Positions 1 to 64,000 of a stretch of 64,000 bases of DNA are shown one piece after another; position 1 is the first letter of the stretch, and each line of letters opens with the position of its first letter. A program made the translations under genes and the position numbers. Source of the stretch: a virus; the IMG/VR virus record IMGVR_UViG_3300005337_000019, positions 18,991 through 82,990 of that record; one strand, given 5' to 3'. Below the pieces are notes generated by a model. The model searched no databases. It saw only the letters and a list, made by a program, of their open reading frames with translations, and was not told the DNA's origin.

Positions 1-201
1 GATCGTTCCCTGCCTGCGCGAGCTCGCCGACATTCTCGCCGGCGGCACCTTCGTCCACATGACCGAGATGACCATGCCGCCGGTCGTCGATCGCGAAGCT
101 GGCGCGCTCGCCGTTATGACCTTCACCGAATGTCCCGTGGAAGGCTGCGCGCTCTGCGTCGCCAAGGTGCCCCGCTACATGATCGCTGCCGAGAATCAAC
201 C

Positions 202-474
202 ATGAGCCGAGAGCAGGATCTGACGTGGGCCGTCGACGCCGGCGTCCTGGTGGTGGCGAGCCTCCTCACCACGCAGGAGTACGGGCACACGGTGACGCGC
301 GCGCAGAAGCGCACGTGTCTCTGCAGATGGTGCGAAGCGCATCGGTACGTCATCGACCACGAGTCGGACGTTCAACCCGAAAGTCGAAAGACATACCGGC
401 AACTGGTCGCCGCGATCGCGCGCAACGAGGCAAAGATCAAAGCCCGCCCGAAGAGGGCATGGAAGGTGTCCTGA
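202..474 (+). CDS. hypothetical protein (CxCxxC motif)
   Basis: ATG at 202 within ORF 130..474; abuts next ORF. Confidence 0.55.
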   Translation: MSREQDLTWAVDAGVLVVASLLTTQEYGHTVTRAQKRTCLCRWCEAHRYVIDHESDVQPESRKTYRQLVAAIARNEAKIKARPKRAWKVS

Positions 475-993
475 ATGGTGATGATGAAACGAATGCCGCG
501 CGCGTCGGACGCCGTGCGAGTCCCGCATTTGATGTTCCGCCACATCGGTATCGACTTCAACCGCGACGATCCGCGCCCGGAAATCACGGCGGATGTCGAA
601 GCCTTCGTCGACGACATGAACGAGCTGCGCGAGCTCTACGACGCCGGCGCGATCGACATCGGTCACGGCAGCGCGCTTGTGACCGAACCACCGCACTACG
701 CACTGCGTCTGGACCGGTCGATCGACATCGAACCGCCATGGTCGTCGAGTAGACCAGTTCTGCGCGGCAGCGGCCGTGTTTACGCGCGCGACCGAGAAGG
801 CGGTCCAATCATCATTCTCGTACGAGTGCCGTTCCAGCGGCGACCGTGGCGCATCACGATCGAGCTTGACCACGGCCGGGACTGGATTCTGCCGCGGGAG
901 CCTTTGACGATGCGCCAGGCAGGCCTCGCCGAGATGATCATCCAAAGCGCGCGACCGCTCTTTCGAAACCGAGGTGGGAGTACTTCGAAATGA
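475..993 (+). CDS. hypothetical protein
   Basis: 172-aa ORF; stop overlaps next start (ATGA). Confidence 0.55.
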   Translation: MVMMKRMPRASDAVRVPHLMFRHIGIDFNRDDPRPEITADVEAFVDDMNELRELYDAGAIDIGHGSALVTEPPHYALRLDRSIDIEPPWSSSRPVLRGSGRVYARDREGGPIIILVRVPFQRRPWRITIELDHGRDWILPREPLTMRQAGLAEMIIQSARPLFRNRGGSTSK

Positions 994-2249
994 CCAGCAC
1001 AATCCCGATCACGCTTCCCGGCCTGACCGACGAGCAAGTATCGAAGATGTTTCCATTTGGCCTCGTCATGCTCGCCCACGTCGGCAGCAAGAGCCACGGC
1101 ACCTACGTTCCCAAAGCCGACCCGGAGAGCATCGACGACATCGACCTCATGGGCGTCTTCATCCCGCCGCTGGCCGGCTACTTCGGCTTCGGCCGCCAAC
1201 AGACCGTCGAGCGAAAGTTCGGCGAGTTCGGGCCGTACGACTGCGTGAGCTACGACCTGCAGCACTTCGTGACTCTGCTCATGAAGTCGAATCCGAATGT
1301 GCTCGGCATGCTGTGGATGCCGCCCGAGCACCTGCTCTACCGCACGCACGTCGCCAACACGCTCATCGAAAACCGCGACATGTTCGCCACGCGCCACGCC
1401 TACCAGAGCTTCGTCGGCTACGCGAGAGGGCAGTTGCACCGCATGACTCACTTCGACGCCGCGGCGCGCCTCCGGATGCAGCAAGTCGAGGACGAGCTCG
1501 AGCGCCGGACGATCCCACTGAACCTGACGCCAGAGGAGTTGCTGGACACTCGCCCCGATCTTTACCGCGAGGCGGGATCGTGGAAGCCGGGCGAGACAGG
1601 CTCGCGGCCGTTCCTCGAGGAGAAGGGTTGCGATCTCCTCGAGACCTACCGGCAGATGTGCAACAAATACACGAGCGGGTACATGGGGAAGAAGCGCCGC
1701 GAGCTCGTCGAGCGGTTCGGCTACGACGTGAAGAACGCCGCACACCTTCTCCGCCTCCTGTCCATGGCGATCGAGTTTCTGTCGACGGGCGAGCTTCACG
1801 TCGACCGGACCGAGCGCGACGCCGATCAACTCATGGAGGTGAAGCGCGGCGAATGGACCCTCGCCCGCGTGAAGGCGTGCGCTGACGCGTTGTTTTCTGA
1901 GGCCGAGATCGCGCACCAGCGGAGCCGTCTGCCGCTTCGGCCTGACCGGGAGGCGGTCGAGCGCATGCTCGTGCGGATGCTGGGCGACGCCTTCGCGGTG
2001 CCGTTGGAAGCGCGCGGGCATCTCGCAATCATGCTGCATTACGTGCATCTCGTCGCTAAGTCGCGCGGCAACACGACTGTTCTGGCTTCATGCCTCGCGG
2101 TCAACGGAGCACCCTGCGAATGGTGCAACGCGGGATCGCCGATTTCGACGCTGACGCTTACCGGGAGCGGCTACGGCTATCCCCACGGCGTCGATACGGG
2201 TGAGTTCCGGCGCCTGGTCGGCGAGATGAGAGAGCGAGGGTACGTGTGA
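990..2249 (+). CDS. DNA polymerase beta-superfamily nucleotidyltransferase (YcgL/RlaP-like)
   Basis: GSKSHG...DDIDLMGVF NTase motif, KSNPNVLGML, FGYDVKNAAHLLRLL segment typical of this family. Confidence 0.85.
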   Translation: MTSTIPITLPGLTDEQVSKMFPFGLVMLAHVGSKSHGTYVPKADPESIDDIDLMGVFIPPLAGYFGFGRQQTVERKFGEFGPYDCVSYDLQHFVTLLMKSNPNVLGMLWMPPEHLLYRTHVANTLIENRDMFATRHAYQSFVGYARGQLHRMTHFDAAARLRMQQVEDELERRTIPLNLTPEELLDTRPDLYREAGSWKPGETGSRPFLEEKGCDLLETYRQMCNKYTSGYMGKKRRELVERFGYDVKNAAHLLRLLSMAIEFLSTGELHVDRTERDADQLMEVKRGEWTLARVKACADALFSEAEIAHQRSRLPLRPDREAVERMLVRMLGDAFAVPLEARGHLAIMLHYVHLVAKSRGNTTVLASCLAVNGAPCEWCNAGSPISTLTLTGSGYGYPHGVDTGEFRRLVGEMRERGYV

Positions 2250-2803
2250 GCGACGGCGTAGTGATGGACGTCGACGTGTGGCCGGACGGCACGATCTCGA
2301 AAGCGTGGTTCGACGCCTCGCGCCGACTGCGCTACATGCTCGAGCGCGACTTCCGCCCGAACCTCGTCGACCGGGAGCTCGCCGGCGCCGTCACGTTCGT
2401 GATGCTCAACCCGTCGACGGCTGACGCCCTCAAGAACGATCCGACCGTCGCACGGTGCTGCGATTTCGCGAAACGCTGGGGGTTCAAACGCCTCATCGTC
2501 GTCAACCTGTACGCGCTCCGGAGCACCGATCCGCGCGCGTTGCTGGCCGACGACGACCGCGTGGGCGAGCACAACGACCGCTACATCGTCCGCGCGGCCG
2601 AACAGAGCGATCGCGTCATCGCCGCATGGGGCGCGAACGTCACCGTGAAGCGCGACCGGCGCGACATCGATGTCTTGCAACTCCTGCACGGCGCAGGTTG
2701 CGATGTTCACGCGCTCCGCGTCACAAAGCACCGCTACCCGTCGCACCCGCTCTACATCCCGGCAGCCACGGTGCCCGTGATGTACCGGCGGCACCAGTCG
2801 TAA
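2246..2803 (+). CDS. DUF1643 domain protein
   Basis: RYMLER...FVMLNPSTAD...DPTVARC...VNLYALRSTDP...AAWG...PSHPLY signature. Confidence 0.9.
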   Translation: MSDGVVMDVDVWPDGTISKAWFDASRRLRYMLERDFRPNLVDRELAGAVTFVMLNPSTADALKNDPTVARCCDFAKRWGFKRLIVVNLYALRSTDPRALLADDDRVGEHNDRYIVRAAEQSDRVIAAWGANVTVKRDRRDIDVLQLLHGAGCDVHALRVTKHRYPSHPLYIPAATVPVMYRRHQS

Positions 2804-2813
2804 GGGAGCTCCA

Positions 2814-3077
2814 ATGTCCGACCCGAGAGAACCAGATCCGCGCAGGGTGCAAGCATGGAAGACACGCAGGGCGAGGTACGGCACCGCGGGACATGCCCGC
2901 CCGTACCGCACGTCGCCTACGCCGGCGGATGATCTCGGAAGCCGCGCCCTCGCGTTCGTGCTGCGGCTTCACGCGCAGGGTGATCTGTCAGAGGGGCAGT
3001 GCAGCAAGGCGCTCGGCATCGACCGCGTGACGTTCCGTGCGCTCGTGGACGACAGGGCACCGAGGAGCCACCCGTGA
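2814..3077 (+). CDS. small hypothetical protein with C-terminal HTH-like segment
   Basis: SD GGGAG; LSEGQCSKALGIDRVTFR. Confidence 0.6.
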   Translation: MSDPREPDPRRVQAWKTRRARYGTAGHARPYRTSPTPADDLGSRALAFVLRLHAQGDLSEGQCSKALGIDRVTFRALVDDRAPRSHP

Positions 3078-3499
3078 CGCGCCAGGACCGCACGGCAAGG
3101 TGGCGCGAGATCGCCGCGGCCATCGATCGCCACGTGGCTGCCGCGCTGCGCTTTCGGCCGGAGATGCGGCACGTCGTGACGACGGGTCTGGTCGTGGGGG
3201 AGCCCGACGACTCGTTCGCGGTCGGACTGATCGATCCGCCGTCATGCACGAGCGTCGTCGCTGGTTTCGTGGTCACGTGGGAAGAGGCGGCATCTCTCGA
3301 CGCGAACGCCCTGGCCGATGGAGTTCGGCGCATGGTCATGGAGACCATTGCCGCGCTCGACGCCTCCCGCGCCGGCGACCGTAAATTCGGTGAAAATACG
3401 GTGTTGGAGCTCTGCCCAGTGCTCGACGAGGCTTCCTCTATCCCCGAAGCGGCATGGGGCCGCCTTGGGCCGATTCTCGACGGTGGCGAGCCAACGTGA
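3074..3499 (+). CDS. hypothetical protein
   Basis: GAGGAG SD, GTG start overlapping upstream stop. Confidence 0.55.
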   Translation: MTRQDRTARWREIAAAIDRHVAAALRFRPEMRHVVTTGLVVGEPDDSFAVGLIDPPSCTSVVAGFVVTWEEAASLDANALADGVRRMVMETIAALDASRAGDRKFGENTVLELCPVLDEASSIPEAAWGRLGPILDGGEPT

Positions 3500-3819
3500 C
3501 GCCCCGGTTGAAGCCGCTGTGTGCGGTTTGTCGCACAAATCGACTCCCGCACCGGTGGGACGTGATCGACCGGGCCCGCCGCGACGGGAAGATCCTCACG
3601 TGCGGACCTGTCTGCGCGACGTTGCGGAAGCATCGGAAGCGGGACGGCCGCGGCACGAGGCAAGTGCCGGCGCCCAGTGCAGCTCTCCTCGAGACACGGC
3701 CGCGGCGCGTCTTTCAGGAGCCGGAGGACCTGCCGACGCACTCGGAAGCGATCGAGCGCGAGCTGCGCCAGGCCGAGCGCGAGGCCGAGGAGCGTCTGGC
3801 GCGTATCATTCATGGCTGA
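3496..3819 (+). CDS. hypothetical Cys-motif protein
   Basis: GTGA coupling; CxxC...CxxxC. Confidence 0.5.
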   Translation: MTPRLKPLCAVCRTNRLPHRWDVIDRARRDGKILTCGPVCATLRKHRKRDGRGTRQVPAPSAALLETRPRRVFQEPEDLPTHSEAIERELRQAEREAEERLARIIHG

Positions 3820-3822
3820 GCC

Positions 3823-4071
3823 ATGGGGAGCCTGTTCGAAGAGATCGCGTTGTCCGAGATGACGCCGCCGCCACGCCTGGGTCGCGCTGGCGAGCCAATC
3901 GGACACATCGCGTGGCACGAGGAATCGCCTGACCGTGTCTTTTGCGGCGTTGCCTGTCCGTGGCATCAAGCGTGGGCGCCGATGCGCGAAGAGGTGCGCA
4001 AGACCAAGCAATTCCGCGAGGAGATCGAGCGCCGCGCCATGCGCCCGCCGATTTTCTGCCGGCCCACCTGA
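3823..4071 (+). CDS. hypothetical protein
   Basis: 82-aa ORF packed after previous gene. Confidence 0.45.
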   Translation: MGSLFEEIALSEMTPPPRLGRAGEPIGHIAWHEESPDRVFCGVACPWHQAWAPMREEVRKTKQFREEIERRAMRPPIFCRPT

Positions 4072-4251
4072 GAAAACCAGCCCGCGCGTCCGTCTCATGA
4101 GAAGCCGGATGTGCGGAGAAACGCCGCGAGTCTCGCGGCACCCGCCGGACCAGAAGGCACCACGGCAACGCGCTGAACGACCGCTGCAGTGAGCGGCCGC
4201 AGAGGCAGCGGGGAGGCGGCGTCCTGTCGTCTCCCCACCCCGTAGCGACCC

Positions 4252-4287
4252 ATTTCTAGAAATTCGGGATTCGATTTCTAGAAATCG
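4252..4287. promoter_or_regulatory. tandem palindromes ATTTCTAGAAAT x2 (operator-like)
   Basis: ATTTCTAGAAAT at 4252-4263 and CGATTTCTAGAAATCG at 4272-4287; centres 22 bp apart, just upstream of TTGACA. Confidence 0.55.
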
Positions 4288-4298
4288 CGCGCGCCCTC

Positions 4299-4333
4299 TT
4301 GACATGCTAACCGCTAAGCATTACATTATGAGC
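4299..4333 (+). promoter_or_regulatory. class I promoter-operator cassette, copy 1
   Basis: TTGACA 4299, ATGCTAACCGCTAAGCAT 4304-4321, TACATT 4322-4327, ATG 6 nt later. Confidence 0.85.
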
Positions 4334-4537
4334 ATGAAAGAAATCGCATCGCTCCGACACGCCCGCCGCTACGCCGAGTACACCGCAAACGACCTGCGCG
4401 ACCACTACGACCAGTGCGCCACGTGCTCGCCCGGCCGCGATTGCTCCCTGGCGCTGACTCTGAAGCGCAAAGCGGAGACCGCGGCGGACGACCTGAAGAT
4501 GGCCCGCAAGCTCCGCAGCGAGCAGCGCCGGAAGTAG
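4334..4537 (+). CDS. small H-C-C-C zinc-binding protein, probably leaderless
   Basis: LRDHYDQCATCSPGRDCS; similar to 12561..12761. Confidence 0.7.
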   Translation: MKEIASLRHARRYAEYTANDLRDHYDQCATCSPGRDCSLALTLKRKAETAADDLKMARKLRSEQRRK

Positions 4538-4628
4538 CAACCCCCAACCAACAACACGAGCCCGCCGGGGATGGAGACTCCGGCGGGCCGCACATCGCTC
4601 GCCTGATCGAAGGAAAAGGAGGCTCACC

Positions 4629-4880
4629 ATGCAGACGAACAGCGTCCCGGTGGCCGGCACGTGCCCGGCATGCCGCGACAGCGCGGTCACGCAGCGTGAC
4701 GTGTACGGATATGCGCGCGCCTACCTCTGCGTCACGCATCGATCGACGTGGGACGCTGCGGATCACCATGCGCACTCGAGCGGTTGCCCGTGGCCGCCGC
4801 GAGGCTGCCCGCGCTGCAAGACTGAATCTCAACCGCACCACTTGACAATGCTAAGCGGTGAGCATACATTACCAGTATGA
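4629..4880 (+). CDS. small Cys/His-rich protein
   Basis: AAGGAGG SD; CPAC, HSSGC, CPRC. Confidence 0.6.
   Translation: MQTNSVPVAGTCPACRDSAVTQRDVYGYARAYLCVTHRSTWDAADHHAHSSGCPWPPRGCPRCKTESQPHHLTMLSGEHTLPV
4842..4876 (+). promoter_or_regulatory. class I promoter-operator cassette, copy 2
   Basis: TTGACA 4842, ATGCTAAGCGGTGAGCAT 4848-4865, TACATT 4865-4870, ATG 4877. Confidence 0.85.
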
Positions 4881-5233
4881 CAACGACGAACGTGCTGCCG
4901 CTCGCTCCCCTCACCACCGCCGACGACCGCTCCGCAACCATCCGCACCATCCGCAAGAACCTCCATGCCCGCGGCCTCACGTGGGTGTCGGTGGTCGGCG
5001 ACCGCGGAACTGCGTGGGCGTGGATCACCATCAAAGCCATGCCGAGCAAAGGTAAGAACAGCTACGGCAGCATGACGGACGCGCAGTGTGCCGAGCTTGC
5101 CGCTGCCCTCGGCCTGGACATCGTGCATCACCAAGGCGTCTCCGTTGCCGGTAGCGACGCATACCGCGTCGAATTTCTCGACCGCAGCGCAGGCCAGACG
5201 CCCCGCATGATCGGCAAGCCGTACTGGGACTGA
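4877..5233 (+). CDS. hypothetical protein, probably leaderless
   Basis: 118-aa ORF starting 6 nt after the -10 box. Confidence 0.75.
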   Translation: MTTTNVLPLAPLTTADDRSATIRTIRKNLHARGLTWVSVVGDRGTAWAWITIKAMPSKGKNSYGSMTDAQCAELAAALGLDIVHHQGVSVAGSDAYRVEFLDRSAGQTPRMIGKPYWD

Positions 5234-5281
5234 GCAGCGACCACCCGCATCCACCACCGAGAGAGGGGGAACGAAAGAGCC

Positions 5282-6904
5282 ATGACCGCATCGCTCTTGC
5301 AAGACGTACGCGCCGCCGGCGAGGACTTTGAGTGGTATCCGACGACCGACCGCATGATCGACGCCGTCGTGCGGTGGATCGACAAGACGGCGAAGTCCGT
5401 GATGGACATCGGCGCCGGCGACGGCCGCGTGTTGCGGCGCCTGGCCGCTGTGTTCGAACACGAACCGCAGCTCTTCGCGATCGAGAAGTCGAACGTCCTC
5501 ATTCAGGCGCAGCCGGAGAACGTCATCCCGGTCGGCACGGACCTGTTCGAACAGAACCTCGCGTGTCTGCCGGTCGATTACATCTTCTGCAACCCGCCGT
5601 ACTCGGCTTTCGAGCTGTGGGCGACTGTCATCATCGAGTCAGGCCATGCGCGGAAGGCGTTTCTCGTCATCCCCCAGCGGTGGAAGGGTGACGCGTCGAT
5701 CGCGGACGCGCTGAAGAAGCGCGGCGCCACCGCGCGCGTCATTCACAGCGATCACTTCCTCGACGCGGAGCGGCGCGCGCGCGCCGTCGTCGACATCGTC
5801 GAGGTGTCCTACCCGATGAAGGAAGGCCGTGGGTGGCGCAGCGATCGCGAGGTGCAGGACCCGTTCGATATCTGGTTCGACGAGCACATCACGACGTTCG
5901 ACGAGGAAGTCGAGGGCGACACGTCGAGCAAGTACGAGATCGAGCAGCAGGCCCTCGCGCGGATACGGCACCTGGAGACGATCACCGACATGGTCGAGTC
6001 GTACACCGAGGAGCACGCGCGCATGGAGGAGAACTACCGCGCCATCTTCCACCTCGACTACGCGCTGCTGCGCGAGCTCGGCGTGAACAAGGCCGCCGTG
6101 CGCGACGGCCTGAAGGCGAAGATGGCCGGCCTGAAGTCGAAGTATTGGACGCTGCTGTTCGAACGGCTCGACACCATCACCGAGCGCCTGAGCACCGCCA
6201 CGAAGGCGAAGTTCCTCGAGCGGCTGACCGGCCGCACCGCACTCGCGTTCACCGCCAACAACGCCTACGCCGTCGTCCTGTGGTCGATCAAGAACGCGAA
6301 CAAATACTTCGACGAGCAGGCGGTGAAGCTGTACCGGGATCTGTCCACGCACGAGGGGGTGCTGCGCTACAAGAGCAACGTCCGGACGTGGCAGAAAAAC
6401 GACTGGCGGTACAGCAAGCACTGGGACGAGGAGGACCGGCGGCCGACGCACTACGCGCTCGACTATCGCATCGTGATCGACGGCCACAGCGCGATCGGCA
6501 CGGGCGAGTCCTGGCAGTACGACTACCCCGGCAACCTGCACAAGGGCAAGCATGAGCTCATCGCCGACATCATCGCGGTGCTCTACAACCTCGGGTGGCA
6601 GGCCCGCGGCACGCGCTCGACGGACCGCACGTGGTTCTCCGGCGAGTGGCAGAACTGGTATCAGCCGAACAGCACGGCGGTGCTCTTCCAGGTGAAGGCA
6701 TTCAAGAACGGGAACGTGCACATGCGCTTCGCGCCCGACGCCATCAAGGCGCTGAACGTCGAGGCGGGCCGGCTGCTCGGGTGGCTGCCGAGCGCGGAGG
6801 CGGTCGAATCGGAGCTCGGCTACACCGCCGAAGAGGCGCGCCGCTTCTTCGCGTCGACGAAGATGCTGACGCCGCGGTCGGTGCGTCTCCTCGAGGGCGC
6901 GTGA
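5282..6904 (+). CDS. SAM-dependent amino-DNA methyltransferase fused to a DUF4942-like C-terminal domain
   Basis: EWYPT, MDIGAGDG (motif I), FCNPPY (motif IV); C-terminal VKAFKNGNVHMRF. Confidence 0.85.
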   Translation: MTASLLQDVRAAGEDFEWYPTTDRMIDAVVRWIDKTAKSVMDIGAGDGRVLRRLAAVFEHEPQLFAIEKSNVLIQAQPENVIPVGTDLFEQNLACLPVDYIFCNPPYSAFELWATVIIESGHARKAFLVIPQRWKGDASIADALKKRGATARVIHSDHFLDAERRARAVVDIVEVSYPMKEGRGWRSDREVQDPFDIWFDEHITTFDEEVEGDTSSKYEIEQQALARIRHLETITDMVESYTEEHARMEENYRAIFHLDYALLRELGVNKAAVRDGLKAKMAGLKSKYWTLLFERLDTITERLSTATKAKFLERLTGRTALAFTANNAYAVVLWSIKNANKYFDEQAVKLYRDLSTHEGVLRYKSNVRTWQKNDWRYSKHWDEEDRRPTHYALDYRIVIDGHSAIGTGESWQYDYPGNLHKGKHELIADIIAVLYNLGWQARGTRSTDRTWFSGEWQNWYQPNSTAVLFQVKAFKNGNVHMRFAPDAIKALNVEAGRLLGWLPSAEAVESELGYTAEEARRFFASTKMLTPRSVRLLEGA

Positions 6905-6922
6905 AATTTCTTCGCCGCCCTC

Positions 6923-6957
6923 TTGACAATGCTCACCGGTAAGCATAGATTGTGAGC
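6923..6957 (+). promoter_or_regulatory. class I promoter-operator cassette, copy 3
   Basis: TTGACA 6923, ATGCTCACCGGTAAGCAT 6929-6946, TAGATT 6946-6951, ATG 6958. Confidence 0.85.
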
Positions 6958-7293
6958 ATGGAAACGACGAACGCAGTAGCCCAACCCACTCCCACCACCC
7001 CGCGCATCTCGAAAAAGTGCGCGTCCACGATCAAAGCCGGCGACACGATCAAACCGCCGGCACGCGAGTTGAGCCTCTGGCTGCGCCGCGATCTCGCCGA
7101 GAAGGGCATGACCGAGGCCGATGCCATCATGACGGTGACCGAGGTTAAACAGGGTGCGCCGGACAAGCGTGGCCCGTGGCTGATCATCACCGCCTTCATG
7201 CCCGACGCGTGGTATGCGCAGTGCCCGCGCGGCCCGTACCCGTGGCATTTCAACGTCCGCCCGGACACGCTGTGGCCGGTGGTGCAGCAGTGA
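6958..7293 (+). CDS. hypothetical protein, probably leaderless
   Basis: starts METTN, identical to the start of the 23608..23961 gene. Confidence 0.7.
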   Translation: METTNAVAQPTPTTPRISKKCASTIKAGDTIKPPARELSLWLRRDLAEKGMTEADAIMTVTEVKQGAPDKRGPWLIITAFMPDAWYAQCPRGPYPWHFNVRPDTLWPVVQQ

Positions 7294-7505
7294 GCGCCCC
7301 GGAACACGTGCGCACGCATCGCTTCGATGCGTCGACGCTCTATCTGCGCGACGACGGCGTCGTGAAATGCGGCGCGCACGTCGGCACGGAAGCCACGTAC
7401 ACGCCCGAGCGGTGGGACGCGGTTGGCGCCGCGCCGCGCGTCGTGGTCGACGGCATCGAACTGGATTGCGAGGATTCGCGCTGCGCACGCAGAGGAGACC
7501 AATAA
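7290..7505 (+). CDS. hypothetical protein
   Basis: GTGA coupling; C-terminal CxxxxC. Confidence 0.5.
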   Translation: MSAPEHVRTHRFDASTLYLRDDGVVKCGAHVGTEATYTPERWDAVGAAPRVVVDGIELDCEDSRCARRGDQ

Positions 7506-7805
7506 ATGAAGGAGTTCAGCGTCCCCGTCATCTTCACGGTCGATCAAGCCGACGACCAATACCACGCGAATCGCATCGTGCTCAACGCGCTCGAGCATGG
7601 CCGCCGCCGTGTCGCCTTCACAGATGACGCGGTCGAGTTTTTGGGCCTCGACTGGCGCATTGACGGCGACAACTCGGCGCTCATGAGCGTCATTCACGAG
7701 ATCATCGACCACACGTCGCACGCATCGCTCCGCACGCCGGATCAAACGCTCGCGCTGGTGCGTGAAATCGCCATCAAGGCGAGGGATGCGAAGGAGGACA
7801 GATGA
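7506..7805 (+). CDS. hypothetical protein
   Basis: GAGGAG SD; N-terminus MKEFSVPVIFTV. Confidence 0.7.
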   Translation: MKEFSVPVIFTVDQADDQYHANRIVLNALEHGRRRVAFTDDAVEFLGLDWRIDGDNSALMSVIHEIIDHTSHASLRTPDQTLALVREIAIKARDAKEDR

Positions 7806-8173
7806 AGACATTCACCGTTCCAATGATGTTCACCGTGGCCGCGATCGACGGCATCGACGACCAGGGGCGCGCCACGATGCGCATCAAGACTCTGCTCGAA
7901 AGGCTGTGTGACGGCTTCGGGGAAACCACGCGCGGCGTCGACTGGGAATTCGCGTGGAGCGAGCACGCCGAGAGCGGTGTGGCCGTTTCAGCGACGGGCC
8001 TGATGACGGCGAAGGTTACTACGCCGGCGGAGCTCATCGAGGCGCTGGACGGCCTGCACACGCTCGCAATCGAGAACCTGGGCGACGACATCGCCGCGCC
8101 GTACGTTGAAGCTCTCGGCCGCGCCATCGCCGCCATCGTCAACATCACCGCGATCAAGAGGCCGACATCGTGA
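7802..8173 (+). CDS. hypothetical protein
   Basis: AGGAGG SD; N-terminus MKTFTVPMMFTV. Confidence 0.7.
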   Translation: MKTFTVPMMFTVAAIDGIDDQGRATMRIKTLLERLCDGFGETTRGVDWEFAWSEHAESGVAVSATGLMTAKVTTPAELIEALDGLHTLAIENLGDDIAAPYVEALGRAIAAIVNITAIKRPTS

Positions 8174-8418
8174 GCGACCCGCGCAACCCGAAGCGTCCGG
8201 ACGGCCCGGATGGCGACTCCTGGGCCATTTGCCGCGGCTGCATGCGCGGCGCGCCACACGTGAACGCCATTCGTCACGCGAAGAAGTGCCGCGGCCGCAG
8301 CGTGTTCACCGTACACGGAGTGGACATGAAGGGCGGCGAGCCCGCGCGCATCACCAACCCGACGACGTTGCAGCGCATCGCCGAGGGTCTGCGCAGATAC
8401 AGGGGGCACCGCTCATGA
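8170..8418 (+). CDS. hypothetical protein (CxxC...HxxxC)
   Basis: GTGA coupling. Confidence 0.55.
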   Translation: MSDPRNPKRPDGPDGDSWAICRGCMRGAPHVNAIRHAKKCRGRSVFTVHGVDMKGGEPARITNPTTLQRIAEGLRRYRGHRS

Positions 8419-8696
8419 AGCGTCGACGAACGCGCCTGACAGTCCTCCTCCTGCGTGGCGTTTTCGATCGCTACACCGCGCGCGCCACAATCGAACAGGC
8501 GAAGTGCCGCGAGGGATATCGTCCCTTTCTCGTGCTCGAGTTTCAAAACCGTGCATCGGCACTCTCGCCGGCGGCGCAGGAGCGGATCGCTAGGAAGGCG
8601 CTGCGCGCGTTGGCCGAGGAGTTCGGCGTCGAGGTGGGCCCTACCGAGTACGAGAGCGAAGGCGGCGCGCGGATACGCCTCGGCGTCGACGACTGA
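8415..8696 (+). CDS. hypothetical protein
   Basis: ATGA coupling within ORF 8106..8696. Confidence 0.55.
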   Translation: MKRRRTRLTVLLLRGVFDRYTARATIEQAKCREGYRPFLVLEFQNRASALSPAAQERIARKALRALAEEFGVEVGPTEYESEGGARIRLGVDD

Positions 8697-8699
8697 GGT

Positions 8700-8727
8700 T
8701 TGACCGCCGTTCGTCATAGCGTATAAT
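8700..8727 (+). promoter_or_regulatory. sigma70-type promoter of the tRNA/ncRNA region, carrying the class II core motif
   Basis: TTGACC-16 nt-TATAAT; spacer contains TTCGTCATAGCG. Confidence 0.75.
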
Positions 8728-8827
8728 CGCCCTCGGGCCAATGAACACCGGAGGACGTGCAGAAAGCCGCGCGGACAGGACTGGACGCCTCACGCATGGC
8801 GTTATCGCATCACCGTGACGGCGGCCC

Positions 8828-8841
8828 GACTCTTTGACATC
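8828..8841 (+). promoter_or_regulatory. boxA-like antitermination motif
   Basis: CTCTTTGACA resembles rrn/lambda boxA (GCTCTTTAACA) and lies upstream of RNA genes. Confidence 0.4.
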
Positions 8842-8847
8842 TGAGGT

Positions 8848-8982
8848 CACCGGCGACGCGCCGTAGCCTCCACATGACGAGCATCACGTTGCGCAGGAAC
8901 GCCGCCGTGATGCTCGTCGGGGGCGCCATCCGCGGCGTCGGTTAAATGGTTCCGGACGGATGGGCATGCGGCATCCGGGATC
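8848..8982 (+). ncRNA. candidate rod-like structured RNA upstream of the tRNA
   Basis: nested pairings accggcg/cgtcggt, gcctcc/gggggc, perfect 13-bp gacgagcatcacg/cgtgatgctcgtc, followed by a further hairpin. Confidence 0.45.
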
Positions 8983-8989
8983 GACGTAT

Positions 8990-9065
8990 TCGGGGATCGC
9001 CAAGACGGTAAGGCACGAGATTTTGGCTCTCGCACGCGGAGGTTCGATTCCTCCTCCCCGAGCCA
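8990..9065 (+). tRNA. tRNA-Gln (anticodon TTG)
   Basis: acceptor TCGGGGA/TCCCCGA, anticodon arm CGAGA-TTTTGGC-TCTCG, T arm GGAGG-TTCGATT-CCTCC, encoded CCA. Confidence 0.95.
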
Positions 9066-9069
9066 ACCA

Positions 9070-9445
9070 CAAAGCAAAGCTCCTGGGCGGTTTGCTGGTA
9101 GACGCGAGGGGATCAAAGCTCGGGACGGAGACCAGACGAGACTACGGCGGGTCCTTCGCAAGCGACCCGCGGGGCGGTGACGCAATCGCCGACATGCGCA
9201 GACCAGCGCAGCGTCGCGGGTTCCTCAGAGAACCCGAGAATGGTTCGGCCGGTGAAACGCCGGCGCTGCACCGACAGGTAACGGGGCATACCCCGAGAGA
9301 GGCCGCGAATCACGTAACCGCCCGCGCGCGTCCGTGACCGTTCGGCCGTCGATTTGAACCCGCACGAGGGGCCGCCGGTGATTCGGCGGGACGTTCCGCT
9401 CGAGCGGGTTGTAGCGCCGCAGCGCGGAAGGCGGCGCAAGTTTTT
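9070..9445 (+). ncRNA. candidate large multi-helix ncRNA (about 375 nt)
   Basis: more than 10 consecutive or nested stems, two long-range pairings, 3' hairpin plus T-run; no convincing ORF. Confidence 0.6.
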
Positions 9446-9461
9446 CGACAGGAGGGACGAC

Positions 9462-10112
9462 ATGCAATTCCCCGAACGACCCACGTGCCACCAATCCGAC
9501 GTCCAGTCCATCGCCTTTCTCGGCAGAGAGCGTCCGAAAGAGTGGCCCGTCGACATGCCCGACTACAGGGATGCGAACGGTTTCCTCTGGCACACCGCCG
9601 GCGTGCGTCAGCACACCTACGAGCAGGTCGACGGCGAGTGGCGCGAGACGGGCGAGAAGTGGGAGGCCGAGCCGTTCCGCACGTGCGGCTACTGCGGATC
9701 GATCCACCCCGAGGACCTTCTCCGGTTCCTCGACGCCGGCGCGCAGCTCGGCGGCGCCGACTGGAAGTACGGATGGCCGCACAAGTTCTACGTCGAGAAC
9801 ATCCCGAACCCGCAGCCGGAGCGGCTGTACGTCATCAGCACGACGAGCCAGGGCAGCCGCGTGCTCGACGTGAAGTACGGCACGCGTCAGACCCTGCACG
9901 CGAAGTGGTACAACAACCACATCACCGACGATGGCTTCGACGACGAGGCCCGCGCGAAGCTCCTCGCCGCGCTCGAGCGCCACGCCGACATCGTTTTCGA
10001 GATCGTCGACGGGAAGCTCCACTACCGCGCGCCGTCCGCCGGCTACCAGCGCAGCAATCTGCCGTCGCTGCGCGACCTGCACAGCGAAGACGGCGACGTT
10101 CACCCGATCTGA
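9462..10112 (+). CDS. conserved-looking phage hypothetical protein (RTCGYCGSIHP motif)
   Basis: AGGAGG SD; strongly GC3-biased codons. Confidence 0.8.
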   Translation: MQFPERPTCHQSDVQSIAFLGRERPKEWPVDMPDYRDANGFLWHTAGVRQHTYEQVDGEWRETGEKWEAEPFRTCGYCGSIHPEDLLRFLDAGAQLGGADWKYGWPHKFYVENIPNPQPERLYVISTTSQGSRVLDVKYGTRQTLHAKWYNNHITDDGFDDEARAKLLAALERHADIVFEIVDGKLHYRAPSAGYQRSNLPSLRDLHSEDGDVHPI

Positions 10113-10122
10113 CGGAGGAGCT

Positions 10123-11013
10123 ATGGGCTGGAGCATTGGATTCGATGAACGGTGGCAACGCGATGTCGGCTACGGCGTGCCGGCGATCTGCGATCAACCG
10201 ACGTGCTTTGCGCCGATCGATCGCGGGCTCGCGCACGTCTGCGGCGAGCAACCGTTCGGAGGCGAGCACGGATGTGGCCTGTACTTCTGCGCCGACCATC
10301 TCGAGTACTCCCACCTGAGCGAAACCGACACGACGCGCTTGAGCCGTTGCGAGCGGTGCATCGCAGGGCGTGAACCATTCCGTCCCAAGGCCGACGTGCC
10401 GCGGTGGATCGCGTTCAAGCTCGCGGATGCGAGCTGGCAGCAATGGCGAGACGAGAACGCTGTCGAGGTCGCGCAGCTCCGCGCATTCCTCGCGGCAAAG
10501 GGGAAAGGCATGGATTTCGGCCGAGCACTCGCCGCGCTTCGGAGCGGCAACCGCGTCAAGCGTTCCGGATGGAACGGAGAACCGCTGGATCTCGTGCTCA
10601 AGACGAGCGCGGAAGTCGAACTGTCGTGCATCTACATGCGGATGGCGAGCGGTGATCAGTTCCCGTGGATTTCGCCGCAAGCCGACCTGCTCGCGTTCGA
10701 CTGGTCGATCGTCGCGCCGGAGGGCGTCGAAGACACGCTGCTCGTGTGCTCGGCCGATTCGCGCAACGCCGTCACGATCACCATGGTGATCGCTGGACGC
10801 CGCTTCGACGTGATCGCGCAGACCACCGCGAACCTCCTGGCGTGCGCTCTGGAAGCCACCTCGCTCGAGCAGTACGACTGGCCCGTGATCGAGGTGCGCT
10901 TCGAAGACGGCACGTCCGCGACTCCGAGCACGCGCATCAGCGATGTGCTCGGCCGCGGCGTCATCTTCGTGAATGCGCCGCCGTCACGCGACGCCGTGCA
11001 GGTCAAGGCATGA
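10123..11013 (+). CDS. three-domain protein: Cys-rich N-domain + Tad2/DUF2829-like domain + possible ubiquitin-like domain
   Basis: GGAGG SD; MDFGRALAALRSGNRVKRSGWNG...PWISPQADLLAFDWSIV at 10510-10713 matches the Tad2/DUF2829 pattern. Confidence 0.75.
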   Translation: MGWSIGFDERWQRDVGYGVPAICDQPTCFAPIDRGLAHVCGEQPFGGEHGCGLYFCADHLEYSHLSETDTTRLSRCERCIAGREPFRPKADVPRWIAFKLADASWQQWRDENAVEVAQLRAFLAAKGKGMDFGRALAALRSGNRVKRSGWNGEPLDLVLKTSAEVELSCIYMRMASGDQFPWISPQADLLAFDWSIVAPEGVEDTLLVCSADSRNAVTITMVIAGRRFDVIAQTTANLLACALEATSLEQYDWPVIEVRFEDGTSATPSTRISDVLGRGVIFVNAPPSRDAVQVKA

Positions 11014-11155
11014 GCGACGACGCCAAGCAAATCCGTTGTGACCACTGCCGCAAGCAAACGCCGGCGAACGACGCGATCGGTTGCGCACTGCTCTACTGCG
11101 AGACGTGGTTCTGCAGCAAGGAATGCCGCAACGCGCATCGCATGCAGGAGCACTG

Positions 11156-11494
11156 ATGAGATACCGCGACCACCGCGGGGGCTTGGGGGAATCTCTTGCG
11201 ACGCAACGGGAAGTGAGTACGTGGGACGAGTTGGTCGCCACGGTTCGCGATGCGTTGCGTGGGTGGTTCGTTTTCGAGGATTCGGCGCTTCATGTCGAGG
11301 CGTACGGCGGCGATGACGATCGCATTGGATGGAAGGACGTGCAGATCGTAACCGTCGACGGATGGGGGCCTGTCGGATTCGTGGAATGGGGCGACGCGCT
11401 CAGCCGGCCAGGCGCAAGCGAGAAGGAGAAGCGCACAGCGGAACGCCGCCGCGCTGTCGCTTTGGCGCGTGAGCGCATTTACCGAACGGGATGA
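11156..11494 (+). CDS. hypothetical protein
   Basis: AGGAG SD; YRDHRGGL...DDRIGW. Confidence 0.65.
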   Translation: MRYRDHRGGLGESLATQREVSTWDELVATVRDALRGWFVFEDSALHVEAYGGDDDRIGWKDVQIVTVDGWGPVGFVEWGDALSRPGASEKEKRTAERRRAVALARERIYRTG

Positions 11495-11856
11495 CAGTGA
11501 TGCCGCTCATATTCGAAGATCCGGAGCTCTTCGCACGACGCCGCGACCGCGCGATGCTTGCGCTGATCGAATTCATCCACTGGAACATGCTGACGGAGCT
11601 CGGATGGCCTGGCGCTGTCGTGCAACTTGAGGCGGCCCGTGACGAGATGCCGGATTTGTTCGTACTCGAGCTCCTACGCTACGAGGAGCGCCACCGCCGG
11701 ATCCCGGTCGTCGACATCGACGAGGTGATCGCGTGCGCCGAGGAATGGCCGGAGATCGCGCACCAGCACGGCTACACGAACGGCATCGTCGTCGGCGTCG
11801 AAGTCATCCGCGCCGTGCGGGCGGACGGCACGCCGATTCGAAACGAGGACTGGTGA
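11491..11856 (+). CDS. hypothetical protein
   Basis: ATGA coupling. Confidence 0.6.
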   Translation: MTVMPLIFEDPELFARRRDRAMLALIEFIHWNMLTELGWPGAVVQLEAARDEMPDLFVLELLRYEERHRRIPVVDIDEVIACAEEWPEIAHQHGYTNGIVVGVEVIRAVRADGTPIRNEDW

Positions 11857-11861
11857 CCCGG

Positions 11862-12272
11862 ATGAAGCGTTTCGCGATGAGCCCCGAGCAGCTAGAACGG
11901 TTGTACGCGGCCAGCAGACCGGTGATGTGCATCGTCGGAACGTGGCCCGGCCCTGTTCCACCAAGTCCCCAGGAGAACGCGAACCGCTTCTGGCAGCAGC
12001 TCGGCGACGAGATGGGTTTCGCATGGGAGACAGCGCGACCCATTGCCGGCGAGCCGGATTCGATTTTCGAGGCTGAAGAGACGCTTCTACATGCGGTCCG
12101 CAGCCGCGACGGTGTGCCGCCCGATGAACCCGCGCGCGTCGTGACGCTGATGAAGTGCGGCGGGGATGGCTGTTGGGCTTGCGCAGCAGGGGAGCCGCAA
12201 TCCGTGCTCGCCACGAAAGACGAGTGGGAGGCCGCCGTTCGAAAGCTCGGGTCGAACCCCGTCGACGTGTAG
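11862..12272 (+). CDS. hypothetical protein
   Basis: GAGGA SD; start uncertain. Confidence 0.55.
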   Translation: MKRFAMSPEQLERLYAASRPVMCIVGTWPGPVPPSPQENANRFWQQLGDEMGFAWETARPIAGEPDSIFEAEETLLHAVRSRDGVPPDEPARVVTLMKCGGDGCWACAAGEPQSVLATKDEWEAAVRKLGSNPVDV

Positions 12273-12560
12273 GCCCATGCCGGTTGATGTTGAACTGCTC
12301 GGCCGCCCGCGCTCATGCCGCTTCCGCGGCCTTCCGCCGCCCGCTGGCGCCGTCTTGCGCGCGCGCCGCGCCTGGTACGTCGTGCTCGCCGTCCGCGCGA
12401 CGCGCAGCACCGATTACCCGTCGAATCTGACCATCGGCCGCATCACCGAGACCACAGCGCGATCGCTCGCTGCCGCCGGCGCGCCGCGGTGGTCATTTGC
12501 ATGGGACCGCGGCCGCCGGCGAAAAGTCTGACGGAAACTCTCGCGAGTTTCCCGGAAACA

Positions 12561-12761
12561 TCAGCGTTTGTATCGCTCGATCGCGTCGATGTGCGTCCGC
12601 GCGATGCTGCACGGTTTGCGCGGACTGCACGTGGCGCAGGTCTGCTCGTGGTCGCGGAGCTCGCGGCGGGCGTGCTCGCAGCGGCGGCGGGCCTCGAGAT
12701 CGCTGATGCTACGCGGTGGGCGGGCGGGGGCGGTTGCCTTGCGGCGCGTCGTGTTTTTCAT
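12561..12761 (-). CDS. small H-C-C-C zinc-binding protein, paralog of 4334..4537
   Basis: LRDHEQTCATCSPRKPCS. Confidence 0.65.
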   Translation of the reverse strand: MKNTTRRKATAPARPPRSISDLEARRRCEHARRELRDHEQTCATCSPRKPCSIARTHIDAIERYKR

Positions 12762-13017
12762 GCTTCTACAGACACGGCCACGCCGGGAAGGTGGCGCGGC
12801 ACGATCTAGATTCTTCTATGACCCCATAGAAGCGAGAGCAGCTATCATCCCGGACGGCGAAGCGCGCTGCATGGCGGCGCGGGTGTCCAGCGGTCGACGC
12901 CGTAACATTCGTGGCGGGCTCACTCGACGGAGCCGACAGCTACGGGCGCGTGGACGACAAGCGAGACGATTCCCCGGTGCAGCGCGTGAGCCTCCAACTT
13001 TGCTACGCTGGCGGCCG

Positions 13018-13854
13018 ATGAAGGGCGTCATCCTCTCCCACGTCGAGCAGGTCGAATACATGAAGGAGCGTGCGCGTCAGCTCGCCGCCGAGATGGCGTC
13101 GAAGCTCGATCCGCGCGAGGCCGTCAGCGATCCCGCCGCATTCGTTGAACGCCTGCTGATCGCACTCCTGGCAGTACTCGGCCCTGACGCCGTCGCGCTC
13201 GCGCGTGACGCCGCGGAGTACGCCGCGCAGCTCGGTCTCCCGACACTCTCGGCCGACCGCGTGAAGGAAGTGACAGCAGAAGCCGAGCGTCGCTTCTATG
13301 CCTCCGCCGCGCCGGCGCTGAAGGATGTCGTTTTGCAGATCGCTGCCCGCGTTGGCGACATCGCGGCCGCCGGCGTCGCGCTCCCGATTGCCGCTGCGGC
13401 CCTCGGCACCATCGCCACTCAGGCGGCCCTGCTCGCGCCGCTGACCGGCGTGGCGAAGCGCCTGTCCGCGAGCTACATGCAGTTCGTCGAGCGCGACGTG
13501 AACGACGCCGCGGCCAACGATCTGCTCGAGCGGTCAGCAACTGACCGGAAGTTCGCGGAAACGCGGACGTTCACGTGGATCGCGGTCATGGACCGCAACA
13601 CGTGCGACAGCGAGGCGAAGGACGCATTCAACCACGCATGCGCGCCACGGCACGGGCACATGGCCGACATCGGAACATGGCGCGCGTACGGGCTTCCCGG
13701 CTCGCCGGTGCTCATCTGCTCGATGCACGCGCCCCGTGGCGCAAGCCCGTGCCGATGCATCGTGGCCGACAGCGAAGTCGTGGGCGGACTCGGGCCGATC
13801 GACGCTTCGGAAGCCGTCAAACGCGGCCGCGATCGCGCGCGCCCGGCTCGCTGA
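13018..13854 (+). CDS. head morphogenesis / minor capsid protein (Mu gpF / SPP1 gp7-like)
   Basis: FTWIAVMDRNTC...CAPRHG...PCRC C-terminal signature; upstream of scaffold and capsid. Confidence 0.75.
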   Translation: MKGVILSHVEQVEYMKERARQLAAEMASKLDPREAVSDPAAFVERLLIALLAVLGPDAVALARDAAEYAAQLGLPTLSADRVKEVTAEAERRFYASAAPALKDVVLQIAARVGDIAAAGVALPIAAAALGTIATQAALLAPLTGVAKRLSASYMQFVERDVNDAAANDLLERSATDRKFAETRTFTWIAVMDRNTCDSEAKDAFNHACAPRHGHMADIGTWRAYGLPGSPVLICSMHAPRGASPCRCIVADSEVVGGLGPIDASEAVKRGRDRARPAR

Positions 13855-14054
13855 GCGGTTATACGTGATGTGAAATCGTCACGATAACCCGCATTCAACA
13901 TCACGACGAATATTCGTGCGGCCCCGCGCAAACGCTCCAAACGAAAGACTTGCAAAGTCTCCCCCCACTTGTGGCACCGTCGTCACATCCGGTTGAGGCT
14001 GGGCCTCCACCAATCGTCCAAAAGCGGTTCAAAAAGTTCGGAGGATTTCACCGC

Positions 14055-14972
14055 ATGCGTGACCTGCATCTGCGCTCGGGCTGGGCCCATTTCCGCGCAA
14101 CCATGGCTGAGCCTTTCACTCGTCGTCGGTCGTCGTTTCTCGGGGCTCCGCTCCAAGTAGAGGGCGAGCCGGGGAGTGGTGGCGGCGGTGGTGGCGGAAA
14201 CGGAAACGGCGGCGGGGGCGGCGAGGGCAACAACGGCGGCGGCGACGGCGGGGCCGGCGGCGCGGGCGGTGAAGACGAAGCGGCCAAACGTGCCGCGCAG
14301 GACAAAAAGCTCACCGAGGAAGCGGCGGCGTGGCGTCTCAAGTATCGCGGTGCGGAATCCCGCATCAAAGAGCTCGAGGACGCGCACAACGCATCCAAGG
14401 CGGCGCTGGAAGCACAGATCGAGGAGCTGCGTTCGCGCGGCGGCAGCGGCAAGGACACCAACCCCCAGGGTGGAGCTGGCGCGCAGCCGATCGAATCGCA
14501 CCCCGAGTTTCTGAAGATTCAGCGCACCGTCAAAGAGCTCAGCGACAACCTGCGCACCGAGCGCGAAACCCTCGCGAATGAGCGCAAGGCGCTCCGCACC
14601 GAGAAGATTCAGCGCGCGGTTTCCGAAGTCACCGGCGAGGGCAAGTTCCTCATGCAGGGTGTCTTCCGGAAGATGCTCACCGACCGGGTGGACATCGCGA
14701 AGGACGGCGCTGTCGTCCTGAAAGTCCCGAACGAAGTGGGCGGCACGGACGATGTCCCGTTCACGCTGCAGAACGTCCTGAAGTACCGCCCGATCGAGGA
14801 GTTCGACAGCTTCCTGCCGTCGAACGGCTCGGCCGGTTCGGGCTCCGGCGGCGGCAACGGCAACGGCGGCGGCAACGCTTCCGATGGTGTGGACTGGGCG
14901 AAGGTGAACGCCAACGATCTCGATTACATCCAGAAAAACATGACCAAGATTACCGCTGCATTGGGTCGGTAG
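14055..14972 (+). CDS. capsid scaffolding protein
   Basis: GGAGGA SD; Gly-rich N-terminus, EAAAWRLKYR coiled coil, GSGSGGG tail; directly before capsid. Confidence 0.8.
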   Translation: MRDLHLRSGWAHFRATMAEPFTRRRSSFLGAPLQVEGEPGSGGGGGGGNGNGGGGGEGNNGGGDGGAGGAGGEDEAAKRAAQDKKLTEEAAAWRLKYRGAESRIKELEDAHNASKAALEAQIEELRSRGGSGKDTNPQGGAGAQPIESHPEFLKIQRTVKELSDNLRTERETLANERKALRTEKIQRAVSEVTGEGKFLMQGVFRKMLTDRVDIAKDGAVVLKVPNEVGGTDDVPFTLQNVLKYRPIEEFDSFLPSNGSAGSGSGGGNGNGGGNASDGVDWAKVNANDLDYIQKNMTKITAALGR

Positions 14973-15031
14973 GGCCTACCCCACGCTGCGCTGATCTCCA
15001 ACAAATCGAAAGAGTTAGGAGATAACGCATC

Positions 15032-16252
15032 ATGGCTAACCAGTTCGCAAACATTGCCGAACAGATCAACTTCTTCGGCAACCTCGTTCTCATCCAGCTC
15101 CGCCAGGAGCTCGGCCTCGTCAACCGCGTCAACCGCAACTACCGCGGCGCCGCCGAGGCGTCCGGATCGACCGTCACGGTTCCGACCATCGACATGAGCG
15201 GGACCGCGCAGACGCGCGCCGTGGGTGGCGGCGTCACGCGCAACTCCGGTGCGTCGAAGCTCACCAGCGTGACGATGCAGCAGGTCACGTACTCGTGGGA
15301 CCTCGACAACCTGCAGCAGACTTTCAGCAACGTCAACCTGATGCTCGAGATGGCGCAGCGCGGCGCGATCAAGATGGCCGATGGCATCGAGGGCATGATC
15401 TCGGGCCTGTGGCCGATGATCCCGTACCGCGTCGGCACGCTCGACGGCAGCGCGGCGTTCAACTCCACCGACAAGGTCAAGGAATTCGCCCGCGCGAAGA
15501 AGGTCCTCAAGGACAACCTCGCCCCGGTCGACCGCCTCTTCTCGATCCTCGGCACCACCGAGGAGTTCAATCTCACCACGCTCGACATCTACACGCAGGC
15601 GCAGCAGTCGGGCGACCCGACGCAGCTCCGCACCGGCGCGCTGAAGCCGATCCTCGGCATTCAGCCGTACACGTCGCAGGCGGTGCCGACGAATATCGCC
15701 TTCACCTCCGTCGCCGACTGGGGTACGCCGACCATCTCGGGCACGCCCGCGATCGGCTCGACGACCATCAACATCGCCGGCGCCGGCGCGTCGAAGACGC
15801 TCACCAAGGGCAGCATCATCACCATCGTCGGCGGCGGCACCACGCCGCACGGTGACCCGCAGCCGTACTCGCTGACGGCCGACGCCACCTCCAGCGGCGG
15901 CGGCGCCGCGACGCTCTCCATCTCGCCGGCGCTCAAGGGCGCTCCGTCGAATGGTGCGGCGATCACGCCGGTGGCGCACACCAACACCCATTCCATCAAC
16001 CTCGTGGCCGACCCGGCCGCGTACCTGCTCGTCATCCGCCCGCAGGCGGATTTCGTTCCGGGCGCCGGCGTGCTGTCGACCACGTTCACCGATCCGGATT
16101 CGGGGCTGACGTTCCGCCTGCACATCGAGGCGAACGTCGCGCGCGACACCGACGCGGGCCGCGCGTACACGCAGGTTATGACGCTCGACATTCTCGCCGG
16201 CGTCAACATCATCCGTCCCGAGCTGGCGGTGCGTTTCGAGGGCGAAGCGTAA
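15032..16252 (+). CDS. major capsid protein (P22 coat protein gp5-like, HK97 fold with insertion domain)
   Basis: LVNRVNRNY...GSTVTVP; C-terminal TLDILAGVNIIRPELAVR; beta-rich I-domain-like insertion. Confidence 0.9.
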   Translation: MANQFANIAEQINFFGNLVLIQLRQELGLVNRVNRNYRGAAEASGSTVTVPTIDMSGTAQTRAVGGGVTRNSGASKLTSVTMQQVTYSWDLDNLQQTFSNVNLMLEMAQRGAIKMADGIEGMISGLWPMIPYRVGTLDGSAAFNSTDKVKEFARAKKVLKDNLAPVDRLFSILGTTEEFNLTTLDIYTQAQQSGDPTQLRTGALKPILGIQPYTSQAVPTNIAFTSVADWGTPTISGTPAIGSTTINIAGAGASKTLTKGSIITIVGGGTTPHGDPQPYSLTADATSSGGGAATLSISPALKGAPSNGAAITPVAHTNTHSINLVADPAAYLLVIRPQADFVPGAGVLSTTFTDPDSGLTFRLHIEANVARDTDAGRAYTQVMTLDILAGVNIIRPELAVRFEGEA

Positions 16253-16287
16253 AGCCGGTGAACCGTTTTCTTTCGTTCGCAGTTCGC

Positions 16288-16323
16288 ACGGCGGGGGTCT
16301 CAGGCTCCCGCCGTTGCGTTTTT
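16288..16323 (+). terminator. intrinsic terminator after capsid gene
   Basis: ACGGCGGGGGTC-TCA-GGCTCCCGCCGT followed by TGCGTTTTT. Confidence 0.7.
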
Positions 16324-16337
16324 CCGGGAGGCTACTG

Positions 16338-17069
16338 ATGTCGTCGAACGAGCAATCGAAGCCCGCTGCTGCCCCGTCCCCCGCCAGAGTCGGCTCGAAG
16401 CCGAACCTCGAAATGTCGGAGAAGGCGCTGAACCTCGTCCTGCAGTTCGAAGGATTCGACGAGGGCGGATGGCCTGGCGGTGCATCCGGAATCACGATCG
16501 GATACGGCTACGATCTCGGCTACCACACCCTCGGGCAGTTCGGGGCAGATTGGCGTCTGCGCCTCTCGGTCAACGATTTTCAGATTCTCCGGGCGCTCGT
16601 CGGTATCACGGGCACCCGCGCGCGCGACCGGGCTCGCTCGGCCCGCGGCGTCACCATCAAGCGCGACGACGCCCGTGCAGTATTCGCCACCTCGTCGATC
16701 CCGCGTGCGATCGCGGCGACGCTGGAAGCGTTTCCGGGCGCCGAGAAGTTGCCGGCCGATGCCGCCGGCGCGCTCATCTCGCTCGTCTTCAACCGCGGCG
16801 GTCGGATGAACGACCGCGATGAGCGCCTACAAGAGCGCCGTGAGATGCGTGCAATTCGCGATGTCGTCGGGGCTTTCAGCGCCGGCGCCAGAGCGGAAAG
16901 CGAGGCCCTCATGGAGATCGCGATGCAACTCCGCTCCATGACGCGCCTCTGGGAGGGGGCGAACCTGGGTGGCCTCATTCGCCGGCGCGAGGCAGAGGCC
17001 GCCCTGGTTGAATCCTGCATCACGGGCGTCGGCGCGCCCGCCAAATCGAACGCTGCCCGGTCGTCGTAA
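16338..17069 (+). CDS. endolysin, pesticin C-terminal-like muramidase (lysozyme fold)
   Basis: FEG...SGITIGYGYDLG, ALISLVFNRG, GLIRRREAEA. Confidence 0.85.
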   Translation: MSSNEQSKPAAAPSPARVGSKPNLEMSEKALNLVLQFEGFDEGGWPGGASGITIGYGYDLGYHTLGQFGADWRLRLSVNDFQILRALVGITGTRARDRARSARGVTIKRDDARAVFATSSIPRAIAATLEAFPGAEKLPADAAGALISLVFNRGGRMNDRDERLQERREMRAIRDVVGAFSAGARAESEALMEIAMQLRSMTRLWEGANLGGLIRRREAEAALVESCITGVGAPAKSNAARSS

Positions 17070-17096
17070 CCGGGCTCGAAACGCATCGGAGGTACC

Positions 17097-17555
17097 GTGA
17101 AGAACCCGCTCAAAGCATCGCTCCTCGTCATCTACTCGCTCGCATTCGTGCTCCTGACCAGTTGCAGGAGCGGCAGCGGCGCCGCGCCGCATGTCACGCC
17201 CGACCAGATCATCACCGTCGCAAAGCTCGGCGCGCACTTCGCCGGCGAGACCTACATCAATCAGCATTGCAAGGACGGGCTTTTCGCCGGCGTGCCGTGC
17301 GATGAGGCGGCGGCGCAACTGGCGGCGACCATCGATACGCTCGCCGCGGATGCGCAGCCCGGCGGAGTCGTGGATCCGGCATCGCGAGAGGCGACGCGCC
17401 ACGCGGCCGCGACGCAATTCGCTCGATCACTGCATCCCGAAGATTTCGCCGGCACGGACGACGCTGCGAAGGAGCGCCAGGCGAGGGACATCGCTGCGGT
17501 GCGGCCGATCGTGAACGTGATCGGCGACGCCTTCCTCCTCGCTCTCGGCAAGTAG
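17097..17555 (+). CDS. lipoprotein in the lysis cassette
   Basis: GGAGG SD; signal peptide with lipobox LLTS-C. Confidence 0.7.
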   Translation: MKNPLKASLLVIYSLAFVLLTSCRSGSGAAPHVTPDQIITVAKLGAHFAGETYINQHCKDGLFAGVPCDEAAAQLAATIDTLAADAQPGGVVDPASREATRHAAATQFARSLHPEDFAGTDDAAKERQARDIAAVRPIVNVIGDAFLLALGK

Positions 17556-17578
17556 TCGCCGTACCCGCGGGAGTCGAC

Positions 17579-18388
17579 ATGCAATACGACCGGCGCCTTT
17601 CACTGGACCTCGGCGAGCACGCGATCGCCATCTACGAGCTCTCCAACGGCTTCGACCGGTGGGCGAGGGAGCGCGGCTATGTCGGCGCCGACATCATCGA
17701 CCGCGGCGCGACGCAGATCGGGATCGCGTACTCACCTGAACGCATCACGATCGTGGCGCGTGGGTCGTCGCAGTTCGGCGACTGGGTGAACAACTTCACG
17801 CCGTTCCGCGCCCGGTGGATCACCCGCACGATCGCGAACGGGGTGCAGATGGCGCCGGGCCGCATCCATCTCGGGTTCCGGTTGCAGATCGAGCGCGCGG
17901 CGATCGAGCTTCTGGTCACGGTGCGCGAGCTCCGCAGCCGGTACCCGAACGCCGCAATCATGGTGACGGGTCATTCCCTCGGCGGCGCGCTCGCGACGCT
18001 CATTCGCGTGCTGCTCGAGCACGACGCGATCCCCGTCGCCGCCACCTACACCTTCGAATCCCCGCGCGTCGGGAACGGGGAATGGGCGCGCTGGTACGAC
18101 AGGAAGTACGGCTCCGACACCTTCCGCGTGGTCAACATCAACACGGGCGAGCAGGACATCGTCACCCGTGTGCCGCTGTCGTGCTTCGGATGGCGCCATG
18201 TCGGCGGGCCGGTCATCCTCTGCGAAGGGCGGGCGTACGAGTCCGAAAAGCTGTGGGAGGACCACCGCCGGCGAAACCCGGTCGGGATTCTCACGCACCT
18301 CCGCGTCGTGCGGCGCGCGTGGCTGAGCGTGGCGGCGCACCTCGGGCAGTCGCTGTTGCGCGAGTTGCGCCTGCAGGCGGGCGTGTAA
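17579..18388 (+). CDS. class 3 lipase family alpha/beta hydrolase
   Basis: IVARGS, IHLGF, VTGHSLGGALA nucleophile elbow, TFESPRVGN, DIVTRVP. Confidence 0.92.
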   Translation: MQYDRRLSLDLGEHAIAIYELSNGFDRWARERGYVGADIIDRGATQIGIAYSPERITIVARGSSQFGDWVNNFTPFRARWITRTIANGVQMAPGRIHLGFRLQIERAAIELLVTVRELRSRYPNAAIMVTGHSLGGALATLIRVLLEHDAIPVAATYTFESPRVGNGEWARWYDRKYGSDTFRVVNINTGEQDIVTRVPLSCFGWRHVGGPVILCEGRAYESEKLWEDHRRRNPVGILTHLRVVRRAWLSVAAHLGQSLLRELRLQAGV

Positions 18389-18448
18389 ACTGTTGAGCAC
18401 CAACGCGCCGGGCCTGCCCCGTCGTGATTCGTCCATCGGAGGTTTTTC

Positions 18449-19144
18449 ATGAGCTCCATCAACGTGATCCTGCCAGGTCAGGACCGCAAGATCGTCATGG
18501 TGTACATCCCGCCGGACGGCGAGCCGAAACCATGCTACGAGGATTACCTGGCCGAGGCGTATCGCGACGGCTACCGGCGGTATGAGGAGCCGAGCGCGGC
18601 GCCGGCGGCGGTGCCCGCTGGCATCGCACCGGAGGAGACGGCGTCCGACAAGGCGGAGCGCATCGAGCGTGAGTGGGACGAGCGCGAGATGAAGCTCGAG
18701 GAGCGCAGGATCGATCTCGGTCTTGCCGGCGTACCGAAGGCGGATTGTGCGACTTGCGGCGGCACCGGCCTCACGGCGGACCTCGCCGCGCCATGCGAGA
18801 CGTGCTACCCGTGGACGAAGCCCGACGACGCGCATGCCGATGCGGACGGGAAGGCGCAGGTCGACACCCCGCCGATCGGCGGCGACAACGGCAGCGCCAT
18901 CGTGGGCGCGCCGGAACCTTTCAGCGTGACGGTGACCGGAACCGGATACACCGAAGGTGCGGTCGTTCTGCCGACCACGGCGCCGGCAAGCTGCACCGAG
19001 AAGGACTGCAGCGGGCTTTGCGGAATCTGTCCGCCGCCGCGGAAGGTCACGGTGCGGCAAGGGCGCGAGCTCAATCGCAACCGCCGCGCACGCGGTCTTG
19101 ATCCTCTCCGGATCGTCGACGGCATCGTGAAAGGTCGTGAGTGA
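18449..19144 (+). CDS. hypothetical protein with CxxCxGxG...CxxC motifs
   Basis: GGAGG SD; CATCGGTG. Confidence 0.65.
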   Translation: MSSINVILPGQDRKIVMVYIPPDGEPKPCYEDYLAEAYRDGYRRYEEPSAAPAAVPAGIAPEETASDKAERIEREWDEREMKLEERRIDLGLAGVPKADCATCGGTGLTADLAAPCETCYPWTKPDDAHADADGKAQVDTPPIGGDNGSAIVGAPEPFSVTVTGTGYTEGAVVLPTTAPASCTEKDCSGLCGICPPPRKVTVRQGRELNRNRRARGLDPLRIVDGIVKGRE

Positions 19145-19632
19145 TGCCGGCTTACGACGACCTCGCCGAGAAGGCAATTCAGCGCATCACGGAAACGGCC
19201 GAAACGCAAAAGATTGCGGAGCACATGGCGCAGCAGATCGCGGATCACGTCGACACGCAGATTGCCGGTGTGCCGATCTCGTCACTGTGGCCGCGCCCCG
19301 ACTACGTCACCGGCGTCGACCTGGCGCGCGGCGCTGATCGCGGCCACATCCACCTCGTGAAGCCGTCTGAGCTCGGCGGCAGCCAAATGACCGCCGATCA
19401 GCAGCCGAATGACAGCCAAACGGCGGTCATGGACCGATGGAACCGCGATCCGGTAGCGTTCGCGCGCGACATCGGCCTCCACCTCGACCGGCGCGAGGAG
19501 AAGGCGTTGCGCGACGCCATGAAGGGCGAGACGCGTGGCGGCCGCCGTCACCGTCGCACGCTCGAGCGCGTGCGAGTGAAGATGGAAGCCGCGCTCCGCC
19601 GCATCGCCGTACAGAACGGGAGCGGGAAGTGA
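19144..19632 (+). CDS. hypothetical protein with a segment resembling a large-terminase N-terminus
   Basis: RWNRDPVAFARDIGLHLD. Confidence 0.55.
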   Translation: MPAYDDLAEKAIQRITETAETQKIAEHMAQQIADHVDTQIAGVPISSLWPRPDYVTGVDLARGADRGHIHLVKPSELGGSQMTADQQPNDSQTAVMDRWNRDPVAFARDIGLHLDRREEKALRDAMKGETRGGRRHRRTLERVRVKMEAALRRIAVQNGSGK

Positions 19633-20354
19633 CGGAACCGTTTCGGCCGATTCTCATCAAGCAATGCGACGTGACGATCGGTTACGCCGAGGGCTTGACG
19701 ATCGCGCCGGCGGAGAAGCCGAAGCCGGCGCCGCCGCTTACGGCCGGACCGCTGCGCGTCAGCGAAACGATGGATCTACAGTTCGCCGACATCCGGTTCT
19801 ACGAGGCGGCGCGGCGATCGTGCGCGTCGCGCATCACGGTTGATGTCGGCCCATACCTGGCGCTGCTGCGCAAGAACCTTCTGCGTCTCGCCGAGGAGAT
19901 CGTCTACGGCCGCAAGCTCGTGCCGTGGGAGCGAATGAAAATCGCGGAGCTCGAGCGCAGCTCGGCCATGGATTTCCTGCCGGCCGACGACCTCGAGGCT
20001 CTGCAAATCCTCGTCAAGGCGATTCACGCGCGGATCGGCGCGTCGCGCGCGCAGAACCGCCGCCGGCGAAAGGCTTCGCACCTGGAGACGCTGCGGCACA
20101 TGCGGCGGAACCCGAAGCACTTCATCGACCTGCGCTACTGCCACAAGGTGATCCGCGCGCGCTGCGGTGCGTGTCGCGCGCTGTACGCGACGGAGACCTT
20201 CATCAGCTTCCGTCTCACGAACGGCCGTCGCACTTACCTCGTCGAGCGGGAGGGGCTGCTCGAGTGCGGCCACGGCTCGATCTTCCTTTACCCCGTGGAG
20301 TGGGAACGCGATGGCCTCCCGATCGCAGCCGCAAGCCAAAGCCCGCGAGATTGA
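19629..20354 (+). CDS. hypothetical protein
   Basis: GTGA coupling; C-terminal CxxC...CGH. Confidence 0.55.
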   Translation: MTEPFRPILIKQCDVTIGYAEGLTIAPAEKPKPAPPLTAGPLRVSETMDLQFADIRFYEAARRSCASRITVDVGPYLALLRKNLLRLAEEIVYGRKLVPWERMKIAELERSSAMDFLPADDLEALQILVKAIHARIGASRAQNRRRRKASHLETLRHMRRNPKHFIDLRYCHKVIRARCGACRALYATETFISFRLTNGRRTYLVEREGLLECGHGSIFLYPVEWERDGLPIAAASQSPRD

Positions 20355-20674
20355 TCCGCAACGGCTGCGCGAGCTCATCGAGCACGTGCGCAAGCGGGCC
20401 TTCGAACGCATCGGTATCGATTTCGAGATCACCGACGCCCGCTACGGCGAACTACGTGCGCGATGCCGGGAGCGCCGCGGGACCTACATCGGTTACCGCG
20501 GGCACGGAGAGATATGGCACCTCACCGTCTGGCGTGGCGTCGTGCTCTACGTCATCTACAAGCGCCGCGAGGACGAGCTCGTGACGGTTGTCAGCGAGAC
20601 CATGTTTCAGGAAAACTGGGTGGCAACGTATCCCGGCGGCAAGGTCCGCCGCCGGCGATGAAGGGAGATCGTCC

Positions 20675-21166
20675 ATGAGCCTCATTCCGCTTTCCGATCC
20701 GGACATCGCCGTCATTCGGCGTCAGTACATCAAGGATCTTTACGTCCCGCCGGTGCCGAACGTGTCGGTCGCCGAGGCGTTGTCGCACTACAACGCCGCG
20801 AACCGGAAAAACTTCATCAGCGACGACGACCTCAAGGCGAAGGCGGTCAATGTCGGGCGGGCGTACCGCGAGGAAATCGGCGGCGTGTACGACGAGGAGA
20901 TGGGCAAGCAACTCGTCGGAGGCGCCGACGAAACCACCGCAGATACCGAAGCGATGGGGATGCAGAAAGACGCGTTCTTTCGTCTCATCCGCGCGAGCGT
21001 CCTCGAGGACATGATGATCGATCCCGGCTTCTGCGGATCGATCACCGACAACGACCAGCGCAGCGCGCTCTTCAAGACGTGGAAAGAGCAGATTCTCAAG
21101 GACCGGCAGTTCACGAAAAATCGCACGACGGCGCCGTTCCGGTCGATTGCGCTCGAGAGGTACTGA
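20675..21166 (+). CDS. putative head-tail adaptor / neck protein
   Basis: GGGAG SD; position before virion morphogenesis gene; no diagnostic motif. Confidence 0.45.
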   Translation: MSLIPLSDPDIAVIRRQYIKDLYVPPVPNVSVAEALSHYNAANRKNFISDDDLKAKAVNVGRAYREEIGGVYDEEMGKQLVGGADETTADTEAMGMQKDAFFRLIRASVLEDMMIDPGFCGSITDNDQRSALFKTWKEQILKDRQFTKNRTTAPFRSIALERY

Positions 21167-21168
21167 GC

Positions 21169-21501
21169 ATGTTCGCACACGTCATGGGTGTCACCGAGGG
21201 ACCCGAAGAAGAGATTCTTTCGGTCACGCTGGTGCATGAAGTGCCGCGCAAACCGACGCGAACGGAGCGAGTTGTCGATCGACTTCTGTTCTGGCGGCCG
21301 ACGCCGCGGCGCTTCGACCGCATCGAGTTGCACTTTCCGCATGTGGCCATGGCAAAGCTCGCGTATGGCGTCGCGGTCGATGGCACGATCACCTCGACGA
21401 TGACCTTTACCGCCACAGCGGACGAGAAGGTCAAAGCGCGTCTCCTACATCCGCCTGAGTCGTACGCCACTGTCGATCTGAAATCGTTTCTACGGAGCTG
21501 A
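21169..21501 (+). CDS. hypothetical protein resembling the C-terminal strands of tail tube proteins
   Basis: IELHFPHV...DGTITSTMTFTA. Confidence 0.45.
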   Translation: MFAHVMGVTEGPEEEILSVTLVHEVPRKPTRTERVVDRLLFWRPTPRRFDRIELHFPHVAMAKLAYGVAVDGTITSTMTFTATADEKVKARLLHPPESYATVDLKSFLRS

Positions 21502-21509
21502 CACACGCC

Positions 21510-21977
21510 ATGGCGCTCGGATTCGGAGGCAGCACCACGGGAAACGCAAGCATGGCGCTCACCGCGCTCGTGCAGCGCCTTTCCAACACGCGGCCGCTGG
21601 TCGAAAAGATGACCGAGCGGTCCGCGGCGTCGCAGCAAAAAAACATCGACGAATCGCACTCGCCTGCTGGCGATGCGTACCCGCCGCTCGCCGACTCGAC
21701 CAAGGCCGGGCGCGGGTTCGGGCATCCATACGGCGACCTCCCGCTCAAAGACTCGGGCGACATGTACGGATCGATCCAAGCTCACGCGGAGCTGCAGAGC
21801 GAGACGAGCGGATGGGCCGGTCCCGATGAGATGGTCGCGCCGTACTTTGCATATCAGAACCAGGGCGCGCCGCGCGCCGGCATTCCAGTTCGTCAATTCA
21901 TCGGCATCTCGGCGGACGACACGACCGGATGGCAGGATGATGTTCACCAGTTCGCCGCGCACGCGGTAGGAGGTTGA
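21510..21977 (+). CDS. phage virion morphogenesis / tail completion protein (Mu gpG-like)
   Basis: YPPLADST...LKDSGDMYGSI...YFAYQNQG...IPVRQFIGIS. Confidence 0.85.
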   Translation: MALGFGGSTTGNASMALTALVQRLSNTRPLVEKMTERSAASQQKNIDESHSPAGDAYPPLADSTKAGRGFGHPYGDLPLKDSGDMYGSIQAHAELQSETSGWAGPDEMVAPYFAYQNQGAPRAGIPVRQFIGISADDTTGWQDDVHQFAAHAVGG

Positions 21978-22492
21978 TCGTGCCCACATACCCGACGCCG
22001 AATCCGGAAGTGACGATCGTCAAGAACGGACTGCTCGCGCTTCTTCGCAACATCGCGTACCTCGACCCGACGCACGGCGGCACGCTGGAGGCGGTCAACG
22101 ATCCGAAGCTCGTGCTCGAGTGGAAGAGCTACACGCCGCCGACGATGGTGCTGGCGTTCGCCGGCGCCGTGCTTCGCGGGGACCCGACGACAAAGGCGCA
22201 GGATGCGGGCGTTTTCGAGGAGTGGTGGCACTGGTCGATATTCGTCATCGCCGGCAACTACGACATCACCGGTGCCGGCGTAGGCGATCTGTATCCTGGC
22301 GATCCCGGCGTCGAGGCCATGATCAGCGACGTGCGCGCGGCGACGTACGGGCGCACGGTGCTGCTGACGCCGCACATCGTCAAGGCGTTCCCCGCAAGCC
22401 CGTCGATCGCGCCCATGCCGCTCGATCGAGAGCGGGTGGTCTACCGCCTGGGCCTGCGCACGAATTGGCTCGTGAACACGCCGATTCCATGA
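21974..22492 (+). CDS. putative tail terminator protein
   Basis: AGGAGG SD; follows gpG-like gene; size and W-IFV pattern fit. Confidence 0.55.
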   Translation: MIVPTYPTPNPEVTIVKNGLLALLRNIAYLDPTHGGTLEAVNDPKLVLEWKSYTPPTMVLAFAGAVLRGDPTTKAQDAGVFEEWWHWSIFVIAGNYDITGAGVGDLYPGDPGVEAMISDVRAATYGRTVLLTPHIVKAFPASPSIAPMPLDRERVVYRLGLRTNWLVNTPIP

Positions 22493-22752
22493 GCGGGCCG
22501 ACGATCCGCGATTATCTCGACCACTTCATCGGTCGCACGGTCGTCGACATCACCTCGCATGATCCCGGCGTCGACGATCCCGAGACGGCGCACATCACGC
22601 TCATGTTCGACGATGGATCGCACATCAAGATTCCGCTCGGCGAGAGCGGGTTGCCGTGGGGCGTCACGAACGATTGCCTCGATCATGCCGGCTGCATCGC
22701 CGGCGAGGACCGTCCGCCCGATCCCGCGCTCCTCATTCGGGGCACGCCGTGA
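22489..22752 (+). CDS. hypothetical protein
   Basis: ATGA coupling. Confidence 0.55.
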   Translation: MSGPTIRDYLDHFIGRTVVDITSHDPGVDDPETAHITLMFDDGSHIKIPLGESGLPWGVTNDCLDHAGCIAGEDRPPDPALLIRGTP

Positions 22753-23183
22753 CGCACTCCCTCATCACGCACGAGCGGACGCCGTTCATCCTGGCCGATA
22801 CGTGGTGCGGGCCGCGGTTCCTCGGCCGCCGGCGGTGCTTCGCGTGTGGAGCTCGAGCACGGCGACGGCGCCGCGTCACGCTAATGCTCGTGAATCTCGC
22901 GACGCTGGACGTAGCACCCCCGTACATTCAGCCGCGGCGCTGGCCCGTCTGCTGGCGCTGCGCGCGCGAGCTGCGGTAGGATCACCCGGCCCGGTGTGAT
23001 GCTTCTCCGCGTGGCCATCGCAAGGTGGACCGTTTCGCGGGAGCACACCGGCGCTCTCTGCGCGCTGTGAATAATCCGGCGCATAAAATGCGCGCGAAAA
23101 GACAAAGTGCCAAGCATCAGACGTGGTAACCCATTGAGATGCAGCGGTTTCAGCGTATACCGGCCACGTCGATCTGCAGTGAA

Positions 23184-23426
23184 TCAATCCTCGACGGGCG
23201 TCGCCGATGCCTCGAGAGGCAGCATTCCGGTCTGCGGCGGCGGTGCCGCGGTGACATCCTCGACGTAGAGCTCAGGATTCGCGCAGTTGCGGTGACGCAC
23301 GCGGGCGCCATCGAAAAACCACTTATCATGTCGGCGGATGGGCTGTTCGCATGCGTAGCAGATGCGCACGGCCTTTCCAACAGGCCAGGGCTGATGACAG
23401 GTCGGGCAGCGGCGCGGTTCGCTCAT
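23184..23426 (-). CDS. small Zn-finger-like protein
   Basis: CPTC...CYAC...HRNC. Confidence 0.55.
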   Translation of the reverse strand: MSEPRRCPTCHQPWPVGKAVRICYACEQPIRRHDKWFFDGARVRHRNCANPELYVEDVTAAPPPQTGMLPLEASATPVED

Positions 23427-23428
23427 GA

Positions 23429-23611
23429 TCAGAACCACGGCAGCGACGAAGACACCGAGTAGACCTTCCCGCAGAAACACTGCGCCGTCATTTTGCCCAC
23501 GCGACCGACGCGCACGGTGATAACGCGCTTGCAGCGCGCGCAGCGAAATGACTTCTCGTCGTGGGGCTCGTCGACCGGAGGCTCATCGACGGTGCGGGTC
23601 GGCGCGCTCAT
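23429..23611 (-). CDS. small Zn-ribbon protein
   Basis: FRCARC...QCFCG; ATGA coupling. Confidence 0.55.
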   Translation of the reverse strand: MSAPTRTVDEPPVDEPHDEKSFRCARCKRVITVRVGRVGKMTAQCFCGKVYSVSSSLPWF

Positions 23612-23961
23612 TCGGCACCACGCACCACATCAATGATGGTTTCTGAGCGCCATTCCGACGTGCCGACCTTGCCGCTGTTACGGCGGAACGTGACCTCGTG
23701 GTGTCGCGCCGTCGTGCGCGCACCGCGAGACACGCTGACGATCGTGCGTTTCGTGGACGGCAGGTAGTCTCCAGGGCAAAGGTCGGCAACGCGAACGCTG
23801 ATCGTGCGCGCGCGCATCGCATTGCGCGTCTGCGCTTCGGCGGCCACGCGCTCTGCGGTCTCACGAGTGTTGAATGGCCCGTAGGTTGCGCCGGCGAGCA
23901 GGATGGTGATGCCGTAACGGGTTTCGGTGTATTGCGGCGTGTTGTCGTTCGTCGTTTCCAT
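23608..23961 (-). CDS. hypothetical protein, probably leaderless
   Basis: METTND start 6 nt after the -10 of class I cassette 4. Confidence 0.7.
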   Translation of the reverse strand: METTNDNTPQYTETRYGITILLAGATYGPFNTRETAERVAAEAQTRNAMRARTISVRVADLCPGDYLPSTKRTIVSVSRGARTTARHHEVTFRRNSGKVGTSEWRSETIIDVVRGAE

Positions 23962-23997
23962 GCTCACAATGTAATGCTTACCGGTGAGCATTGTCAA
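23962..23997 (-). promoter_or_regulatory. class I promoter-operator cassette, copy 4 (minus strand)
   Basis: reverse complement reads TTGACA-ATGCTCACCGGTAAGCAT-TACATT-GTGAGC-ATG. Confidence 0.85.
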
Positions 23998-24082
23998 GGG
24001 CGTGGTGTAGAATCTTTGCCAGTCGAGTCGAGACCACGCAGCACCTGCAGCACCACGTCACGTCAAGTACAGGAGGGAAGTC

Positions 24083-24685
24083 ATGGATAACACAGGACAG
24101 TCCGGCGATCAGACGCCGGCGACGACCGCCAACAACAGCAGCGGCGGTTCGGTCACATTCACCATTCCCGGCGCCGTCCAAACCGGCGCGCCCAACGCGA
24201 TCGCCGCGGGAAACCCCGGCAGCAGCAGCACTACGAGCGGCGCGCCGTCACGCGTCGTGCCGGCTGATTTCAGCACATATCAAGCGCGCGTTTTTGCGAT
24301 CCGCGAGTTGCGCGATTTCGTGCAGCACCTTGTCGGCGACATGCTGACGATCATCGATGCTTCGGTGATCAACCCGCAGCAAAATCGCGCGTTGAAATCA
24401 CTGTTCAAGCGCGCTGCGTGGGACGATCACTACACAAAGGCGCTGGAGTGGGCGGAGCGACAGATCGAGGTCGAGTATCGCGCGCTGGCCGCGTGGGATG
24501 AGTATCGCAACAGCCAGCGGGCGGCCACGAGCGCGAGCGAAGGCCCGTTCCCCGTCGCGCCGCAAACGTGGAAGGATGTCGACGAGTACCTGCGCCGCGC
24601 TCCGCTCGATACCTTCAACGTCTTCCCATTCAGCCGCACGCCAGGCCAGGAGCCCGTCGACGAGCGCGCAGCCGATCCTCGCTGA
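24083..24685 (+). CDS. hypothetical protein
   Basis: AGGAGG SD; LVGDMLTIIDASV...QNRALKSL helical domain. Confidence 0.75.
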   Translation: MDNTGQSGDQTPATTANNSSGGSVTFTIPGAVQTGAPNAIAAGNPGSSSTTSGAPSRVVPADFSTYQARVFAIRELRDFVQHLVGDMLTIIDASVINPQQNRALKSLFKRAAWDDHYTKALEWAERQIEVEYRALAAWDEYRNSQRAATSASEGPFPVAPQTWKDVDEYLRRAPLDTFNVFPFSRTPGQEPVDERAADPR

Positions 24686-24720
24686 GTCACATACCCGTCA
24701 CATAAAAACGACTCGACTAC

Positions 24721-24753
24721 AGGGCGCGGCGCGGAGCCGCGCCCTTCTCCTTT
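24721..24753. terminator. hairpin terminator between convergent genes
   Basis: AGGGCGCGGC-GCGGA-GCCGCGCCCT then TCTCCTTT. Confidence 0.6.
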
Positions 24754-25169
24754 CAACGAGTTACGCCGTCGTCGACCGTCGTCAGGTCCTGCCACGGGAT
24801 CGACCAGAGCTCCGAAAACTCATAGCGAACGTGTGCCGCTTCGGCTTCGGCGTCGAAGCACTCCGGGCACACGCTTCGATTGTCGCAGCCATCGCCGAGC
24901 ACCGCACGCCAGACCTCGCGCGCCACACGAAATCCGATCGTGCATCGCCGGTCGCACAACGCGCAAGTTGTCGTGATCGGGGCGGGAAGCGATGAGCACG
25001 TGCGATCCGATCCGAGCAGGATCATGTCGAGACGGCGCTCCATCTCGGCGTCGAATGGCTCGAGGAAGCCGGCGATCGCGTACAGCATGGAAGAGAGGCG
25101 GGTTCGGATGTTCTTCATGCCATCTGAAGACACGAACCCGCGAAGAAGGTGGCGAGGCGCGCGTCTCAT
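24753..25169 (-). CDS. hypothetical protein with two CxxC motifs
   Basis: TCALC...VCPECF. Confidence 0.5.
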   Translation of the reverse strand: MRRAPRHLLRGFVSSDGMKNIRTRLSSMLYAIAGFLEPFDAEMERRLDMILLGSDRTCSSLPAPITTTCALCDRRCTIGFRVAREVWRAVLGDGCDNRSVCPECFDAEAEAAHVRYEFSELWSIPWQDLTTVDDGVTR

Positions 25170-25207
25170 ACCAATTTCGTGAGCTCGCGAAAATGGTCCG
25201 AGGCGAA

Positions 25208-25223
25208 CGTTCCACGTGGAACA
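25208..25223. other. parS: chromosomal-type parS site
   Basis: CGTTCCACGTGGAACA, 15/16 match to TGTTCCACGTGGAACA; perfect 14-bp palindrome; intergenic. Confidence 0.7.
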
Positions 25224-25763
25224 CGCATCGGAAAGAACCCGATAACAATGGCATTCTTATCGGGTGGTCATCATGTTGACCACAAAGTCAACTTATTGAC
25301 CATTTCGGCGCGGATGTAAAGCGTCTCTTTACGTCTTTACATTCCGCCTTGCCTGAACCGCATCGACATACGCCGCCGGCGCGCCGCTCAGCCAGCACCA
25401 CGGCCTCGTCCACGTGTCTGTATGGTTCGTCGTCTTGTGCATCGGAAGGTGCGCCGATGGCAGCAGTCGCCGTCCGCACGCCGGGCAAGGCGTCCTGCGT
25501 GAGCGCGCTGCCGCGCGTCGTCTTCGCTGTTGCCGCCGGCCCATGGTGTTGATCGCATTGTAGCGACGGCACTTGCGAAGTCACCCCGCCTTTGTGCCAC
25601 TCTGATCGCGTCATTCGACGCTTCTGAACCTGACGGCAGGGCCGCTCCGGTTCACTGGGGGGCGTTGGAAAGTAACCGCCGAGAACCTTTCTGCATGGGG
25701 GTGCAGATCGGAACGAAGCGGCAAAACGGTCCAACAACTCATTTTCAGTGAAGGAGTCGCGCC

Positions 25764-27047
25764 ATGCTTCCTCCGGTCGCACAGGGAACCAGTGAGTCCC
25801 TGACCCTCGGCTTCGAAAACGGCTTCAAGACCATGCCCAACTCGCCGGTTCCCGGCGACAAGGTGCCGGTCACGAACCCGAATATTCGTCCCGAGCGAAA
25901 CAAGTTCACCTCCAACGCGCTGACCGGCTCTCCCGAGCCGCGTCCTGTCATCTTCGGCAAGATCGGCGTGTCCGGTTCGTTCGGTCTCGAGTGCAACCCC
26001 GCTTCCCTCATGCCCGTGTGCAAGGGGCTCTTCGGCGGGACGCGCACGAGCGGCGTCGCCGGCGTCTACGCCATCGAGTACTACCTCTCGACGATGCTGC
26101 CGATGTTCGTGCAGCAGAACCACACCGACATCAATCAGTTTCTCCTCTGGAACGGCATCTTCCTCGGCTCGACCACGTGGACGTTCGGCAGCGAAGGTCT
26201 GATGGAGGCCACCGTCAACGTGATGGGCGCGAAGGAAACCGTTTTCTCCGCGAACCAGGTCGACGGCACGATCACCGACCGCACCGGTTACGAGCCGTTC
26301 TCGTACCTCGCCGTCGTCGTCAAGAAAGCCGGCACCATCCTCGGCTACTCGCAGAGCGTCGAAATCACCATCGACCGCAAGCTCGGCAAGGCGATGGCCC
26401 AGGACCAGACGAACGAAGTCGCGCTCGTCTATTCGGAAGTCGCCGAGATCAGCGGCAAGATGACGGCGCTCTTCCCGGACGCCACGTTCCTCAACCTCGC
26501 GCTGGCCGGCAGCGAGACGAGCCTCGAGATTTTCCTCCCCTCGGTGAACGGCTACGGCATGTTCGTCGAGCTGCCGACCGTGAAGTTCCGCCCGCCCGCG
26601 GTCGTGACCAACGGCACCGGCGTCGTCACCCAGGAGCTCGAGTTCGACGCGTACGGCAAGTCCGGCGTCAGCAAGCTCCCCGGCCGCGTGCGCTCGTCGT
26701 ACTTCACCACCGCGACGCTGCCGACTCTCGACACGCTGACCCTCGTCATCGCCGTCGACGGCGGCGCCGATCAGACCGTGACGTTTGCCGCGCCGGCGGA
26801 CCTCGCCGCAGTCGTGACGCAGATCAACGCCGGAACGACCGGCCTGACCGCGAGCCTCGACAAGAACAACGACGACACCACCGGCGGCGTGATCCGCATC
26901 GAATCGGACACGAAGGGAACCGGCTCTTCGATCCTGGTCAAGTCCGCGTCGACCGCCGACGTGCTGCTCGGCATCGACAACGCGACGCACTCCGGTCTCG
27001 ACGGCAAATCGATCCTCGTCACTCTTCTCACGCCGCTCGCGGCGTAA
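25764..27047 (+). CDS. major tail (tube) protein with C-terminal appended domain
   Basis: AAGGAG SD; LTLGFENGF...GSFGLE...VELPTVKF; precedes chaperones and tape measure. Confidence 0.8.
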   Translation: MLPPVAQGTSESLTLGFENGFKTMPNSPVPGDKVPVTNPNIRPERNKFTSNALTGSPEPRPVIFGKIGVSGSFGLECNPASLMPVCKGLFGGTRTSGVAGVYAIEYYLSTMLPMFVQQNHTDINQFLLWNGIFLGSTTWTFGSEGLMEATVNVMGAKETVFSANQVDGTITDRTGYEPFSYLAVVVKKAGTILGYSQSVEITIDRKLGKAMAQDQTNEVALVYSEVAEISGKMTALFPDATFLNLALAGSETSLEIFLPSVNGYGMFVELPTVKFRPPAVVTNGTGVVTQELEFDAYGKSGVSKLPGRVRSSYFTTATLPTLDTLTLVIAVDGGADQTVTFAAPADLAAVVTQINAGTTGLTASLDKNNDDTTGGVIRIESDTKGTGSSILVKSASTADVLLGIDNATHSGLDGKSILVTLLTPLAA

Positions 27048-27116
27048 GGCGCCCCCGCGGGCGGCGCTCATGACGCCGCCCGCAAAAATTCAACAGAAGG
27101 AGCTGAACGAACCACC

Positions 27117-27536
27117 ATGGAAGTCACCAAAGCAATCCGCAGCACGCCCGGCCGCACGCGCACCGTCTATCCGCTCTCCGATCCCGCGAAGATCGCCGAG
27201 AAGTATCTCGATCCGAACTTCGCCGTGACCACGAAGGAGGAGAGCAACATCGCCTCCGCGCGCCGGTGGGACAAGTTCAAGTGGGACCCGTCGAACAAGA
27301 AGGACCCCCACTATTCCGAGAAGGCCATGAAGGTCGGCGAAGCGGCCGTCGAGGAGTTGCTCGTCGAAGTCGTCGGGCTGACCAACAACGGCGAGCCGAT
27401 CGACCTCGAGACGATCAAGCGCGACAGACTCCTCACCAACATTTCGGTCTACACGACCGACGACGAAGTGAAGTCGCTCTGGACGCTGACGCAGGATGCG
27501 ATCGACGAGCAGAAGAAGGAAGAAGCGGGAAACTAG
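27117..27536 (+). CDS. tail assembly chaperone (lambda gpG-like)
   Basis: between tube and tape measure; ends at slippery G-GGA-AAC-TAG. Confidence 0.8.
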   Translation: MEVTKAIRSTPGRTRTVYPLSDPAKIAEKYLDPNFAVTTKEESNIASARRWDKFKWDPSNKKDPHYSEKAMKVGEAAVEELLVEVVGLTNNGEPIDLETIKRDRLLTNISVYTTDDEVKSLWTLTQDAIDEQKKEEAGN

Positions 27537-27949
27537 AGGCGCTCGTTGCCTACTACTTTGGCGCCCCGCTCGACGATGCTGGCAAGCGGACAGCGCCCGG
27601 CAAGAGCGCATGTGATCTTTGCAAAAGCCAGGGCCTCCAGGCGGGGCTTCCGATCAAGAGGGACCCCGCCGAACAGGTTTGTCTCGCGAACCGCGCGGCA
27701 GGGCCGGGCGGCTGCGTCAATCCGGAGCCGACGATCCATTACCGCCTCGCGGGGTTGTGGCGCGTCTTCGGACTCGTGCAGGGCGATTACCGGCCCGATG
27801 GTCTGACCGGACGGTGGCAACGACCGTCCTGGGATGCCATCGAGACCATGGTCGTCGGCTGTGGCGAGCCGTGGGACGACATCACGATCTCGCGCATTTG
27901 GGCGTGGCTCGACGGCTTCGAATCTCGGTTGCCGAAGCCGAAGAAGTGA
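27527..27949 (+). CDS. gpT-like extension made by -1 programmed frameshift (G-T fusion 27117..27949)
   Basis: GGGAAAC at 27527-27533; the -1 frame (ORF 27266..27949) is open to 27949. Confidence 0.8.
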   Translation, partial: GKLEALVAYYFGAPLDDAGKRTAPGKSACDLCKSQGLQAGLPIKRDPAEQVCLANRAAGPGGCVNPEPTIHYRLAGLWRVFGLVQGDYRPDGLTGRWQRPSWDAIETMVVGCGEPWDDITISRIWAWLDGFESRLPKPKK

Positions 27950-27961
27950 AGGAGCCGCGCC

Positions 27962-28357
27962 ATGAAGAAGACGATCGCCACCTTCGCGATGTGCATCGCC
28001 GGTGCCCTTGCCGCGCTTTTGTGCGCGCAGGAGGCGCCGGCGCCCGCGCGTGTCGTCGTCCCGCTGTCGAGTGCCAAGCGCGCATGCACCTTCGCGCGCG
28101 GTGCGCGCTCCGTCTTTTACGAACGGCTGTATGTCGTGGCGAAGAAGGAAGTGCCCGCCGGCGAGCCGGATGAGTGGTGGGGCATCTTCCCCGACCGCAA
28201 ACAATCTCGTGATGCGAACGGCCTCCTGCGCGCGGTGAATGTGCCCGCGGCGGAGGTGCTGTTTACCGACCCCCACGACGGTCCGCTTTTTAGTGGGTCG
28301 TGCAAATGCCCGCCGGGGATGTGGACCGGCATTCCAGCAACGAGCGCGGTGCAATAG
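27962..28357 (+). CDS. small exported protein (moron-like)
   Basis: AAGGAG SD; signal peptide MKKTIATFAMCIAGALAALLCA. Confidence 0.65.
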   Translation: MKKTIATFAMCIAGALAALLCAQEAPAPARVVVPLSSAKRACTFARGARSVFYERLYVVAKKEVPAGEPDEWWGIFPDRKQSRDANGLLRAVNVPAAEVLFTDPHDGPLFSGSCKCPPGMWTGIPATSAVQ

Positions 28358-28359
28358 CG

Positions 28360-31300
28360 ATGGACATCGTTCAGGGCGTTCGCATTGAGGTTCAGACGAA
28401 GGGTACCGACAAGGTCGGCACTCTGAGCCGAAGTGTCGAAACGCTGATCGAAAAAGTCGGTGGCCTGAATAACCTGTCTCTCGCCGGGCTGACCTCCAAC
28501 TTGAACAGCGCCGCGCAAGCCGCGGCGAATCTCGTCAAGTCCATCAGCGGAACCGCAGTGACGCAACAGACCGCGCAGATGGGCCGCTCCGTCACGGCGG
28601 CCGCCGAAACGAGCTCGCGTGCCGTGGATCGCGCCGCGGCGCAGCAGGAACGTGCCGCCAAACGCGCCGCCGACACGCAGGCGCGGGAAGCGAAGCGCGC
28701 GGCCGACGCTGCTGAGCGCGAGCAGAAGCGGGCGACGGACGCCGCCGAGCGCGAGCAGAAGCGACTCACCGATGCGGCGGAACGGGAGCACCGCCGCATG
28801 ACGGCGGCTGTTGAACGCGAGGCGCGCAAGCGCCAGGCGGCCATCGAGCGCGAGGCCCGCGCCGAAGAGCGCGAGATGATGAACCTCGCCACGCGCGCCG
28901 CGCGAGGAGTGCAGCGCAACTTTGCGCTCGGCAAGCTCACGGACGGGCAAACGTCGACGCTCGGCAGCCTCGGTCTCTCGGCCTCCAGTCTTGCCGGGAT
29001 GGCGACGAAAGACGCGGCGAAGGCCATCAACGAAGCGTTGGGCAACATCCCGGACAAAGCGGAACGCACGCGCATGGCGTTTCAGCTCATGGGGCAGGCC
29101 GCGCAGTCGGCGACGCCGCAGATCAATTCCCTGAGCGGCGGCCTGATCGTCCTCCTACAGTCCTTCATGAAGGGCGGCACGAGCGGCATGTCGGCGGCGC
29201 TCGGCGCGCTGATCAACCCGTTGACGATCATCCTTGCCCTCGTCTTCGCCGTGACGGCCGCGTTCCGGATTCTCGTCAACGTCATCTCCATGGTCGCGAG
29301 CGCGATGTACGAGGCCGGGAAGACGGGGCTCGAGTACAACGCGTTTCTCCTTGAAGCGAAGCTCGGCATCGGCTCGCTGCTGATGACCTACGGCCGATGG
29401 ATCGACGGGCAGGGGCGCGTTATCGATTCGTCCCGCGCCTTTGTGCGCGCGCAGCAGTTGTCGGTGCAGGTGCTCGAGCAGGCCCGCATCGCCGCGCTGG
29501 AGACCACCGCCACATTCCCGGAAATGGTGAGAGGGCTTCAAGAGGGCATGGGTCCGGCCCTGCAGGCCGGCTTCAACCCGACGCAGGTGGTGAGGTTCAC
29601 GCAGGCGATGACGCAGGCCGCCGGCGCGATCGGCATGCCGTTCGAACAGCTCGGCCAAGAAATCCGCGGCGTGTTCGAATTCGACTTCTCCAAGAACAGC
29701 CGCATCAGCCGCATGCTGTTTCAGGGCATGGGCAAGAGCGCCGAGGAGCTGCGCACGCAGTTCGCGGCGATGAGCTCCGCCGCGCGGTTCGATTTCATCA
29801 TGGACCGGCTGAAGGCGTTCAGCCTCGCCGGCGATCAGCTCGCGCGCACGCCCAAGGGCGCGCTGTCGAACCTCAAGGACGCGTATCAGCAGATTCTCGG
29901 CGCCGGCACGGTGAAGCTGACGGACGACTTCACGAAGGCGGTGCTGCGCCTGTCCAACTCGTTCCTGATCGTTGGGAAGAACGGCGAGAAGGCATTCAAT
30001 CCGTTCCTCATCGAGGCGATCAAAAAGACGTACGACAGCGTCGACCGTCTCGGCATGAGGGTGCTCGATCTCGCCGAGGCGTTCTCCGCGCTCGTTCCGT
30101 TCGTGTCGTTGGACTTCAAAGGCGACACCACTTTTGAGCGCCTGTCGGACGCGATCAGCGACGCCACGCACAAGCTGCGCGAATACGCCGAAATCCTGCG
30201 CGACATCAGCAACCACCCGTGGAGCTGGGCGAGCACCGGCGCCACCGCGGGATTGATGGGGATGATGCCGTTCGGCACGCCGCTCGCCGCGCTCATCCTG
30301 AAATTGCGCGGAGCGACGAGCGGCCAATCCGCGAGCGCACGGGTCAGCGAAGAGGACGACTGGCTCAAGGACATCGCCGATCCGAAGGTCGCGAAGTGGA
30401 TTGCCGAGAACAGCACGGAGAACGGAGACCGGCGGTGGATTCGCGAGAACATCTCGTGGCTCAAGCAACTGCGCATTCAGTCCGGCGGGCCGGCGGCAGA
30501 AGAAGGTGCCATGCCGAACACCGGCAACGTCGACGCCTACTACCTGCAATACGACAAGCCCGACGACGCCGACACGGCCCACAAGATCGAGCAGATGAGG
30601 CAGGGTGTCGAAACGGCGCAGCAGCAGGCCAAGCTCGCGGGTACGGTGAACCAGTACGACCGCGAAAACCTCCAGCTCAAGATCGCGATCGGCAACGCCG
30701 ACGAGAAGCTCCTGAAATCGCGCGCCGAAGCCGAGAAGATGGAGGGCTCGGCGAAGCAAAAGACCGAGCTCCTGGCGCTTGCGCAGAAGCAATCGGATGC
30801 CGACAAGCTCGCCGCGCAGAACGCCTACAGCGTGGCGATGGATCGCATCTCGCGCCAGGCGAACGAACAAGTTCGGTCCGCGCAGGCGCAGCTCGAGATC
30901 ACCCGCATGCAGATCGGTGCGGCGGGCAAGCTCGATGAGCTCGTGCGCGCGCGCGTAAATCACAACGTGGCGCTTGCGAACATCGAGAACGAGCGTCTGT
31001 CGACGCGCGCCGGCATCGACCCCGGCAACCCGAACAAGGGGCGTCTGGAGAGCCTTGCCGATCAGACCGCGGCGGCGAAGCGCACGGCGGAAAACGTCGC
31101 GTACGAGGAATCGATCGCGGAGACCACGCGGCAGCAGGAAGAGCAGACGCGCGCGATGAAGTTCTCGGCCGACCAGGCCGAACGGAACCTCAGCCTCGCC
31201 CACGCGACCTTCGATGTGGAGAAGGCGAAGACGGCGGAGATTCTGACGCAGGGCGACGCAGCCCGGCTCGCGATCACGCAGCGCATCGCGGCCGAGACCG

Positions 31301-34152
31301 AGTACGAGAACAAGCGTCTGGAGATCGAGGAGAACACTCGCAAGGCGATCGCCGAGCAGCAGGCCCTCATCAAAAGCTCCGAGCGGCGCATCGAACTGCA
31401 CGTTGCGCTACCGGAAGACACGCAGGCGATCCAGCGCGCGACCGATCGCATCAAGGAAATCACGCGCAAGGGCACCGCGGAGATCGAGACCGAGCGCGTG
31501 AACCGCGACACGAAAATCATGCAGGTCTACGCCGAGATGCAGAAGACGATGCGCACCTCTCGGCAGCAGACCGAAGAGGCGCGCGCCGCGCAGGTGGCCG
31601 GCGATGAGGCGGAACGTGGCCTCGAAATCGCGCGCGCCACGCTCGATGTCGAGAGGGCGCGGTCGGCCGAGATCATGACGCAGGCCAACGCCTCACGCAT
31701 GGCGAGCGCCGAGCGTCTCGTCGCCGAGCAGGAGTTCGAATCGAAGCGCATCGCGATCGCCGAGGAAGCAAACAAACAGATCGCCGAACAGCGGTCGATC
31801 ATCGATACGGCGACGCAGCGCATCAACGGGAATTTCGACGGGATCGCGGCGACGCCGGCGGACTATCAGGCGTTGGATCGCGCGATCGCGCGCATTCGCG
31901 AGATTCAGCGCAAGGCGAACGCCGACACGCTGAAGGAGCGGCTGCAGCTCAACGCGAATACCACGAACATCGACATCAATGAACAGCGCAACCGGCAGGA
32001 GGCCCTCAACACGCTCCGCGGCGATTCGTACGCCATCGAGCTCGCCGAGAAGATCATCCATGAGCGGGCGAAGGGCACGATCGAAGGCGCCGAGGCGGCG
32101 CGCTCTGCGGCGCACCTGCTGCGCATCTACCTCGACACGCTCGATCTGATCGAGGACCACTGGAAGAACGTCGCTCAATCCATGGCGGACTCGGTCACCT
32201 CGGCATTCGAAACGATGCTGCGCGGCGGCAAGCTGGCGGACGTGGCGAAGGCCATCGGAGAGGTTTGGCAAAAGAACGCGCTGGGCGACATCAGTGAATG
32301 GCTGAAGAACTGGGCCGGCAAGGTGGCGAACGCGGCGAACGGCCGCGACGCCAACGGTAACGTGATCCCGGACGGCTCCCCTGGCGCGAAAGGCTCGCCC
32401 GAGCAGAAACGCGCGATGGTCAAGCTCGGCGCAGCGCAATCGGTCGGTGCTGGCCTTGCCGGCTATGCCGCGGGGCAGGGCGGCGGAGCTGCGACCGCGT
32501 CGGCCGTCGCCGCGTTCGCATCGGGGCTGATGTCCGGAAACATCTACGTCGCGATCGCTGCCGCGATTGCGTCGCTGATCGGATCGGCGATCGCCGGCGA
32601 GCAGAAACGCGCCAACTACAAATACGGCGTTCCCACCTTCCTCGGAAATGGGCAGGTGGACGTGCAGGGCACGCGCAACATCGAGAAGCCCGAGCGCGAC
32701 GCGATGATTTCGAAGTTCCAGAGTCAGTTTAATGACCAGTGGAACGCCTGGGTGAACATCGCGCTCAAGCTGCCGGGCACCAAAATCCCGAAGCTGGACA
32801 CGGCGTTCACGCCGTACTCTCGCGACTATTTCCAACCCGAGGCGTCGCAGAACTTCCTCAAGCACTGGGACGAATACCTCGCCAACACGTTGCCCGACGA
32901 GATCGCCGGCAAGTTCAAAGACGGCCTCCGTGCGTCGTTCATCGACGCGATGGCGACGATGGCCCGAGGTCCTGTAACGGCAGACGTGAAGAAGCTGCTC
33001 GGCGCGCAGTTCGATAAGTTTTGGGCCGAAGCCGACAAACTCGACGCAAACAAGCGGACGCAGTTCTGGAGCGATCTCGCGGACGGTCTCAACGCCTTCG
33101 CCAACGCGCAGCGCCGCCTGAAGAACGTCGGCCTCGCGATGGGCAACCTGTCGGCCGCACGCTTCGACGAGAACGGCAATTTCAAACAGAACGGCGATTC
33201 CGACTTCGTCTCGACGCTCAAGCAAGGCACGCAGGGCATCTTCGATCAGGCGCGCGCAATGGTGAACCTCACGGGTCCGGATCGCGTTGCCGCGTTCAAG
33301 CAACTGGGGCAATCGATCGAACAGGTGACCAAGTCGCTGAGCGACTACATCGCCCACATCGGCGAGGTGCTGCGCAACCTGCGCAACAGCTTCGACGACG
33401 CTTACTACCAGCACAAGCTCTTCATGGCCGGCGAGGTTCAGGACGCGAACGGCAACGTGATCCATCCGGCCGACAAGAACGCGCAAGCGCGGATCATGGA
33501 GGAGGAGTACAACCGAACCGTCAACAAAATCCAGAACGCGGCATCGCTCGGCCTGAGCGCCGACGAAGTGGAGGCACTGACCAACAAGGCGATGGGCCTG
33601 CTCAACGACATCTTCATGCTCGACCCGACCGCGAAGGCGGATGCGTGGTGGGCAGATCAGATGGCCGTTCTCGACCGGCTGAGCCAGCAGTCGATTCTCG
33701 AGCTCGGTGAGAGGGCAAAGAGCGCGGTCGACAAGCTCTTGCTGGAGGTGCAGCCGTTCGTCGATTGGTTCAACGGTCTGCCCGTCGATCTGAAGGCCGC
33801 GCAGGCCGAGCTCACCGGGCCGGGAGGAGCGTTCGACGGATTCGCTCAGGCGCTCGAGGACCTGACGAAGCGCATCAACGAAACCTTGCCGGGCGGCGGC
33901 ACGACGCCGAGCGGTCCCGGCACTGGCGGCAACGGTCCTGGCGATGGCGGCACCGGCGGCGAAAAGAATCAGGACCTTCGCACTGGGTCCTCTTTCTCGG
34001 CATCCTCTGCGGCGGTGGTCACGTCCGCCGGCGACACGTACAACTTCTACTTTGGAAACGTCTACGGCGTGGATGACCTTCAGGGACAGATCCTCGCCGC
34101 GATCGAGTATGCGGCCAACAGCAAGCCGCAAATCCTACAGAGGAAATGGTGA
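28360..34152 (+). CDS. tail tape measure protein
   Basis: about 1930 aa, Ala-rich helical, hydrophobic segments, follows chaperones. Confidence 0.93.
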   Translation: MDIVQGVRIEVQTKGTDKVGTLSRSVETLIEKVGGLNNLSLAGLTSNLNSAAQAAANLVKSISGTAVTQQTAQMGRSVTAAAETSSRAVDRAAAQQERAAKRAADTQAREAKRAADAAEREQKRATDAAEREQKRLTDAAEREHRRMTAAVEREARKRQAAIEREARAEEREMMNLATRAARGVQRNFALGKLTDGQTSTLGSLGLSASSLAGMATKDAAKAINEALGNIPDKAERTRMAFQLMGQAAQSATPQINSLSGGLIVLLQSFMKGGTSGMSAALGALINPLTIILALVFAVTAAFRILVNVISMVASAMYEAGKTGLEYNAFLLEAKLGIGSLLMTYGRWIDGQGRVIDSSRAFVRAQQLSVQVLEQARIAALETTATFPEMVRGLQEGMGPALQAGFNPTQVVRFTQAMTQAAGAIGMPFEQLGQEIRGVFEFDFSKNSRISRMLFQGMGKSAEELRTQFAAMSSAARFDFIMDRLKAFSLAGDQLARTPKGALSNLKDAYQQILGAGTVKLTDDFTKAVLRLSNSFLIVGKNGEKAFNPFLIEAIKKTYDSVDRLGMRVLDLAEAFSALVPFVSLDFKGDTTFERLSDAISDATHKLREYAEILRDISNHPWSWASTGATAGLMGMMPFGTPLAALILKLRGATSGQSASARVSEEDDWLKDIADPKVAKWIAENSTENGDRRWIRENISWLKQLRIQSGGPAAEEGAMPNTGNVDAYYLQYDKPDDADTAHKIEQMRQGVETAQQQAKLAGTVNQYDRENLQLKIAIGNADEKLLKSRAEAEKMEGSAKQKTELLALAQKQSDADKLAAQNAYSVAMDRISRQANEQVRSAQAQLEITRMQIGAAGKLDELVRARVNHNVALANIENERLSTRAGIDPGNPNKGRLESLADQTAAAKRTAENVAYEESIAETTRQQEEQTRAMKFSADQAERNLSLAHATFDVEKAKTAEILTQGDAARLAITQRIAAETEYENKRLEIEENTRKAIAEQQALIKSSERRIELHVALPEDTQAIQRATDRIKEITRKGTAEIETERVNRDTKIMQVYAEMQKTMRTSRQQTEEARAAQVAGDEAERGLEIARATLDVERARSAEIMTQANASRMASAERLVAEQEFESKRIAIAEEANKQIAEQRSIIDTATQRINGNFDGIAATPADYQALDRAIARIREIQRKANADTLKERLQLNANTTNIDINEQRNRQEALNTLRGDSYAIELAEKIIHERAKGTIEGAEAARSAAHLLRIYLDTLDLIEDHWKNVAQSMADSVTSAFETMLRGGKLADVAKAIGEVWQKNALGDISEWLKNWAGKVANAANGRDANGNVIPDGSPGAKGSPEQKRAMVKLGAAQSVGAGLAGYAAGQGGGAATASAVAAFASGLMSGNIYVAIAAAIASLIGSAIAGEQKRANYKYGVPTFLGNGQVDVQGTRNIEKPERDAMISKFQSQFNDQWNAWVNIALKLPGTKIPKLDTAFTPYSRDYFQPEASQNFLKHWDEYLANTLPDEIAGKFKDGLRASFIDAMATMARGPVTADVKKLLGAQFDKFWAEADKLDANKRTQFWSDLADGLNAFANAQRRLKNVGLAMGNLSAARFDENGNFKQNGDSDFVSTLKQGTQGIFDQARAMVNLTGPDRVAAFKQLGQSIEQVTKSLSDYIAHIGEVLRNLRNSFDDAYYQHKLFMAGEVQDANGNVIHPADKNAQARIMEEEYNRTVNKIQNAASLGLSADEVEALTNKAMGLLNDIFMLDPTAKADAWWADQMAVLDRLSQQSILELGERAKSAVDKLLLEVQPFVDWFNGLPVDLKAAQAELTGPGGAFDGFAQALEDLTKRINETLPGGGTTPSGPGTGGNGPGDGGTGGEKNQDLRTGSSFSASSAAVVTSAGDTYNFYFGNVYGVDDLQGQILAAIEYAANSKPQILQRKW

Positions 34153-34715
34153 TTTCAATGGTGCTACATCTCATCGCCTGGGTCGTCGTTGCGTACGTCA
34201 CGATGTCGGCAACCGAGTACGTCTCTCACCGCTGGTTCATGCATCGGCCGATTGCGGCGCGCTGGCCTGCGCTGACGCAATTTCCGCGTCTGCAATGGCT
34301 GTGGGGGATCGTACGGCACGCGTACGCCAGGCACGCCGTGCTGCATCACGGTCGGCACTACGGGCGCTCCTTTGAGCGTTCGGACGACCCTGAAGCGCAG
34401 CACACCAGCGTGGATGTGACCCCCGCCGAGATGCTCGTCGGGCTGGCGCCATTGTGGTTGCCGGTGTTCTTTTTCGTGAGTTGGACGGGCGGCGTGATTC
34501 TGGCGATGACGTTCGTCGCCCACGGCTTCGCGTGGGGCGTGTTGCATCGCGAAATGCACGAACCGCAAGGCCGTTGGTTTGCCACGACGCGTCTCTATCG
34601 GTTCTTTCGCGGCTACCACGCCGCGCATCACGCGCACGTGAATCGGAACTTCAACGCGATTTTCCCGTTGTTTGACCACCTTTTCGGCACCTACGGAGGG
34701 CGCACCGTTGCGTGA
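34146..34715 (+). CDS. fatty acid hydroxylase / sterol desaturase superfamily membrane di-metal enzyme
   Basis: EYVSHRWFMH, HAVLHH, LHREMH, YHAAHH, NFNAIFPLFDHLFGT; hydrophobic helices. Confidence 0.88.
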   Translation: MVISMVLHLIAWVVVAYVTMSATEYVSHRWFMHRPIAARWPALTQFPRLQWLWGIVRHAYARHAVLHHGRHYGRSFERSDDPEAQHTSVDVTPAEMLVGLAPLWLPVFFFVSWTGGVILAMTFVAHGFAWGVLHREMHEPQGRWFATTRLYRFFRGYHAAHHAHVNRNFNAIFPLFDHLFGTYGGRTVA

Positions 34716-35301
34716 TCTCTCCAACCTTGAGGGGAAGCACACCGCGTCGGAAAACAACGCGCCGGTGTCGCTCGTCGCGATGGAGTTTCCCGGCAACCCC
34801 TACTACATGACGGACATCGACGCCGACTTCGGCGACGTGTATCTCAACCGCTCGAGCGGCGCGATGCAGCACGTGCCGGCTACGGGGTTCGATCTGTTCC
34901 TTCCGACGCCCGGCCTCAAGGTGCCGACCATCACCCTCTCCGACCAAACTATTCAGGACGACATGACGATCACCATCGCGAATCCGAATCGCGCATGGTT
35001 TCAGATCGTGGGCGCGAACGCATACCGCGATTCCCTCGTCACGGTGTGGCAGGGGCAGCTCGACGTGAGCTCGAGCTCACCTGAGCTCTTCAACTTCACC
35101 GAAGGCGGCGTGCGCCTCTACGTCGGCCGCGTCTCGGGCAATCTGCATGTCACGCGCGAGACGGCGACGATTCTCGTAAAGCCGCACGTCGTGCCGTTCA
35201 CGGTCACCATCCCTTACCGGATTCACGATGCCTCGCAATTCAAACGCCTCCCGCCGGCGAACAAAAAGCTGACGTGGGGATTCACGGTGCGGACGGAGTA
35301 G
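34708..35301 (+). CDS. tail tip / baseplate hub-like protein
   Basis: GGAGG SD plus TTG start; position in tail tip cluster. Confidence 0.55.
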   Translation: MRDLSNLEGKHTASENNAPVSLVAMEFPGNPYYMTDIDADFGDVYLNRSSGAMQHVPATGFDLFLPTPGLKVPTITLSDQTIQDDMTITIANPNRAWFQIVGANAYRDSLVTVWQGQLDVSSSSPELFNFTEGGVRLYVGRVSGNLHVTRETATILVKPHVVPFTVTIPYRIHDASQFKRLPPANKKLTWGFTVRTE

Positions 35302-35307
35302 AGACCG

Positions 35308-36027
35308 ATGCCGCGCTCCTACATGCCCGCTTTCCCCGACATCCGCGGTCAGAAGTATGAACGGACGCCGATCAGCGAGACGCAGTCATCGCCGCTCGAC
35401 ACCGCCGGTGATGTGCACGGCATCACTGGCACCGTCATCTCGTCCGGGACCGATGGCGAGATTCGCCTGCCCGTCATCCGACGCTACCGCTACCGCCTGG
35501 GATGGGACCTTGTGTCCACCGAGCAGGCCGTCGACATCGAATATGCGGCGCTCTACCTCTGCGCGGACGGCACGGGCGTCTGCCCGTTCATTGAATGGGA
35601 GGTAACGGACGAGAGCGATTATCCGATCGTCGAGTCGGTCGGAAATCCGACGTTCGCGTTTCCGCTGATCCAGCCCGACCTCGATGCCGGAAGCATCATT
35701 TTCGTCCACTGGTGGGAAGTTCGGAGCTTCACGCTCGTCGACTTCGGTGGCGGAGCGATCGATCAAGGGTGGCCCGAACCGGACGGATCGAGTTACGTCG
35801 TCACCCAGGACGATACGTGGCTCGGAAACATCCCGTCGATGCATGTTCCTGACTGGGCGCCCGACACGATCGGCGGTGCCTACGTGCAAGGTCGGCGGAT
35901 TCGCATCGTGACGACCGAAGCGGGATCGTATGTGCGCGAAAAGACGAAACAGCCCGACCGCTGGTCGGTCAGCGTGACGCTGATCGAAAAGGAGACCGGC
36001 ATCGCGCCGGGATACGCGCGCGCATGA
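35308..36027 (+). CDS. minor tail protein
   Basis: position; RRYRYRLGW resembles distal-tail proteins. Confidence 0.55.
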   Translation: MPRSYMPAFPDIRGQKYERTPISETQSSPLDTAGDVHGITGTVISSGTDGEIRLPVIRRYRYRLGWDLVSTEQAVDIEYAALYLCADGTGVCPFIEWEVTDESDYPIVESVGNPTFAFPLIQPDLDAGSIIFVHWWEVRSFTLVDFGGGAIDQGWPEPDGSSYVVTQDDTWLGNIPSMHVPDWAPDTIGGAYVQGRRIRIVTTEAGSYVREKTKQPDRWSVSVTLIEKETGIAPGYARA

Positions 36028-36647
36028 CGGCTTTCATCGATCTCTCGCCCGACACGCTCGGCGTCGGCAACAAGTACCGCATGGTGCCGTTGTGGGGGCC
36101 GAAGTCCGTGCACTCGCGTGGCGCGCCGCAGTTCACCGGCTTCCGAAAGTTCCGGCGCCCGCGGTTCACGTTCGACCTGGCGTGGACGCAACTCGAAAAG
36201 CCGATCGCGCAGGAGATCGATCGACACGTGCGCGCGCAACTCGCCACGGTGTTCCCGTTTGATTGGTTCGACTGGTATTCGTGGTGGTGGCAGTCGGTCC
36301 TCGTTGGCGTTGGCAACGGCGTCACGGTGCAATGGGTTTTGCCGGCGAAGGACGTAACCGACGTGACCATCTACACCGGCGGCGCAACGCTCGCCGGCGG
36401 TGCGAACGATCGGCAACTGATCGGCGGCAACATCGAATATCGCATCGGCCCGAACCTCGAGGACGGCGTCACGCTCTTTTCGCCGCCGCCGGCGGGGCGA
36501 CCGATTTGGGCGTACTTCCGCGGCCGCCGCCGCTGGAACGTCACGATCGAATCCGACCTGCAGCAGGCGCTCAGCCGCGACCTCGATACCGGTCTCTACT
36601 CGGTTCCGATGCGCATCATTCAGACGAAACCAACGGTGACCGCATGA
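36024..36647 (+). CDS. distal tail protein (DUF2460-like)
   Basis: RPRFTFDLAW...FPFDWFD...VGVGNGVTVQW...VTLFSPPPAG. Confidence 0.65.
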   Translation: MTAFIDLSPDTLGVGNKYRMVPLWGPKSVHSRGAPQFTGFRKFRRPRFTFDLAWTQLEKPIAQEIDRHVRAQLATVFPFDWFDWYSWWWQSVLVGVGNGVTVQWVLPAKDVTDVTIYTGGATLAGGANDRQLIGGNIEYRIGPNLEDGVTLFSPPPAGRPIWAYFRGRRRWNVTIESDLQQALSRDLDTGLYSVPMRIIQTKPTVTA

Positions 36648-39600
36648 GCGATCTACGCGAAATCAAAGGGGACGAGACCGAAAGCGACCGCGCCAAACGC
36701 GAGCGTGAGATCGAGCGCGGCGCGACTGTTCTGAACGAACAGATCGAGCGTCGGCGGGCGACTGGATCAACGCCGGAAGTCATCTCGCGCGGCCCGTTCA
36801 CCGTTCCGAACCGGCCATACATCCCCGGCGCAGGTCCGCCGGCAGCGGCGCCGACCGAGCGGACGTTCCTCGATCCGCGCGAGTACACGACGACGATGAG
36901 CGCGGCCGGGCTGCCCATCGACATCGCGCTCGGGCGATGCCTTCAGCCGCAGACGAAGCTGATTTACGAGGAGTCGTGGGCGAATTCCACGGTTCTCACG
37001 TGGATCGTGTCGCTGTGCGAGGGCCCCATTCAGTCGGTGCAGCCGATCGCCGACAACAAGCCGCTGCGGATGGCCTCCGGCAGCTTCACGAACCCCAACG
37101 GCACGCTGTTCGTCGACGACACGGGCTTCATTCGCGTCTACGTCTACGACGGCTCGCAGACCTCGATCGCATCGTCGGGGCTCGGCACGTACGACGCGCT
37201 CGCCGCGGCCGAAGAAGTTCACACCGGGATCGCGCTGGCCGTCGTGTTCATCACCTTCGACAACGACAAGATGAACACGGCACCGACGATGACGTGGGTG
37301 CTCGAGGGTTACCGTTTGTGCAAGGACCCCGTCGACGGCGTGCGGCGCTATTCGCCGTATCCGCCCGTTCACGCGCGCGAGCTGCTGACGAACACGACGT
37401 GGGGCATTCAACTGCCCGACGACGCGCAACATCTCGACGACCACCTCACGAACCTCGGCGGCTGGGGCCGCGCGCGTAATGACTGCGCGGTCGCGATTTT
37501 CCCGCCGACGCCGTCCAACGCTCCAACGGCCGCGATCACGGGATCCGGCAGCATCCCGGCGGGCGGCTACTGGTACACGTTCACCAGCGTAACGGGCGAT
37601 GGCGTGGAAACGCTCGAGTCGCCGCTCTCGGCGCAGGTCACGGTGGCGGCCGGTCCATCAAAGCAGATCACGGTGACCGTGCCCGCCGGCGGCGCCGGTA
37701 CAGCGAAGCGGAACGTCTATCGCAACGCGACGATCGGCGTACAGACGCCCCGATATCTCGTCGGCACCATCAGCAGCAACACCGCCGGCGCGACCCTCGT
37801 CGACAACACGGACAACACGACATTGCTCGGCCAGGGCGTCACGGCGCCCACCGTCGCGCCGCGCCCGGAGCGGTACATCGCCGGAATCCTCATCTCCCGG
37901 CAGGCTAACGGACAGGACTGGCTCGACACGATCCTTGCGCACTTCGCCGGCAAGATGACAATGGACAACGGCCGCTATCAGTGCCGCGTGGATCAAAAGC
38001 TCGACGCCGGCTACACGAAGATGGTCCTCCGGGATGAGATTTACGACACCGGGACGGATCTTCTGGTGGGATCGCCTGAGCTCGCGCCGGCGAACGTCGA
38101 TCCGATGAGCGTCGAGGTGTGGCGGAAGGACGAGACCGAGCTTTTCAACGTCATCACCATCAACTACCTCGATTCCAACAACAACTTTCAGTCCGCGAGC
38201 GTCACGCTGAAGCGCGACAAGGTGAAGGCCCTGCTCGAGCGGCCTCGTATCGCGACGTTTGAGCTTCCGGGATGTCCCGACAAGAACCAAGCGATGCGCC
38301 TCGCCACGCTTTACCTCAACCGGGCGTGGGACGATCTGTTGTGGCGCGTGCGCGGCGATCGCGCACTGCTGGCGCTGCAGCCGGGTCTGGACGTCGCGCA
38401 TCTGCTCATCGGTGGGCTCGTTTTCGATGGGCGCGTGCTGAAGCTCACGACGGATGGTGACGCTTTCATCGCTGAAGGTGAGGAGTACCAGGAACCGAGC
38501 TATGCCGAGCGCGTGCAGAACGAGGACTCGCCGATCGGTTCGACGATTCCTGACCCGAGCGCGACGCCGCCGAACCCGACGAACTGCGCCGTGCGCGAGG
38601 TGATGAGCGAAGGCACCGGCGGCGCCTCTGGCTACTTGCTGGTGAGCTTCACGCCTGGCAACACGCCGTATTACCGCGCGACCCGCGTGGTGGTGAACGA
38701 CGGCCTCAATACCTACGTCGCCGGCGAGATGGCCGTGGGCCCGATCCCGGTCCGTAATCCGCGTCGCGGGTATCCGCACATCATCACGCTCTACACGATC
38801 ACCGATCGCGGAACCCGCATCTCGACCGGCTTCGTGTTGGCGCCGATCACGCCGCAGCTCCTCGGCCCGGTCGTCCCGGACGTGCAGAACCTCTCGGCTC
38901 CGTTCGACACGTTCACGAACCGCGGCACGATCACCTGCACGCTGCCTCCGTATGTCGGCATCGACCACATCGAGATTTTCGACAACTACGGCAACCCCGC
39001 GGTTCCGCCCCGTCGCCACAGCGTTCCCGCGTCGACCGTGGCCGCAGGTCAGCCGATCGATCTCAAAGACATGATCCACGGCGACGGGTATACCGACGAT
39101 CTCTCCTTCAGCATCATCGTCAAGGTGGTCAACTCGTTCGGCGACAAATCGCCGGGGTTGCCGATCACGTGGAAGGTAGCGCGCAACGGCCAGGCGAGTT
39201 ACGCGGTCGGATACGACCCGCGCGATGTCACCTTCGACGGCGCGAAGATTTGGGTGAGCAACTACAACGGCGCGAACGTGTCGCGCCTCGATCGAAGCAC
39301 GACCCCCGCCACGGTCGACCTGACCGTGTCCGTTGGATCGAAGCCGTTCGGCATCCTCTACGCGAACGGCTACGTGTGGGTGGCGAACTTCGGCAGCGAC
39401 TCGATCACGAGGATGAACCCTGACGGCACTGGCGTGACGACGCTGAGCCTCACAGCCGGTGACGGGCCGATCGGCCTCGTGAAAACGGTCTCGTCTACGG
39501 GCGCGCAATCCATCGCCATCAGTTGCCACACCTCGGGCAAGGTGAAGGCGATCGATTTGTCGACGCTTTCGGTGTTGCCGTGGTCCGCGACGGTCGGCCG

Positions 39601-40147
39601 CAAGCCGTGCTTCATGTACCCAGTCACGGTGAGCGGGAAGCTCTTTCTCTACGTCTGTAACTACCTCGACAACACGCTGAGCGTGATCAATGAGGCCGGC
39701 AGCGTCATCGCCACGATTCCCGTGGGGCAGGGTCCGTTCGGCCTCACGTACGACGGCACGAACCTGTGGATCTGCAACTACGCGGATTCGACGATGTCGA
39801 TCGTGAACCCCGCGACGAACACGGTGGTCGGAACGGTGGTGCTCGGAACGCACACCGGCCCCACCGACGCGGCGTACGTGAACGGTTACGTGTGGGTGAC
39901 GGAGGCTCAGGCGCGCCAGCTCACGCGCATCAACGTGAACACGCGCACGGCAACGGCCCACACACCGCAGCCATCGTCGCCGCGGTCGATTCTGTACGAC
40001 GGCACCGATCTATGGATGCCGCTCAATCTCAACGACGCCTCGAGCACGGTGCCGGTCACCGTGACGAATCCGGGACCTGGCGGCGGAACGTCGGCACCGG
40101 TGAACTTCAAGATTCTCGGTCTCGATCCGTCACCGTTACCGTCCTAA
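36644..40147 (+). CDS. tail tip / central fibre protein (gpJ-like) with C-terminal YVTN-type beta-propeller
   Basis: SLCEGPI, FNVITINYLD..NNFQ, QAMRLA; repeated VGxxPxGIxYDGxxLWVxNY blades. Confidence 0.85.
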   Translation: MSDLREIKGDETESDRAKREREIERGATVLNEQIERRRATGSTPEVISRGPFTVPNRPYIPGAGPPAAAPTERTFLDPREYTTTMSAAGLPIDIALGRCLQPQTKLIYEESWANSTVLTWIVSLCEGPIQSVQPIADNKPLRMASGSFTNPNGTLFVDDTGFIRVYVYDGSQTSIASSGLGTYDALAAAEEVHTGIALAVVFITFDNDKMNTAPTMTWVLEGYRLCKDPVDGVRRYSPYPPVHARELLTNTTWGIQLPDDAQHLDDHLTNLGGWGRARNDCAVAIFPPTPSNAPTAAITGSGSIPAGGYWYTFTSVTGDGVETLESPLSAQVTVAAGPSKQITVTVPAGGAGTAKRNVYRNATIGVQTPRYLVGTISSNTAGATLVDNTDNTTLLGQGVTAPTVAPRPERYIAGILISRQANGQDWLDTILAHFAGKMTMDNGRYQCRVDQKLDAGYTKMVLRDEIYDTGTDLLVGSPELAPANVDPMSVEVWRKDETELFNVITINYLDSNNNFQSASVTLKRDKVKALLERPRIATFELPGCPDKNQAMRLATLYLNRAWDDLLWRVRGDRALLALQPGLDVAHLLIGGLVFDGRVLKLTTDGDAFIAEGEEYQEPSYAERVQNEDSPIGSTIPDPSATPPNPTNCAVREVMSEGTGGASGYLLVSFTPGNTPYYRATRVVVNDGLNTYVAGEMAVGPIPVRNPRRGYPHIITLYTITDRGTRISTGFVLAPITPQLLGPVVPDVQNLSAPFDTFTNRGTITCTLPPYVGIDHIEIFDNYGNPAVPPRRHSVPASTVAAGQPIDLKDMIHGDGYTDDLSFSIIVKVVNSFGDKSPGLPITWKVARNGQASYAVGYDPRDVTFDGAKIWVSNYNGANVSRLDRSTTPATVDLTVSVGSKPFGILYANGYVWVANFGSDSITRMNPDGTGVTTLSLTAGDGPIGLVKTVSSTGAQSIAISCHTSGKVKAIDLSTLSVLPWSATVGRKPCFMYPVTVSGKLFLYVCNYLDNTLSVINEAGSVIATIPVGQGPFGLTYDGTNLWICNYADSTMSIVNPATNTVVGTVVLGTHTGPTDAAYVNGYVWVTEAQARQLTRINVNTRTATAHTPQPSSPRSILYDGTDLWMPLNLNDASSTVPVTVTNPGPGGGTSAPVNFKILGLDPSPLPS

Positions 40148-40164
40148 CAAGGACCTATGTAGGT

Positions 40165-40227
40165 ACTACTTAGAACCAGAAGGGGACCAGCGGAAACTAG
40201 TTAAAACCAGTAAAAACTAGTTTTTAC
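40165..40227. repeat. helically phased ACYAG repeats ending in an 18-bp palindrome
   Basis: ACTAC/ACCAG/ACCAG/ACTAG/ACCAG/ACTAG at 40165, 40175, 40186, 40196, 40206, 40216; GTAAAAACTAGTTTTTAC at 40210-40227. Confidence 0.7.
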
Positions 40228-40240
40228 CGTCTGAAATACG

Positions 40241-43200
40241 ATGGCGACACTCAGCAGCCTCACTCCGAACAGCAAGCCGGTCGGCTCGCCGTCATTTGTT
40301 CTGACGGCCACCGGGTCGGGATTCATCCACCGCACCGGCGGCACGATCGATGACCCGACATACGCCTATCCGGATGTGATCGAGTTCAACGGCAACGAGT
40401 ATCAGATCGATCCGACCACCGCGAGCGGCAACAGCGTCAGCGCCACGATCCCCGCTTCGGAGTTGACCGTCGCCGGCACGTACAGCGTCCGGGTGATCCT
40501 CGACGACTTGACGGCGAGCAACAGTGTGTCCTTCAGCGTCACGGCGACGGTGCCGACGCTGACCAGCGTCTCGCCGACCAGCATCGCCGCCGGCGGCAGC
40601 GCGCAGATCACGTGCAACGGCACGAGCTTCACGGCCTCGAGCGTCGTACGCGTCGACGGCGTCGATCAGACGACGACGTTTGTGAGCTCGACGCAGATCA
40701 AGACGACGGGCAGCTACGCGTTCTCCGCCATCGGGAAGATTCAGACGGTCACGGTCAACACGCCGGGCGTCGGCGAGTCGGGCGGACAGTCGATCACAGT
40801 CAACAACCCAGTGCCGACGATGAGCAACATCTCGCCGGCGAGCGTGAACGTCGGCGATCCGACGTTCACCATGACCATCACCGGCACGGGCTTCAATGGA
40901 AGCACTCGCGCGGCGATCAGCGGTTCGTTCCGCGACACCGTGGTCGTGAGCTCGACGACCCTCCACGTCACGATTCTGAACACGGACCTCGGCAGCGCCG
41001 GATCCCCGGTCATCGGCGTGGTCAACCCCTCGCCTGGCGGCGCGACAATCCGCAACGATCAGGCGCCGAACATCACCGCCTTTACGATCAACAACCCCGT
41101 TCCCGTCATCGACAGCATCTCGCCGTCCTCGGTCATGTCGGGCAGCGGCGCGACGACGATCACGGTCACCGGCAGCCTATTCGTCAGCGGCACCGGTGCG
41201 AGCGTTGTGAAATGGAACGGCGTTGCGCAGACGACCACGTTCGTCAGCGGGAACCAGCTCACCTTCGCTGCCACGCAAACGATGCTGGCGCAAGCCGGCA
41301 CGGCGACGGTGACGGTGTTCAACGGCGGGCCGGGCGGCGGCACGTCGAATTCGAAGACGTTCAACATCACCGGCGGCACGCCGAACCTCAACAGCATTAC
41401 GCCGTCGACGGTGCCCGCGAACAGCACGACGGGGATCATCCTTGCCGGCAGCAACTTCTCGACCTCGTTCACCGTTCGCATCAACGGTGCGTCCGTCGCC
41501 GCGAACTGGATCAACTCGACGCGGATCGATGTGACCGTCACGCCGTCGATGGTTCCGACCGCCGGCGATTACACCGTGACCGTGACCAACAACGGCGCAG
41601 GCGGCGGCACCTCGCAGACGCGCCACCTGACGGCGACGAATCCGGCGCCGACGCTCACGTCGCTCTCGACCACCACGAAGACAGTCGGGGACGCGGCCTT
41701 CACGCTGACTCTGACCGGCACGGGCTTCATCAGCGGCGCGAGCTCGGGTACGGTCAGCGGAGCTGCGCGGACGACGACGTTCGTCAGCTCGACATCACTT
41801 CAGATCGCGATCACGGCTTCCGACCTGGCTACGGGTGGAACGCTCGCGATCGGGGTGACGAACGCCAGTCCGGGCGGTGGCTCGAGCTCGACCATCAACC
41901 TCACGGTGAATTACCCCGTTCCCACGGTCAGCAGCTTCGACAGCAATACGATCGTGATCGGATCGCCGGACACCACCGTCGTGATCAATGGCACGGGATT
42001 CGGCACCGGTTCGCAGGTGAAGATCGGCGCCACGAACCTCACCACGACTTACGTGAGCTCGATCAAGCTGCAGGCGGTGGTGCCGGCATCGTCCCTCACC
42101 ACGATCACGACGCTGAGCCTCACGGTCACGAACCCGACGCCAGGCGGCGGCACCGTGTCATGCCCGACGCTGTCGGTGGTGAATCCAGTGCCGGCCATCT
42201 CGTCGCTCTCGCCGGCGAACGTCAACGCGGGGAGCGCCGCGTTCGATCTCACGATTACCGGCACCGGCTTCCGGTCTGGTGTCTCCTCGGCCTACATCAA
42301 CGGATCGGCCCGCACGACGACCTTCAACAGTTCTACGCAGCTCACGATGGCCGTCAACGCGAACGACGTGACGGCGGCCGGCACGTTGAACGTCACGGTC
42401 GTGAACACTGGTCCGGGCGGTGGCTCGTCGGCGCCGGCGCCGTTCTATGTCGGCTCCGTCAATCCCGTGCCGACGCTCACGAGCATCAGCCCATCCACGC
42501 GGAATGCCGGTGACCCAGGCCCCGTGGTCACCGTCACCGGCACCAACTTTCTGACCTCGAGCGTGGTGCGCTGGGAAGGTGCCGATCGGCCGACGACGTA
42601 TGTCGACGCGACGCACCTGACCGTGCAACTTCAGAACGGCGACCTCGCGCTTCCCGGCACGTACAACATCACGGTATTCAATCCGGCGCCCGGCGGCGGC
42701 CTCTCTGGCGCGAACGGGTTCGTCGTCGTCGCGGTGAACCCCGCTCCGCAAGTCACGAGCGTCTCGCCGGCGTCGGCAACCACCGGCGGCGGTTCCTTCA
42801 CGCTGACGATCAACGGTGCCCAGTTCATCGCGACCTCGACCGTCCGGATTACCGATGCGGTCGGTGGCGTAACGAATCCGACGCCGACGTTCGTCAACTC
42901 GACCACCCTGACCGTAACGGTTGCCTCGTCGGCGATCGTCAACGCTGGCTCGGTCACCGTGCAGGTCACCAATCCGACGCCGGGCGGCGGTTCCGCGTCG
43001 ACGACGTTCACTGTTGGATCGGGCAACCCTGTTCCGACCATCGCCAGCATCTCGCCGACGACGGTCAACGTGGGCGCCGCGGCGACGACGCTGACCATCA
43101 ACGGGACCGGCTACATCGCCACCTCGCAGGTGAAGGCGAACGGCACGAACCTCACGACCACATTCGTGAGCTCGACGCAAGTCACGGCGACGCTCACCAC

Positions 43201-44182
43201 CACGTTCACCGGCACCGCGGGCATCGTGCAGATCACCGTGACCAACCCGGCGAGCGGCGGCGGAACGTCGAACGTGTACGCATTCAATGTGCTCAACACG
43301 ACGAATCCGGTGCCGTCCATCGACAGCCTCTCGCCCGAGCAACTTCTGCGCGGCCTGGCGACGTTCGTTCTCGCAGTCTTCGGGAAGAACTTCATTCCGT
43401 CGAGCACGGCCGCGTTCAACGGCGTGAACAAAACAACCACCTACGTCTCACCGACGCGAGTCGATGCGTCGATCCCGGCGGCCGACATCGCGCTCGCGAC
43501 GGGCGGCGTCGCGCGGGTCAACCCGAACGGTCATCCGGAGAGCCTGTCCGCGAACGCGCAGAACGTGCGCGCCTTTGCCGCCGGCAGCGCCGAAGCGCCG
43601 GCGATGACCATCGGTCCGAATGCCACGAAGACGGGCTGGCACGCCCCGGAAGAGCACACCTGGGAATGGGTTGCGAATACGATCTCGCAGATGCGTCTCG
43701 GCCCTGACGGGGTCGAAACGTCCGATCTCGCGGTGTACGGCGATCACGACGTGCACAACTCGACGGGCGCGCTGATGATCATCAACATCACGAGCACCGG
43801 GAGCAGCTACTCGAGCATCCCCACGGTCACGATCGGCGCGCCGCCGCCGGCGGGGCATCAGGCAACCGCGGTGGCGGTGCTCGACGGCGACGGCGGGGTC
43901 GATCACATCGTCATGGTCGATTCGGGCGAAGGGTATGACCCCGCGAACCCGCCGAGCGTGACGATCACCGGCGGCGGCGGCACCGGCGCCGCGGCGACGG
44001 CTGTGGTGACGAGCGGCCTCATGGCGTCGGTGGCGAATGGGTTCATCTACATCCCGACGCTGAACGGGCAACCGAACGGCGTGCCGCCGACGAAGACGGG
44101 TCTCGCGCCGATGGTGCTCGACACCTTGCACAACAAGCTATGGGTGTACCGCGGTTCGTGGAAGGGCGTGGGGCTGACCTAG
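40241..44182 (+). CDS. IPT/TIG (Ig-like) repeat fibre or adhesin protein
   Basis: about 11 repeats of NPxPxIxSISP...TITGTGF...TTFVSSTxL...VTNPxPGGG. Confidence 0.85.
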   Translation: MATLSSLTPNSKPVGSPSFVLTATGSGFIHRTGGTIDDPTYAYPDVIEFNGNEYQIDPTTASGNSVSATIPASELTVAGTYSVRVILDDLTASNSVSFSVTATVPTLTSVSPTSIAAGGSAQITCNGTSFTASSVVRVDGVDQTTTFVSSTQIKTTGSYAFSAIGKIQTVTVNTPGVGESGGQSITVNNPVPTMSNISPASVNVGDPTFTMTITGTGFNGSTRAAISGSFRDTVVVSSTTLHVTILNTDLGSAGSPVIGVVNPSPGGATIRNDQAPNITAFTINNPVPVIDSISPSSVMSGSGATTITVTGSLFVSGTGASVVKWNGVAQTTTFVSGNQLTFAATQTMLAQAGTATVTVFNGGPGGGTSNSKTFNITGGTPNLNSITPSTVPANSTTGIILAGSNFSTSFTVRINGASVAANWINSTRIDVTVTPSMVPTAGDYTVTVTNNGAGGGTSQTRHLTATNPAPTLTSLSTTTKTVGDAAFTLTLTGTGFISGASSGTVSGAARTTTFVSSTSLQIAITASDLATGGTLAIGVTNASPGGGSSSTINLTVNYPVPTVSSFDSNTIVIGSPDTTVVINGTGFGTGSQVKIGATNLTTTYVSSIKLQAVVPASSLTTITTLSLTVTNPTPGGGTVSCPTLSVVNPVPAISSLSPANVNAGSAAFDLTITGTGFRSGVSSAYINGSARTTTFNSSTQLTMAVNANDVTAAGTLNVTVVNTGPGGGSSAPAPFYVGSVNPVPTLTSISPSTRNAGDPGPVVTVTGTNFLTSSVVRWEGADRPTTYVDATHLTVQLQNGDLALPGTYNITVFNPAPGGGLSGANGFVVVAVNPAPQVTSVSPASATTGGGSFTLTINGAQFIATSTVRITDAVGGVTNPTPTFVNSTTLTVTVASSAIVNAGSVTVQVTNPTPGGGSASTTFTVGSGNPVPTIASISPTTVNVGAAATTLTINGTGYIATSQVKANGTNLTTTFVSSTQVTATLTTTFTGTAGIVQITVTNPASGGGTSNVYAFNVLNTTNPVPSIDSLSPEQLLRGLATFVLAVFGKNFIPSSTAAFNGVNKTTTYVSPTRVDASIPAADIALATGGVARVNPNGHPESLSANAQNVRAFAAGSAEAPAMTIGPNATKTGWHAPEEHTWEWVANTISQMRLGPDGVETSDLAVYGDHDVHNSTGALMIINITSTGSSYSSIPTVTIGAPPPAGHQATAVAVLDGDGGVDHIVMVDSGEGYDPANPPSVTITGGGGTGAAATAVVTSGLMASVANGFIYIPTLNGQPNGVPPTKTGLAPMVLDTLHNKLWVYRGSWKGVGLT

Positions 44183-44550
44183 CGGGCGGCGGTTGCTCTA
44201 CGCCGGATTGCATCCATCGCATGCAGGAGCATGCCCGGATGCTCGATCGTGCCGCCGAGCTCCCAACGGGAGATCGTCGCGACGCGGATCGGCTTTCCGG
44301 GAGAGCCGAGCTCGACGCCGAGCTCCTCCTGCGTCATGTGCGGATGCTTGCCGCACGTGCACGGCAGCGCCATGCGGCGGCGGCGCAACTCCTCGCCGTA
44401 GTTGATGACGCGCGCTCGCTTCGCTGAGCGCGGACGACGGCGCGATGATGCGGGGACTTGTCGCGTTTGTTTGGCAGCGAGGGGCGTCTTGGAAGGCATG
44501 CGCGTGGCTCCTCGTTTGGGCGTCTTCATTCGCTGGGGATTATACATCAC
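44179..44550 (-). CDS. XRE-family HTH regulator, candidate repressor
   Basis: YGEELRRRR...MTQEELGVELG...ATISRWELG; divergent from the 44580-44655 promoters. Confidence 0.75.
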   Translation of the reverse strand: MMYNPQRMKTPKRGATRMPSKTPLAAKQTRQVPASSRRRPRSAKRARVINYGEELRRRRMALPCTCGKHPHMTQEELGVELGSPGKPIRVATISRWELGGTIEHPGMLLHAMDAIRRRATAAR

Positions 44551-44579
44551 GCCGAATCTACGCTATGTAGCTTGTGGCG

Positions 44580-44602
44580 GCATTACTCGTGACGTAGAAT
44601 GA
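44580..44602 (+). promoter_or_regulatory. class II promoter/operator motif (degenerate copy)
   Basis: GCATTACTCGTGACGTAGAATGA. Confidence 0.6.
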
Positions 44603-44620
44603 CGCCGCGCGAAGAACCTC

Positions 44621-44655
44621 TTGACATGCTGACCGGTAAGCATTACATTGGATTC
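44621..44655 (+). promoter_or_regulatory. class I promoter-operator cassette, copy 5
   Basis: TTGACA 44621, ATGCTGACCGGTAAGCAT 44626-44643, TACATT 44644-44649, ATG 44656. Confidence 0.85.
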
Positions 44656-45174
44656 ATGCAAACCGACACTTTCACGCTTCCCGCTGTCACCGACGTTGCC
44701 GACTTGCTCCCCGTCAAGGTCCAGCGCCGCTATCGGTGGATCATCGCCGACGCCGCTTCTGCCGAGCGTGCCGCGCAACACGCCGCCGACTTCAACCGCC
44801 GTCCGGTTTTCGTGATCGCCGAGAAGGTGTGGACGCCGTACGGCGAGCCGACCATGTTCGTCATGGCCGACCAACTGGACGCCGAGGAGTACGCCGCGCT
44901 GGTGAGTGGCGTTGGCCGCGTGACGATGTACACGCCGGCGGCCGGACTCAACGAGCGGTGGTGCGCGCGGTGTTTCCAGATCGTCGTCAGTTCCACCATG
45001 GGCGGACAACCGGTTGACGTTGTGACCTACCCGTCTCGGAACAGTGACGCTGCGCCATTCGCGCAGCACTGGAGCAAGAGCACGTACCACACCGCCGATA
45101 ACTGCGCTGCGTGGGAGGCGTTCTTCGCGCGCGAGCATCGGGCCGCGACGATCACCTACGACGGTGCTGAATGA
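44656..45174 (+). CDS. hypothetical protein, probably leaderless
   Basis: ATG 6 nt after the -10 box. Confidence 0.7.
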   Translation: MQTDTFTLPAVTDVADLLPVKVQRRYRWIIADAASAERAAQHAADFNRRPVFVIAEKVWTPYGEPTMFVMADQLDAEEYAALVSGVGRVTMYTPAAGLNERWCARCFQIVVSSTMGGQPVDVVTYPSRNSDAAPFAQHWSKSTYHTADNCAAWEAFFAREHRAATITYDGAE

Positions 45175-45449
45175 CGCTCGATTACGAAGAGTGGTGCCGC
45201 GCGGGCGATCCGGTGCCCTTCATCTGTTCGGACTGCGGCGCCGCGTTCGATCCGGACGACAACGCAGAGATCGAAGCGCACCGGGACGAGCACTGGATCG
45301 AGTTTCTACGCGCGCAGTGCCCGATTCCTGACGAGATAGGGGCGCTTGAACGCCTTGTGCAACGCCACGGCTATGACCACGGTTTGAAGATTGCCGGCAT
45401 TCGCGAGTGGCCGCCAACTTCTATAGAGGAAGAGGAAGATCCATTCTGA
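45171..45449 (+). CDS. small C2H2-like zinc finger protein
   Basis: FICSDCGAAF...HRDEH. Confidence 0.6.
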   Translation: MTLDYEEWCRAGDPVPFICSDCGAAFDPDDNAEIEAHRDEHWIEFLRAQCPIPDEIGALERLVQRHGYDHGLKIAGIREWPPTSIEEEEDPF

Positions 45450-45464
45450 ACGAGGAGGAAATTC

Positions 45465-47090
45465 ATGACATTGACAACGAAGCACGTTACCCCTGACCAG
45501 TTGACGGCCGACGACCGCAAGTTGCTCGCATGCATTCGCGATCGTTTCGCGTCGGTCGTCGGCCCCGACGACGGGGCTGGTGTGCCGCTCTTCACGACGG
45601 ACACGCCCGATCTTTGGGATACGTTCCTGACCATGCTGTCGCCTGACCTGCGTGCGATCTACACGTGCAACGCGTGCAGGAAGTTCGTCGAGCGTTATGG
45701 CGGGCTCGTATCGATCGATGAAGCCGGCTTCCAGCGGTCGGTGATGTGGGACGACGGGCCTGGCGCATTCCGAAATGCCGTGCGCGTTCTCGCTGAACGC
45801 GTCGAGCACGCGCGCATCACCGGCGTTTTTTGCACGAAGGACGCGCAGTGGGGGACGCCGGTCACTGGGGAATGGCAGCACTTCGCAGTGACACCGCCGA
45901 AGGCGATGGTGTGGACGAGCAAGACGAAGGCGGCGCACGAGCGCGCCGCAGAGCTTCGCGAGGAGTACGGCATTCTGCGGCGCAGCCTGGCCGAGTATCC
46001 CGCCGAGATCGTGCGCAATGCGTACAACCTCCTCGAAACCGGGCAGCTTTATCGATCCGAGAAGTGCATCGGCATTGCAGCGTGGCTCCTCGAGCTTCAC
46101 GAAAAGCTCGCCGCGCGCAAGAACCGGCTGCAGAACGAGGCAACGGCGTGGTTCGCGGTCGCCACCGCGCCGCCGGGGTTCTGCCATGTTCGTACGACGG
46201 TCATCTCCACCCTGCTCGATGACATCGTTGCGAGGAAGCCGTTCACGGAGATCAGTCGCGCATTCTCCGCGAAGATGCACCCGACGCAGTATCAGCGGCC
46301 GCAGAGCGATCCGGCGAGCGGCAACATTCAGCGCGCGGAGGAACTGGTCGCGTCACTCGGCATCGCGAGCGCGCTGCATCGCCGCTTCGCCCGCGTCGAG
46401 GAGATCGATGCGATGTGGCGCACGATGCCGGCAGCGAAAGACACGCGCGCCACGCAAGGCGGCGTGTTCTCGCACCTCAAGCCGCGTGCCGATCAGCCGC
46501 ACACGCCGGTCGAGGCGCCGCCGACGCTCATGACGTGGTCCAAGTTTGCGAGCACCGTTCTGACGGAGGCGGAGTCGATCGAGGTTCTGGTTCCGCGTGG
46601 AGCGAGGGGCTTCGGCGCGATCACGACTGCGTCGGACCCGACCGCTCCGCCGATCCTTCAGTGGGACCGCGAGGACCGGCGCAACCCGTTCGACTTCTTC
46701 ATGTACGTGAGGGGGACGCTCGCGAACCGCTGGAATCTCATCGCCGGCACGTTCACGCGCGTCACCGCGATCACGTCGCTGCCGGAGCGGTGGTTCGGCA
46801 ACACGCAGGCGTCGCATCACGCGGAGGGCCTGTTCATCGTGATCGAGGGATGTCGCGACACCGAGTACACGAGCGGTGGCGCCCTGTTCCCGGAATCGAT
46901 GCGCAGCGAGCTCCACGAGGTGCGCGCGACGATCGAGTCGTACTCGAGAACGGCCGTGATCGATGGACGTGACGAAGCGTCGGCGTGCGGCCTGGTTCTG
47001 GCGAAGTCGGTCAAGTCGTCGTGGGATGTCGTCCTTCGCGTCACGACGAAGCGGGGCCGCGCCAGCTACAAGCTCGACCGGTGGGACTGA
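45465..47090 (+). CDS. large conserved-looking hypothetical protein
   Basis: GAGGAGG SD; YTCNACRKFVERYGGLV, GFCH, YQRP motifs; function not recognised. Confidence 0.8.
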   Translation: MTLTTKHVTPDQLTADDRKLLACIRDRFASVVGPDDGAGVPLFTTDTPDLWDTFLTMLSPDLRAIYTCNACRKFVERYGGLVSIDEAGFQRSVMWDDGPGAFRNAVRVLAERVEHARITGVFCTKDAQWGTPVTGEWQHFAVTPPKAMVWTSKTKAAHERAAELREEYGILRRSLAEYPAEIVRNAYNLLETGQLYRSEKCIGIAAWLLELHEKLAARKNRLQNEATAWFAVATAPPGFCHVRTTVISTLLDDIVARKPFTEISRAFSAKMHPTQYQRPQSDPASGNIQRAEELVASLGIASALHRRFARVEEIDAMWRTMPAAKDTRATQGGVFSHLKPRADQPHTPVEAPPTLMTWSKFASTVLTEAESIEVLVPRGARGFGAITTASDPTAPPILQWDREDRRNPFDFFMYVRGTLANRWNLIAGTFTRVTAITSLPERWFGNTQASHHAEGLFIVIEGCRDTEYTSGGALFPESMRSELHEVRATIESYSRTAVIDGRDEASACGLVLAKSVKSSWDVVLRVTTKRGRASYKLDRWD

Positions 47091-47548
47091 AACAACGAGG
47101 AGGGGCCGGCGCCTGAAACCGGCCCCTCCCGCTACCCACCTGATGAGATGAACGAGGGAGGAGGCCCCGAATGGTATCAAAGAAACGCGGCCCTGTACGG
47201 CGCGCCCTGTATCGCTGGCTACTGCGCATCTTCCCGCAAACGGTGTTTGAGGTTGTTCCGGCGCAACACCTGCGCACGCGTGCGCTGATTCGTGTTGCGA
47301 TGGCACGGCAAGCTGCACGATGAGTTCTGAGCAGCTATCCGCGCGTGCCGGCGACATCAGCGATGGCCGCTTCGTCCATTGGCTTCGTGGTAGACCACGC
47401 GACAGGCGTTACACGCTCGCTGCATGTGGACGCACGTTCGATATGACCATGGCGGCGGGGCGAGCGAATCTCACGCGCCACATCAATCTCGTAACGTGTC
47501 CGAAGTGCCGTGCCACGGCCGCGGCGAAAACACAGGAGGCAAGTCCGC

Positions 47549-48037
47549 ATGAAAAAGCCCATGACTTACGCTGAAGCCATCGCCGCCGTCGAAGAGGCGC
47601 TGCAGTCCAACGCTGACGAGGTGGAGTGTCCAATCATCCGCATCAAGCGGATCGACGCCAGAAGAAACGACTTGTCCGTGATGATGCTCGCGCGACAGAT
47701 CACGACAGGTTTCGCCGCCGGTTCGGAAATCGAAATTGACGCGAGCCTCGTGGTCTACCCGCCGCCCCATGAGCCGAACGCCGCGCCGATCGTGGGCAGT
47801 CCCACGCCGGCGGAGCCGATCATGGGCCGCGTCTCATTCGCTGGAACGCTTTCGATCGACATTCCAATGAAGGACGGGCGCATCGATCCTGTCGATGTTG
47901 CCCAGAGCGTGAACTGGGCGGTGTGGGAGATCGCGCAGGCGGCCAAGTTCGACGCCGACAACGCGGCTACGTTCTGGCGCGAGCTGCGGGGATTGCTCGC
48001 GGTTGACGCCCACGCTACCGATGTTCATTCGTCATAG
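47549..48037 (+). CDS. hypothetical protein
   Basis: AGGAGG SD. Confidence 0.65.
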   Translation: MKKPMTYAEAIAAVEEALQSNADEVECPIIRIKRIDARRNDLSVMMLARQITTGFAAGSEIEIDASLVVYPPPHEPNAAPIVGSPTPAEPIMGRVSFAGTLSIDIPMKDGRIDPVDVAQSVNWAVWEIAQAAKFDADNAATFWRELRGLLAVDAHATDVHSS

Positions 48038-48047
48038 TGTAGAATGA
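48024..48047 (+). promoter_or_regulatory. class II promoter/operator motif
   Basis: TTCATTCGTCATAGTGTAGAATGA. Confidence 0.8.
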
Positions 48048-48083
48048 GCCACACAATCCCACCACCTTCGAAGGAGACATTTG

Positions 48084-49271
48084 ATGACGAATCCGGCGTT
48101 ACCAGAAAGCCCGAGTGATGCGACGAAGATGTTCAACGATGCCCATCGAAACATCTCCGAGGCGCTTGCCGGAAATCAGGCGGTTACGCGTCTCGATGCG
48201 GCCGACCAACGCGCGATGCAACGCCAGCGTCCGCCGGTCAGCGGCGATCTCGCGAACCTGATCGAGCGCGCCGAAATCTTCGCCCGTTCCGGCTTCTTCA
48301 GCGACGCGAAGAGCGTGGCGCAGGCGGCCGTCAAGATCATGATCGGCCAGAGCATCGGCTTGACCGACATCGCCGCGCTGTCGGCGATCTACCTGTTCGA
48401 AAGCAAAGGCCGGACGGTCATAACGGTCGGTGCGCACATCCTCGCGGCGAAGATTCGTGCGAGCGATCGCTACCGCTTCAAGATCGCGGAGAGCACCGAC
48501 AAGCGGTGCGAGATTCACTTCTATGAAAAGGGATTCCTCGACGAACCCGGATGGACGATGGTGGGGCCGAGCGTCTTCACCCTCGAAGAGGCACAGGCCG
48601 CGGACCTCCTCAAGAAAGACAACTGGAAAGGCTACCCGCAGGACATGCTCTACGCTCGAGCTCTGGCGCGCGGGTTCCGCCGGTACACATCCGATCTGAC
48701 GGCCATCGTGCCCTACGTGCCCGAGGAGTTCGCGGACACAAATTTCCGGCCCGCCGGTATGACCATGGAGGCACCGCCATCGGCAGCGCCGTCGAACATC
48801 GCGCCGCGGCGTGCGAGCGAGGCGTATGCCGCGATCAAATGGCCGACAGACCGGCGCGATGAATGGCTTCGCGTGCACGAAGGCGCCGATATGCCGCAAT
48901 GCACGCAGAGCGGCTGCACCACATGCAGGTGGGACGAATGGGAAACCGCCTGCGCGGCGTGCGGATGGCCGATGGCACAGAAGGTTCACGACAAATGCAT
49001 CATCACCGTCGTCGATCCGCCGCTGTCGGACATGGCGCCGCGTCCGATGACGGTCGACGAGCTCCGGAAAGCGCGCGCGGAACAGCCGCCGATCGACGTG
49101 CCGCCGCAAGGCGATGACGAGGAGCTCCCGCGGACAGGCGACCGCAAGGCTGTCGAGGAATCGCTGATCGGGAAGCCGTGTCCGAAGCCAGGCCACGGCA
49201 CCTACTTCGGGCTGTGGTGTCCGGTCTGCGCTGACCCCGGTCTGCTCAACGATGCGAAGGAGCCGGAATGA
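48084..49271 (+). CDS. single-strand annealing protein (RecT/Beta-like)
   Basis: AAVKIMIGQSIGL...FTLEEAQAADLLKKDNWKGYPQDMLYARA...YVPEE. Confidence 0.75.
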   Translation: MTNPALPESPSDATKMFNDAHRNISEALAGNQAVTRLDAADQRAMQRQRPPVSGDLANLIERAEIFARSGFFSDAKSVAQAAVKIMIGQSIGLTDIAALSAIYLFESKGRTVITVGAHILAAKIRASDRYRFKIAESTDKRCEIHFYEKGFLDEPGWTMVGPSVFTLEEAQAADLLKKDNWKGYPQDMLYARALARGFRRYTSDLTAIVPYVPEEFADTNFRPAGMTMEAPPSAAPSNIAPRRASEAYAAIKWPTDRRDEWLRVHEGADMPQCTQSGCTTCRWDEWETACAACGWPMAQKVHDKCIITVVDPPLSDMAPRPMTVDELRKARAEQPPIDVPPQGDDEELPRTGDRKAVEESLIGKPCPKPGHGTYFGLWCPVCADPGLLNDAKEPE

Positions 49272-49456
49272 GGAAGTGGAAAATCGTGACGCCTTTCATC
49301 GTCGCCGTCGACGCCGCGCTGTACGGCTTCGTGATGCGCGGATATGCCGTCCGACACGCCGTTGACCACGCCACCCGCTTTGGCGTGATCCACGGCGTCA
49401 TCTTCGCGGTGTGCTTCCCGATGGTGGTGTTGGGGCTCCGGAGATTGCTCAGATGA
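49268..49456 (+). CDS. small membrane protein
   Basis: two hydrophobic segments; ATGA-coupled on both sides. Confidence 0.55.
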   Translation: MRKWKIVTPFIVAVDAALYGFVMRGYAVRHAVDHATRFGVIHGVIFAVCFPMVVLGLRRLLR

Positions 49457-52035
49457 CGGCCGCCGCGCCGCTTTCATGGGAAGTCGAGGCGCAGCAGCTT
49501 CGCATCCTCGGCTTGCATCGATCGAGACTTCGCCCCGGCGAGATCGGAGTTGATCTCTTTGCCGGCGGCGGAGGCTACTCGGAAGGCTACCAGTGGGCGG
49601 TCGGGATGCCGCCCGCCGTCGCGGTGAATCACGACGCGAACGCGATCGCGATGCACACGATGAATCACCCGGAGGCTGAACACTTCCTCGAGGACGTGTT
49701 CCACGTCGATCCGCTGATCGCGTGCCGCGGGCGTCTGGTCGGCATGCTGCACGGCTCGCCGGATTGCACTCACTTTTCCCGAGCCAAAGGTTCGGTTCCG
49801 AAGTCGAAGAAGATTCGCGGGCTCGCGTGGGCGATCGTCCGGTGGGCGGCCGAAGTCAACCCGCGCATGCTCTCGCTCGAGAACGTCGAGGAGTTCATGA
49901 CCTGGGGGCCCCTAGACGACCGCGGCAATCCCGTCAAAGCGCGCGCCGGCGAGACATTCCGTGCGTTCGTTGCGTGCTTGACCGATGGACTTCCGGCCGA
50001 TCATCCCGCGTATGAGGACATGCACTTCGCGTTGGTCGGCGATCCTCCGGTGCCGTGCCGGAAACATCCTCGCCGCCGGCGAGCTCGCTGCCTGAAATGC
50101 CAGGCGATCGCGGCGTCCGACTATCCGCGAATGCCGCTCGACCGCTACGAGGCGATCGTCGCGAAGTGCGTCAAGGGACTGCGCTACGAGGTGGAATGGC
50201 GCTCTCTCAAGGCTGCCGATTTCGGAGCGCCGACCTCACGCAAGCGCCTCTATGTCTTCGGCCGCCGTGACGGCGAGTCGATTCGCTGGCCGCTGCCGAC
50301 GTACGGACCGAAAGCGCACAAACCCTACCGCACCGCGGCCGACTGCATCGATTGGCGGGATCTCGGCGTCTCGATTTTCCTGACTCCGGAGGAGGCGCGC
50401 GCGTACGGCGTGAAGCGGCCTCTCGCTGAGGCCACGCAGCGCCGCATCGCGGAGGGCATTCGCCGGTATGTCCTGAACAGCCCGAAGCCGTTTCTCGTGC
50501 CGTACCACAGCGCCAGGCGGCCCGAAGAGACGCCGCGCGTGCACGATGTCGACGACCCGCTGGCGACGCAGACGACCGAGAACCGGTTCGCGGTGGTCAC
50601 GCCGACGCTGATGAGCAACAACACGAACAACGCGCCGCACTCTATCGAGGAGCCGCTCGGCACGGTGACGACCGGAAACCGGCACTTCGCCATTGCGCCG
50701 TTGCTCACGCCGGCGAACAGCCACGGTTTCGACGCGGACGGTGGTTCGCCCACCGCGCCGGCCGATCGTCCGATGCGGACCGTCATCACGAAGGACCCCA
50801 AGGCGCTCATCGCGCCGCAGCTCCTGAACGTGACGCACGGCGGGCGCATTGAACCCGCCGACGAACCGTTCAAGACGATCACGGCCGCGCACCGCGGCGA
50901 GAAGGCGCTCGTCGCGCCGACGCTGATTCAGACGAGCTACGGCGAGCGGAAAGGGCAAGCGCCTCGAGTCCTTGACCTCGACGAACCTCTCGGCACCGTC
51001 GTCGCCGGCGGTGTCAAGCATGGCCTCGTGGAGACGATCATGACGCGCGAGGAAGATGTCGCGGCCTTCCTCGTCCGCAATAACACCGGCATGAACGCGC
51101 GCGACCTGAAGGAAGTGATGCCGACCGTCTGCGCGCGCGAGACGATGTCACTCGGCCTGGCACACATCACAAAGTTCAACACCGGCAGCGTCGGCGCTTC
51201 CGTCGAGGACCCGCTGCCGACGATCACCGCCGGCGATGGATCGAAGCGGCCCGCCGGAGCCGCGCACGGCCTCGGCGTCGTCACCGCGCACGTGGTGACG
51301 CACAACGGGCAGTCGGTCGGCTCGGCTGCCGATGCTCCGGTCCCGACCGTGACAGCGGGCGGCATGGGTCATCAGGGCGTTGTGATCGCGCACATGCTCG
51401 ACGTGACGCCGTGCCCGGAGATCGAAGGCCGGTGGCACGTCGGAAACGGGTGGGATCTCTGCGTCGACGAGACAGGACTCTCGCACGTGCAGGAGAAGGA
51501 GCGCGCGGAGGAACGAGAGCAGGCCGAGCTTGCGGCGGCGATCCACGTCACGCAGTTCAACGGGACATCGGAAGCCGGCGCGCCGGTCGACGAGCCGATG
51601 CGCACGGTGACGAGCGGCGGCAACCGCGGCGGCGGGCATCATGGCGTCGCGGCGGTGCACCTCGCGAAGTATTACGGTTCCGATGAGCACGGCCAGGCAG
51701 CGGATGAGCCGCTTCATACTGTACCGACCGTCGACCGTTTCGCGCTCGTCGCTGCGTTCCTGCGAAAGTTCGACGTGATCGACGACGACCGCCCGTACGT
51801 CACGGTGTCGATCGAGACTGAACCCGGCAAGCACGAGACATTCATCCTCTACGACATCGCCATGCGCATGCTTCAACCGCGCGAGCTGGCGCGCGCGCAG
51901 GGGTTCCCCGACAGCTATCAGCTCACCGGCACCAAGTCGCAGCAGGTCGCGCGCATCGGCAATTCGGTCTGCCCGCACGTCGCCGCGGCGATCGTCCGCG
52001 CGAATCTCGACAGCGAGGAGGAAGTGTGGAACTGA
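49453..52035 (+). CDS. C5 DNA cytosine methyltransferase with repeat-expanded variable region
   Basis: DLFAGGGG, SPDCTHFS, LENVEEF, APTSRKR, C-terminal RIGNSVCP. Confidence 0.93.
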   Translation: MTAAAPLSWEVEAQQLRILGLHRSRLRPGEIGVDLFAGGGGYSEGYQWAVGMPPAVAVNHDANAIAMHTMNHPEAEHFLEDVFHVDPLIACRGRLVGMLHGSPDCTHFSRAKGSVPKSKKIRGLAWAIVRWAAEVNPRMLSLENVEEFMTWGPLDDRGNPVKARAGETFRAFVACLTDGLPADHPAYEDMHFALVGDPPVPCRKHPRRRRARCLKCQAIAASDYPRMPLDRYEAIVAKCVKGLRYEVEWRSLKAADFGAPTSRKRLYVFGRRDGESIRWPLPTYGPKAHKPYRTAADCIDWRDLGVSIFLTPEEARAYGVKRPLAEATQRRIAEGIRRYVLNSPKPFLVPYHSARRPEETPRVHDVDDPLATQTTENRFAVVTPTLMSNNTNNAPHSIEEPLGTVTTGNRHFAIAPLLTPANSHGFDADGGSPTAPADRPMRTVITKDPKALIAPQLLNVTHGGRIEPADEPFKTITAAHRGEKALVAPTLIQTSYGERKGQAPRVLDLDEPLGTVVAGGVKHGLVETIMTREEDVAAFLVRNNTGMNARDLKEVMPTVCARETMSLGLAHITKFNTGSVGASVEDPLPTITAGDGSKRPAGAAHGLGVVTAHVVTHNGQSVGSAADAPVPTVTAGGMGHQGVVIAHMLDVTPCPEIEGRWHVGNGWDLCVDETGLSHVQEKERAEEREQAELAAAIHVTQFNGTSEAGAPVDEPMRTVTSGGNRGGGHHGVAAVHLAKYYGSDEHGQAADEPLHTVPTVDRFALVAAFLRKFDVIDDDRPYVTVSIETEPGKHETFILYDIAMRMLQPRELARAQGFPDSYQLTGTKSQQVARIGNSVCPHVAAAIVRANLDSEEEVWN

Positions 52036-52436
52036 GACTCGCGGCGCTTCTCGATCACATCCAGAAGGAGCGCGACTTCAACGAAGGGTGGATTTCGCTC
52101 CACATGCGCGACGGTCATCCGGCCGCGGCGGAGAGGCGCCGCGCTGTCGTCGCAGAACGTGACGAATGGATTGCCGCCCTCCGCGCCGTCGCCGCGCCGT
52201 GGGTTCGCTGCTCGGAACGTCTGCCGGACCGGCCCAACGCCGTCCTCGTCGTCGACGGTGGCGTGACGCGGATCGGTTATTTCGAAGATGGATGGTTCTA
52301 CGGCAGCGAACCGCTGACGCACGTCACGCATTGGACGCCGCTACCAGCAAAGCCGTCGCCGCAAGAGATCGGCGAGGAAGCACGCAAGCAATGGCCCGAA
52401 TGGGTGCACGACATCGGAGAGGAGGATGAATCATGA
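52026..52436 (+). CDS. DUF551-like protein
   Basis: WVRCSERLP...VTHWTPLPAKP. Confidence 0.8.
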   Translation: MELRLAALLDHIQKERDFNEGWISLHMRDGHPAAAERRRAVVAERDEWIAALRAVAAPWVRCSERLPDRPNAVLVVDGGVTRIGYFEDGWFYGSEPLTHVTHWTPLPAKPSPQEIGEEARKQWPEWVHDIGEEDES

Positions 52437-52855
52437 AAGCGTTCCAATACGAATACGGGTCACTCCAACGCGTCGTGCACGAGAACGAGATCGCGCCGGC
52501 GCTTGCCGGTGGTAGCGGTGAAGTCGACGGGCCCGCAGCGAACGTGCGCAAAGTTCTCGGACTCGAGCTCAACGAAGCGGTGACGTTTCCGAGCGGTGCC
52601 AAGTGGACACGTCTGGCTGATGACACACCGAAATTCACCGCGATCATTTGTCGCGGTCGTGGCTCTGCGAAGCCGTGCAAGTATTGCAGCGCATCGCACA
52701 CGAAGCTCTGCGACTATCCGGTCACGAGGAACGGCAAATTTGAGACGTGCGATATCCCGATGTGCGACAGATGCACCACGCGCGGTGGCCCGAACGTCGA
52801 CTATTGCCGTCCGCACGCGAAGATGGTTCGCACGGGCGGTGCGGCGCAGAGGTAG
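52433..52855 (+). CDS. Cys-rich hypothetical protein
   Basis: CKYC...LCDYPV...TCDIPMCDRC...DYCRPH. Confidence 0.7.
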   Translation: MKAFQYEYGSLQRVVHENEIAPALAGGSGEVDGPAANVRKVLGLELNEAVTFPSGAKWTRLADDTPKFTAIICRGRGSAKPCKYCSASHTKLCDYPVTRNGKFETCDIPMCDRCTTRGGPNVDYCRPHAKMVRTGGAAQR

Positions 52856-53085
52856 GCGATGGCGCGGAGCTGCTGGAACTGCGGGCACTTCGAAACGGAG
52901 CACATCGGTGCGACAGGGCCGTGCATCGTCTGGATCATCGGGCCGCTGGTGAAGGAGCGGCAGTGCTCGTGTCAGATATTCGATCCGATCACGATCGAGC
53001 GGTGCGAGAAATGGATTCGCGCCACGTACAACCGAGACTATGCGACGGGGCGGGTGATGTTCTTCCTGCTCGAGGAGTTAAAGCG

Positions 53086-53472
53086 ATGCGTGTAGATCAC
53101 AAAGACACCGTGCCAGTAATGGCGAACATCGTGCCGTGGAACGAGGCGATCCTCCGCGGCATCCGCACGTTCAAGACGCTGCACTTCAATTGGTCGTATC
53201 GCGGGCCGCTCGTGCTCTACAACAGCCACGGCCAGCCTGCCGCGGATGACATCGTCTACGGAGCCACGCACGGCATCAATATCGCCGAGCAGCGCCGCGG
53301 GTTCATCGTGGGCGTAGTCGATGTGGTCGACTGCGTCGATGCGCGCCGCGAGGACGGTCATTGGCACGTCGAACTGCGCAATCCGCGCCGCGTTGACCCT
53401 CTGCCGTACAAGCCGACGCGCGGATCGATCCGCATCTCGCGCATGCCCAGGACTGCTGCGCCATGGCTCTGA
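53086..53472 (+). CDS. ASCH domain protein
   Basis: PWNEAILRG...WSYRGPLVL...GFIVGVVDVVDC...WHVELRNPR. Confidence 0.75.
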   Translation: MRVDHKDTVPVMANIVPWNEAILRGIRTFKTLHFNWSYRGPLVLYNSHGQPAADDIVYGATHGINIAEQRRGFIVGVVDVVDCVDARREDGHWHVELRNPRRVDPLPYKPTRGSIRISRMPRTAAPWL

Positions 53473-53885
53473 ACTGGGCCGGCATTCGTACAGGGCTTGT
53501 CGCTTTGCGCGTGAGCGCAGGGATGACGCAGAAGGGCCTCGCCTTGGCGTCTGGCGTCGGCGAGAAGACGATCGGCAGCTATGAGGCCGGCAGCCGCATT
53601 AAAACGATGAAGGTCAAGCAACTCGATGCCATCCTCGGCGCGCTCGGCACGAACCTCGTCGACTTTTTCTCCTCCATCGACGAGAGCGCCGCCGCCGAAG
53701 AAGAATCGGAGGCGCCGCCACCGAGGCGCCCTGCGCACAATGTGCCGGATGATGATCTCGATGCCGTCGCTTGCGACCTGGCGCGCATGACACGCCCGCA
53801 AAGTCTTGCCTATCCGAGCCCGCAGAGTTCTCTCAGCAACCACGCCCGCATCGGCGTGCATCTGTCGCGGCGTCATTCGTCATAG
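53463..53885 (+). CDS. XRE-family HTH regulator
   Basis: LRVSAGMTQKGLALASGVGEKTIGSYEAG. Confidence 0.85.
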   Translation: MALNWAGIRTGLVALRVSAGMTQKGLALASGVGEKTIGSYEAGSRIKTMKVKQLDAILGALGTNLVDFFSSIDESAAAEEESEAPPPRRPAHNVPDDDLDAVACDLARMTRPQSLAYPSPQSSLSNHARIGVHLSRRHSS

Positions 53886-53894
53886 TGTAGAATG
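53873..53894 (+). promoter_or_regulatory. class II promoter/operator motif
   Basis: TCATTCGTCATAGTGTAGAATG; ATG 7 nt after TAGAAT. Confidence 0.8.
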
Positions 53895-53900
53895 GCGCTC

Positions 53901-54629
53901 ATGAGCGGTGCACGGCCATGGGAGTCCATTCGCGAGCAGACGCGCGCCGAGCGGCACGCGCGCGAGGTAGGCGTCAAGTTCGACGAGCAGTTGCACCGAT
54001 ACACGATCGGTGACCGCAAGCTGCTGAACGTCACGACCATCCTGAAGCTCGCCGGCTACTACGACTTCTCGCACATCGATCCGATTTACCGAGACCGCGG
54101 CAAGGACGCGCACGCGGCCGTGCACTACTCGATGGATGGCGACCTCGATCGATCGCACCTCGAAACCATCGCCGAAACAGGCGCCTTCGATCTGCGTCCG
54201 TACGTTATTGCCGCCGAGAAATTCATCATGGAAAACGATATCGAAATCGTTCATCCGGAGGCGGTCGTGGTTGCCGCGAACATGGGCTTTGCCGGCAAGG
54301 TTGATGTGTTCGGGTTCATCCGCCGCATGAAAATCCTGTCCCTCATCGATTGGAAGCTCGGTGATCTCATCGACGCGTACGGCGTGCAGCTTGCCGCCTA
54401 CAAAATCGGATGGTGGGAGATGACGCGGGCCGCAACCGGGAAGGGCGAGATGGTCGGGAAGCGGTTCTGCGTGCGCCTCCTGCCCGACGCCACCTATCGC
54501 GTGCGCGAGTACAAGGACAACCGCAACGACGAACGGCGCTTTCTCAGCGCGCTCGACGTGGTGCAGACGCGCATCGAGTACGGCACGCTCAAGCCCGAGG
54601 AGGTATGGCCGGAGGCGCATGCGGCATAA
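53901..54629 (+). CDS. PD-(D/E)XK exonuclease
   Basis: FDEQLHRY...NVTTIL...RGKDAH...FAGKVD...IDWK...QLAAY. Confidence 0.88.
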   Translation: MSGARPWESIREQTRAERHAREVGVKFDEQLHRYTIGDRKLLNVTTILKLAGYYDFSHIDPIYRDRGKDAHAAVHYSMDGDLDRSHLETIAETGAFDLRPYVIAAEKFIMENDIEIVHPEAVVVAANMGFAGKVDVFGFIRRMKILSLIDWKLGDLIDAYGVQLAAYKIGWWEMTRAATGKGEMVGKRFCVRLLPDATYRVREYKDNRNDERRFLSALDVVQTRIEYGTLKPEEVWPEAHAA

Positions 54630-54702
54630 CACATCGGCGGCACGAGTTTCCGCGACCAGTGCCGTCGCCAACTTTCAGCGGAATGAAAGGGGTTCAGGTT
54701 TG

Positions 54703-55296
54703 ATGAATAAAGTCTTCGCAGCACTTCTCGCCGTCGTGGTTCTGATCGTAGTAGCGGCCGGCATCGTTGCCGCCGTGTGGGTCAGCTATTCGAACACCGA
54801 GATTCGTCTTCGCGCGCAGGTCGAGGCGCAGCAGCAATCGAACGAGGCTGTGTTCGACAACACGTGGAAGATCATCGCGCAGCAAGCCGGCGTGTCCTCG
54901 CAGTACAAGGACGCCTTCAAAGAGATTTACCCGGCGCTGATGAACGGTCGCTACGGCAACGCCCGCGGCGGCGCGATGATGTCGTGGATCACCGAGCACA
55001 ATCCCAACTTCGACGCACGGCTCTACGAGAAGGTGATGAATTCGATCGAGGCGCAGCGCACGATTTTCACCACCGAGCAGAAGAAGCTGGTCGACCTCAG
55101 CCGTGAGCAGAAGACGCTCCTGGCGACGTTCCCCGGTTCATTCTTCCTGTCCGGACGCACGCCTACCGCCATCACGATCGTCACGTCCTCGAAAACCGAG
55201 GCTTCCTTCAAATCGGGCAAGGATGACGATGTCGATCTGTTCAAGCACGATTCCACGCCGGCGCCGAGCACCACTTCTGCCGCCGCCTCACGTTGA
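54703..55296 (+). CDS. membrane-anchored LemA-like helical protein
   Basis: N-terminal TM helix, SYSNTEIRLR, ...TFPGSFFL; resembles LemA-type proteins. Confidence 0.55.
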   Translation: MNKVFAALLAVVVLIVVAAGIVAAVWVSYSNTEIRLRAQVEAQQQSNEAVFDNTWKIIAQQAGVSSQYKDAFKEIYPALMNGRYGNARGGAMMSWITEHNPNFDARLYEKVMNSIEAQRTIFTTEQKKLVDLSREQKTLLATFPGSFFLSGRTPTAITIVTSSKTEASFKSGKDDDVDLFKHDSTPAPSTTSAAASR

Positions 55297-55322
55297 TCTA
55301 GAACAATGGAGAGGAGTGCCGC

Positions 55323-56513
55323 ATGTTGATCTGGTTCGCACTCGTGATCCCCGTGCTGTCGGCCGTCGTCTTGCTGATCTTTTGGCGACGATTCGTGACG
55401 TGGTGGGAGCTCGCGATCCCGGTTGCCGCTGCGGCGCTCCTCATCGTCGGTTTCAAAGCCGGCGTCGAGTCATCGCTGACGACGCAGACCGAATACTGGG
55501 GCTCGAGCGTTGCGCGCGCGACATATACCGAGCACTGGGATGAAGAGGTTTCGTGCCGCCACTCGTACAACTGCCGGTGCAAAAAAGATAGCAAGGGCAA
55601 CGAGTCGTGCGACACGTGCTACAGCCACGCGTACGACGTTGACGATCATCCGGAGACGTGGACCGTCGCCGCTACCTCCGGCGAAACCTTTCCGATCGGC
55701 AGCGGCGAGTACTCCCGCCTGACGAGGCAGTTCGGGAACCAAGCGTTTCGCGCGCTGCATCACCACAACGTGCACTCGATCAACGGAAACGCCTACGACA
55801 CCACATGGCCGGGAACGGACGAGACGCTGGAAGCGGTGACCACGGCGCACACGTACGAGAACCGGGTGCAGGCGTCGAACAGCATTTTCCGGTTTCAGGA
55901 CGTGGACCCGAAAGACGTTGCGACGTATGGGCTCTATCAGCATCCCGGCATCAGCAACTACAGCAGCCCGGCTCTCCTCGGTTTCAATTCGCCGGCGGCC
56001 GAACGCGCGCTGCAGGTCATCAATGCGCGCCTCGGCGCGCGCAAACAAGTGCGCGTTTATCTGCTCGTGTTTCGCGACAAGCCGATCGAAGCCGGCGCCC
56101 TGCAACAGCGGTATTGGCAGGGCGGGAACAAAAACGAGTTCGTCATGACGGTCGGCATCGACAAGGCCGGTGCCGTTTTGTGGGCGTTCCCGTTCTCCTG
56201 GAGCGAACGCGAAGGGCTCAAGATCGATGCGCGCAATCACATCATGGAGCAGCCTCGATTCGATCCCGTCGAATATGCGACGTGGTTGCGCCCGCAGATT
56301 CTTCGCCAGTGGCAGCGGAAACGGTTCCGCGATTTCAACTACCTCACCGTTGAGCCTCCGACATGGGCGGTGGTCACGACGTATTTGCTGACCACCATCG
56401 TGACGGTCGTCATCGCGTTTTGGATCGTGAGAAACGATTTCGTCGCGCCTGATGAACAACGGCGCCGGCGCGAGGATGCCGCGACCAGGCGACGCCGCTA
56501 TCCATGGGCGTAG
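55323..56513 (+). CDS. membrane protein with extracytoplasmic Cys motif and TPM-like region
   Basis: two N-terminal TMs and one C-terminal TM; YWQGGNKNEFV. Confidence 0.6.
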   Translation: MLIWFALVIPVLSAVVLLIFWRRFVTWWELAIPVAAAALLIVGFKAGVESSLTTQTEYWGSSVARATYTEHWDEEVSCRHSYNCRCKKDSKGNESCDTCYSHAYDVDDHPETWTVAATSGETFPIGSGEYSRLTRQFGNQAFRALHHHNVHSINGNAYDTTWPGTDETLEAVTTAHTYENRVQASNSIFRFQDVDPKDVATYGLYQHPGISNYSSPALLGFNSPAAERALQVINARLGARKQVRVYLLVFRDKPIEAGALQQRYWQGGNKNEFVMTVGIDKAGAVLWAFPFSWSEREGLKIDARNHIMEQPRFDPVEYATWLRPQILRQWQRKRFRDFNYLTVEPPTWAVVTTYLLTTIVTVVIAFWIVRNDFVAPDEQRRRREDAATRRRRYPWA

Positions 56514-56530
56514 TGAGCACGCATGCGCGC

Positions 56531-56552
56531 TCATTCGTCATAGCGTAGAATG
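56531..56552 (+). promoter_or_regulatory. class II promoter/operator motif
   Basis: TCATTCGTCATAGCGTAGAATG. Confidence 0.8.
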
Positions 56553-56580
56553 CATCTATCTCACACATGAAAGGACGTGC

Positions 56581-57585
56581 ATGACTATTTCCAGCGAAAC
56601 CACCGGTGCTCAAATGGAGATCGTCGTTCCCGAAAAGCTGGCGCACGACGTAAGTGAGCTCGTGCAACGGGCTTCGGAGATCACGATCGCGAGCGACCAG
56701 GACTACGCCGCGGCGGCCGCCTTCCTTAATGAGCTCGGCCGCGGCATCACGCAGATCGAGGATTTCTTCAAGCCGCACAAACAGAAGGCGCGCGCCACAT
56801 GGCAAGGGCTTGTCGACGACGAGAAGGATCGTCTCGCGCCGCTCGAGGCTGCACGGACCATCGTCCGCGACAAAAAGATGAAGCCCTATTACCTCGAGCA
56901 GGAACGGCTGCGTGCAGCCGAGAAGAAACGTCTCGAGGAAGTTGCGCTGAAGCAAGCGGAGGAGCGCAAACAGGCCGAGATCGCACAGGCGAAGAAGGAA
57001 GCCGAAGAGAAGGCGCGCATCGAGATCGAGGCGGCGAACCAGAAGGCGCAACAGGAGAAGGAAGCGAGCGAGCGCCAGGCGAAAGCAATCGAAGCCGACG
57101 CGCTCAAGCGCGCTGATGAGCTATTGGCATCCGGCAAGGCGGATGAGGCGCAACGCGTTCTCGATGACGCGGCCCAACGCCAGCAGAACCTGCGAGATGA
57201 CGCCGAAGAGACGGCCGAAAGGATTCAGCGCGAGGCTGCCGACGAGGCGGAGCGCGTGACCGCCGAGGGCGAGATCATCGCGCAGGACATCGCATCTACT
57301 GCCGTGCATGTGCCGATCGTCAGCATGGCCGCAGCTCCAAAGGCGCGCGGCACGTCGGCCGCCAAAAAGTTCAAGGCAGACCGCGAGACCTACGACAAGC
57401 GCAAGGCTGTGGCCTTCATCGCTGCCGAAGTCGCCCGCGGCAACGTGGCGCTCCTGTCCTGGTTCGATCTCAACTTCGCGAAGATTGACCAGAGCGCGGG
57501 TCAGATGCAGGAGCTTTTCCCGTCGTTCGAAACGTGCGGCATCAAAGTCGGCGAGGACACCACCATCCGCGGGAGCCGAAAGTAA
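56581..57585 (+). CDS. coiled-coil phage protein of recombination modules
   Basis: AAGGA SD; ITIASDQDYAAAA...IEDFFKPHK; long E/A/K-rich coil. Confidence 0.7.
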   Translation: MTISSETTGAQMEIVVPEKLAHDVSELVQRASEITIASDQDYAAAAAFLNELGRGITQIEDFFKPHKQKARATWQGLVDDEKDRLAPLEAARTIVRDKKMKPYYLEQERLRAAEKKRLEEVALKQAEERKQAEIAQAKKEAEEKARIEIEAANQKAQQEKEASERQAKAIEADALKRADELLASGKADEAQRVLDDAAQRQQNLRDDAEETAERIQREAADEAERVTAEGEIIAQDIASTAVHVPIVSMAAAPKARGTSAAKKFKADRETYDKRKAVAFIAAEVARGNVALLSWFDLNFAKIDQSAGQMQELFPSFETCGIKVGEDTTIRGSRK

Positions 57586-57890
57586 TGAGCGTACTTCTCG
57601 CCGCGATCAATCGTGCCCGCCAGGCTCGCGGAAATGACGACAGCGGCATTTTGATCGAGTGCCCCGATGGTTTGGTCGTGGGGGCGACGATCGACGCTCA
57701 CGGGCGCGAGAGTGGCGGCGAGTTCGTGCCGTGCGGGAGACAGGTGTCCTACCGGGGCGCCTGTCCCCGCTGTGGCAGCCGTAGCTGGGCGCCGGCGGGG
57801 CCGGATGAGTCGACGCCTGTCGACCTGAAGGCGAAGCGCGAGGAGCGTGCCGCGCGCAATATTTTGAGGCTCGTGGGGGGCATGGATTGA
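57585..57890 (+). CDS. small Zn-ribbon protein
   Basis: ACPRCGSRSW; TAATG coupling. Confidence 0.6.
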   Translation: MSVLLAAINRARQARGNDDSGILIECPDGLVVGATIDAHGRESGGEFVPCGRQVSYRGACPRCGSRSWAPAGPDESTPVDLKAKREERAARNILRLVGGMD

Positions 57891-57895
57891 TGATC

Positions 57896-58164
57896 GTGGA
57901 AGGCTCGAGCAACGCTGTGGAAAACCTGCGGAATCTCTCCGGATTTCCCGAGTCGCGCCACTCGGCGCAATCGAGGCTGCGGAAAAATGCGGCCTCGATC
58001 CTCAAATTTTCCGCGCTGTTTTCCGCAATTCAAAACCCACCTATCCGACGCAGGGCCATAGCGTTGCCCGAGTTTTCCACAATTCATGCTAACCACTACC
58101 ACTACCACAAGAAAGAGAGACCTGTATTTCAGATGGAACCGGCGACTGAGCAAACTGCGGAAAA
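57896..58164. other. putative DnaA-dependent origin (oriC-like): DnaA-box-like cluster plus trio-like run
   Basis: TGTGGAAAA 57916, TGCGGAATC 57927, TGCGGAAAA 57978, TTTTCCGCG 58007, TTTTCCGCA 58019, TTTTCCACA 58073, TGCGGAAAA 58156; CCA-CTA-CCA-CTA-CCA-CAA at 58093-58110. Confidence 0.55.
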
Positions 58165-58897
58165 CGCACCGCCACCGGTGCCGCGGTGTCGCGGCAAAAT
58201 CATGAAGCCGTGCGACGATTGCCGCGCGGATTTCTTCGGTCTCGGCACGACGCGCTTCTGCGCCGAATGCCGCTACAAGCCTGGCAACCGCAAGCCGGCT
58301 GGGAGGAAACGTTACGTTCCCACGCCTGAGATCGATCGCGTCATCCGGGATGAATTCGCGCCGCACACGCGGGACGGGCGAACAAAGCGCCTGGCGGCGC
58401 AACTCGGGTGGAGCGTGGACGCAGTACAGAAGCGCGCCACTGAGCTCGGCCTCACGGTCAGACCGCGCGTCGCATGGGGGGAAAAGGACACGGCTCTGCT
58501 GGAAAAGTGGGCTGGTCAGCGGTCGCCGGCGTGGATTGCGGAGAACCTTCGCAAGCGTGGATTTCCGGGCCGCACCCGATCGGCCGTCGTGCAAAAAATC
58601 AACAAGCTCGGCCACCTCTCCGCCGTGAAGGAGGGTTACAGCGGAAACGAGTTGATGGTCTGTTTCGGCGTCACCGAGCCGACCGTCAGCGCATGGATTC
58701 GAAAAGGCATGCTGAAGGCGCGCGCATCGGAACACCTGCGCGGCCGCCGGCATCCATGGGTGATCGAGGAAGAGGCCATCGTCGATTTCATCCTCAAAAA
58801 CCCGACAGCATTCCGGCTGCGCGACGTGGATCAGACCTGGTTTCTCGATCTGATCGATGCGTACATGTGCCGCAAAGCGGTGCCGGGGAAAACGTAA
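58133..58897 (+). CDS. Zn-finger plus multiple-HTH DNA-binding protein
   Basis: CDDC...FCAEC; LAAQLGWSVDAVQKRA; FGVTEPTVSAWIRKG. Confidence 0.7.
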   Translation: MEPATEQTAENAPPPVPRCRGKIMKPCDDCRADFFGLGTTRFCAECRYKPGNRKPAGRKRYVPTPEIDRVIRDEFAPHTRDGRTKRLAAQLGWSVDAVQKRATELGLTVRPRVAWGEKDTALLEKWAGQRSPAWIAENLRKRGFPGRTRSAVVQKINKLGHLSAVKEGYSGNELMVCFGVTEPTVSAWIRKGMLKARASEHLRGRRHPWVIEEEAIVDFILKNPTAFRLRDVDQTWFLDLIDAYMCRKAVPGKT

Positions 58898-58899
58898 CG

Positions 58900-59481
58900 A
58901 TGGCGCGCATCAACACGCAGTGCCCGGACTGCAAGCGGATGTTTCTCGTCGAGCGAGAGATGTGGCTTGCGATCCAGCGAGGAGACGCTGACGCGCTCGC
59001 GCAGACGTGCGGTCGCGGCGATTGCCAGGAGCTCGCGCGGGCGATCGCTGTAGAGCAAACCAAAGCCATCTCATCACCGCGGCGCCGGCGGCAGTCGTTC
59101 CCGCCGGAACTGCGTCAGCAAGCGGTCCCGGAGAAGAACACGCAGGCCGCGATTCTCCACTACCTCGCCATTCGCGGGATCTTCGCCTGGCGTCAAAACC
59201 AGGGCGCGATGCGGATGGAAAACAAAGCAAACGAGATGGGCCGCAGAAAGCGCCGGGACAGATTCATCAGGTTCGCCGCGGTCGATGGCATCAGCGATAT
59301 CATCGGCATCTACAAAGGCCGGTTTCTCTCCATCGAAGTAAAAAAGGTCGGCAACAAACCCACGGATCACCAGCGCGATTTTCTGACGCGCGTCGACAAA
59401 GAGGGCGGCATCGCAATCGTCGCCTACAGTGTCGACGACGTTGTGAGCGCGCTTGCAGACGTGGATCGAGGAGCACGATGA
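58900..59481 (+). CDS. VRR-NUC domain nuclease (Holliday junction resolvase-like)
   Basis: EKNTQAAILHYL...GISDIIG...IEVK...TDHQRDFL...GGIAIVAYSVDD. Confidence 0.88.
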   Translation: MARINTQCPDCKRMFLVEREMWLAIQRGDADALAQTCGRGDCQELARAIAVEQTKAISSPRRRRQSFPPELRQQAVPEKNTQAAILHYLAIRGIFAWRQNQGAMRMENKANEMGRRKRRDRFIRFAAVDGISDIIGIYKGRFLSIEVKKVGNKPTDHQRDFLTRVDKEGGIAIVAYSVDDVVSALADVDRGAR

Positions 59482-59559
59482 ACGCACGGGATCCGCCGCT
59501 GAAAACGAAAACCGAGAACCATGCGGTAACCACCGATCGAGAAACGCAAAGGAGAGTTC

Positions 59560-59928
59560 ATGACAACCACCGACGACGAACCTCTGGCACGCATCGACTT
59601 CACGCTGCTCACGCAAACGATCACCGTGAAAGAGGGCGGCCTGACGCTCACGCTGGCCGAGCAACTGGACAACCTGTTCCGCCAGGCGGTCGCGGAAGCG
59701 CGCTACCACGGGAAAGAGGCGTCCATCACGCTCGAGCTAAAGTTCAAGCCCGGCAGCGGCAATCAGCTCGACGTTTTCCCCACCACGAAATCGAAGCTGC
59801 CGATCGCGAAGCCGAACGCAATTCCGCTGTTCGGCAACGACGCTGGCGATGTGTTCGGCGAAGACCCGGCGCAGCGCCCCATTCCGAAAACCACGCAGTT
59901 CCGAACCGTCAGGAATGAACGCAAATGA
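59560..59928 (+). CDS. YfdP-like small phage protein
   Basis: GKEASITLELKFKP...KSKLP...LF...EDPAQ; adjacent to DUF2303-like gene. Confidence 0.6.
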   Translation: MTTTDDEPLARIDFTLLTQTITVKEGGLTLTLAEQLDNLFRQAVAEARYHGKEASITLELKFKPGSGNQLDVFPTTKSKLPIAKPNAIPLFGNDAGDVFGEDPAQRPIPKTTQFRTVRNERK

Positions 59929-60812
59929 CCGACCTCACTCAAGCAGCCATCCTTCACATTCAGGACACCTCGGCCGCCGCGAAGCGTCAGGCGGTCATCA
60001 CGCTCAGCGATGGCAGCGGCCGCGTGCTCGTCTACAACGACGGCGAGAAGAAGTACGACGATCTCGCGCGCTACGTCGTGAAGTCGGACACGGTGTCGAA
60101 CATCGAATCGTTCGCCGACATGGTGATCGCCGAGGCGCAGCGCCGCGGCCAGAAGAATCACGTCGCAGGATCGGTGGAAGGAGACGACGGCTACAACCCG
60201 AATTCCGGCGAGTTCATGAACGTCATCTTCACCGAGAGGGGCGCCACGTTCATCGCCGACACCAACGACCGGCGCGATGTTTTCTATTACCAGCGCAAGC
60301 CGAGCGTGCACTGGGAGCTTCTGGTCAACGCGCTCGACAAACAGATGGCGCACAAGGCGTTTCTCATCTGGCTCGAGAAGCTGCGCCCGATCATCGGCAC
60401 CGTGGGCCCGCAAGGACAGTTTCAGCCGGCCTACAACGACATCGCGTCGGCGTTCCGCGCGCTGCGTCTGTCGCAGTCGTCGAAGATGCTCAGCGAGCCG
60501 CTCCTCAACGACGGCGGTGCGAAAGGCTCGACGATCGAGTTCAAGCTGGAGGTGCGCGGTCAGGCCGGCGGCGTCGACGTGCAGATCCCGCAACTGATTC
60601 CGGTCTCGGTGCAGTTCGCCCGCGGCGACAAGCGGCGCTACGAGTTCGACGTGGCGATCGACATCAACGGCGGCGAGGGCGATCAGCCGATCATCACGCC
60701 GTATGCGCCGGCGGTGACCGCGATTCAGGAACAGGCCATCATCGACGAGATGATGGAATTCGACGCGGCCACTCAGCAACTGCCGAAGCTCCTGAACGTC
60801 GTCAACTTCTGA
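59925..60812 (+). CDS. DUF2303 (YfdQ)-like protein
   Basis: IESF...W...MAHKAFLIWLE...VQIPQLIPV pattern; gene pairing. Confidence 0.6.
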   Translation: MTDLTQAAILHIQDTSAAAKRQAVITLSDGSGRVLVYNDGEKKYDDLARYVVKSDTVSNIESFADMVIAEAQRRGQKNHVAGSVEGDDGYNPNSGEFMNVIFTERGATFIADTNDRRDVFYYQRKPSVHWELLVNALDKQMAHKAFLIWLEKLRPIIGTVGPQGQFQPAYNDIASAFRALRLSQSSKMLSEPLLNDGGAKGSTIEFKLEVRGQAGGVDVQIPQLIPVSVQFARGDKRRYEFDVAIDINGGEGDQPIITPYAPAVTAIQEQAIIDEMMEFDAATQQLPKLLNVVNF

Positions 60813-61040
60813 ACGCACAGCGCATGCGCGGAGCTCGTATACCCAACGCTTTACGCAGGAGATGAGAACCCGTATCGGTGGATAATCGAGTTTTCAGAAG
60901 CAATGCGCAAGGCATTCAAAAGCATCGAAAATTTAGCTCTCGAAACGGGTTCTTACGCCAACGCGAAGGAACAAGCCGACCGGAGTTTCAGCCGCATCTG
61001 GCGTAACACGTTCGGATGACGGTCGGTCCCATCCCTGGGG

Positions 61041-61078
61041 AATGAACGGCGTCGGCGAAAGTCGGCGCCGTTTTCATT
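61041..61078 (+). terminator. intrinsic terminator
   Basis: AACGGCGTCGGC-GAAA-GTCGGCGCCGTT followed by TTCATTT. Confidence 0.75.
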
Positions 61079-61085
61079 TGCGCGC

Positions 61086-61109
61086 TTCATTCGTCGTGAC
61101 GTAGAATGA
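61086..61109 (+). promoter_or_regulatory. class II promoter/operator motif
   Basis: TTCATTCGTCGTGACGTAGAATGA; ATG 7 nt after TAGAAT. Confidence 0.8.
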
Positions 61110-61114
61110 TCCGC

Positions 61115-62188
61115 ATGGGAAACACAACGATCGAATGGACGTGGCAACGGCTGCCCGGCGGCGGCCTGATCATCGAAGGCAGAACCGTCAACGGATGGAG
61201 CGGCTGCACGAAGGTCATCCTTCCGAGCGGCAAACCGGACCCGCAGTGCATGCACTGCTATGCCGAGCGAGAAGAGGACAAACGGCGTGGCCGCTCGCGG
61301 TGGGGCCGCGGCAATCCGCGAACGCTGTTCAAGTCGTGGAGCGCCAACATGCGGAAGTGGAATGAGGAGGCGAAGAAGCTCGGCGTGGCGCCGTTCGTCT
61401 TCGGTCACTCGCTTTCTGACTGGGCCGATGAGGAAGTTCCCGACGCATGGCGCGACGCCATCATGGATGTCGCAGAAAAGTGCACGAACCTCGTCATGCT
61501 CTGGCTCACGAAACGCGTGGAGTACGCGGCGGAATACTGGCACCGCCGATATCCGACTGGGATTCCCGACAATTTCTACTTCGGATTTTCTGCCGGCAAC
61601 GTAGAAGGCTTTCTGACGCGCGCGAAGTGGGCGTCGATCGTTCCGGCGGCCGTCAAGTTTGTGTCGATCGAGCCGTATGTCGAGCCGTTCGCGGAGCTCC
61701 TTCGGATGAACGTGAAGCGCCCCGAAGGATGGGCCGGCGGGTGGCGTCCTCTGGTCGACTGGGTTCTGACCGGCGGCGAAACCGACACCTTCGAACGGAT
61801 CGCCAGTCGGATCGTGCACAGCTCGCATTACGAGGACGTGATCGACGTGGCGCACGAGGCCGGATTGTGGGGCCATTTCAAACAGTGGGGCAACCTCGCG
61901 CCGTTGACGCAAAGCCTCGGCGGCGTGGTGCCTGTGCGTATCGCCGGCGTGACCCGCAGCGGCATCCACATCGTCGACATGCGCATCGAAGGGCGCGCTG
62001 TTGAGGGTCCCGACATCGTCAGCGGCCGCGTGACGGTCGAGCAGCTAAAAGAGGCATTCGGCATCGCGCCCGATGATGATCTTGAGATCCACGGCTTTCT
62101 CGGCGGACCACAGGGCAAGCACGCGCACGGCCGGATGCTCAATGGTCGCGAGGTGCACGAGCACCCGCCGGCGAGGTTGATCGCCTGA
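61115..62188 (+). CDS. DUF5131 (phage Gp37/Gp68 family) protein
   Basis: TTIEWT...GCTKV...CMHCYAE...SLSD...LTKR...SIEP...DWVLTGGE...FKQWG. Confidence 0.9.
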   Translation: MGNTTIEWTWQRLPGGGLIIEGRTVNGWSGCTKVILPSGKPDPQCMHCYAEREEDKRRGRSRWGRGNPRTLFKSWSANMRKWNEEAKKLGVAPFVFGHSLSDWADEEVPDAWRDAIMDVAEKCTNLVMLWLTKRVEYAAEYWHRRYPTGIPDNFYFGFSAGNVEGFLTRAKWASIVPAAVKFVSIEPYVEPFAELLRMNVKRPEGWAGGWRPLVDWVLTGGETDTFERIASRIVHSSHYEDVIDVAHEAGLWGHFKQWGNLAPLTQSLGGVVPVRIAGVTRSGIHIVDMRIEGRAVEGPDIVSGRVTVEQLKEAFGIAPDDDLEIHGFLGGPQGKHAHGRMLNGREVHEHPPARLIA

Positions 62189-63066
62189 TGGCGACGACCC
62201 GAGTCACGAGACCGCCGATGCGATATTTCGGCGGGAAATGGGTCATCGCGAAATGGCTCATCAGCAACTTCCCCGATCACCGCGTATACGTCGAGCCGTA
62301 CGGTGGCGGAGCGTCCGTGCTGTTGCGAAAGCCGCGCGTCTACTCCGAGGTTTACAACGATATCGATGGCGAGATCGTCAACGTGTTCCGCGTGCTCCAG
62401 AACCCCGAGAAGGCGGCGCAGCTCCGCAAGCTCCTGCACCTCACCCCGTTCGCACGCGACGAGTTTAAGCTCTCGTTTTCGCCGTTCACGCCGACGAACC
62501 TGAAGAAGTTCGGCGACGTCGAGATGGCGCGCCGCACGATCATCCTCTCGCTCATGGGCTTCGGTGCGGACGCGATGCTGCGGCTGTCGACAGGCTTTCG
62601 CGCGGTGTCCAACCGCTCCGGCACAACACCGGCGCATGATTGGAGCAACTATCCAGATTGTGTGCCGGCGTTCGTTGAGCGACTGCGTGGCGTCACGATC
62701 GAGAACCGCGACGCGTTGGACATCATCCGGCAGCACGACGGGCTCGAGACGCTGTTCTACCTCGACCCGCCATACGTTCATGACACGCGATCGCGCAAGA
62801 CGAACCGGAAGAGCGGACGCGTCAAGGCACACGGCTACCGGCATGAGATGACCGACGACGACCACCGCGAGCTAGCGGCGCGTTTGATGGAGCTGCGCGG
62901 CGCAGTCGCGATCTCCGGTTACCACTGTCCGCTCTACGACGAGCTTTATGGCGAATGGCAGTGCGTCGAGAAGACAACGCATGCGGACGGCGCGCGCGAT
63001 CGCCTGGAGGCGTTATGGCTGTCGCCGCGGGCGGTCGTGCAGCAGAAGCTCTTGGCGGTGGGTTGA
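62188..63066 (+). CDS. D12-class N6-adenine DNA methyltransferase (Dam-like)
   Basis: YFGGK, YVEPYGGGASV, EVYND, FYLDPPY. Confidence 0.93.
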   Translation: MATTRVTRPPMRYFGGKWVIAKWLISNFPDHRVYVEPYGGGASVLLRKPRVYSEVYNDIDGEIVNVFRVLQNPEKAAQLRKLLHLTPFARDEFKLSFSPFTPTNLKKFGDVEMARRTIILSLMGFGADAMLRLSTGFRAVSNRSGTTPAHDWSNYPDCVPAFVERLRGVTIENRDALDIIRQHDGLETLFYLDPPYVHDTRSRKTNRKSGRVKAHGYRHEMTDDDHRELAARLMELRGAVAISGYHCPLYDELYGEWQCVEKTTHADGARDRLEALWLSPRAVVQQKLLAVG

Positions 63067-63446
63067 ATGAGGATCGGAATCGTCGAACATCGGTGGACGG
63101 CGCGTGCATACGACGAAGCCCTGTTCAGCATCGTCTGCAGTGTGCATAAGTGGGCGCTCGGCATCGTCGTGCACACTTGGGGGCTGCGCGTGATTCTAGT
63201 CGCGTGGCATGTCTGCCTTCACTGGAAGGGCGAGCGATGATCGTCAGGTCGGCCGAACTTTTTTTCACGCGGATCACGAGGCCGAGGTACGGAAGCCGCT
63301 GCCGGCGCGGCGAGCGGCTGTATCGAATGCACGGACTTCGACGGGCGACGCCGATGAAACCAACTATCGCGCGCCTTTTGAACTGCGTGCTCCTCTCTTC
63401 GCCATTCACGCGGGCCCTTCGCGTTCGTCCGAATATGGTCAAGTAG

Positions 63447-63971
63447 ATGACGATCACGCGGCCACTGTTCCCGCTCCTCTGGTTCGATGAGATCGCGCTC
63501 GACGACGCGAATGCGCTGCTCGCCGCGTGGGAGCACAAGATGGGCGCCGTCGAACGACCGAACGGCTACGCCGTCTGTCACGCCCTCGTGCATCGCAGTG
63601 AGCCTGTCGCGGTCACCGTCTCGTCGACGCTCATCCGCCTCAACGCCGGCGCGGGCCTGAAGCACCTGACGCGTGACAACACCGTCGAGTTGTCGCGTCT
63701 CTGCGCCTCGCGCTCGGGACTGTGCCGCGTCGCACTTCGCATGTGGCGCGAGTTCGTGTTTCCGAGCTTGGGGTTCAAGCACGCGCTGAGCTACCAGGAC
63801 GCAGACCTTCACAACGGCGCTACGTACCGCTTTGACGGGTGGGCGCGCGCGCCGCGCATCTCCAGCAGTGGGACCGATCAACGCAGCGGCAAGAAAGGCC
63901 GGAGGAAGTGGCTGTGGGTGTGGCCGCCGACCGGCTTGGACGCCTCAAAAATTCAGACCGCGGAGGAATAA
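63447..63971 (+). CDS. Mom-like / GNAT-fold DNA modification protein
   Basis: VELSRLCA...LSYQD...HNGATYRFDGW. Confidence 0.7.
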   Translation: MTITRPLFPLLWFDEIALDDANALLAAWEHKMGAVERPNGYAVCHALVHRSEPVAVTVSSTLIRLNAGAGLKHLTRDNTVELSRLCASRSGLCRVALRMWREFVFPSLGFKHALSYQDADLHNGATYRFDGWARAPRISSSGTDQRSGKKGRRKWLWVWPPTGLDASKIQTAEE

Positions 63972-64000
63972 AATCATTGACACTCTACCCCCCCCCCCCC

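Follow-up and report, generated by a model that had tools for sequence, protein, structure and literature searches.

Does a phage that carries a centromere sequence of the bacterial chromosome, together with a cluster of origin-like boxes, live as an episome run by host proteins? The question arose from a first-pass annotation of a 64,000-nucleotide stretch of viral DNA (the window), which read a palindrome as a chromosomal parS site, a cluster at 57.9 kb as oriC-like, and the pair as a possible mini-chromosome dependent on host DnaA for initiation and on host ParB and SMC for segregation. The reading we prefer, and to which we give about even credence, is that the palindrome is a genuine chromosomal-type parS, the orphan cis-site of a non-integrating phage of ~83 kb that probably infects Gemmatimonadaceae, and that the box array is a separate element most likely controlled by an HTH protein.

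The palindrome, the phage genome and the putative host

The sequence CGTTCCACGTGGAACA at 25208-25223 differs from TGTTCCACGTGGAACA at one of 16 positions and includes a perfect palindrome of 14 bp. Scored against the parS consensus TGTTNCACGTGNAACA, a 16-bp palindrome, the site reaches 15/16 in the window and 16/16 in a relative of about 75% DNA identity, which has the perfect TGTTCCACGTGGAACA at the homologous position. Shuffled sequences give an expectation of 0.01 parS-like matches per window by chance, and in the 82,990-bp phage genome CGTTCCACGTGGAACA is the sole parS-like match at two or fewer mismatches. The one site of the genome lies within an island identical at 18 of 18 nucleotides, a conservation judged from one independent relative. 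In a more distant relative, whose tail tube is 43% identical, the 4 kb upstream contain no parS. The match reported by the first-pass annotation is therefore real and is kept in the relative in perfect form, and the island conservation together with that perfect copy supports the view that selection maintains the palindrome as a host-type parS. The site and its surroundings are as follows.

24721-24745, plus strand: GC-rich hairpin terminator that ends the upstream operon
24753-25169, minus strand: small Cys-rich (zinc-ribbon-like) phage protein of no Pfam or PHROG family
25208-25223, no strand assigned: the genome's only copy of a host-type parS, CGTTCCACGTGGAACA
25209-25226, no strand assigned: conserved island of 18 identical nucleotides around parS, with flanks 29-31% identical
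25286-25345, no strand assigned: conserved operator- or promoter-like repeats, TTGACCATT and ATGTAAAG...CTTTAC..CTTTACAT, unique in the genome
25546-25763, plus strand: highly conserved non-coding block and leader before the tail-tube gene
25764-27047, plus strand: tail tube protein (PF18906)

The relative's genome closes on itself through a 253-bp end overlap with one mismatch, and a second assembly of it, opened at a different break point, is part of a Gemmatimonadaceae MAG. Apart from a circular permutation, the window's genome is collinear with that of the relative. The two phage genomes are complete circles that lack host flanks, and HMM searches of both found no tyrosine or serine recombinase and no rve (DDE) transposase, so that circularity and the absence of host flanks and integrase are borne out. 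Six-frame HMM searches of both genomes, in which the positive controls worked, gave no ParB_N or AAA_31 (ParA) match at E<=1, and neither genome yielded DnaB helicase or Pol A. The claim that parA/parB, integrase and replication proteins are lacking in the window therefore extends to the whole genome at the HMM level. Its last part is weak: the searches matched no protein to a known Rep, helicase or polymerase family, but more than half of the proteins are unannotated, and because of this a novel initiator could easily be hidden. No repressor/anti-repressor switch, addiction module or other mark of lysogeny was identified, and GC skew varies too little to locate an origin or terminus.

Relatives of the phage were few. 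Two 8-kb stretches compared at the DNA level with 50,697 records of cultured phages gave no match, scans of IMG/VR and the JGI metagenomes found only one relative (the same contig in three collections), and 401 Gemmatimonadota genomes contained none except this already-known contig. At the protein level there were 20 tail-tube homologues of 41-81% identity, and a third relative of the HTH gene described below was found as a protein on a 41.6-kb contig. A further IMG/VR scan with tail-tube homologue P0008 gave no match, and sequence searches of the ESM Atlas and PDB returned nothing usable for the 541-aa phrog_1735 protein, the HTH protein or the small zinc-ribbon protein, the nearest ESM Atlas clusters of the last being viral hypothetical proteins. 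We take this to be an uncultured, non-integrating tailed phage of ~83 kb that probably infects Gemmatimonadaceae of soil.

The host link comes from metagenomic binning only, the relative's contig being binned with the Gemmatimonadaceae MAG. A single parAB operon is present in that MAG, 32 kb away from dnaA, and two parS sites precede its parA. Perfect parS sites lie near dnaA, one or two per genome, in 18 of 31 genomes of the family, and six of those 18 contain the exact phage variant, which supports the conclusion that the variant is a native centromere sequence in the putative host family.

The parS gap and orphan sites in other viral contigs

The parS site sits within a 594-bp gap that runs from the minus-strand small gene to the tail-tube gene. 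Because the hairpin at 24721-24745 closes the upstream operon, the gap is taken as a separate promoter region. The small gene probably begins at a conserved start at 25118, which places parS 40-90 bp upstream of that start. The conserved block at 25546-25763 likely holds a late promoter or activator sites; a structured RNA in this block was rejected, there being no Rfam match and a fold z-score of -1.2. The small zinc-ribbon protein encoded next to the palindrome is in principle a possible binder of it.

A different reading would have a phage regulator, for instance the small protein, use the palindrome as its operator, its identity to parS being coincidental. The position of the site ahead of a conserved small gene, within a gap rich in conserved inverted repeats, fits this reading. 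However, the probability that a random 16-bp palindrome is one of the four palindromic parS variants is about 6e-5, the relative's site is perfect, the neighbouring protein has no DNA-binding family assignment, and the exact 16-mer is strongly enriched in unrelated viral contigs (below). We find a coincidental operator very hard to credit.

Orphan sites also occur beyond this phage. The exact 16-mer is present in at least 120 IMG/VR contigs, as against three and three for two control palindromes, an enrichment of at least 40-fold. These contigs fall into 96 flank clusters (lineages) spanning 23-71% GC. No ParA or ParB was found near the sites in any of the at least 120 contigs, ParB_N was absent from the ten longest, among them four complete genomes that have terminal repeats, and the complete orphan-parS genomes checked had no integrase. 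Host-DNA contamination as the source of the sites was rejected on the basis of the missing ParA/ParB neighbours and the four complete terminal-repeat genomes. The survey suggests that the borrowed-centromere device is widespread among viruses.

Orphan sites in so many complete terminal-repeat phages without integrase also fit a role in lytic growth. In one form of this explanation phage copies would titrate host ParB and so disturb segregation, SMC loading or division; in another, ParB would repress or insulate the late tail promoter in a copy-number-sensitive manner. Host-family chromosomes hold only one or two perfect parS sites, and the phage site lies in a promoter-bearing gap after a terminator and between divergent genes. 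Against this, nothing links the site to transcription, on which chromosomal ParB usually has a small effect, and phi29, the sole experimentally studied case, uses parS for segregation. A precedent for repression comes from Pseudomonas aeruginosa, in which chromosomal ParB is reported to repress the promoters next to parS3 and parS4 (PMC5521831). We regard a lytic role as unlikely.

The box array at 57.9 kb

The second element, a TTTCCRCA box array separate from parS, is flanked by a recombination module; the parts of this region are listed here.

48081-49271: weak RecT-like match, recombination module
53892-54629: exonuclease, recombination module
56452-57585, plus strand: exonuclease-like protein (phrog_10477), member of the recombination module
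57895-58164, no strand assigned: TTTCCRCA box array, with boxes at 57916, 57927, 57978 and 58156 (minus) and at 58008, 58020 and 58073 (plus)
58086-58897, plus strand: predicted zinc-ribbon and tandem-HTH DNA-binding protein, with the array directly upstream
about 58900-59481: VRR-NUC, recombination module

TTCCRCR heptamers occur eight times in 300 bp at 57895-58164, compared with about 0.26 expected (genome-wide P about 1e-7), six of the genome's seven TTTTCCRCR 9-mers fall in the cluster, and several boxes form tandem pairs spaced 10-12 bp apart. The array is significant at the homologous place in both genomes, the box positions being conserved and the spacer diverged. The strict DnaA box TTWTNCACA fits two 9-mers only, at 57916 (minus) and 58073 (plus), and the remaining boxes are CCGCA or CCGCG variants. 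The relative has three NTCCACA boxes and one CACA-core variant, ATTTACACA, the others being CCGCR variants; between two and four boxes per phage genome match the host DnaA box. Two homologous boxes show A/G swaps between the phages, which argues for a binder that accepts CCRCA.

Comparison with the host gave a partial likeness. The host dnaA region uses TTTTCCACA, and in 28 Gemmatimonadaceae dnaA-dnaN spacers the oriC core consists of two abutting NTCCACA boxes, four or five CTA/CTG trios and an AT-rich stretch. The phage also has TTTTCCACA boxes, and the ATGCT..CTAC-rich tract behind one of them bears a superficial likeness to this core. In contrast to the host core, there is one box, only alternate triplets fit, the place of the trios is coding and there is no AT-rich element (the spacer is 55.6% GC). 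The DnaA-trio interpretation was rejected, as the tract encodes the conserved N-terminus MLTTTT.. of the HTH protein. A significant likeness to host oriC was also rejected: with an nhmmer profile of the host family's oriC core the E values were 8.4 in the window's genome, where the match ranked first, and 11 in the relative, where it ranked fourth. Of the proposed oriC-like cluster, a significant conserved array survives; its oriC-like character is not supported, given that the CACA core is missing from most boxes, protein-coding sequence accounts for the trio-like tract, no AT-rich unwinding element is present and the profile match is not significant. The two to four perfect host-type boxes and the use of TTTTCCACA in the host dnaA region nevertheless speak for a possible role of DnaA.

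The layout, repeated boxes adjoining the gene of a predicted DNA-binding protein, is of the iteron type. The conserved MLTTTT start of this gene lies at 58086, and owing to a 1-nt frame shift in this genome the in-frame starts are 58133 or 58202. The modelled protein has a zinc ribbon and repeated three-helix HTH units. Its AF2 model (pLDDT 73) gave no significant PDB match, the weak ones being tandem homeodomain and Myb repeats, and a RepA-type winged-helix pair is absent from it. As the array sits directly before its gene, the multi-HTH protein is the more economical binder. We infer that the array is most likely bound by this adjacent protein, an assignment made from position alone since structural matching gave nothing significant.

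The same arrangement admits a composite origin like P1 oriR or that of lambda, in which a phage initiator would bind TTCCGCR iterons while DnaA, on flanking TTCCACA boxes, would help to open the DNA and load host helicase. Two conserved box classes coexist, a candidate initiator gene adjoins the array, the recombination module flanks it, and the failure to find a phage helicase or polymerase would mean that the host replisome must be recruited. However, the A/G interchange at homologous boxes blurs the two classes, the protein model offers no RepA-type pair, and GC skew is uninformative as to the origin. A composite origin seems to us possible, if somewhat unlikely.

The mini-chromosome proposal itself makes the phage a low-copy episomal prophage, with host DnaA firing at the array, host ParABS segregating it through parS, and no Rep or Par proteins of its own. 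In its favor, integrase, resolvase, rve, ParA, ParB, DnaB and Pol A were not found in the two complete genomes, which are circular assemblies free of host flanks; the contig fell into the bin of a host MAG, in keeping with a depth close to that of the chromosome; some boxes are host DnaA boxes; the parS and array loci are both among the lowest-GC windows of both genomes; and the best host-oriC profile match in the window's genome lands exactly on box 58073. That match is not significant, though, and most boxes are of the CCGCA/CCGCG type, only weakly enriched in the 28 host-family oriC spacers. The coding trio-like tract, the GC content of the spacer, the multi-HTH gene directly downstream, the unannotated proteins, more than half of the total, among which an initiator could lie and the want of lysogeny marks also weigh against it. 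Moreover, the genomes of other orphan-parS phages are complete, of virion type and furnished with terminal repeats, so that a general use of host ParB by phages would fit and the mini-chromosome lifestyle is not required. We consider this lifestyle quite improbable for the phage. The broader proposition that this phage, and perhaps many of the at least 96 orphan-parS lineages, are replicons of host cis-signals only, segregated by ParB and initiated by DnaA, is in our estimate highly improbable.

Proposed use of the site and relation to known systems

The preferred reading, an orphan host-type parS beside a separate HTH-controlled array, suggests how the two elements might be used. The phage probably borrows host ParB, since a host-type parS is present and partition genes are absent. 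After entry, we infer, host ParB dimers would nucleate on the phage parS and load as CTP clamps, which would couple the phage genome to the host ParA/SMC machinery. In a delayed or carrier state the unintegrated phage DNA could then be positioned and handed to daughter cells, in the manner established for phi29 with Spo0J. Since parS sits in the promoter gap before the tail operon, ParB on the site may damp the neighbouring promoters as well. The array, at the head of the early genes and the recombination module, would act as an early control region with autoregulation and is the leading candidate for the phage's origin, with DnaA possibly binding the two to four host-type boxes as a helper.

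The precedent of phi29, cited from the outset for host-type parS on a phage, holds. The genome of phi29, a virulent phage, has five parS sites that are used through host Spo0J, and phi29 and Nf resemble the present phage in having a host chromosomal-type parS, no ParA/ParB and no integration (PMC2731898). By analogy, the exploitation of the host partition machinery for phage DNA seen in phi29 may be the device at work here. The two phages differ in that phi29 is a 19-kb protein-primed podovirus whose five dispersed sites serve prespore entry, whereas this 83-kb long-tailed phage, with tail tube and tape measure, has one site and no link to sporulation. The putative host phylum, Gemmatimonadota, is not known to form spores. 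The single site here, against five in phi29, is a counterpoint to be noted.

The phage-plasmids P1 and N15 are alike in that their DNA is extrachromosomal and bears centromere sites; in N15 the centromeres are situated among late genes, whose expression they affect. Both differ in encoding their own Rep and ParAB/SopAB and in using non-chromosomal centromeres, whereas AAA_31 and ParB_N were not found here. SGI1 is reported to hijack the parABS system of a helper IncC plasmid, and so is a mobile element with only the cis-site that takes its partition proteins from another replicon; it is an integrative mobilizable island using a helper plasmid, not a phage using the system of the chromosome (PMC10954446).

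Experimental study of the borrowing of host centromere proteins has so far been confined to one small Bacillus phage family, and the large phage described here, which is unrelated and belongs to a soil phylum that has received little study, shows the same device. If host ParB loads on these genomes, ParB, SMC and ParA would be general host factors in phage biology, with possible effects on carrier states, on the inheritance of unintegrated DNA, on late-gene timing and on interference with host segregation. An orphan parS would then also be a cheap marker for host prediction. Should the replicon of host cis-signals prove true, it would be a natural phage mini-chromosome.

The phage genome and its parS-like site

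The source IMG/VR record is 82,990 bp long with 64% GC, and the window covers its bases 18991-82990. Pfam and PHROG scans of ~70 called genes indicate a tailed phage, with more than half of the proteins having no family match.

Main features (window coordinates unless stated)
upstream of the window: terminase, portal and an extra HerA-like ATPase
inside the window: P22-type coat protein
24721-24745: hairpin terminator preceding the 594-bp parS gap
25764-27047: tail-tube protein
inside the window: tape-measure-like protein (1,950 aa) and tail-tip proteins
from ~44.6 kb onward: early and DNA-metabolism module
5282-6904, 49411-52035, 62188-63066, 63447-63971 and, in locus L002, 1-813: DNA-modification genes
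57534-57890: small zinc-ribbon gene, left border of the array gap
58133 or 58202 (in-frame starts) to 58897: zinc-ribbon/HTH gene, downstream of the array

The early module encodes two or three exonucleases, a weak RecT-like protein, a VRR-NUC nuclease, several DNA methyltransferases, an HTH_3 protein and a DUF5131 protein. DNA-modification genes are unusually many (a DUF4942 methylase, an 874-aa C5 methylase, Dam, a weak Mom-like match and an N6/N4 methylase). The HerA/DUF87-like ATPase (652 aa, L002:16388-18346) is additional to the terminase large subunit, and its gene lies within an accessory block with portal on one side and capsid genes on the other.

The single relative found, IMGVR_UViG_3300030511_000001 (81,633 bp, 66.7% GC), aligns in collinear blocks of ~65-88% DNA identity, and the two genomes are circularly permuted: the last 3 kb of our contig corresponds to the first 4.2 kb of the relative, and the first bases of the contig align directly beyond. 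The two ends of the relative's genome share a 253-bp overlap in which one position is mismatched, and the identical sequence, opened at another break point, is also present as an 81,521-bp contig in a Gemmatimonadaceae metagenome bin (MAG). Because of the permuted alignment, the end overlap and this second assembly, both genomes are essentially whole, either closed circles or circularly permuted, and free of host flanks. The CheckV completeness of 72-79% is an underestimate. The contig closes with 12 consecutive C (63989-64000), probably an artefact of assembly, and the true genome runs on into the contig's first bases.

The intergenic parS-like site proposed from sequence inspection was confirmed. 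CGTTCCACGTGGAACA at 25208-25223 is the sole site genome-wide that comes within two mismatches of the palindromic consensus (0.01 such sites are expected per window) and lies between a minus-strand small Cys-rich gene and the tail-tube gene. The relative's homologous gap contains a perfect TGTTCCACGTGGAACA. When the gaps are aligned, the 18-nt GTTCCACGTGGAACACGC is identical between both phages, with identity falling to 31% over the 36 nt before and 29% over the 58 nt after; such an island shows that the palindrome itself is under selection. On the 8.7-kb contig of a more distant relative, whose tail-tube protein is 43% identical, no parS-like site was found within 4 kb upstream. Ahead of the tail-tube gene, 25546-25763 is a non-coding stretch with 74-76% identity between the two phages, in which up to 33 consecutive nt are identical; it gave no Rfam match, its fold is not unusually stable, and its probable role is that of a late promoter or activator region.

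Six-frame HMM searches of both phage genomes (E<=1, control genomes scored each time) found no partition (ParB_N, AAA_31 for ParA), recombinase (Phage_integrase, Resolvase, rve) or replication (DnaB_C, DNA_pol_A) families, so that for these families the annotation's statement that no parA/parB, integrase or replication protein is recognisable holds.

The box array at 57.9 kb

The TTTCCRCA box array (57895-58164) occupies a gap with eight TTCCRCR heptamers in 300 bp (Poisson P ~1e-7, genome-corrected); the relative's homologous gap has five (P ~0.005). The boxes are arranged in tandem pairs spaced by 10-12 bp. Three groups point leftward and the next groups rightward, and in the two-phage alignment the boxes are conserved footprints within diverged spacer. 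Two homologous boxes differ by an A/G exchange (TGCGGAAAA here versus TGTGTAAAT and TGTGGAAAT in the relative), which points to CCRCA as the recognised core. In both genomes the array and parS gaps rank among the 300-bp windows with the lowest GC, but at 53-56% GC they are not AT-rich.

The array had been called oriC-like, and dnaA-dnaN spacers from 28 Gemmatimonadaceae genomes served as the comparison set. In these spacers (L049, L054-L081) the oriC core has a very regular layout, in which two abutting NTCCACA boxes are followed by a short GC step, then by 4-5 CTA/CTG trios of the CTACTACTGCTAC type and an AT-rich stretch. CTCCACA, TTCCACA, GTCCACA and CTACTAC are enriched in these spacers; TTCCGCA occurs only six times in 6.1 kb. 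The best match of the host core profile in our phage falls exactly at 58067-58105 (E=8.4), and in the relative the array locus ranks fourth (E=11). The tract following box 58073 (ATGCTAACCACTACC...) resembles DnaA trios but consists of an ATG and a series of threonine codons; both the relative and a third relative (P0023) have it in the reading frame of the downstream gene and conserved as protein (MLTTTTSTREKESIS versus MLTTTASTREKESIS). We therefore rejected the trio reading in favor of a coding start. Given also the profile scores and the base composition, the oriC reading as a whole is not supported; what stands is the significance of the cluster and the identity of a few boxes with the host DnaA box.

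The product of the zinc-ribbon/HTH gene matches HTH_17 at 26.3 bits, just below the Pfam cut-off of 27, and a PHROG 'transcriptional regulator'. In its AlphaFold model (pLDDT 73) a zinc ribbon lies at the N terminus and three-helix units are repeated; the only structural neighbours are weak ones, namely tandem homeodomain and Myb repeats, and no RepA-type fold was seen. As several HTH units adjoin short tandem boxes, the most economical pairing, by position, makes this protein the putative binder of the array. The conserved start MLTTTT... (58086-58140) is out of frame with the remaining gene in this genome only, through a 1-nt difference within an AG-rich run that may reflect either a true frameshift or a mistake in the assembly.

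Host-type parS in the putative host and in other phages

The only host clue is the binning of the relative's contig in the Gemmatimonadaceae MAG. This MAG has dnaA and a parA-parB operon 32 kb apart on one 88-kb contig, one ParB gene only, and two parS sites, TGTTTCACGTGAAACG and TGTTCCACGTGAAACA, directly upstream of parA. Perfect parS sites, 1-2 per genome, were present in 18 of 31 Gemmatimonadaceae genomes (the reversed control pattern matched in one), ~15-30 kb from dnaA where both share a contig, and six of the 31 use exactly TGTTCCACGTGGAACA. One unpublished genome (G159) was used only in counting how many genomes have dnaA and parS. Judged by the family's usage, the phage site is exactly its centromere sequence, of which the putative host itself has very few copies. 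Most family genomes searched contain, besides dnaA, another open frame (~570-890 aa) in which two Bac_DnaA (AAA+) domains stand in tandem (G002:C154:762-2324 and equivalents in other genomes with extra Bac_DnaA matches).

Exact TGTTCCACGTGGAACA was found in at least 120 IMG/VR contigs (L083-L202), versus three contigs for each of two composition-matched controls (the reversed sequence, and the CACGTG core with shuffled arms). The 120 listed loci form 96 flank-similarity clusters with GC of 23-71%, and no protein common to them and this phage was found. In 1.0 Mb around the listed sites, tblastn with the MAG's ParA and ParB gave no match (the positive control worked). ParB_N was absent from the ten longest listed contigs, four of which are 100% complete with direct terminal repeats, and no tyrosine integrase was present in five tested contigs, all four complete ones included. 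The sites are moderately depleted in long open frames (64% versus 85% for random positions; 96 loci, GC <=55%) and prefer AA before and TT after. The number of contigs and clusters, with complete genomes devoid of ParB_N, argues that orphan host-type parS, a site carried without its own ParA/ParB, is recurrent in real phage genomes. That it is a peculiarity or a contaminant was rejected on the flank clusters, the lack of ParA/ParB nearby and the terminal repeats.

In a full-text literature search the phi29 family was the only studied phage case found: its five parS sites and Spo0J are linked to phage DNA entry into the prespore (PMC2731898). Like our phage, phi29 carries orphan host-type parS, at five sites. 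SGI1 reportedly hijacks the parABS of another replicon (PMC10954446) and so likewise exploits a foreign partition system, but is not a phage. That this phage would borrow host ParB is well supported by sequence comparison, and precedent exists; the finding belongs with phi29-type orphan parS, an already known kind of element. The further idea, that host DnaA is borrowed too and the phage lives as a mini-chromosome, is possible but lacks support. The most interesting lead is the breadth of orphan parS in viral metagenomes.

Follow-up and report, generated by a model that had tools for sequence, protein, structure and literature searches.

Can a phage carry, and replicate from, a look-alike of its host's chromosomal origin? 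The question is raised by a short gap between two genes of an uncultured phage, in which an earlier note had proposed a mimic of a bacterial oriC, i.e., DnaA boxes followed by trio-like repeats. We analyzed this gap within the window (the whole stretch of 64,000 nucleotides, bases 18991-82990 of an 82,990-bp IMG/VR virus record), within the entire contig, and in comparison with the origins of Acidobacteriota genomes.

The box array and its phage neighborhood

The contig has a GC content of ~64%, is classed as linear in IMG/VR, and has a CheckV completeness of 72%. Its genes include those for terminase, portal, major head, and tail, and the portal is only 22-27% identical to portals of phages of 31-117 kb. 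DNA and protein searches of the phage collection, IMG/VR, JGI metagenomes, and GTDB found no phage relative nearer than P0002. The oriC look-alike has a length of 245 bp and lies between two phage genes. The features of the locus are given below; distances are counted from the last, trio-proximal box, and "hosts" refers to genomes of the probable host order described in the next section.

57534-57890, plus strand: gene upstream of the gap, encoding 118 aa without a family and closing the recombination module
57891-58132, plus strand: noncoding gap of 242 bp; GC3 is flat, and an ORF extension across the gap is not conserved (not kept in the 70%-identical homologue P0002)
57893-58083, no strand: nested inverted repeat with arms 57893-57920 and 58056-58083, 28 nt at 82%
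57895-57903, plus strand: weak eighth, outermost box CGTGGAAGG, -178 from the last box
57916-57935, plus strand: tandem pair TGTGGAAAA-CC-TGCGGAATC, leftward boxes, -157 and -146 from the last box
57978-57986, plus strand: leftward box TGCGGAAAA, -95 (hosts -105/-106)
58007-58027, plus strand: rightward tandem pair TTTTCCGCG-CTG-TTTTCCGCA, -66 and -54 (hosts -77/-78)
58073-58081, plus strand: trio-proximal box TTTTCCACA, inverted, position 0 of the box map
58093-58110, plus strand: trio-like run CCA CTA CCA CTA CCA CAA, bottom strand 3'-GGT GAT...-5'
58109-58138, no strand: least stable 30-mer of the gap, candidate unwinding site, top 0.12% of the contig
58133-58897, plus strand: HTH gene in the position of dnaN in hosts, 254 aa, with a Zn-ribbon, two Myb/GcrA-like HTH domains, and HTH_17
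58156-58164, plus strand: seventh box TGCGGAAAA, within codons 8-11 of the HTH gene

Five exact matches to TGYGGAAAA were found in the window, against 0.72 expected by chance, and five or more were reached in 0/100 shuffles. All five copies are located within 57916-58164, with none elsewhere in the 82,990-bp contig. Two degenerate copies, TGCGGAATC (57927) and TTTTCCGCG (58007), bring the array to seven boxes, each at the place and in the orientation that the earlier note had given. The array is dominated by the G variant TTTTCCGCA, which forms the second box of the rightward pair (starting at 58019), and the boxes at 57916 and 58073 are identical to TTATCCACA at 8/9 positions. These two matches had also been reported previously, as had the CCA-CTA-CCA-CTA-CCA-CAA run 11 nt past the 58073 box and the A/G-rich tract that follows it, and all were confirmed. 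The melting tract at 58109-58138 lies directly 3' of the triplets, and its AT-richness is only moderate. No repeat family other than the boxes was found, and a promoter scan of the gap detected no sigma-70-type promoter.

A 25-bp inverted repeat (57896-57920/58056-58080) noted earlier proved to be real, with a computed extent of 28 nt (57893-57920/58056-58083). It is made up of the opposed box arrays and a complementary 12-nt spacer. When treated as RNA, the plus strand forms one long nested hairpin (MFE -95.1 kcal/mol, z -6.0), because the left boxes face the right boxes. Imperfect 28-nt terminal inverted repeats and a long hairpin would also suit a dispersed REP, MITE, or IS-end element, which the earlier note had named as a finding that would refute an origin mimic. 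However, the gap is present as a single copy in the contig, no target-site duplication was seen, and the hairpin is accounted for by the opposed box arrays. Furthermore, neither the 401 Acidobacteriota genomes searched nor the 127 from the candidate host order yielded a full-length copy (the true host genome is not included); only matches of 17-49 nt were obtained, and those inspected were chance matches in coding DNA or DnaA-box sites. Five short matches in the 401 genomes were inspected: one lay in genome G088, at the box pair of its dnaA leader, and the other four, obtained by BLAST in G092, G107, G123, and G132, were rejected as chance matches in coding DNA. We regard a dispersed element as hardly credible.

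Upstream of the gap, the recombination module (53.9-57.9 kb) contains two exonuclease-like genes, phrog_1383 and phrog_2087. The cassette of phrog_1383 and phrog_2087 (54619-56513) was also seen at 33-48% identity in 13 inspected low-GC viral contigs of 84 kb to ~0.5 Mb, most of which come from one large metagenome and whose neighborhood otherwise shares nothing; phrog_2087 alone has 176 relatives in IMG/VR. On the other side, the Zn-ribbon, Myb/GcrA-like HTH, and HTH_17 domains identify the product of 58133-58897 as a DNA-binding protein, and no Pfam family spans its whole length. An assignment of this protein as GcrA was rejected: there was no Pfam GcrA match, only 3/50 family members match GcrA, and one single-domain structural match was obtained. 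The family comprises 1,109 representatives at E ≤ 0.001, mostly from Acidobacteriota MAGs and high-GC viral contigs. Downstream of the HTH gene lie a RecU-like resolvase gene, a DUF5131 gene, a Dam-type methylase gene, and a Mom-like gene.

Origins of Acidobacteriota and of the probable host order

Pairs of TTTTCCRCA boxes separated by 1-30 nt were searched for in 301 Acidobacteriota genomes, with the reversed pattern as a control. The pair was present in 105/301 genomes, with the control near 0, and in only 9/101 Pseudomonadota. Nearly all of the Acidobacteriota matches were tandem pairs with 2-3 nt spacers, and the same spacers occur in the phage pairs at 57916-57935 and 58007-58027. As located by tblastn in the loci of ten genomes (those with clusters and the first listed pairs), the box pairs adjoin dnaA. 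In the origins that were read, the DnaA box is TTTTCCACA, present in many exact copies in both orientations together with an AT-rich stretch, and the origins end with TTTTCCACA-TTTCCACA-GGCC-(CTA)4-5, i.e., a basal unwinding system. This layout of box pair, GGCC, and (CTA)n settles the orientation: the box reads TTTTCCACA, and the trios read 5'-CTA downstream on the same strand, as the earlier note had assumed. Separately, a three-box motif, TTTTCCACA-NN-TGTGGAAAA-NN(N)-TGTGGAAWH, was observed immediately ahead of the dnaA start, in the leader, in seven Acidobacteriota genomes (L142, L150-L154, and L181, of which L150 shows the motif only in part). It resembles a site of autoregulation or a DARS-like element.

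The nucleotides flanking the boxes are also shared. C precedes TG in 62/88 host boxes, and C or A follows AAAA; both flanks are found in the phage boxes. Conserved flanks, together with an A7-to-G change by which TTTTCCGCA breaks the CACA end, had been considered as an argument against DnaA. This argument was overturned by the G variant in the host order and by the equal host flanks; since the host boxes carry the same flanks, the flank argument is removed. The first hypothesis had been that a phage protein, e.g., the Zn-ribbon/Myb-like/HTH product, uses the repeats as operators or iterons and that their resemblance to DnaA boxes is due to chance, and a multi-HTH DNA-binding protein is indeed encoded directly downstream. 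It was dropped after ~45 relatives of the HTH gene in viral contigs and MAGs were found without an AT-richer gap or repeat array upstream. In addition, the core, flanks, 2-3 nt tandem spacers, and whole layout match bacterial origins, for which chance is no explanation. The criterion for an iteron-type origin was also not met, as no Rep/O-type initiator gene with cognate repeats was found in the 83 kb of a contig that may be incomplete. An operator or iteron function for a phage protein now appears very improbable.

The phage pair TGTGGAAAACCTGCGGAATCTC is identical at 21/22 positions to the box pair in the dnaA leader of G088, which is located just upstream of the dnaA start, and a similar pair, TGTGGAAAA-CC-TGTGGAATC, is present in G407. 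The order of G088 comprises 127 genomes, including G003, a MAG titled 'Thermoanaerobaculia bacterium', and the best GTDB homologue of the phage HTH protein is also in G003. The MAGs with relatives of the HTH gene are mostly Acidobacteriota and therefore provide a lead to the host. The probable host lineage is the Acidobacteriota order that includes the Thermoanaerobaculia-titled MAG. Cis-elements alone can serve here for predicting the host of an uncultured phage. Genomes flagged as unpublished (G490, G436, G491, and G486) were left out of all claims.

In the dnaA-dnaN spacers of the G088 order, the boxes are mostly TTTTCCGCA, and the trio-proximal box was TTTTCCGCA in 12/12 spacers. In the spacer of G088, the trio-proximal box TTTTCCGCA precedes CGGTT, CTA CTG CTA ATA CCA CTA, an A-rich tract, and the dnaN ATG. 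Global alignment of phage 58063-58145 with this spacer gave a score of 59, compared with 21.9 ± 6.5 (maximum 47) for shuffles. The pattern of TTTTCCRCA, 1-16 nt, CTA, then CCACTA was detected in 17/127 genomes of the order. All loci fetched for the box-CTA-CCACTA pattern (13/13) lie between dnaA and dnaN and have the G-variant box together with mixed CTA/CCA trios. The trios of three genomes read as follows.

G448: CTA CTA CCA CTA CCA CTA
G454: CTA CTG CCA CTA CCA CTA
G075: CCA CTA CCA CCA CCA CTA (2/6 canonical)

The block CCACTACCACTA begins 11 nt past the box in both G448 and the phage. Given the G-variant boxes and the CTA/CCA mix in the origins of the host order, the 7/9 boxes and the GAT/GGT alternation are therefore native to the probable host lineage; the degeneracy of the trios, entered as a caveat by the earlier note, is equally seen there. 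The origin architecture of Acidobacteriota is hereby documented, including a lineage with TTTTCCGCA boxes and CCA-containing trios. Clusters of G-variant boxes were also observed far from dnaA, in L175 (G452:C2:421.7-421.95 kb) and L179 (G464:C1:3209.6 kb), with a Ser/Thr kinase gene and a restriction-modification system as neighbors.

Box order and orientation are equal in the phage gap and the host spacer, and the distances differ by about one helical turn, as judged from MAFFT alignment A5 and the following box map (zero, trio-proximal box).

Leftward boxes: phage -157, -146, -95; hosts -168, (-156), -146, -106
Rightward boxes: phage -66, -54, 0; hosts -78, 0
ATG of the next gene: phage +60; hosts +63 to +66 (dnaN)

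In alignment A5, the weak box CGTGGAAGG (phage -178) is placed opposite the outermost box of the hosts (-168/-169). The left flank of the last box, GTTGCCCGAG in the phage, resembles host GATGCCGAG, and local alignment of the phage gap with host-order spacers gave z values of up to 7.6. Identity to the twelve compared host-order spacers was low outside functional elements. The spacer block most conserved among the hosts, GAACTGCTATACTTTCGAAACC, which is the putative dnaN promoter, is not kept in the phage, where a 12-nt gap is present and TATACT is changed to TATCCG. The block GAACTGCTATACTTTCGAAACCTTTGCAG is nearly invariant in origin spacers of the host order (L185-L196 and L170) and lacking in the phage copy; it could represent the promoter of dnaN or a site for another factor.

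The collinearity and the similar flanks suggest that the gap descends from a host origin, and phages are able to acquire DNA from their hosts. The gap might accordingly be a passively captured host dnaA-dnaN spacer without a function in the phage. Yet the low identity outside functional elements speaks against such a capture, as does the loss of the most conserved host block while boxes, phasing, and triplets persist. Moreover, no coding remnant of dnaA or dnaN is found beside the gap, and a phage-specific inverted duplication of box and spacer has been added. Passive capture is improbable in our judgment. That the boxes and trios were kept while the best-conserved host block was lost argues, by inference, for selection on a DnaA-related function and against a recent inert capture. 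The claim of a bacterial-oriC mimic is supported structurally by the comparison with real host-order origins. Judged from sequence, the gap is very probably a host-type oriC look-alike, which is inferred to bind host DnaA.

Possible functions of the module in the phage

The basal unwinding system, composed of a DnaA-box pair, a spacer, DnaA-trios, and an AT-rich tract, was defined in Bacillus subtilis incC between dnaA and dnaN (PMC6669920, PMC8287927). Its rules require a box with at most two mismatches to the species box or TTATCCACA, a spacer of 0-16 bp, and three or more trios in succession with adenine at the center (3'-NAN-5') (PMC8287927). The box rule is met by the 58073 box TTTTCCACA, which is identical to the Acidobacteriota origin box and matches TTATCCACA at 8/9 positions. 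The spacer rule is met by the 11 nt to CCA, on the correct side and strand and in the orientation of the host origins, and the requirement for an easily unwound tract beyond the trios is met by 58109-58138. As for the trio rule, the run read in the register of the earlier note has the canonical central base in 2/6 triplets and never in three in a row. TTC-ATG-CTA immediately past the box fits the formal rule, but in another phase, and the two triplets nearest the 58073 box read TGC TAA rather than CTA CTA/CTG.

In the mechanism that we propose, host DnaA would bind six to seven boxes, three leftward and three rightward, binding being inferred. Starting from the last box (58073), an ATP-dependent DnaA oligomer would grow along the CCA/CTA triplets on one strand (58093-58110). 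The oligomer would open the tract of low stability (58109-58138) for loading of the helicase and replisome of the host, and the phage would replicate without an initiator of its own. Whether the gap is a DnaA-dependent replication origin of the phage, with firing inferred, seems to us an evenly balanced matter. The best explanation overall, which we hold with slightly more confidence than doubt, is that the gap represents an oriC module of the host type, to which host DnaA binds and from which the phage probably replicates; such a function is inferred and not shown. The module is a look-alike of the origin of the probable host, and the phage therefore most likely recruits host DnaA, either for its own replication or to disturb that of the host. 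The functional inference of the earlier note had named a host-like origin or titration of DnaA; the DnaA-type module is supported, and the choice between origin and DnaA sink remains a matter of inference.

No Bac_DnaA, DnaB_C, DNA_pol_A, Phage_integrase, or ParB_N was found in the 83-kb contig. No initiator, helicase, or polymerase was recognizable, and no replication protein was present among the ~50 ORFs scanned. Given that Bac_DnaA is absent from the contig and that the gap is flanked by phage genes, this is a look-alike on a phage and not a chromosomal origin; the location criterion for a chromosomal oriC (beside dnaA/dnaN) is not met. The lack of replication genes that had been stated for the 64 kb extends to the whole contig. 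The argument from absence remains only an inference because the contig may be incomplete, and an initiator with its own origin is possibly in the missing part. Approximately 28% of the genome may be absent from the contig, the ends of which do not overlap. DNA-modification genes are located at both ends; the ends may therefore be close neighbors and the genome nearer complete than 72%. At the contig start (bases 1-40), a DNA methylase gene begins 33 nt in, and at the 3' end (82960-82990), a 12-nt poly-C run is found just after TTGACA. DnaB, PolA, and DnaA were also absent from 80 loci sharing phrog_2087. These loci belong to low-GC phages that share only the two-gene cassette, and their missing replication genes therefore say little here. 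The GC-skew check proposed previously gave no support for an origin at 58 kb: the cumulative minimum is at 43-44 kb, not 58 kb, although all genes are on one strand.

All evidence for host-type DnaA boxes applies equally to an array that binds host DnaA without firing. Such an array could be a sink, which titrates DnaA away from the host origin in a datA-like manner as the phage multiplies. It could also be a sensor, which links expression of the operon behind the gap (with genes for the HTH regulator, the Holliday-junction resolvase, and others) to host DnaA status, as the dnaA-leader boxes do for dnaA. The 21/22 correspondence of the pair at 57916-57935 to the G088 dnaA-leader pair fits this possibility, leader boxes being regulatory, and one box falls within the opening codons of the HTH gene. 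Clusters of boxes outside oriC in the host-order genomes G452 and G464 and the noncanonical box-proximal triplets point in the same direction. However, a sink or operator needs boxes only, which leaves unexplained the triplet block at the exact host distance and orientation and the melting tract that follows it. The gap also has no detected sigma-70-type promoter, and the putative promoter block of the hosts is lost. We consider binding without firing, which is the foremost alternative, rather unlikely, without dismissing it. If the array only binds DnaA, it would serve as a decoy made of DNA or as a means of sensing the host cell cycle. If the origin fires, the virus would hijack the most tightly regulated step of its host, with built-in competition with the host chromosome for DnaA.

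With the preferred reading of an oriC module that serves as the phage origin in mind, a second chromosomal-type site of the contig has to be mentioned.

25208-25223, no strand: chromosomal-type parS CGTTCCACGTGGAACA, single in the contig, 14-nt core GTTCCACGTGGAAC, in a stretch of weak coding signal

Sites with exactly the core GTTCCACGTGGAAC are found at a distance of 5-9 kb from the origin in G088, G448, G454, and G075, and the phage parS may belong to the same strategy as the oriC look-alike. We suggest tentatively, as no more than a possibility, that the phage is a natural minichromosome on host cis-signals, with an oriC copy fired by host DnaA, a parS handled by host ParB, and no initiator, partition protein, or integrase of its own. 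The contig also has seven copies of a strong promoter cassette composed of TTGACA, the 18-nt palindrome ATGCTnACCGGTnAGCAT, TACATT, 6 nt, and ATG (window positions 4299, 4842, 6923, 23997 on the minus strand, and 44621; contig positions 14864 and 15215, both on the minus strand). The genes behind it look leaderless. A half-site, ATGCTAACC, is present at 58086-58094, right after the last DnaA box.

Tandem TTTTCCRCA pairs were found in more than 118 IMG/VR contigs, and 17 of the first 80 pair-bearing contigs have at least five exact boxes within 300 bp. In the fetched stretches of these 17 contigs (1.6-13.5 kb), there was no dnaA/dnaN, and no proteins were shared with the phage. Dense arrays of 6-11 exact TTTTCCRCA boxes were observed at L287:6064-6270, L275:35-200, L239:19-190, and L262:4250-4492. 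The phage array is not unique as a class, and host-type DnaA-box arrays may be recurrent in viruses. A scan of viral contigs for the box-plus-CCACTACCAC pattern gave only chance matches in coding DNA. A literature search found no paper on DnaA-trios or a chromosomal-type origin in a phage; one study only ran Ori-Finder on a phage (PMC11512268).

Comparison with known DnaA-dependent systems

Compared with chromosomal basal unwinding systems, the phage parts are in equal order and orientation, directly ahead of a gene start. By contrast, the phage module is located between a recombination gene and the HTH gene, with no dnaA/dnaN. It is also without a second box beside the last one and without a GC cluster, and its box-proximal triplets are noncanonical. 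Real origins have a second box cluster flanking or upstream of dnaA, which is missing in the phage.

The datA and DARS loci are non-origin DnaA-box clusters of E. coli (PMC5742627). The phage array resembles them as a short, oriented DnaA-box cluster that may act through DnaA binding rather than firing. However, datA and DARS are chromosomal and lack a trio/unwinding module, whereas in the phage array the elements on the unwinding side are retained.

Plasmids built in the laboratory to replicate from a cloned oriC are known as oriC minichromosomes. As with these, a phage replicon of the proposed type would rely entirely on the DnaA and replisome of the host, without a Rep of its own, and competition with the chromosome for DnaA would be expected. 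The difference is that minichromosomes are laboratory constructs, whereas the phage is a natural virus, for which such replication is not shown.

Finally, it is textbook knowledge that DnaA boxes can assist the Rep protein of a plasmid or phage. In oriR of the plasmid-prophage P1 and in the iteron plasmids F, pSC101, and RK2, DnaA boxes assist a plasmid-encoded Rep on iterons (PMC4980987). These are likewise phage or plasmid origins that need host DnaA boxes; in contrast, the layout in our phage is chromosomal, and no Rep gene or other iteron was seen. A virus with a whole chromosomal-type origin module, consisting of oriented arrays, trios, and a melting tract, and apparently without an initiator, differs from these Rep-assisting boxes.
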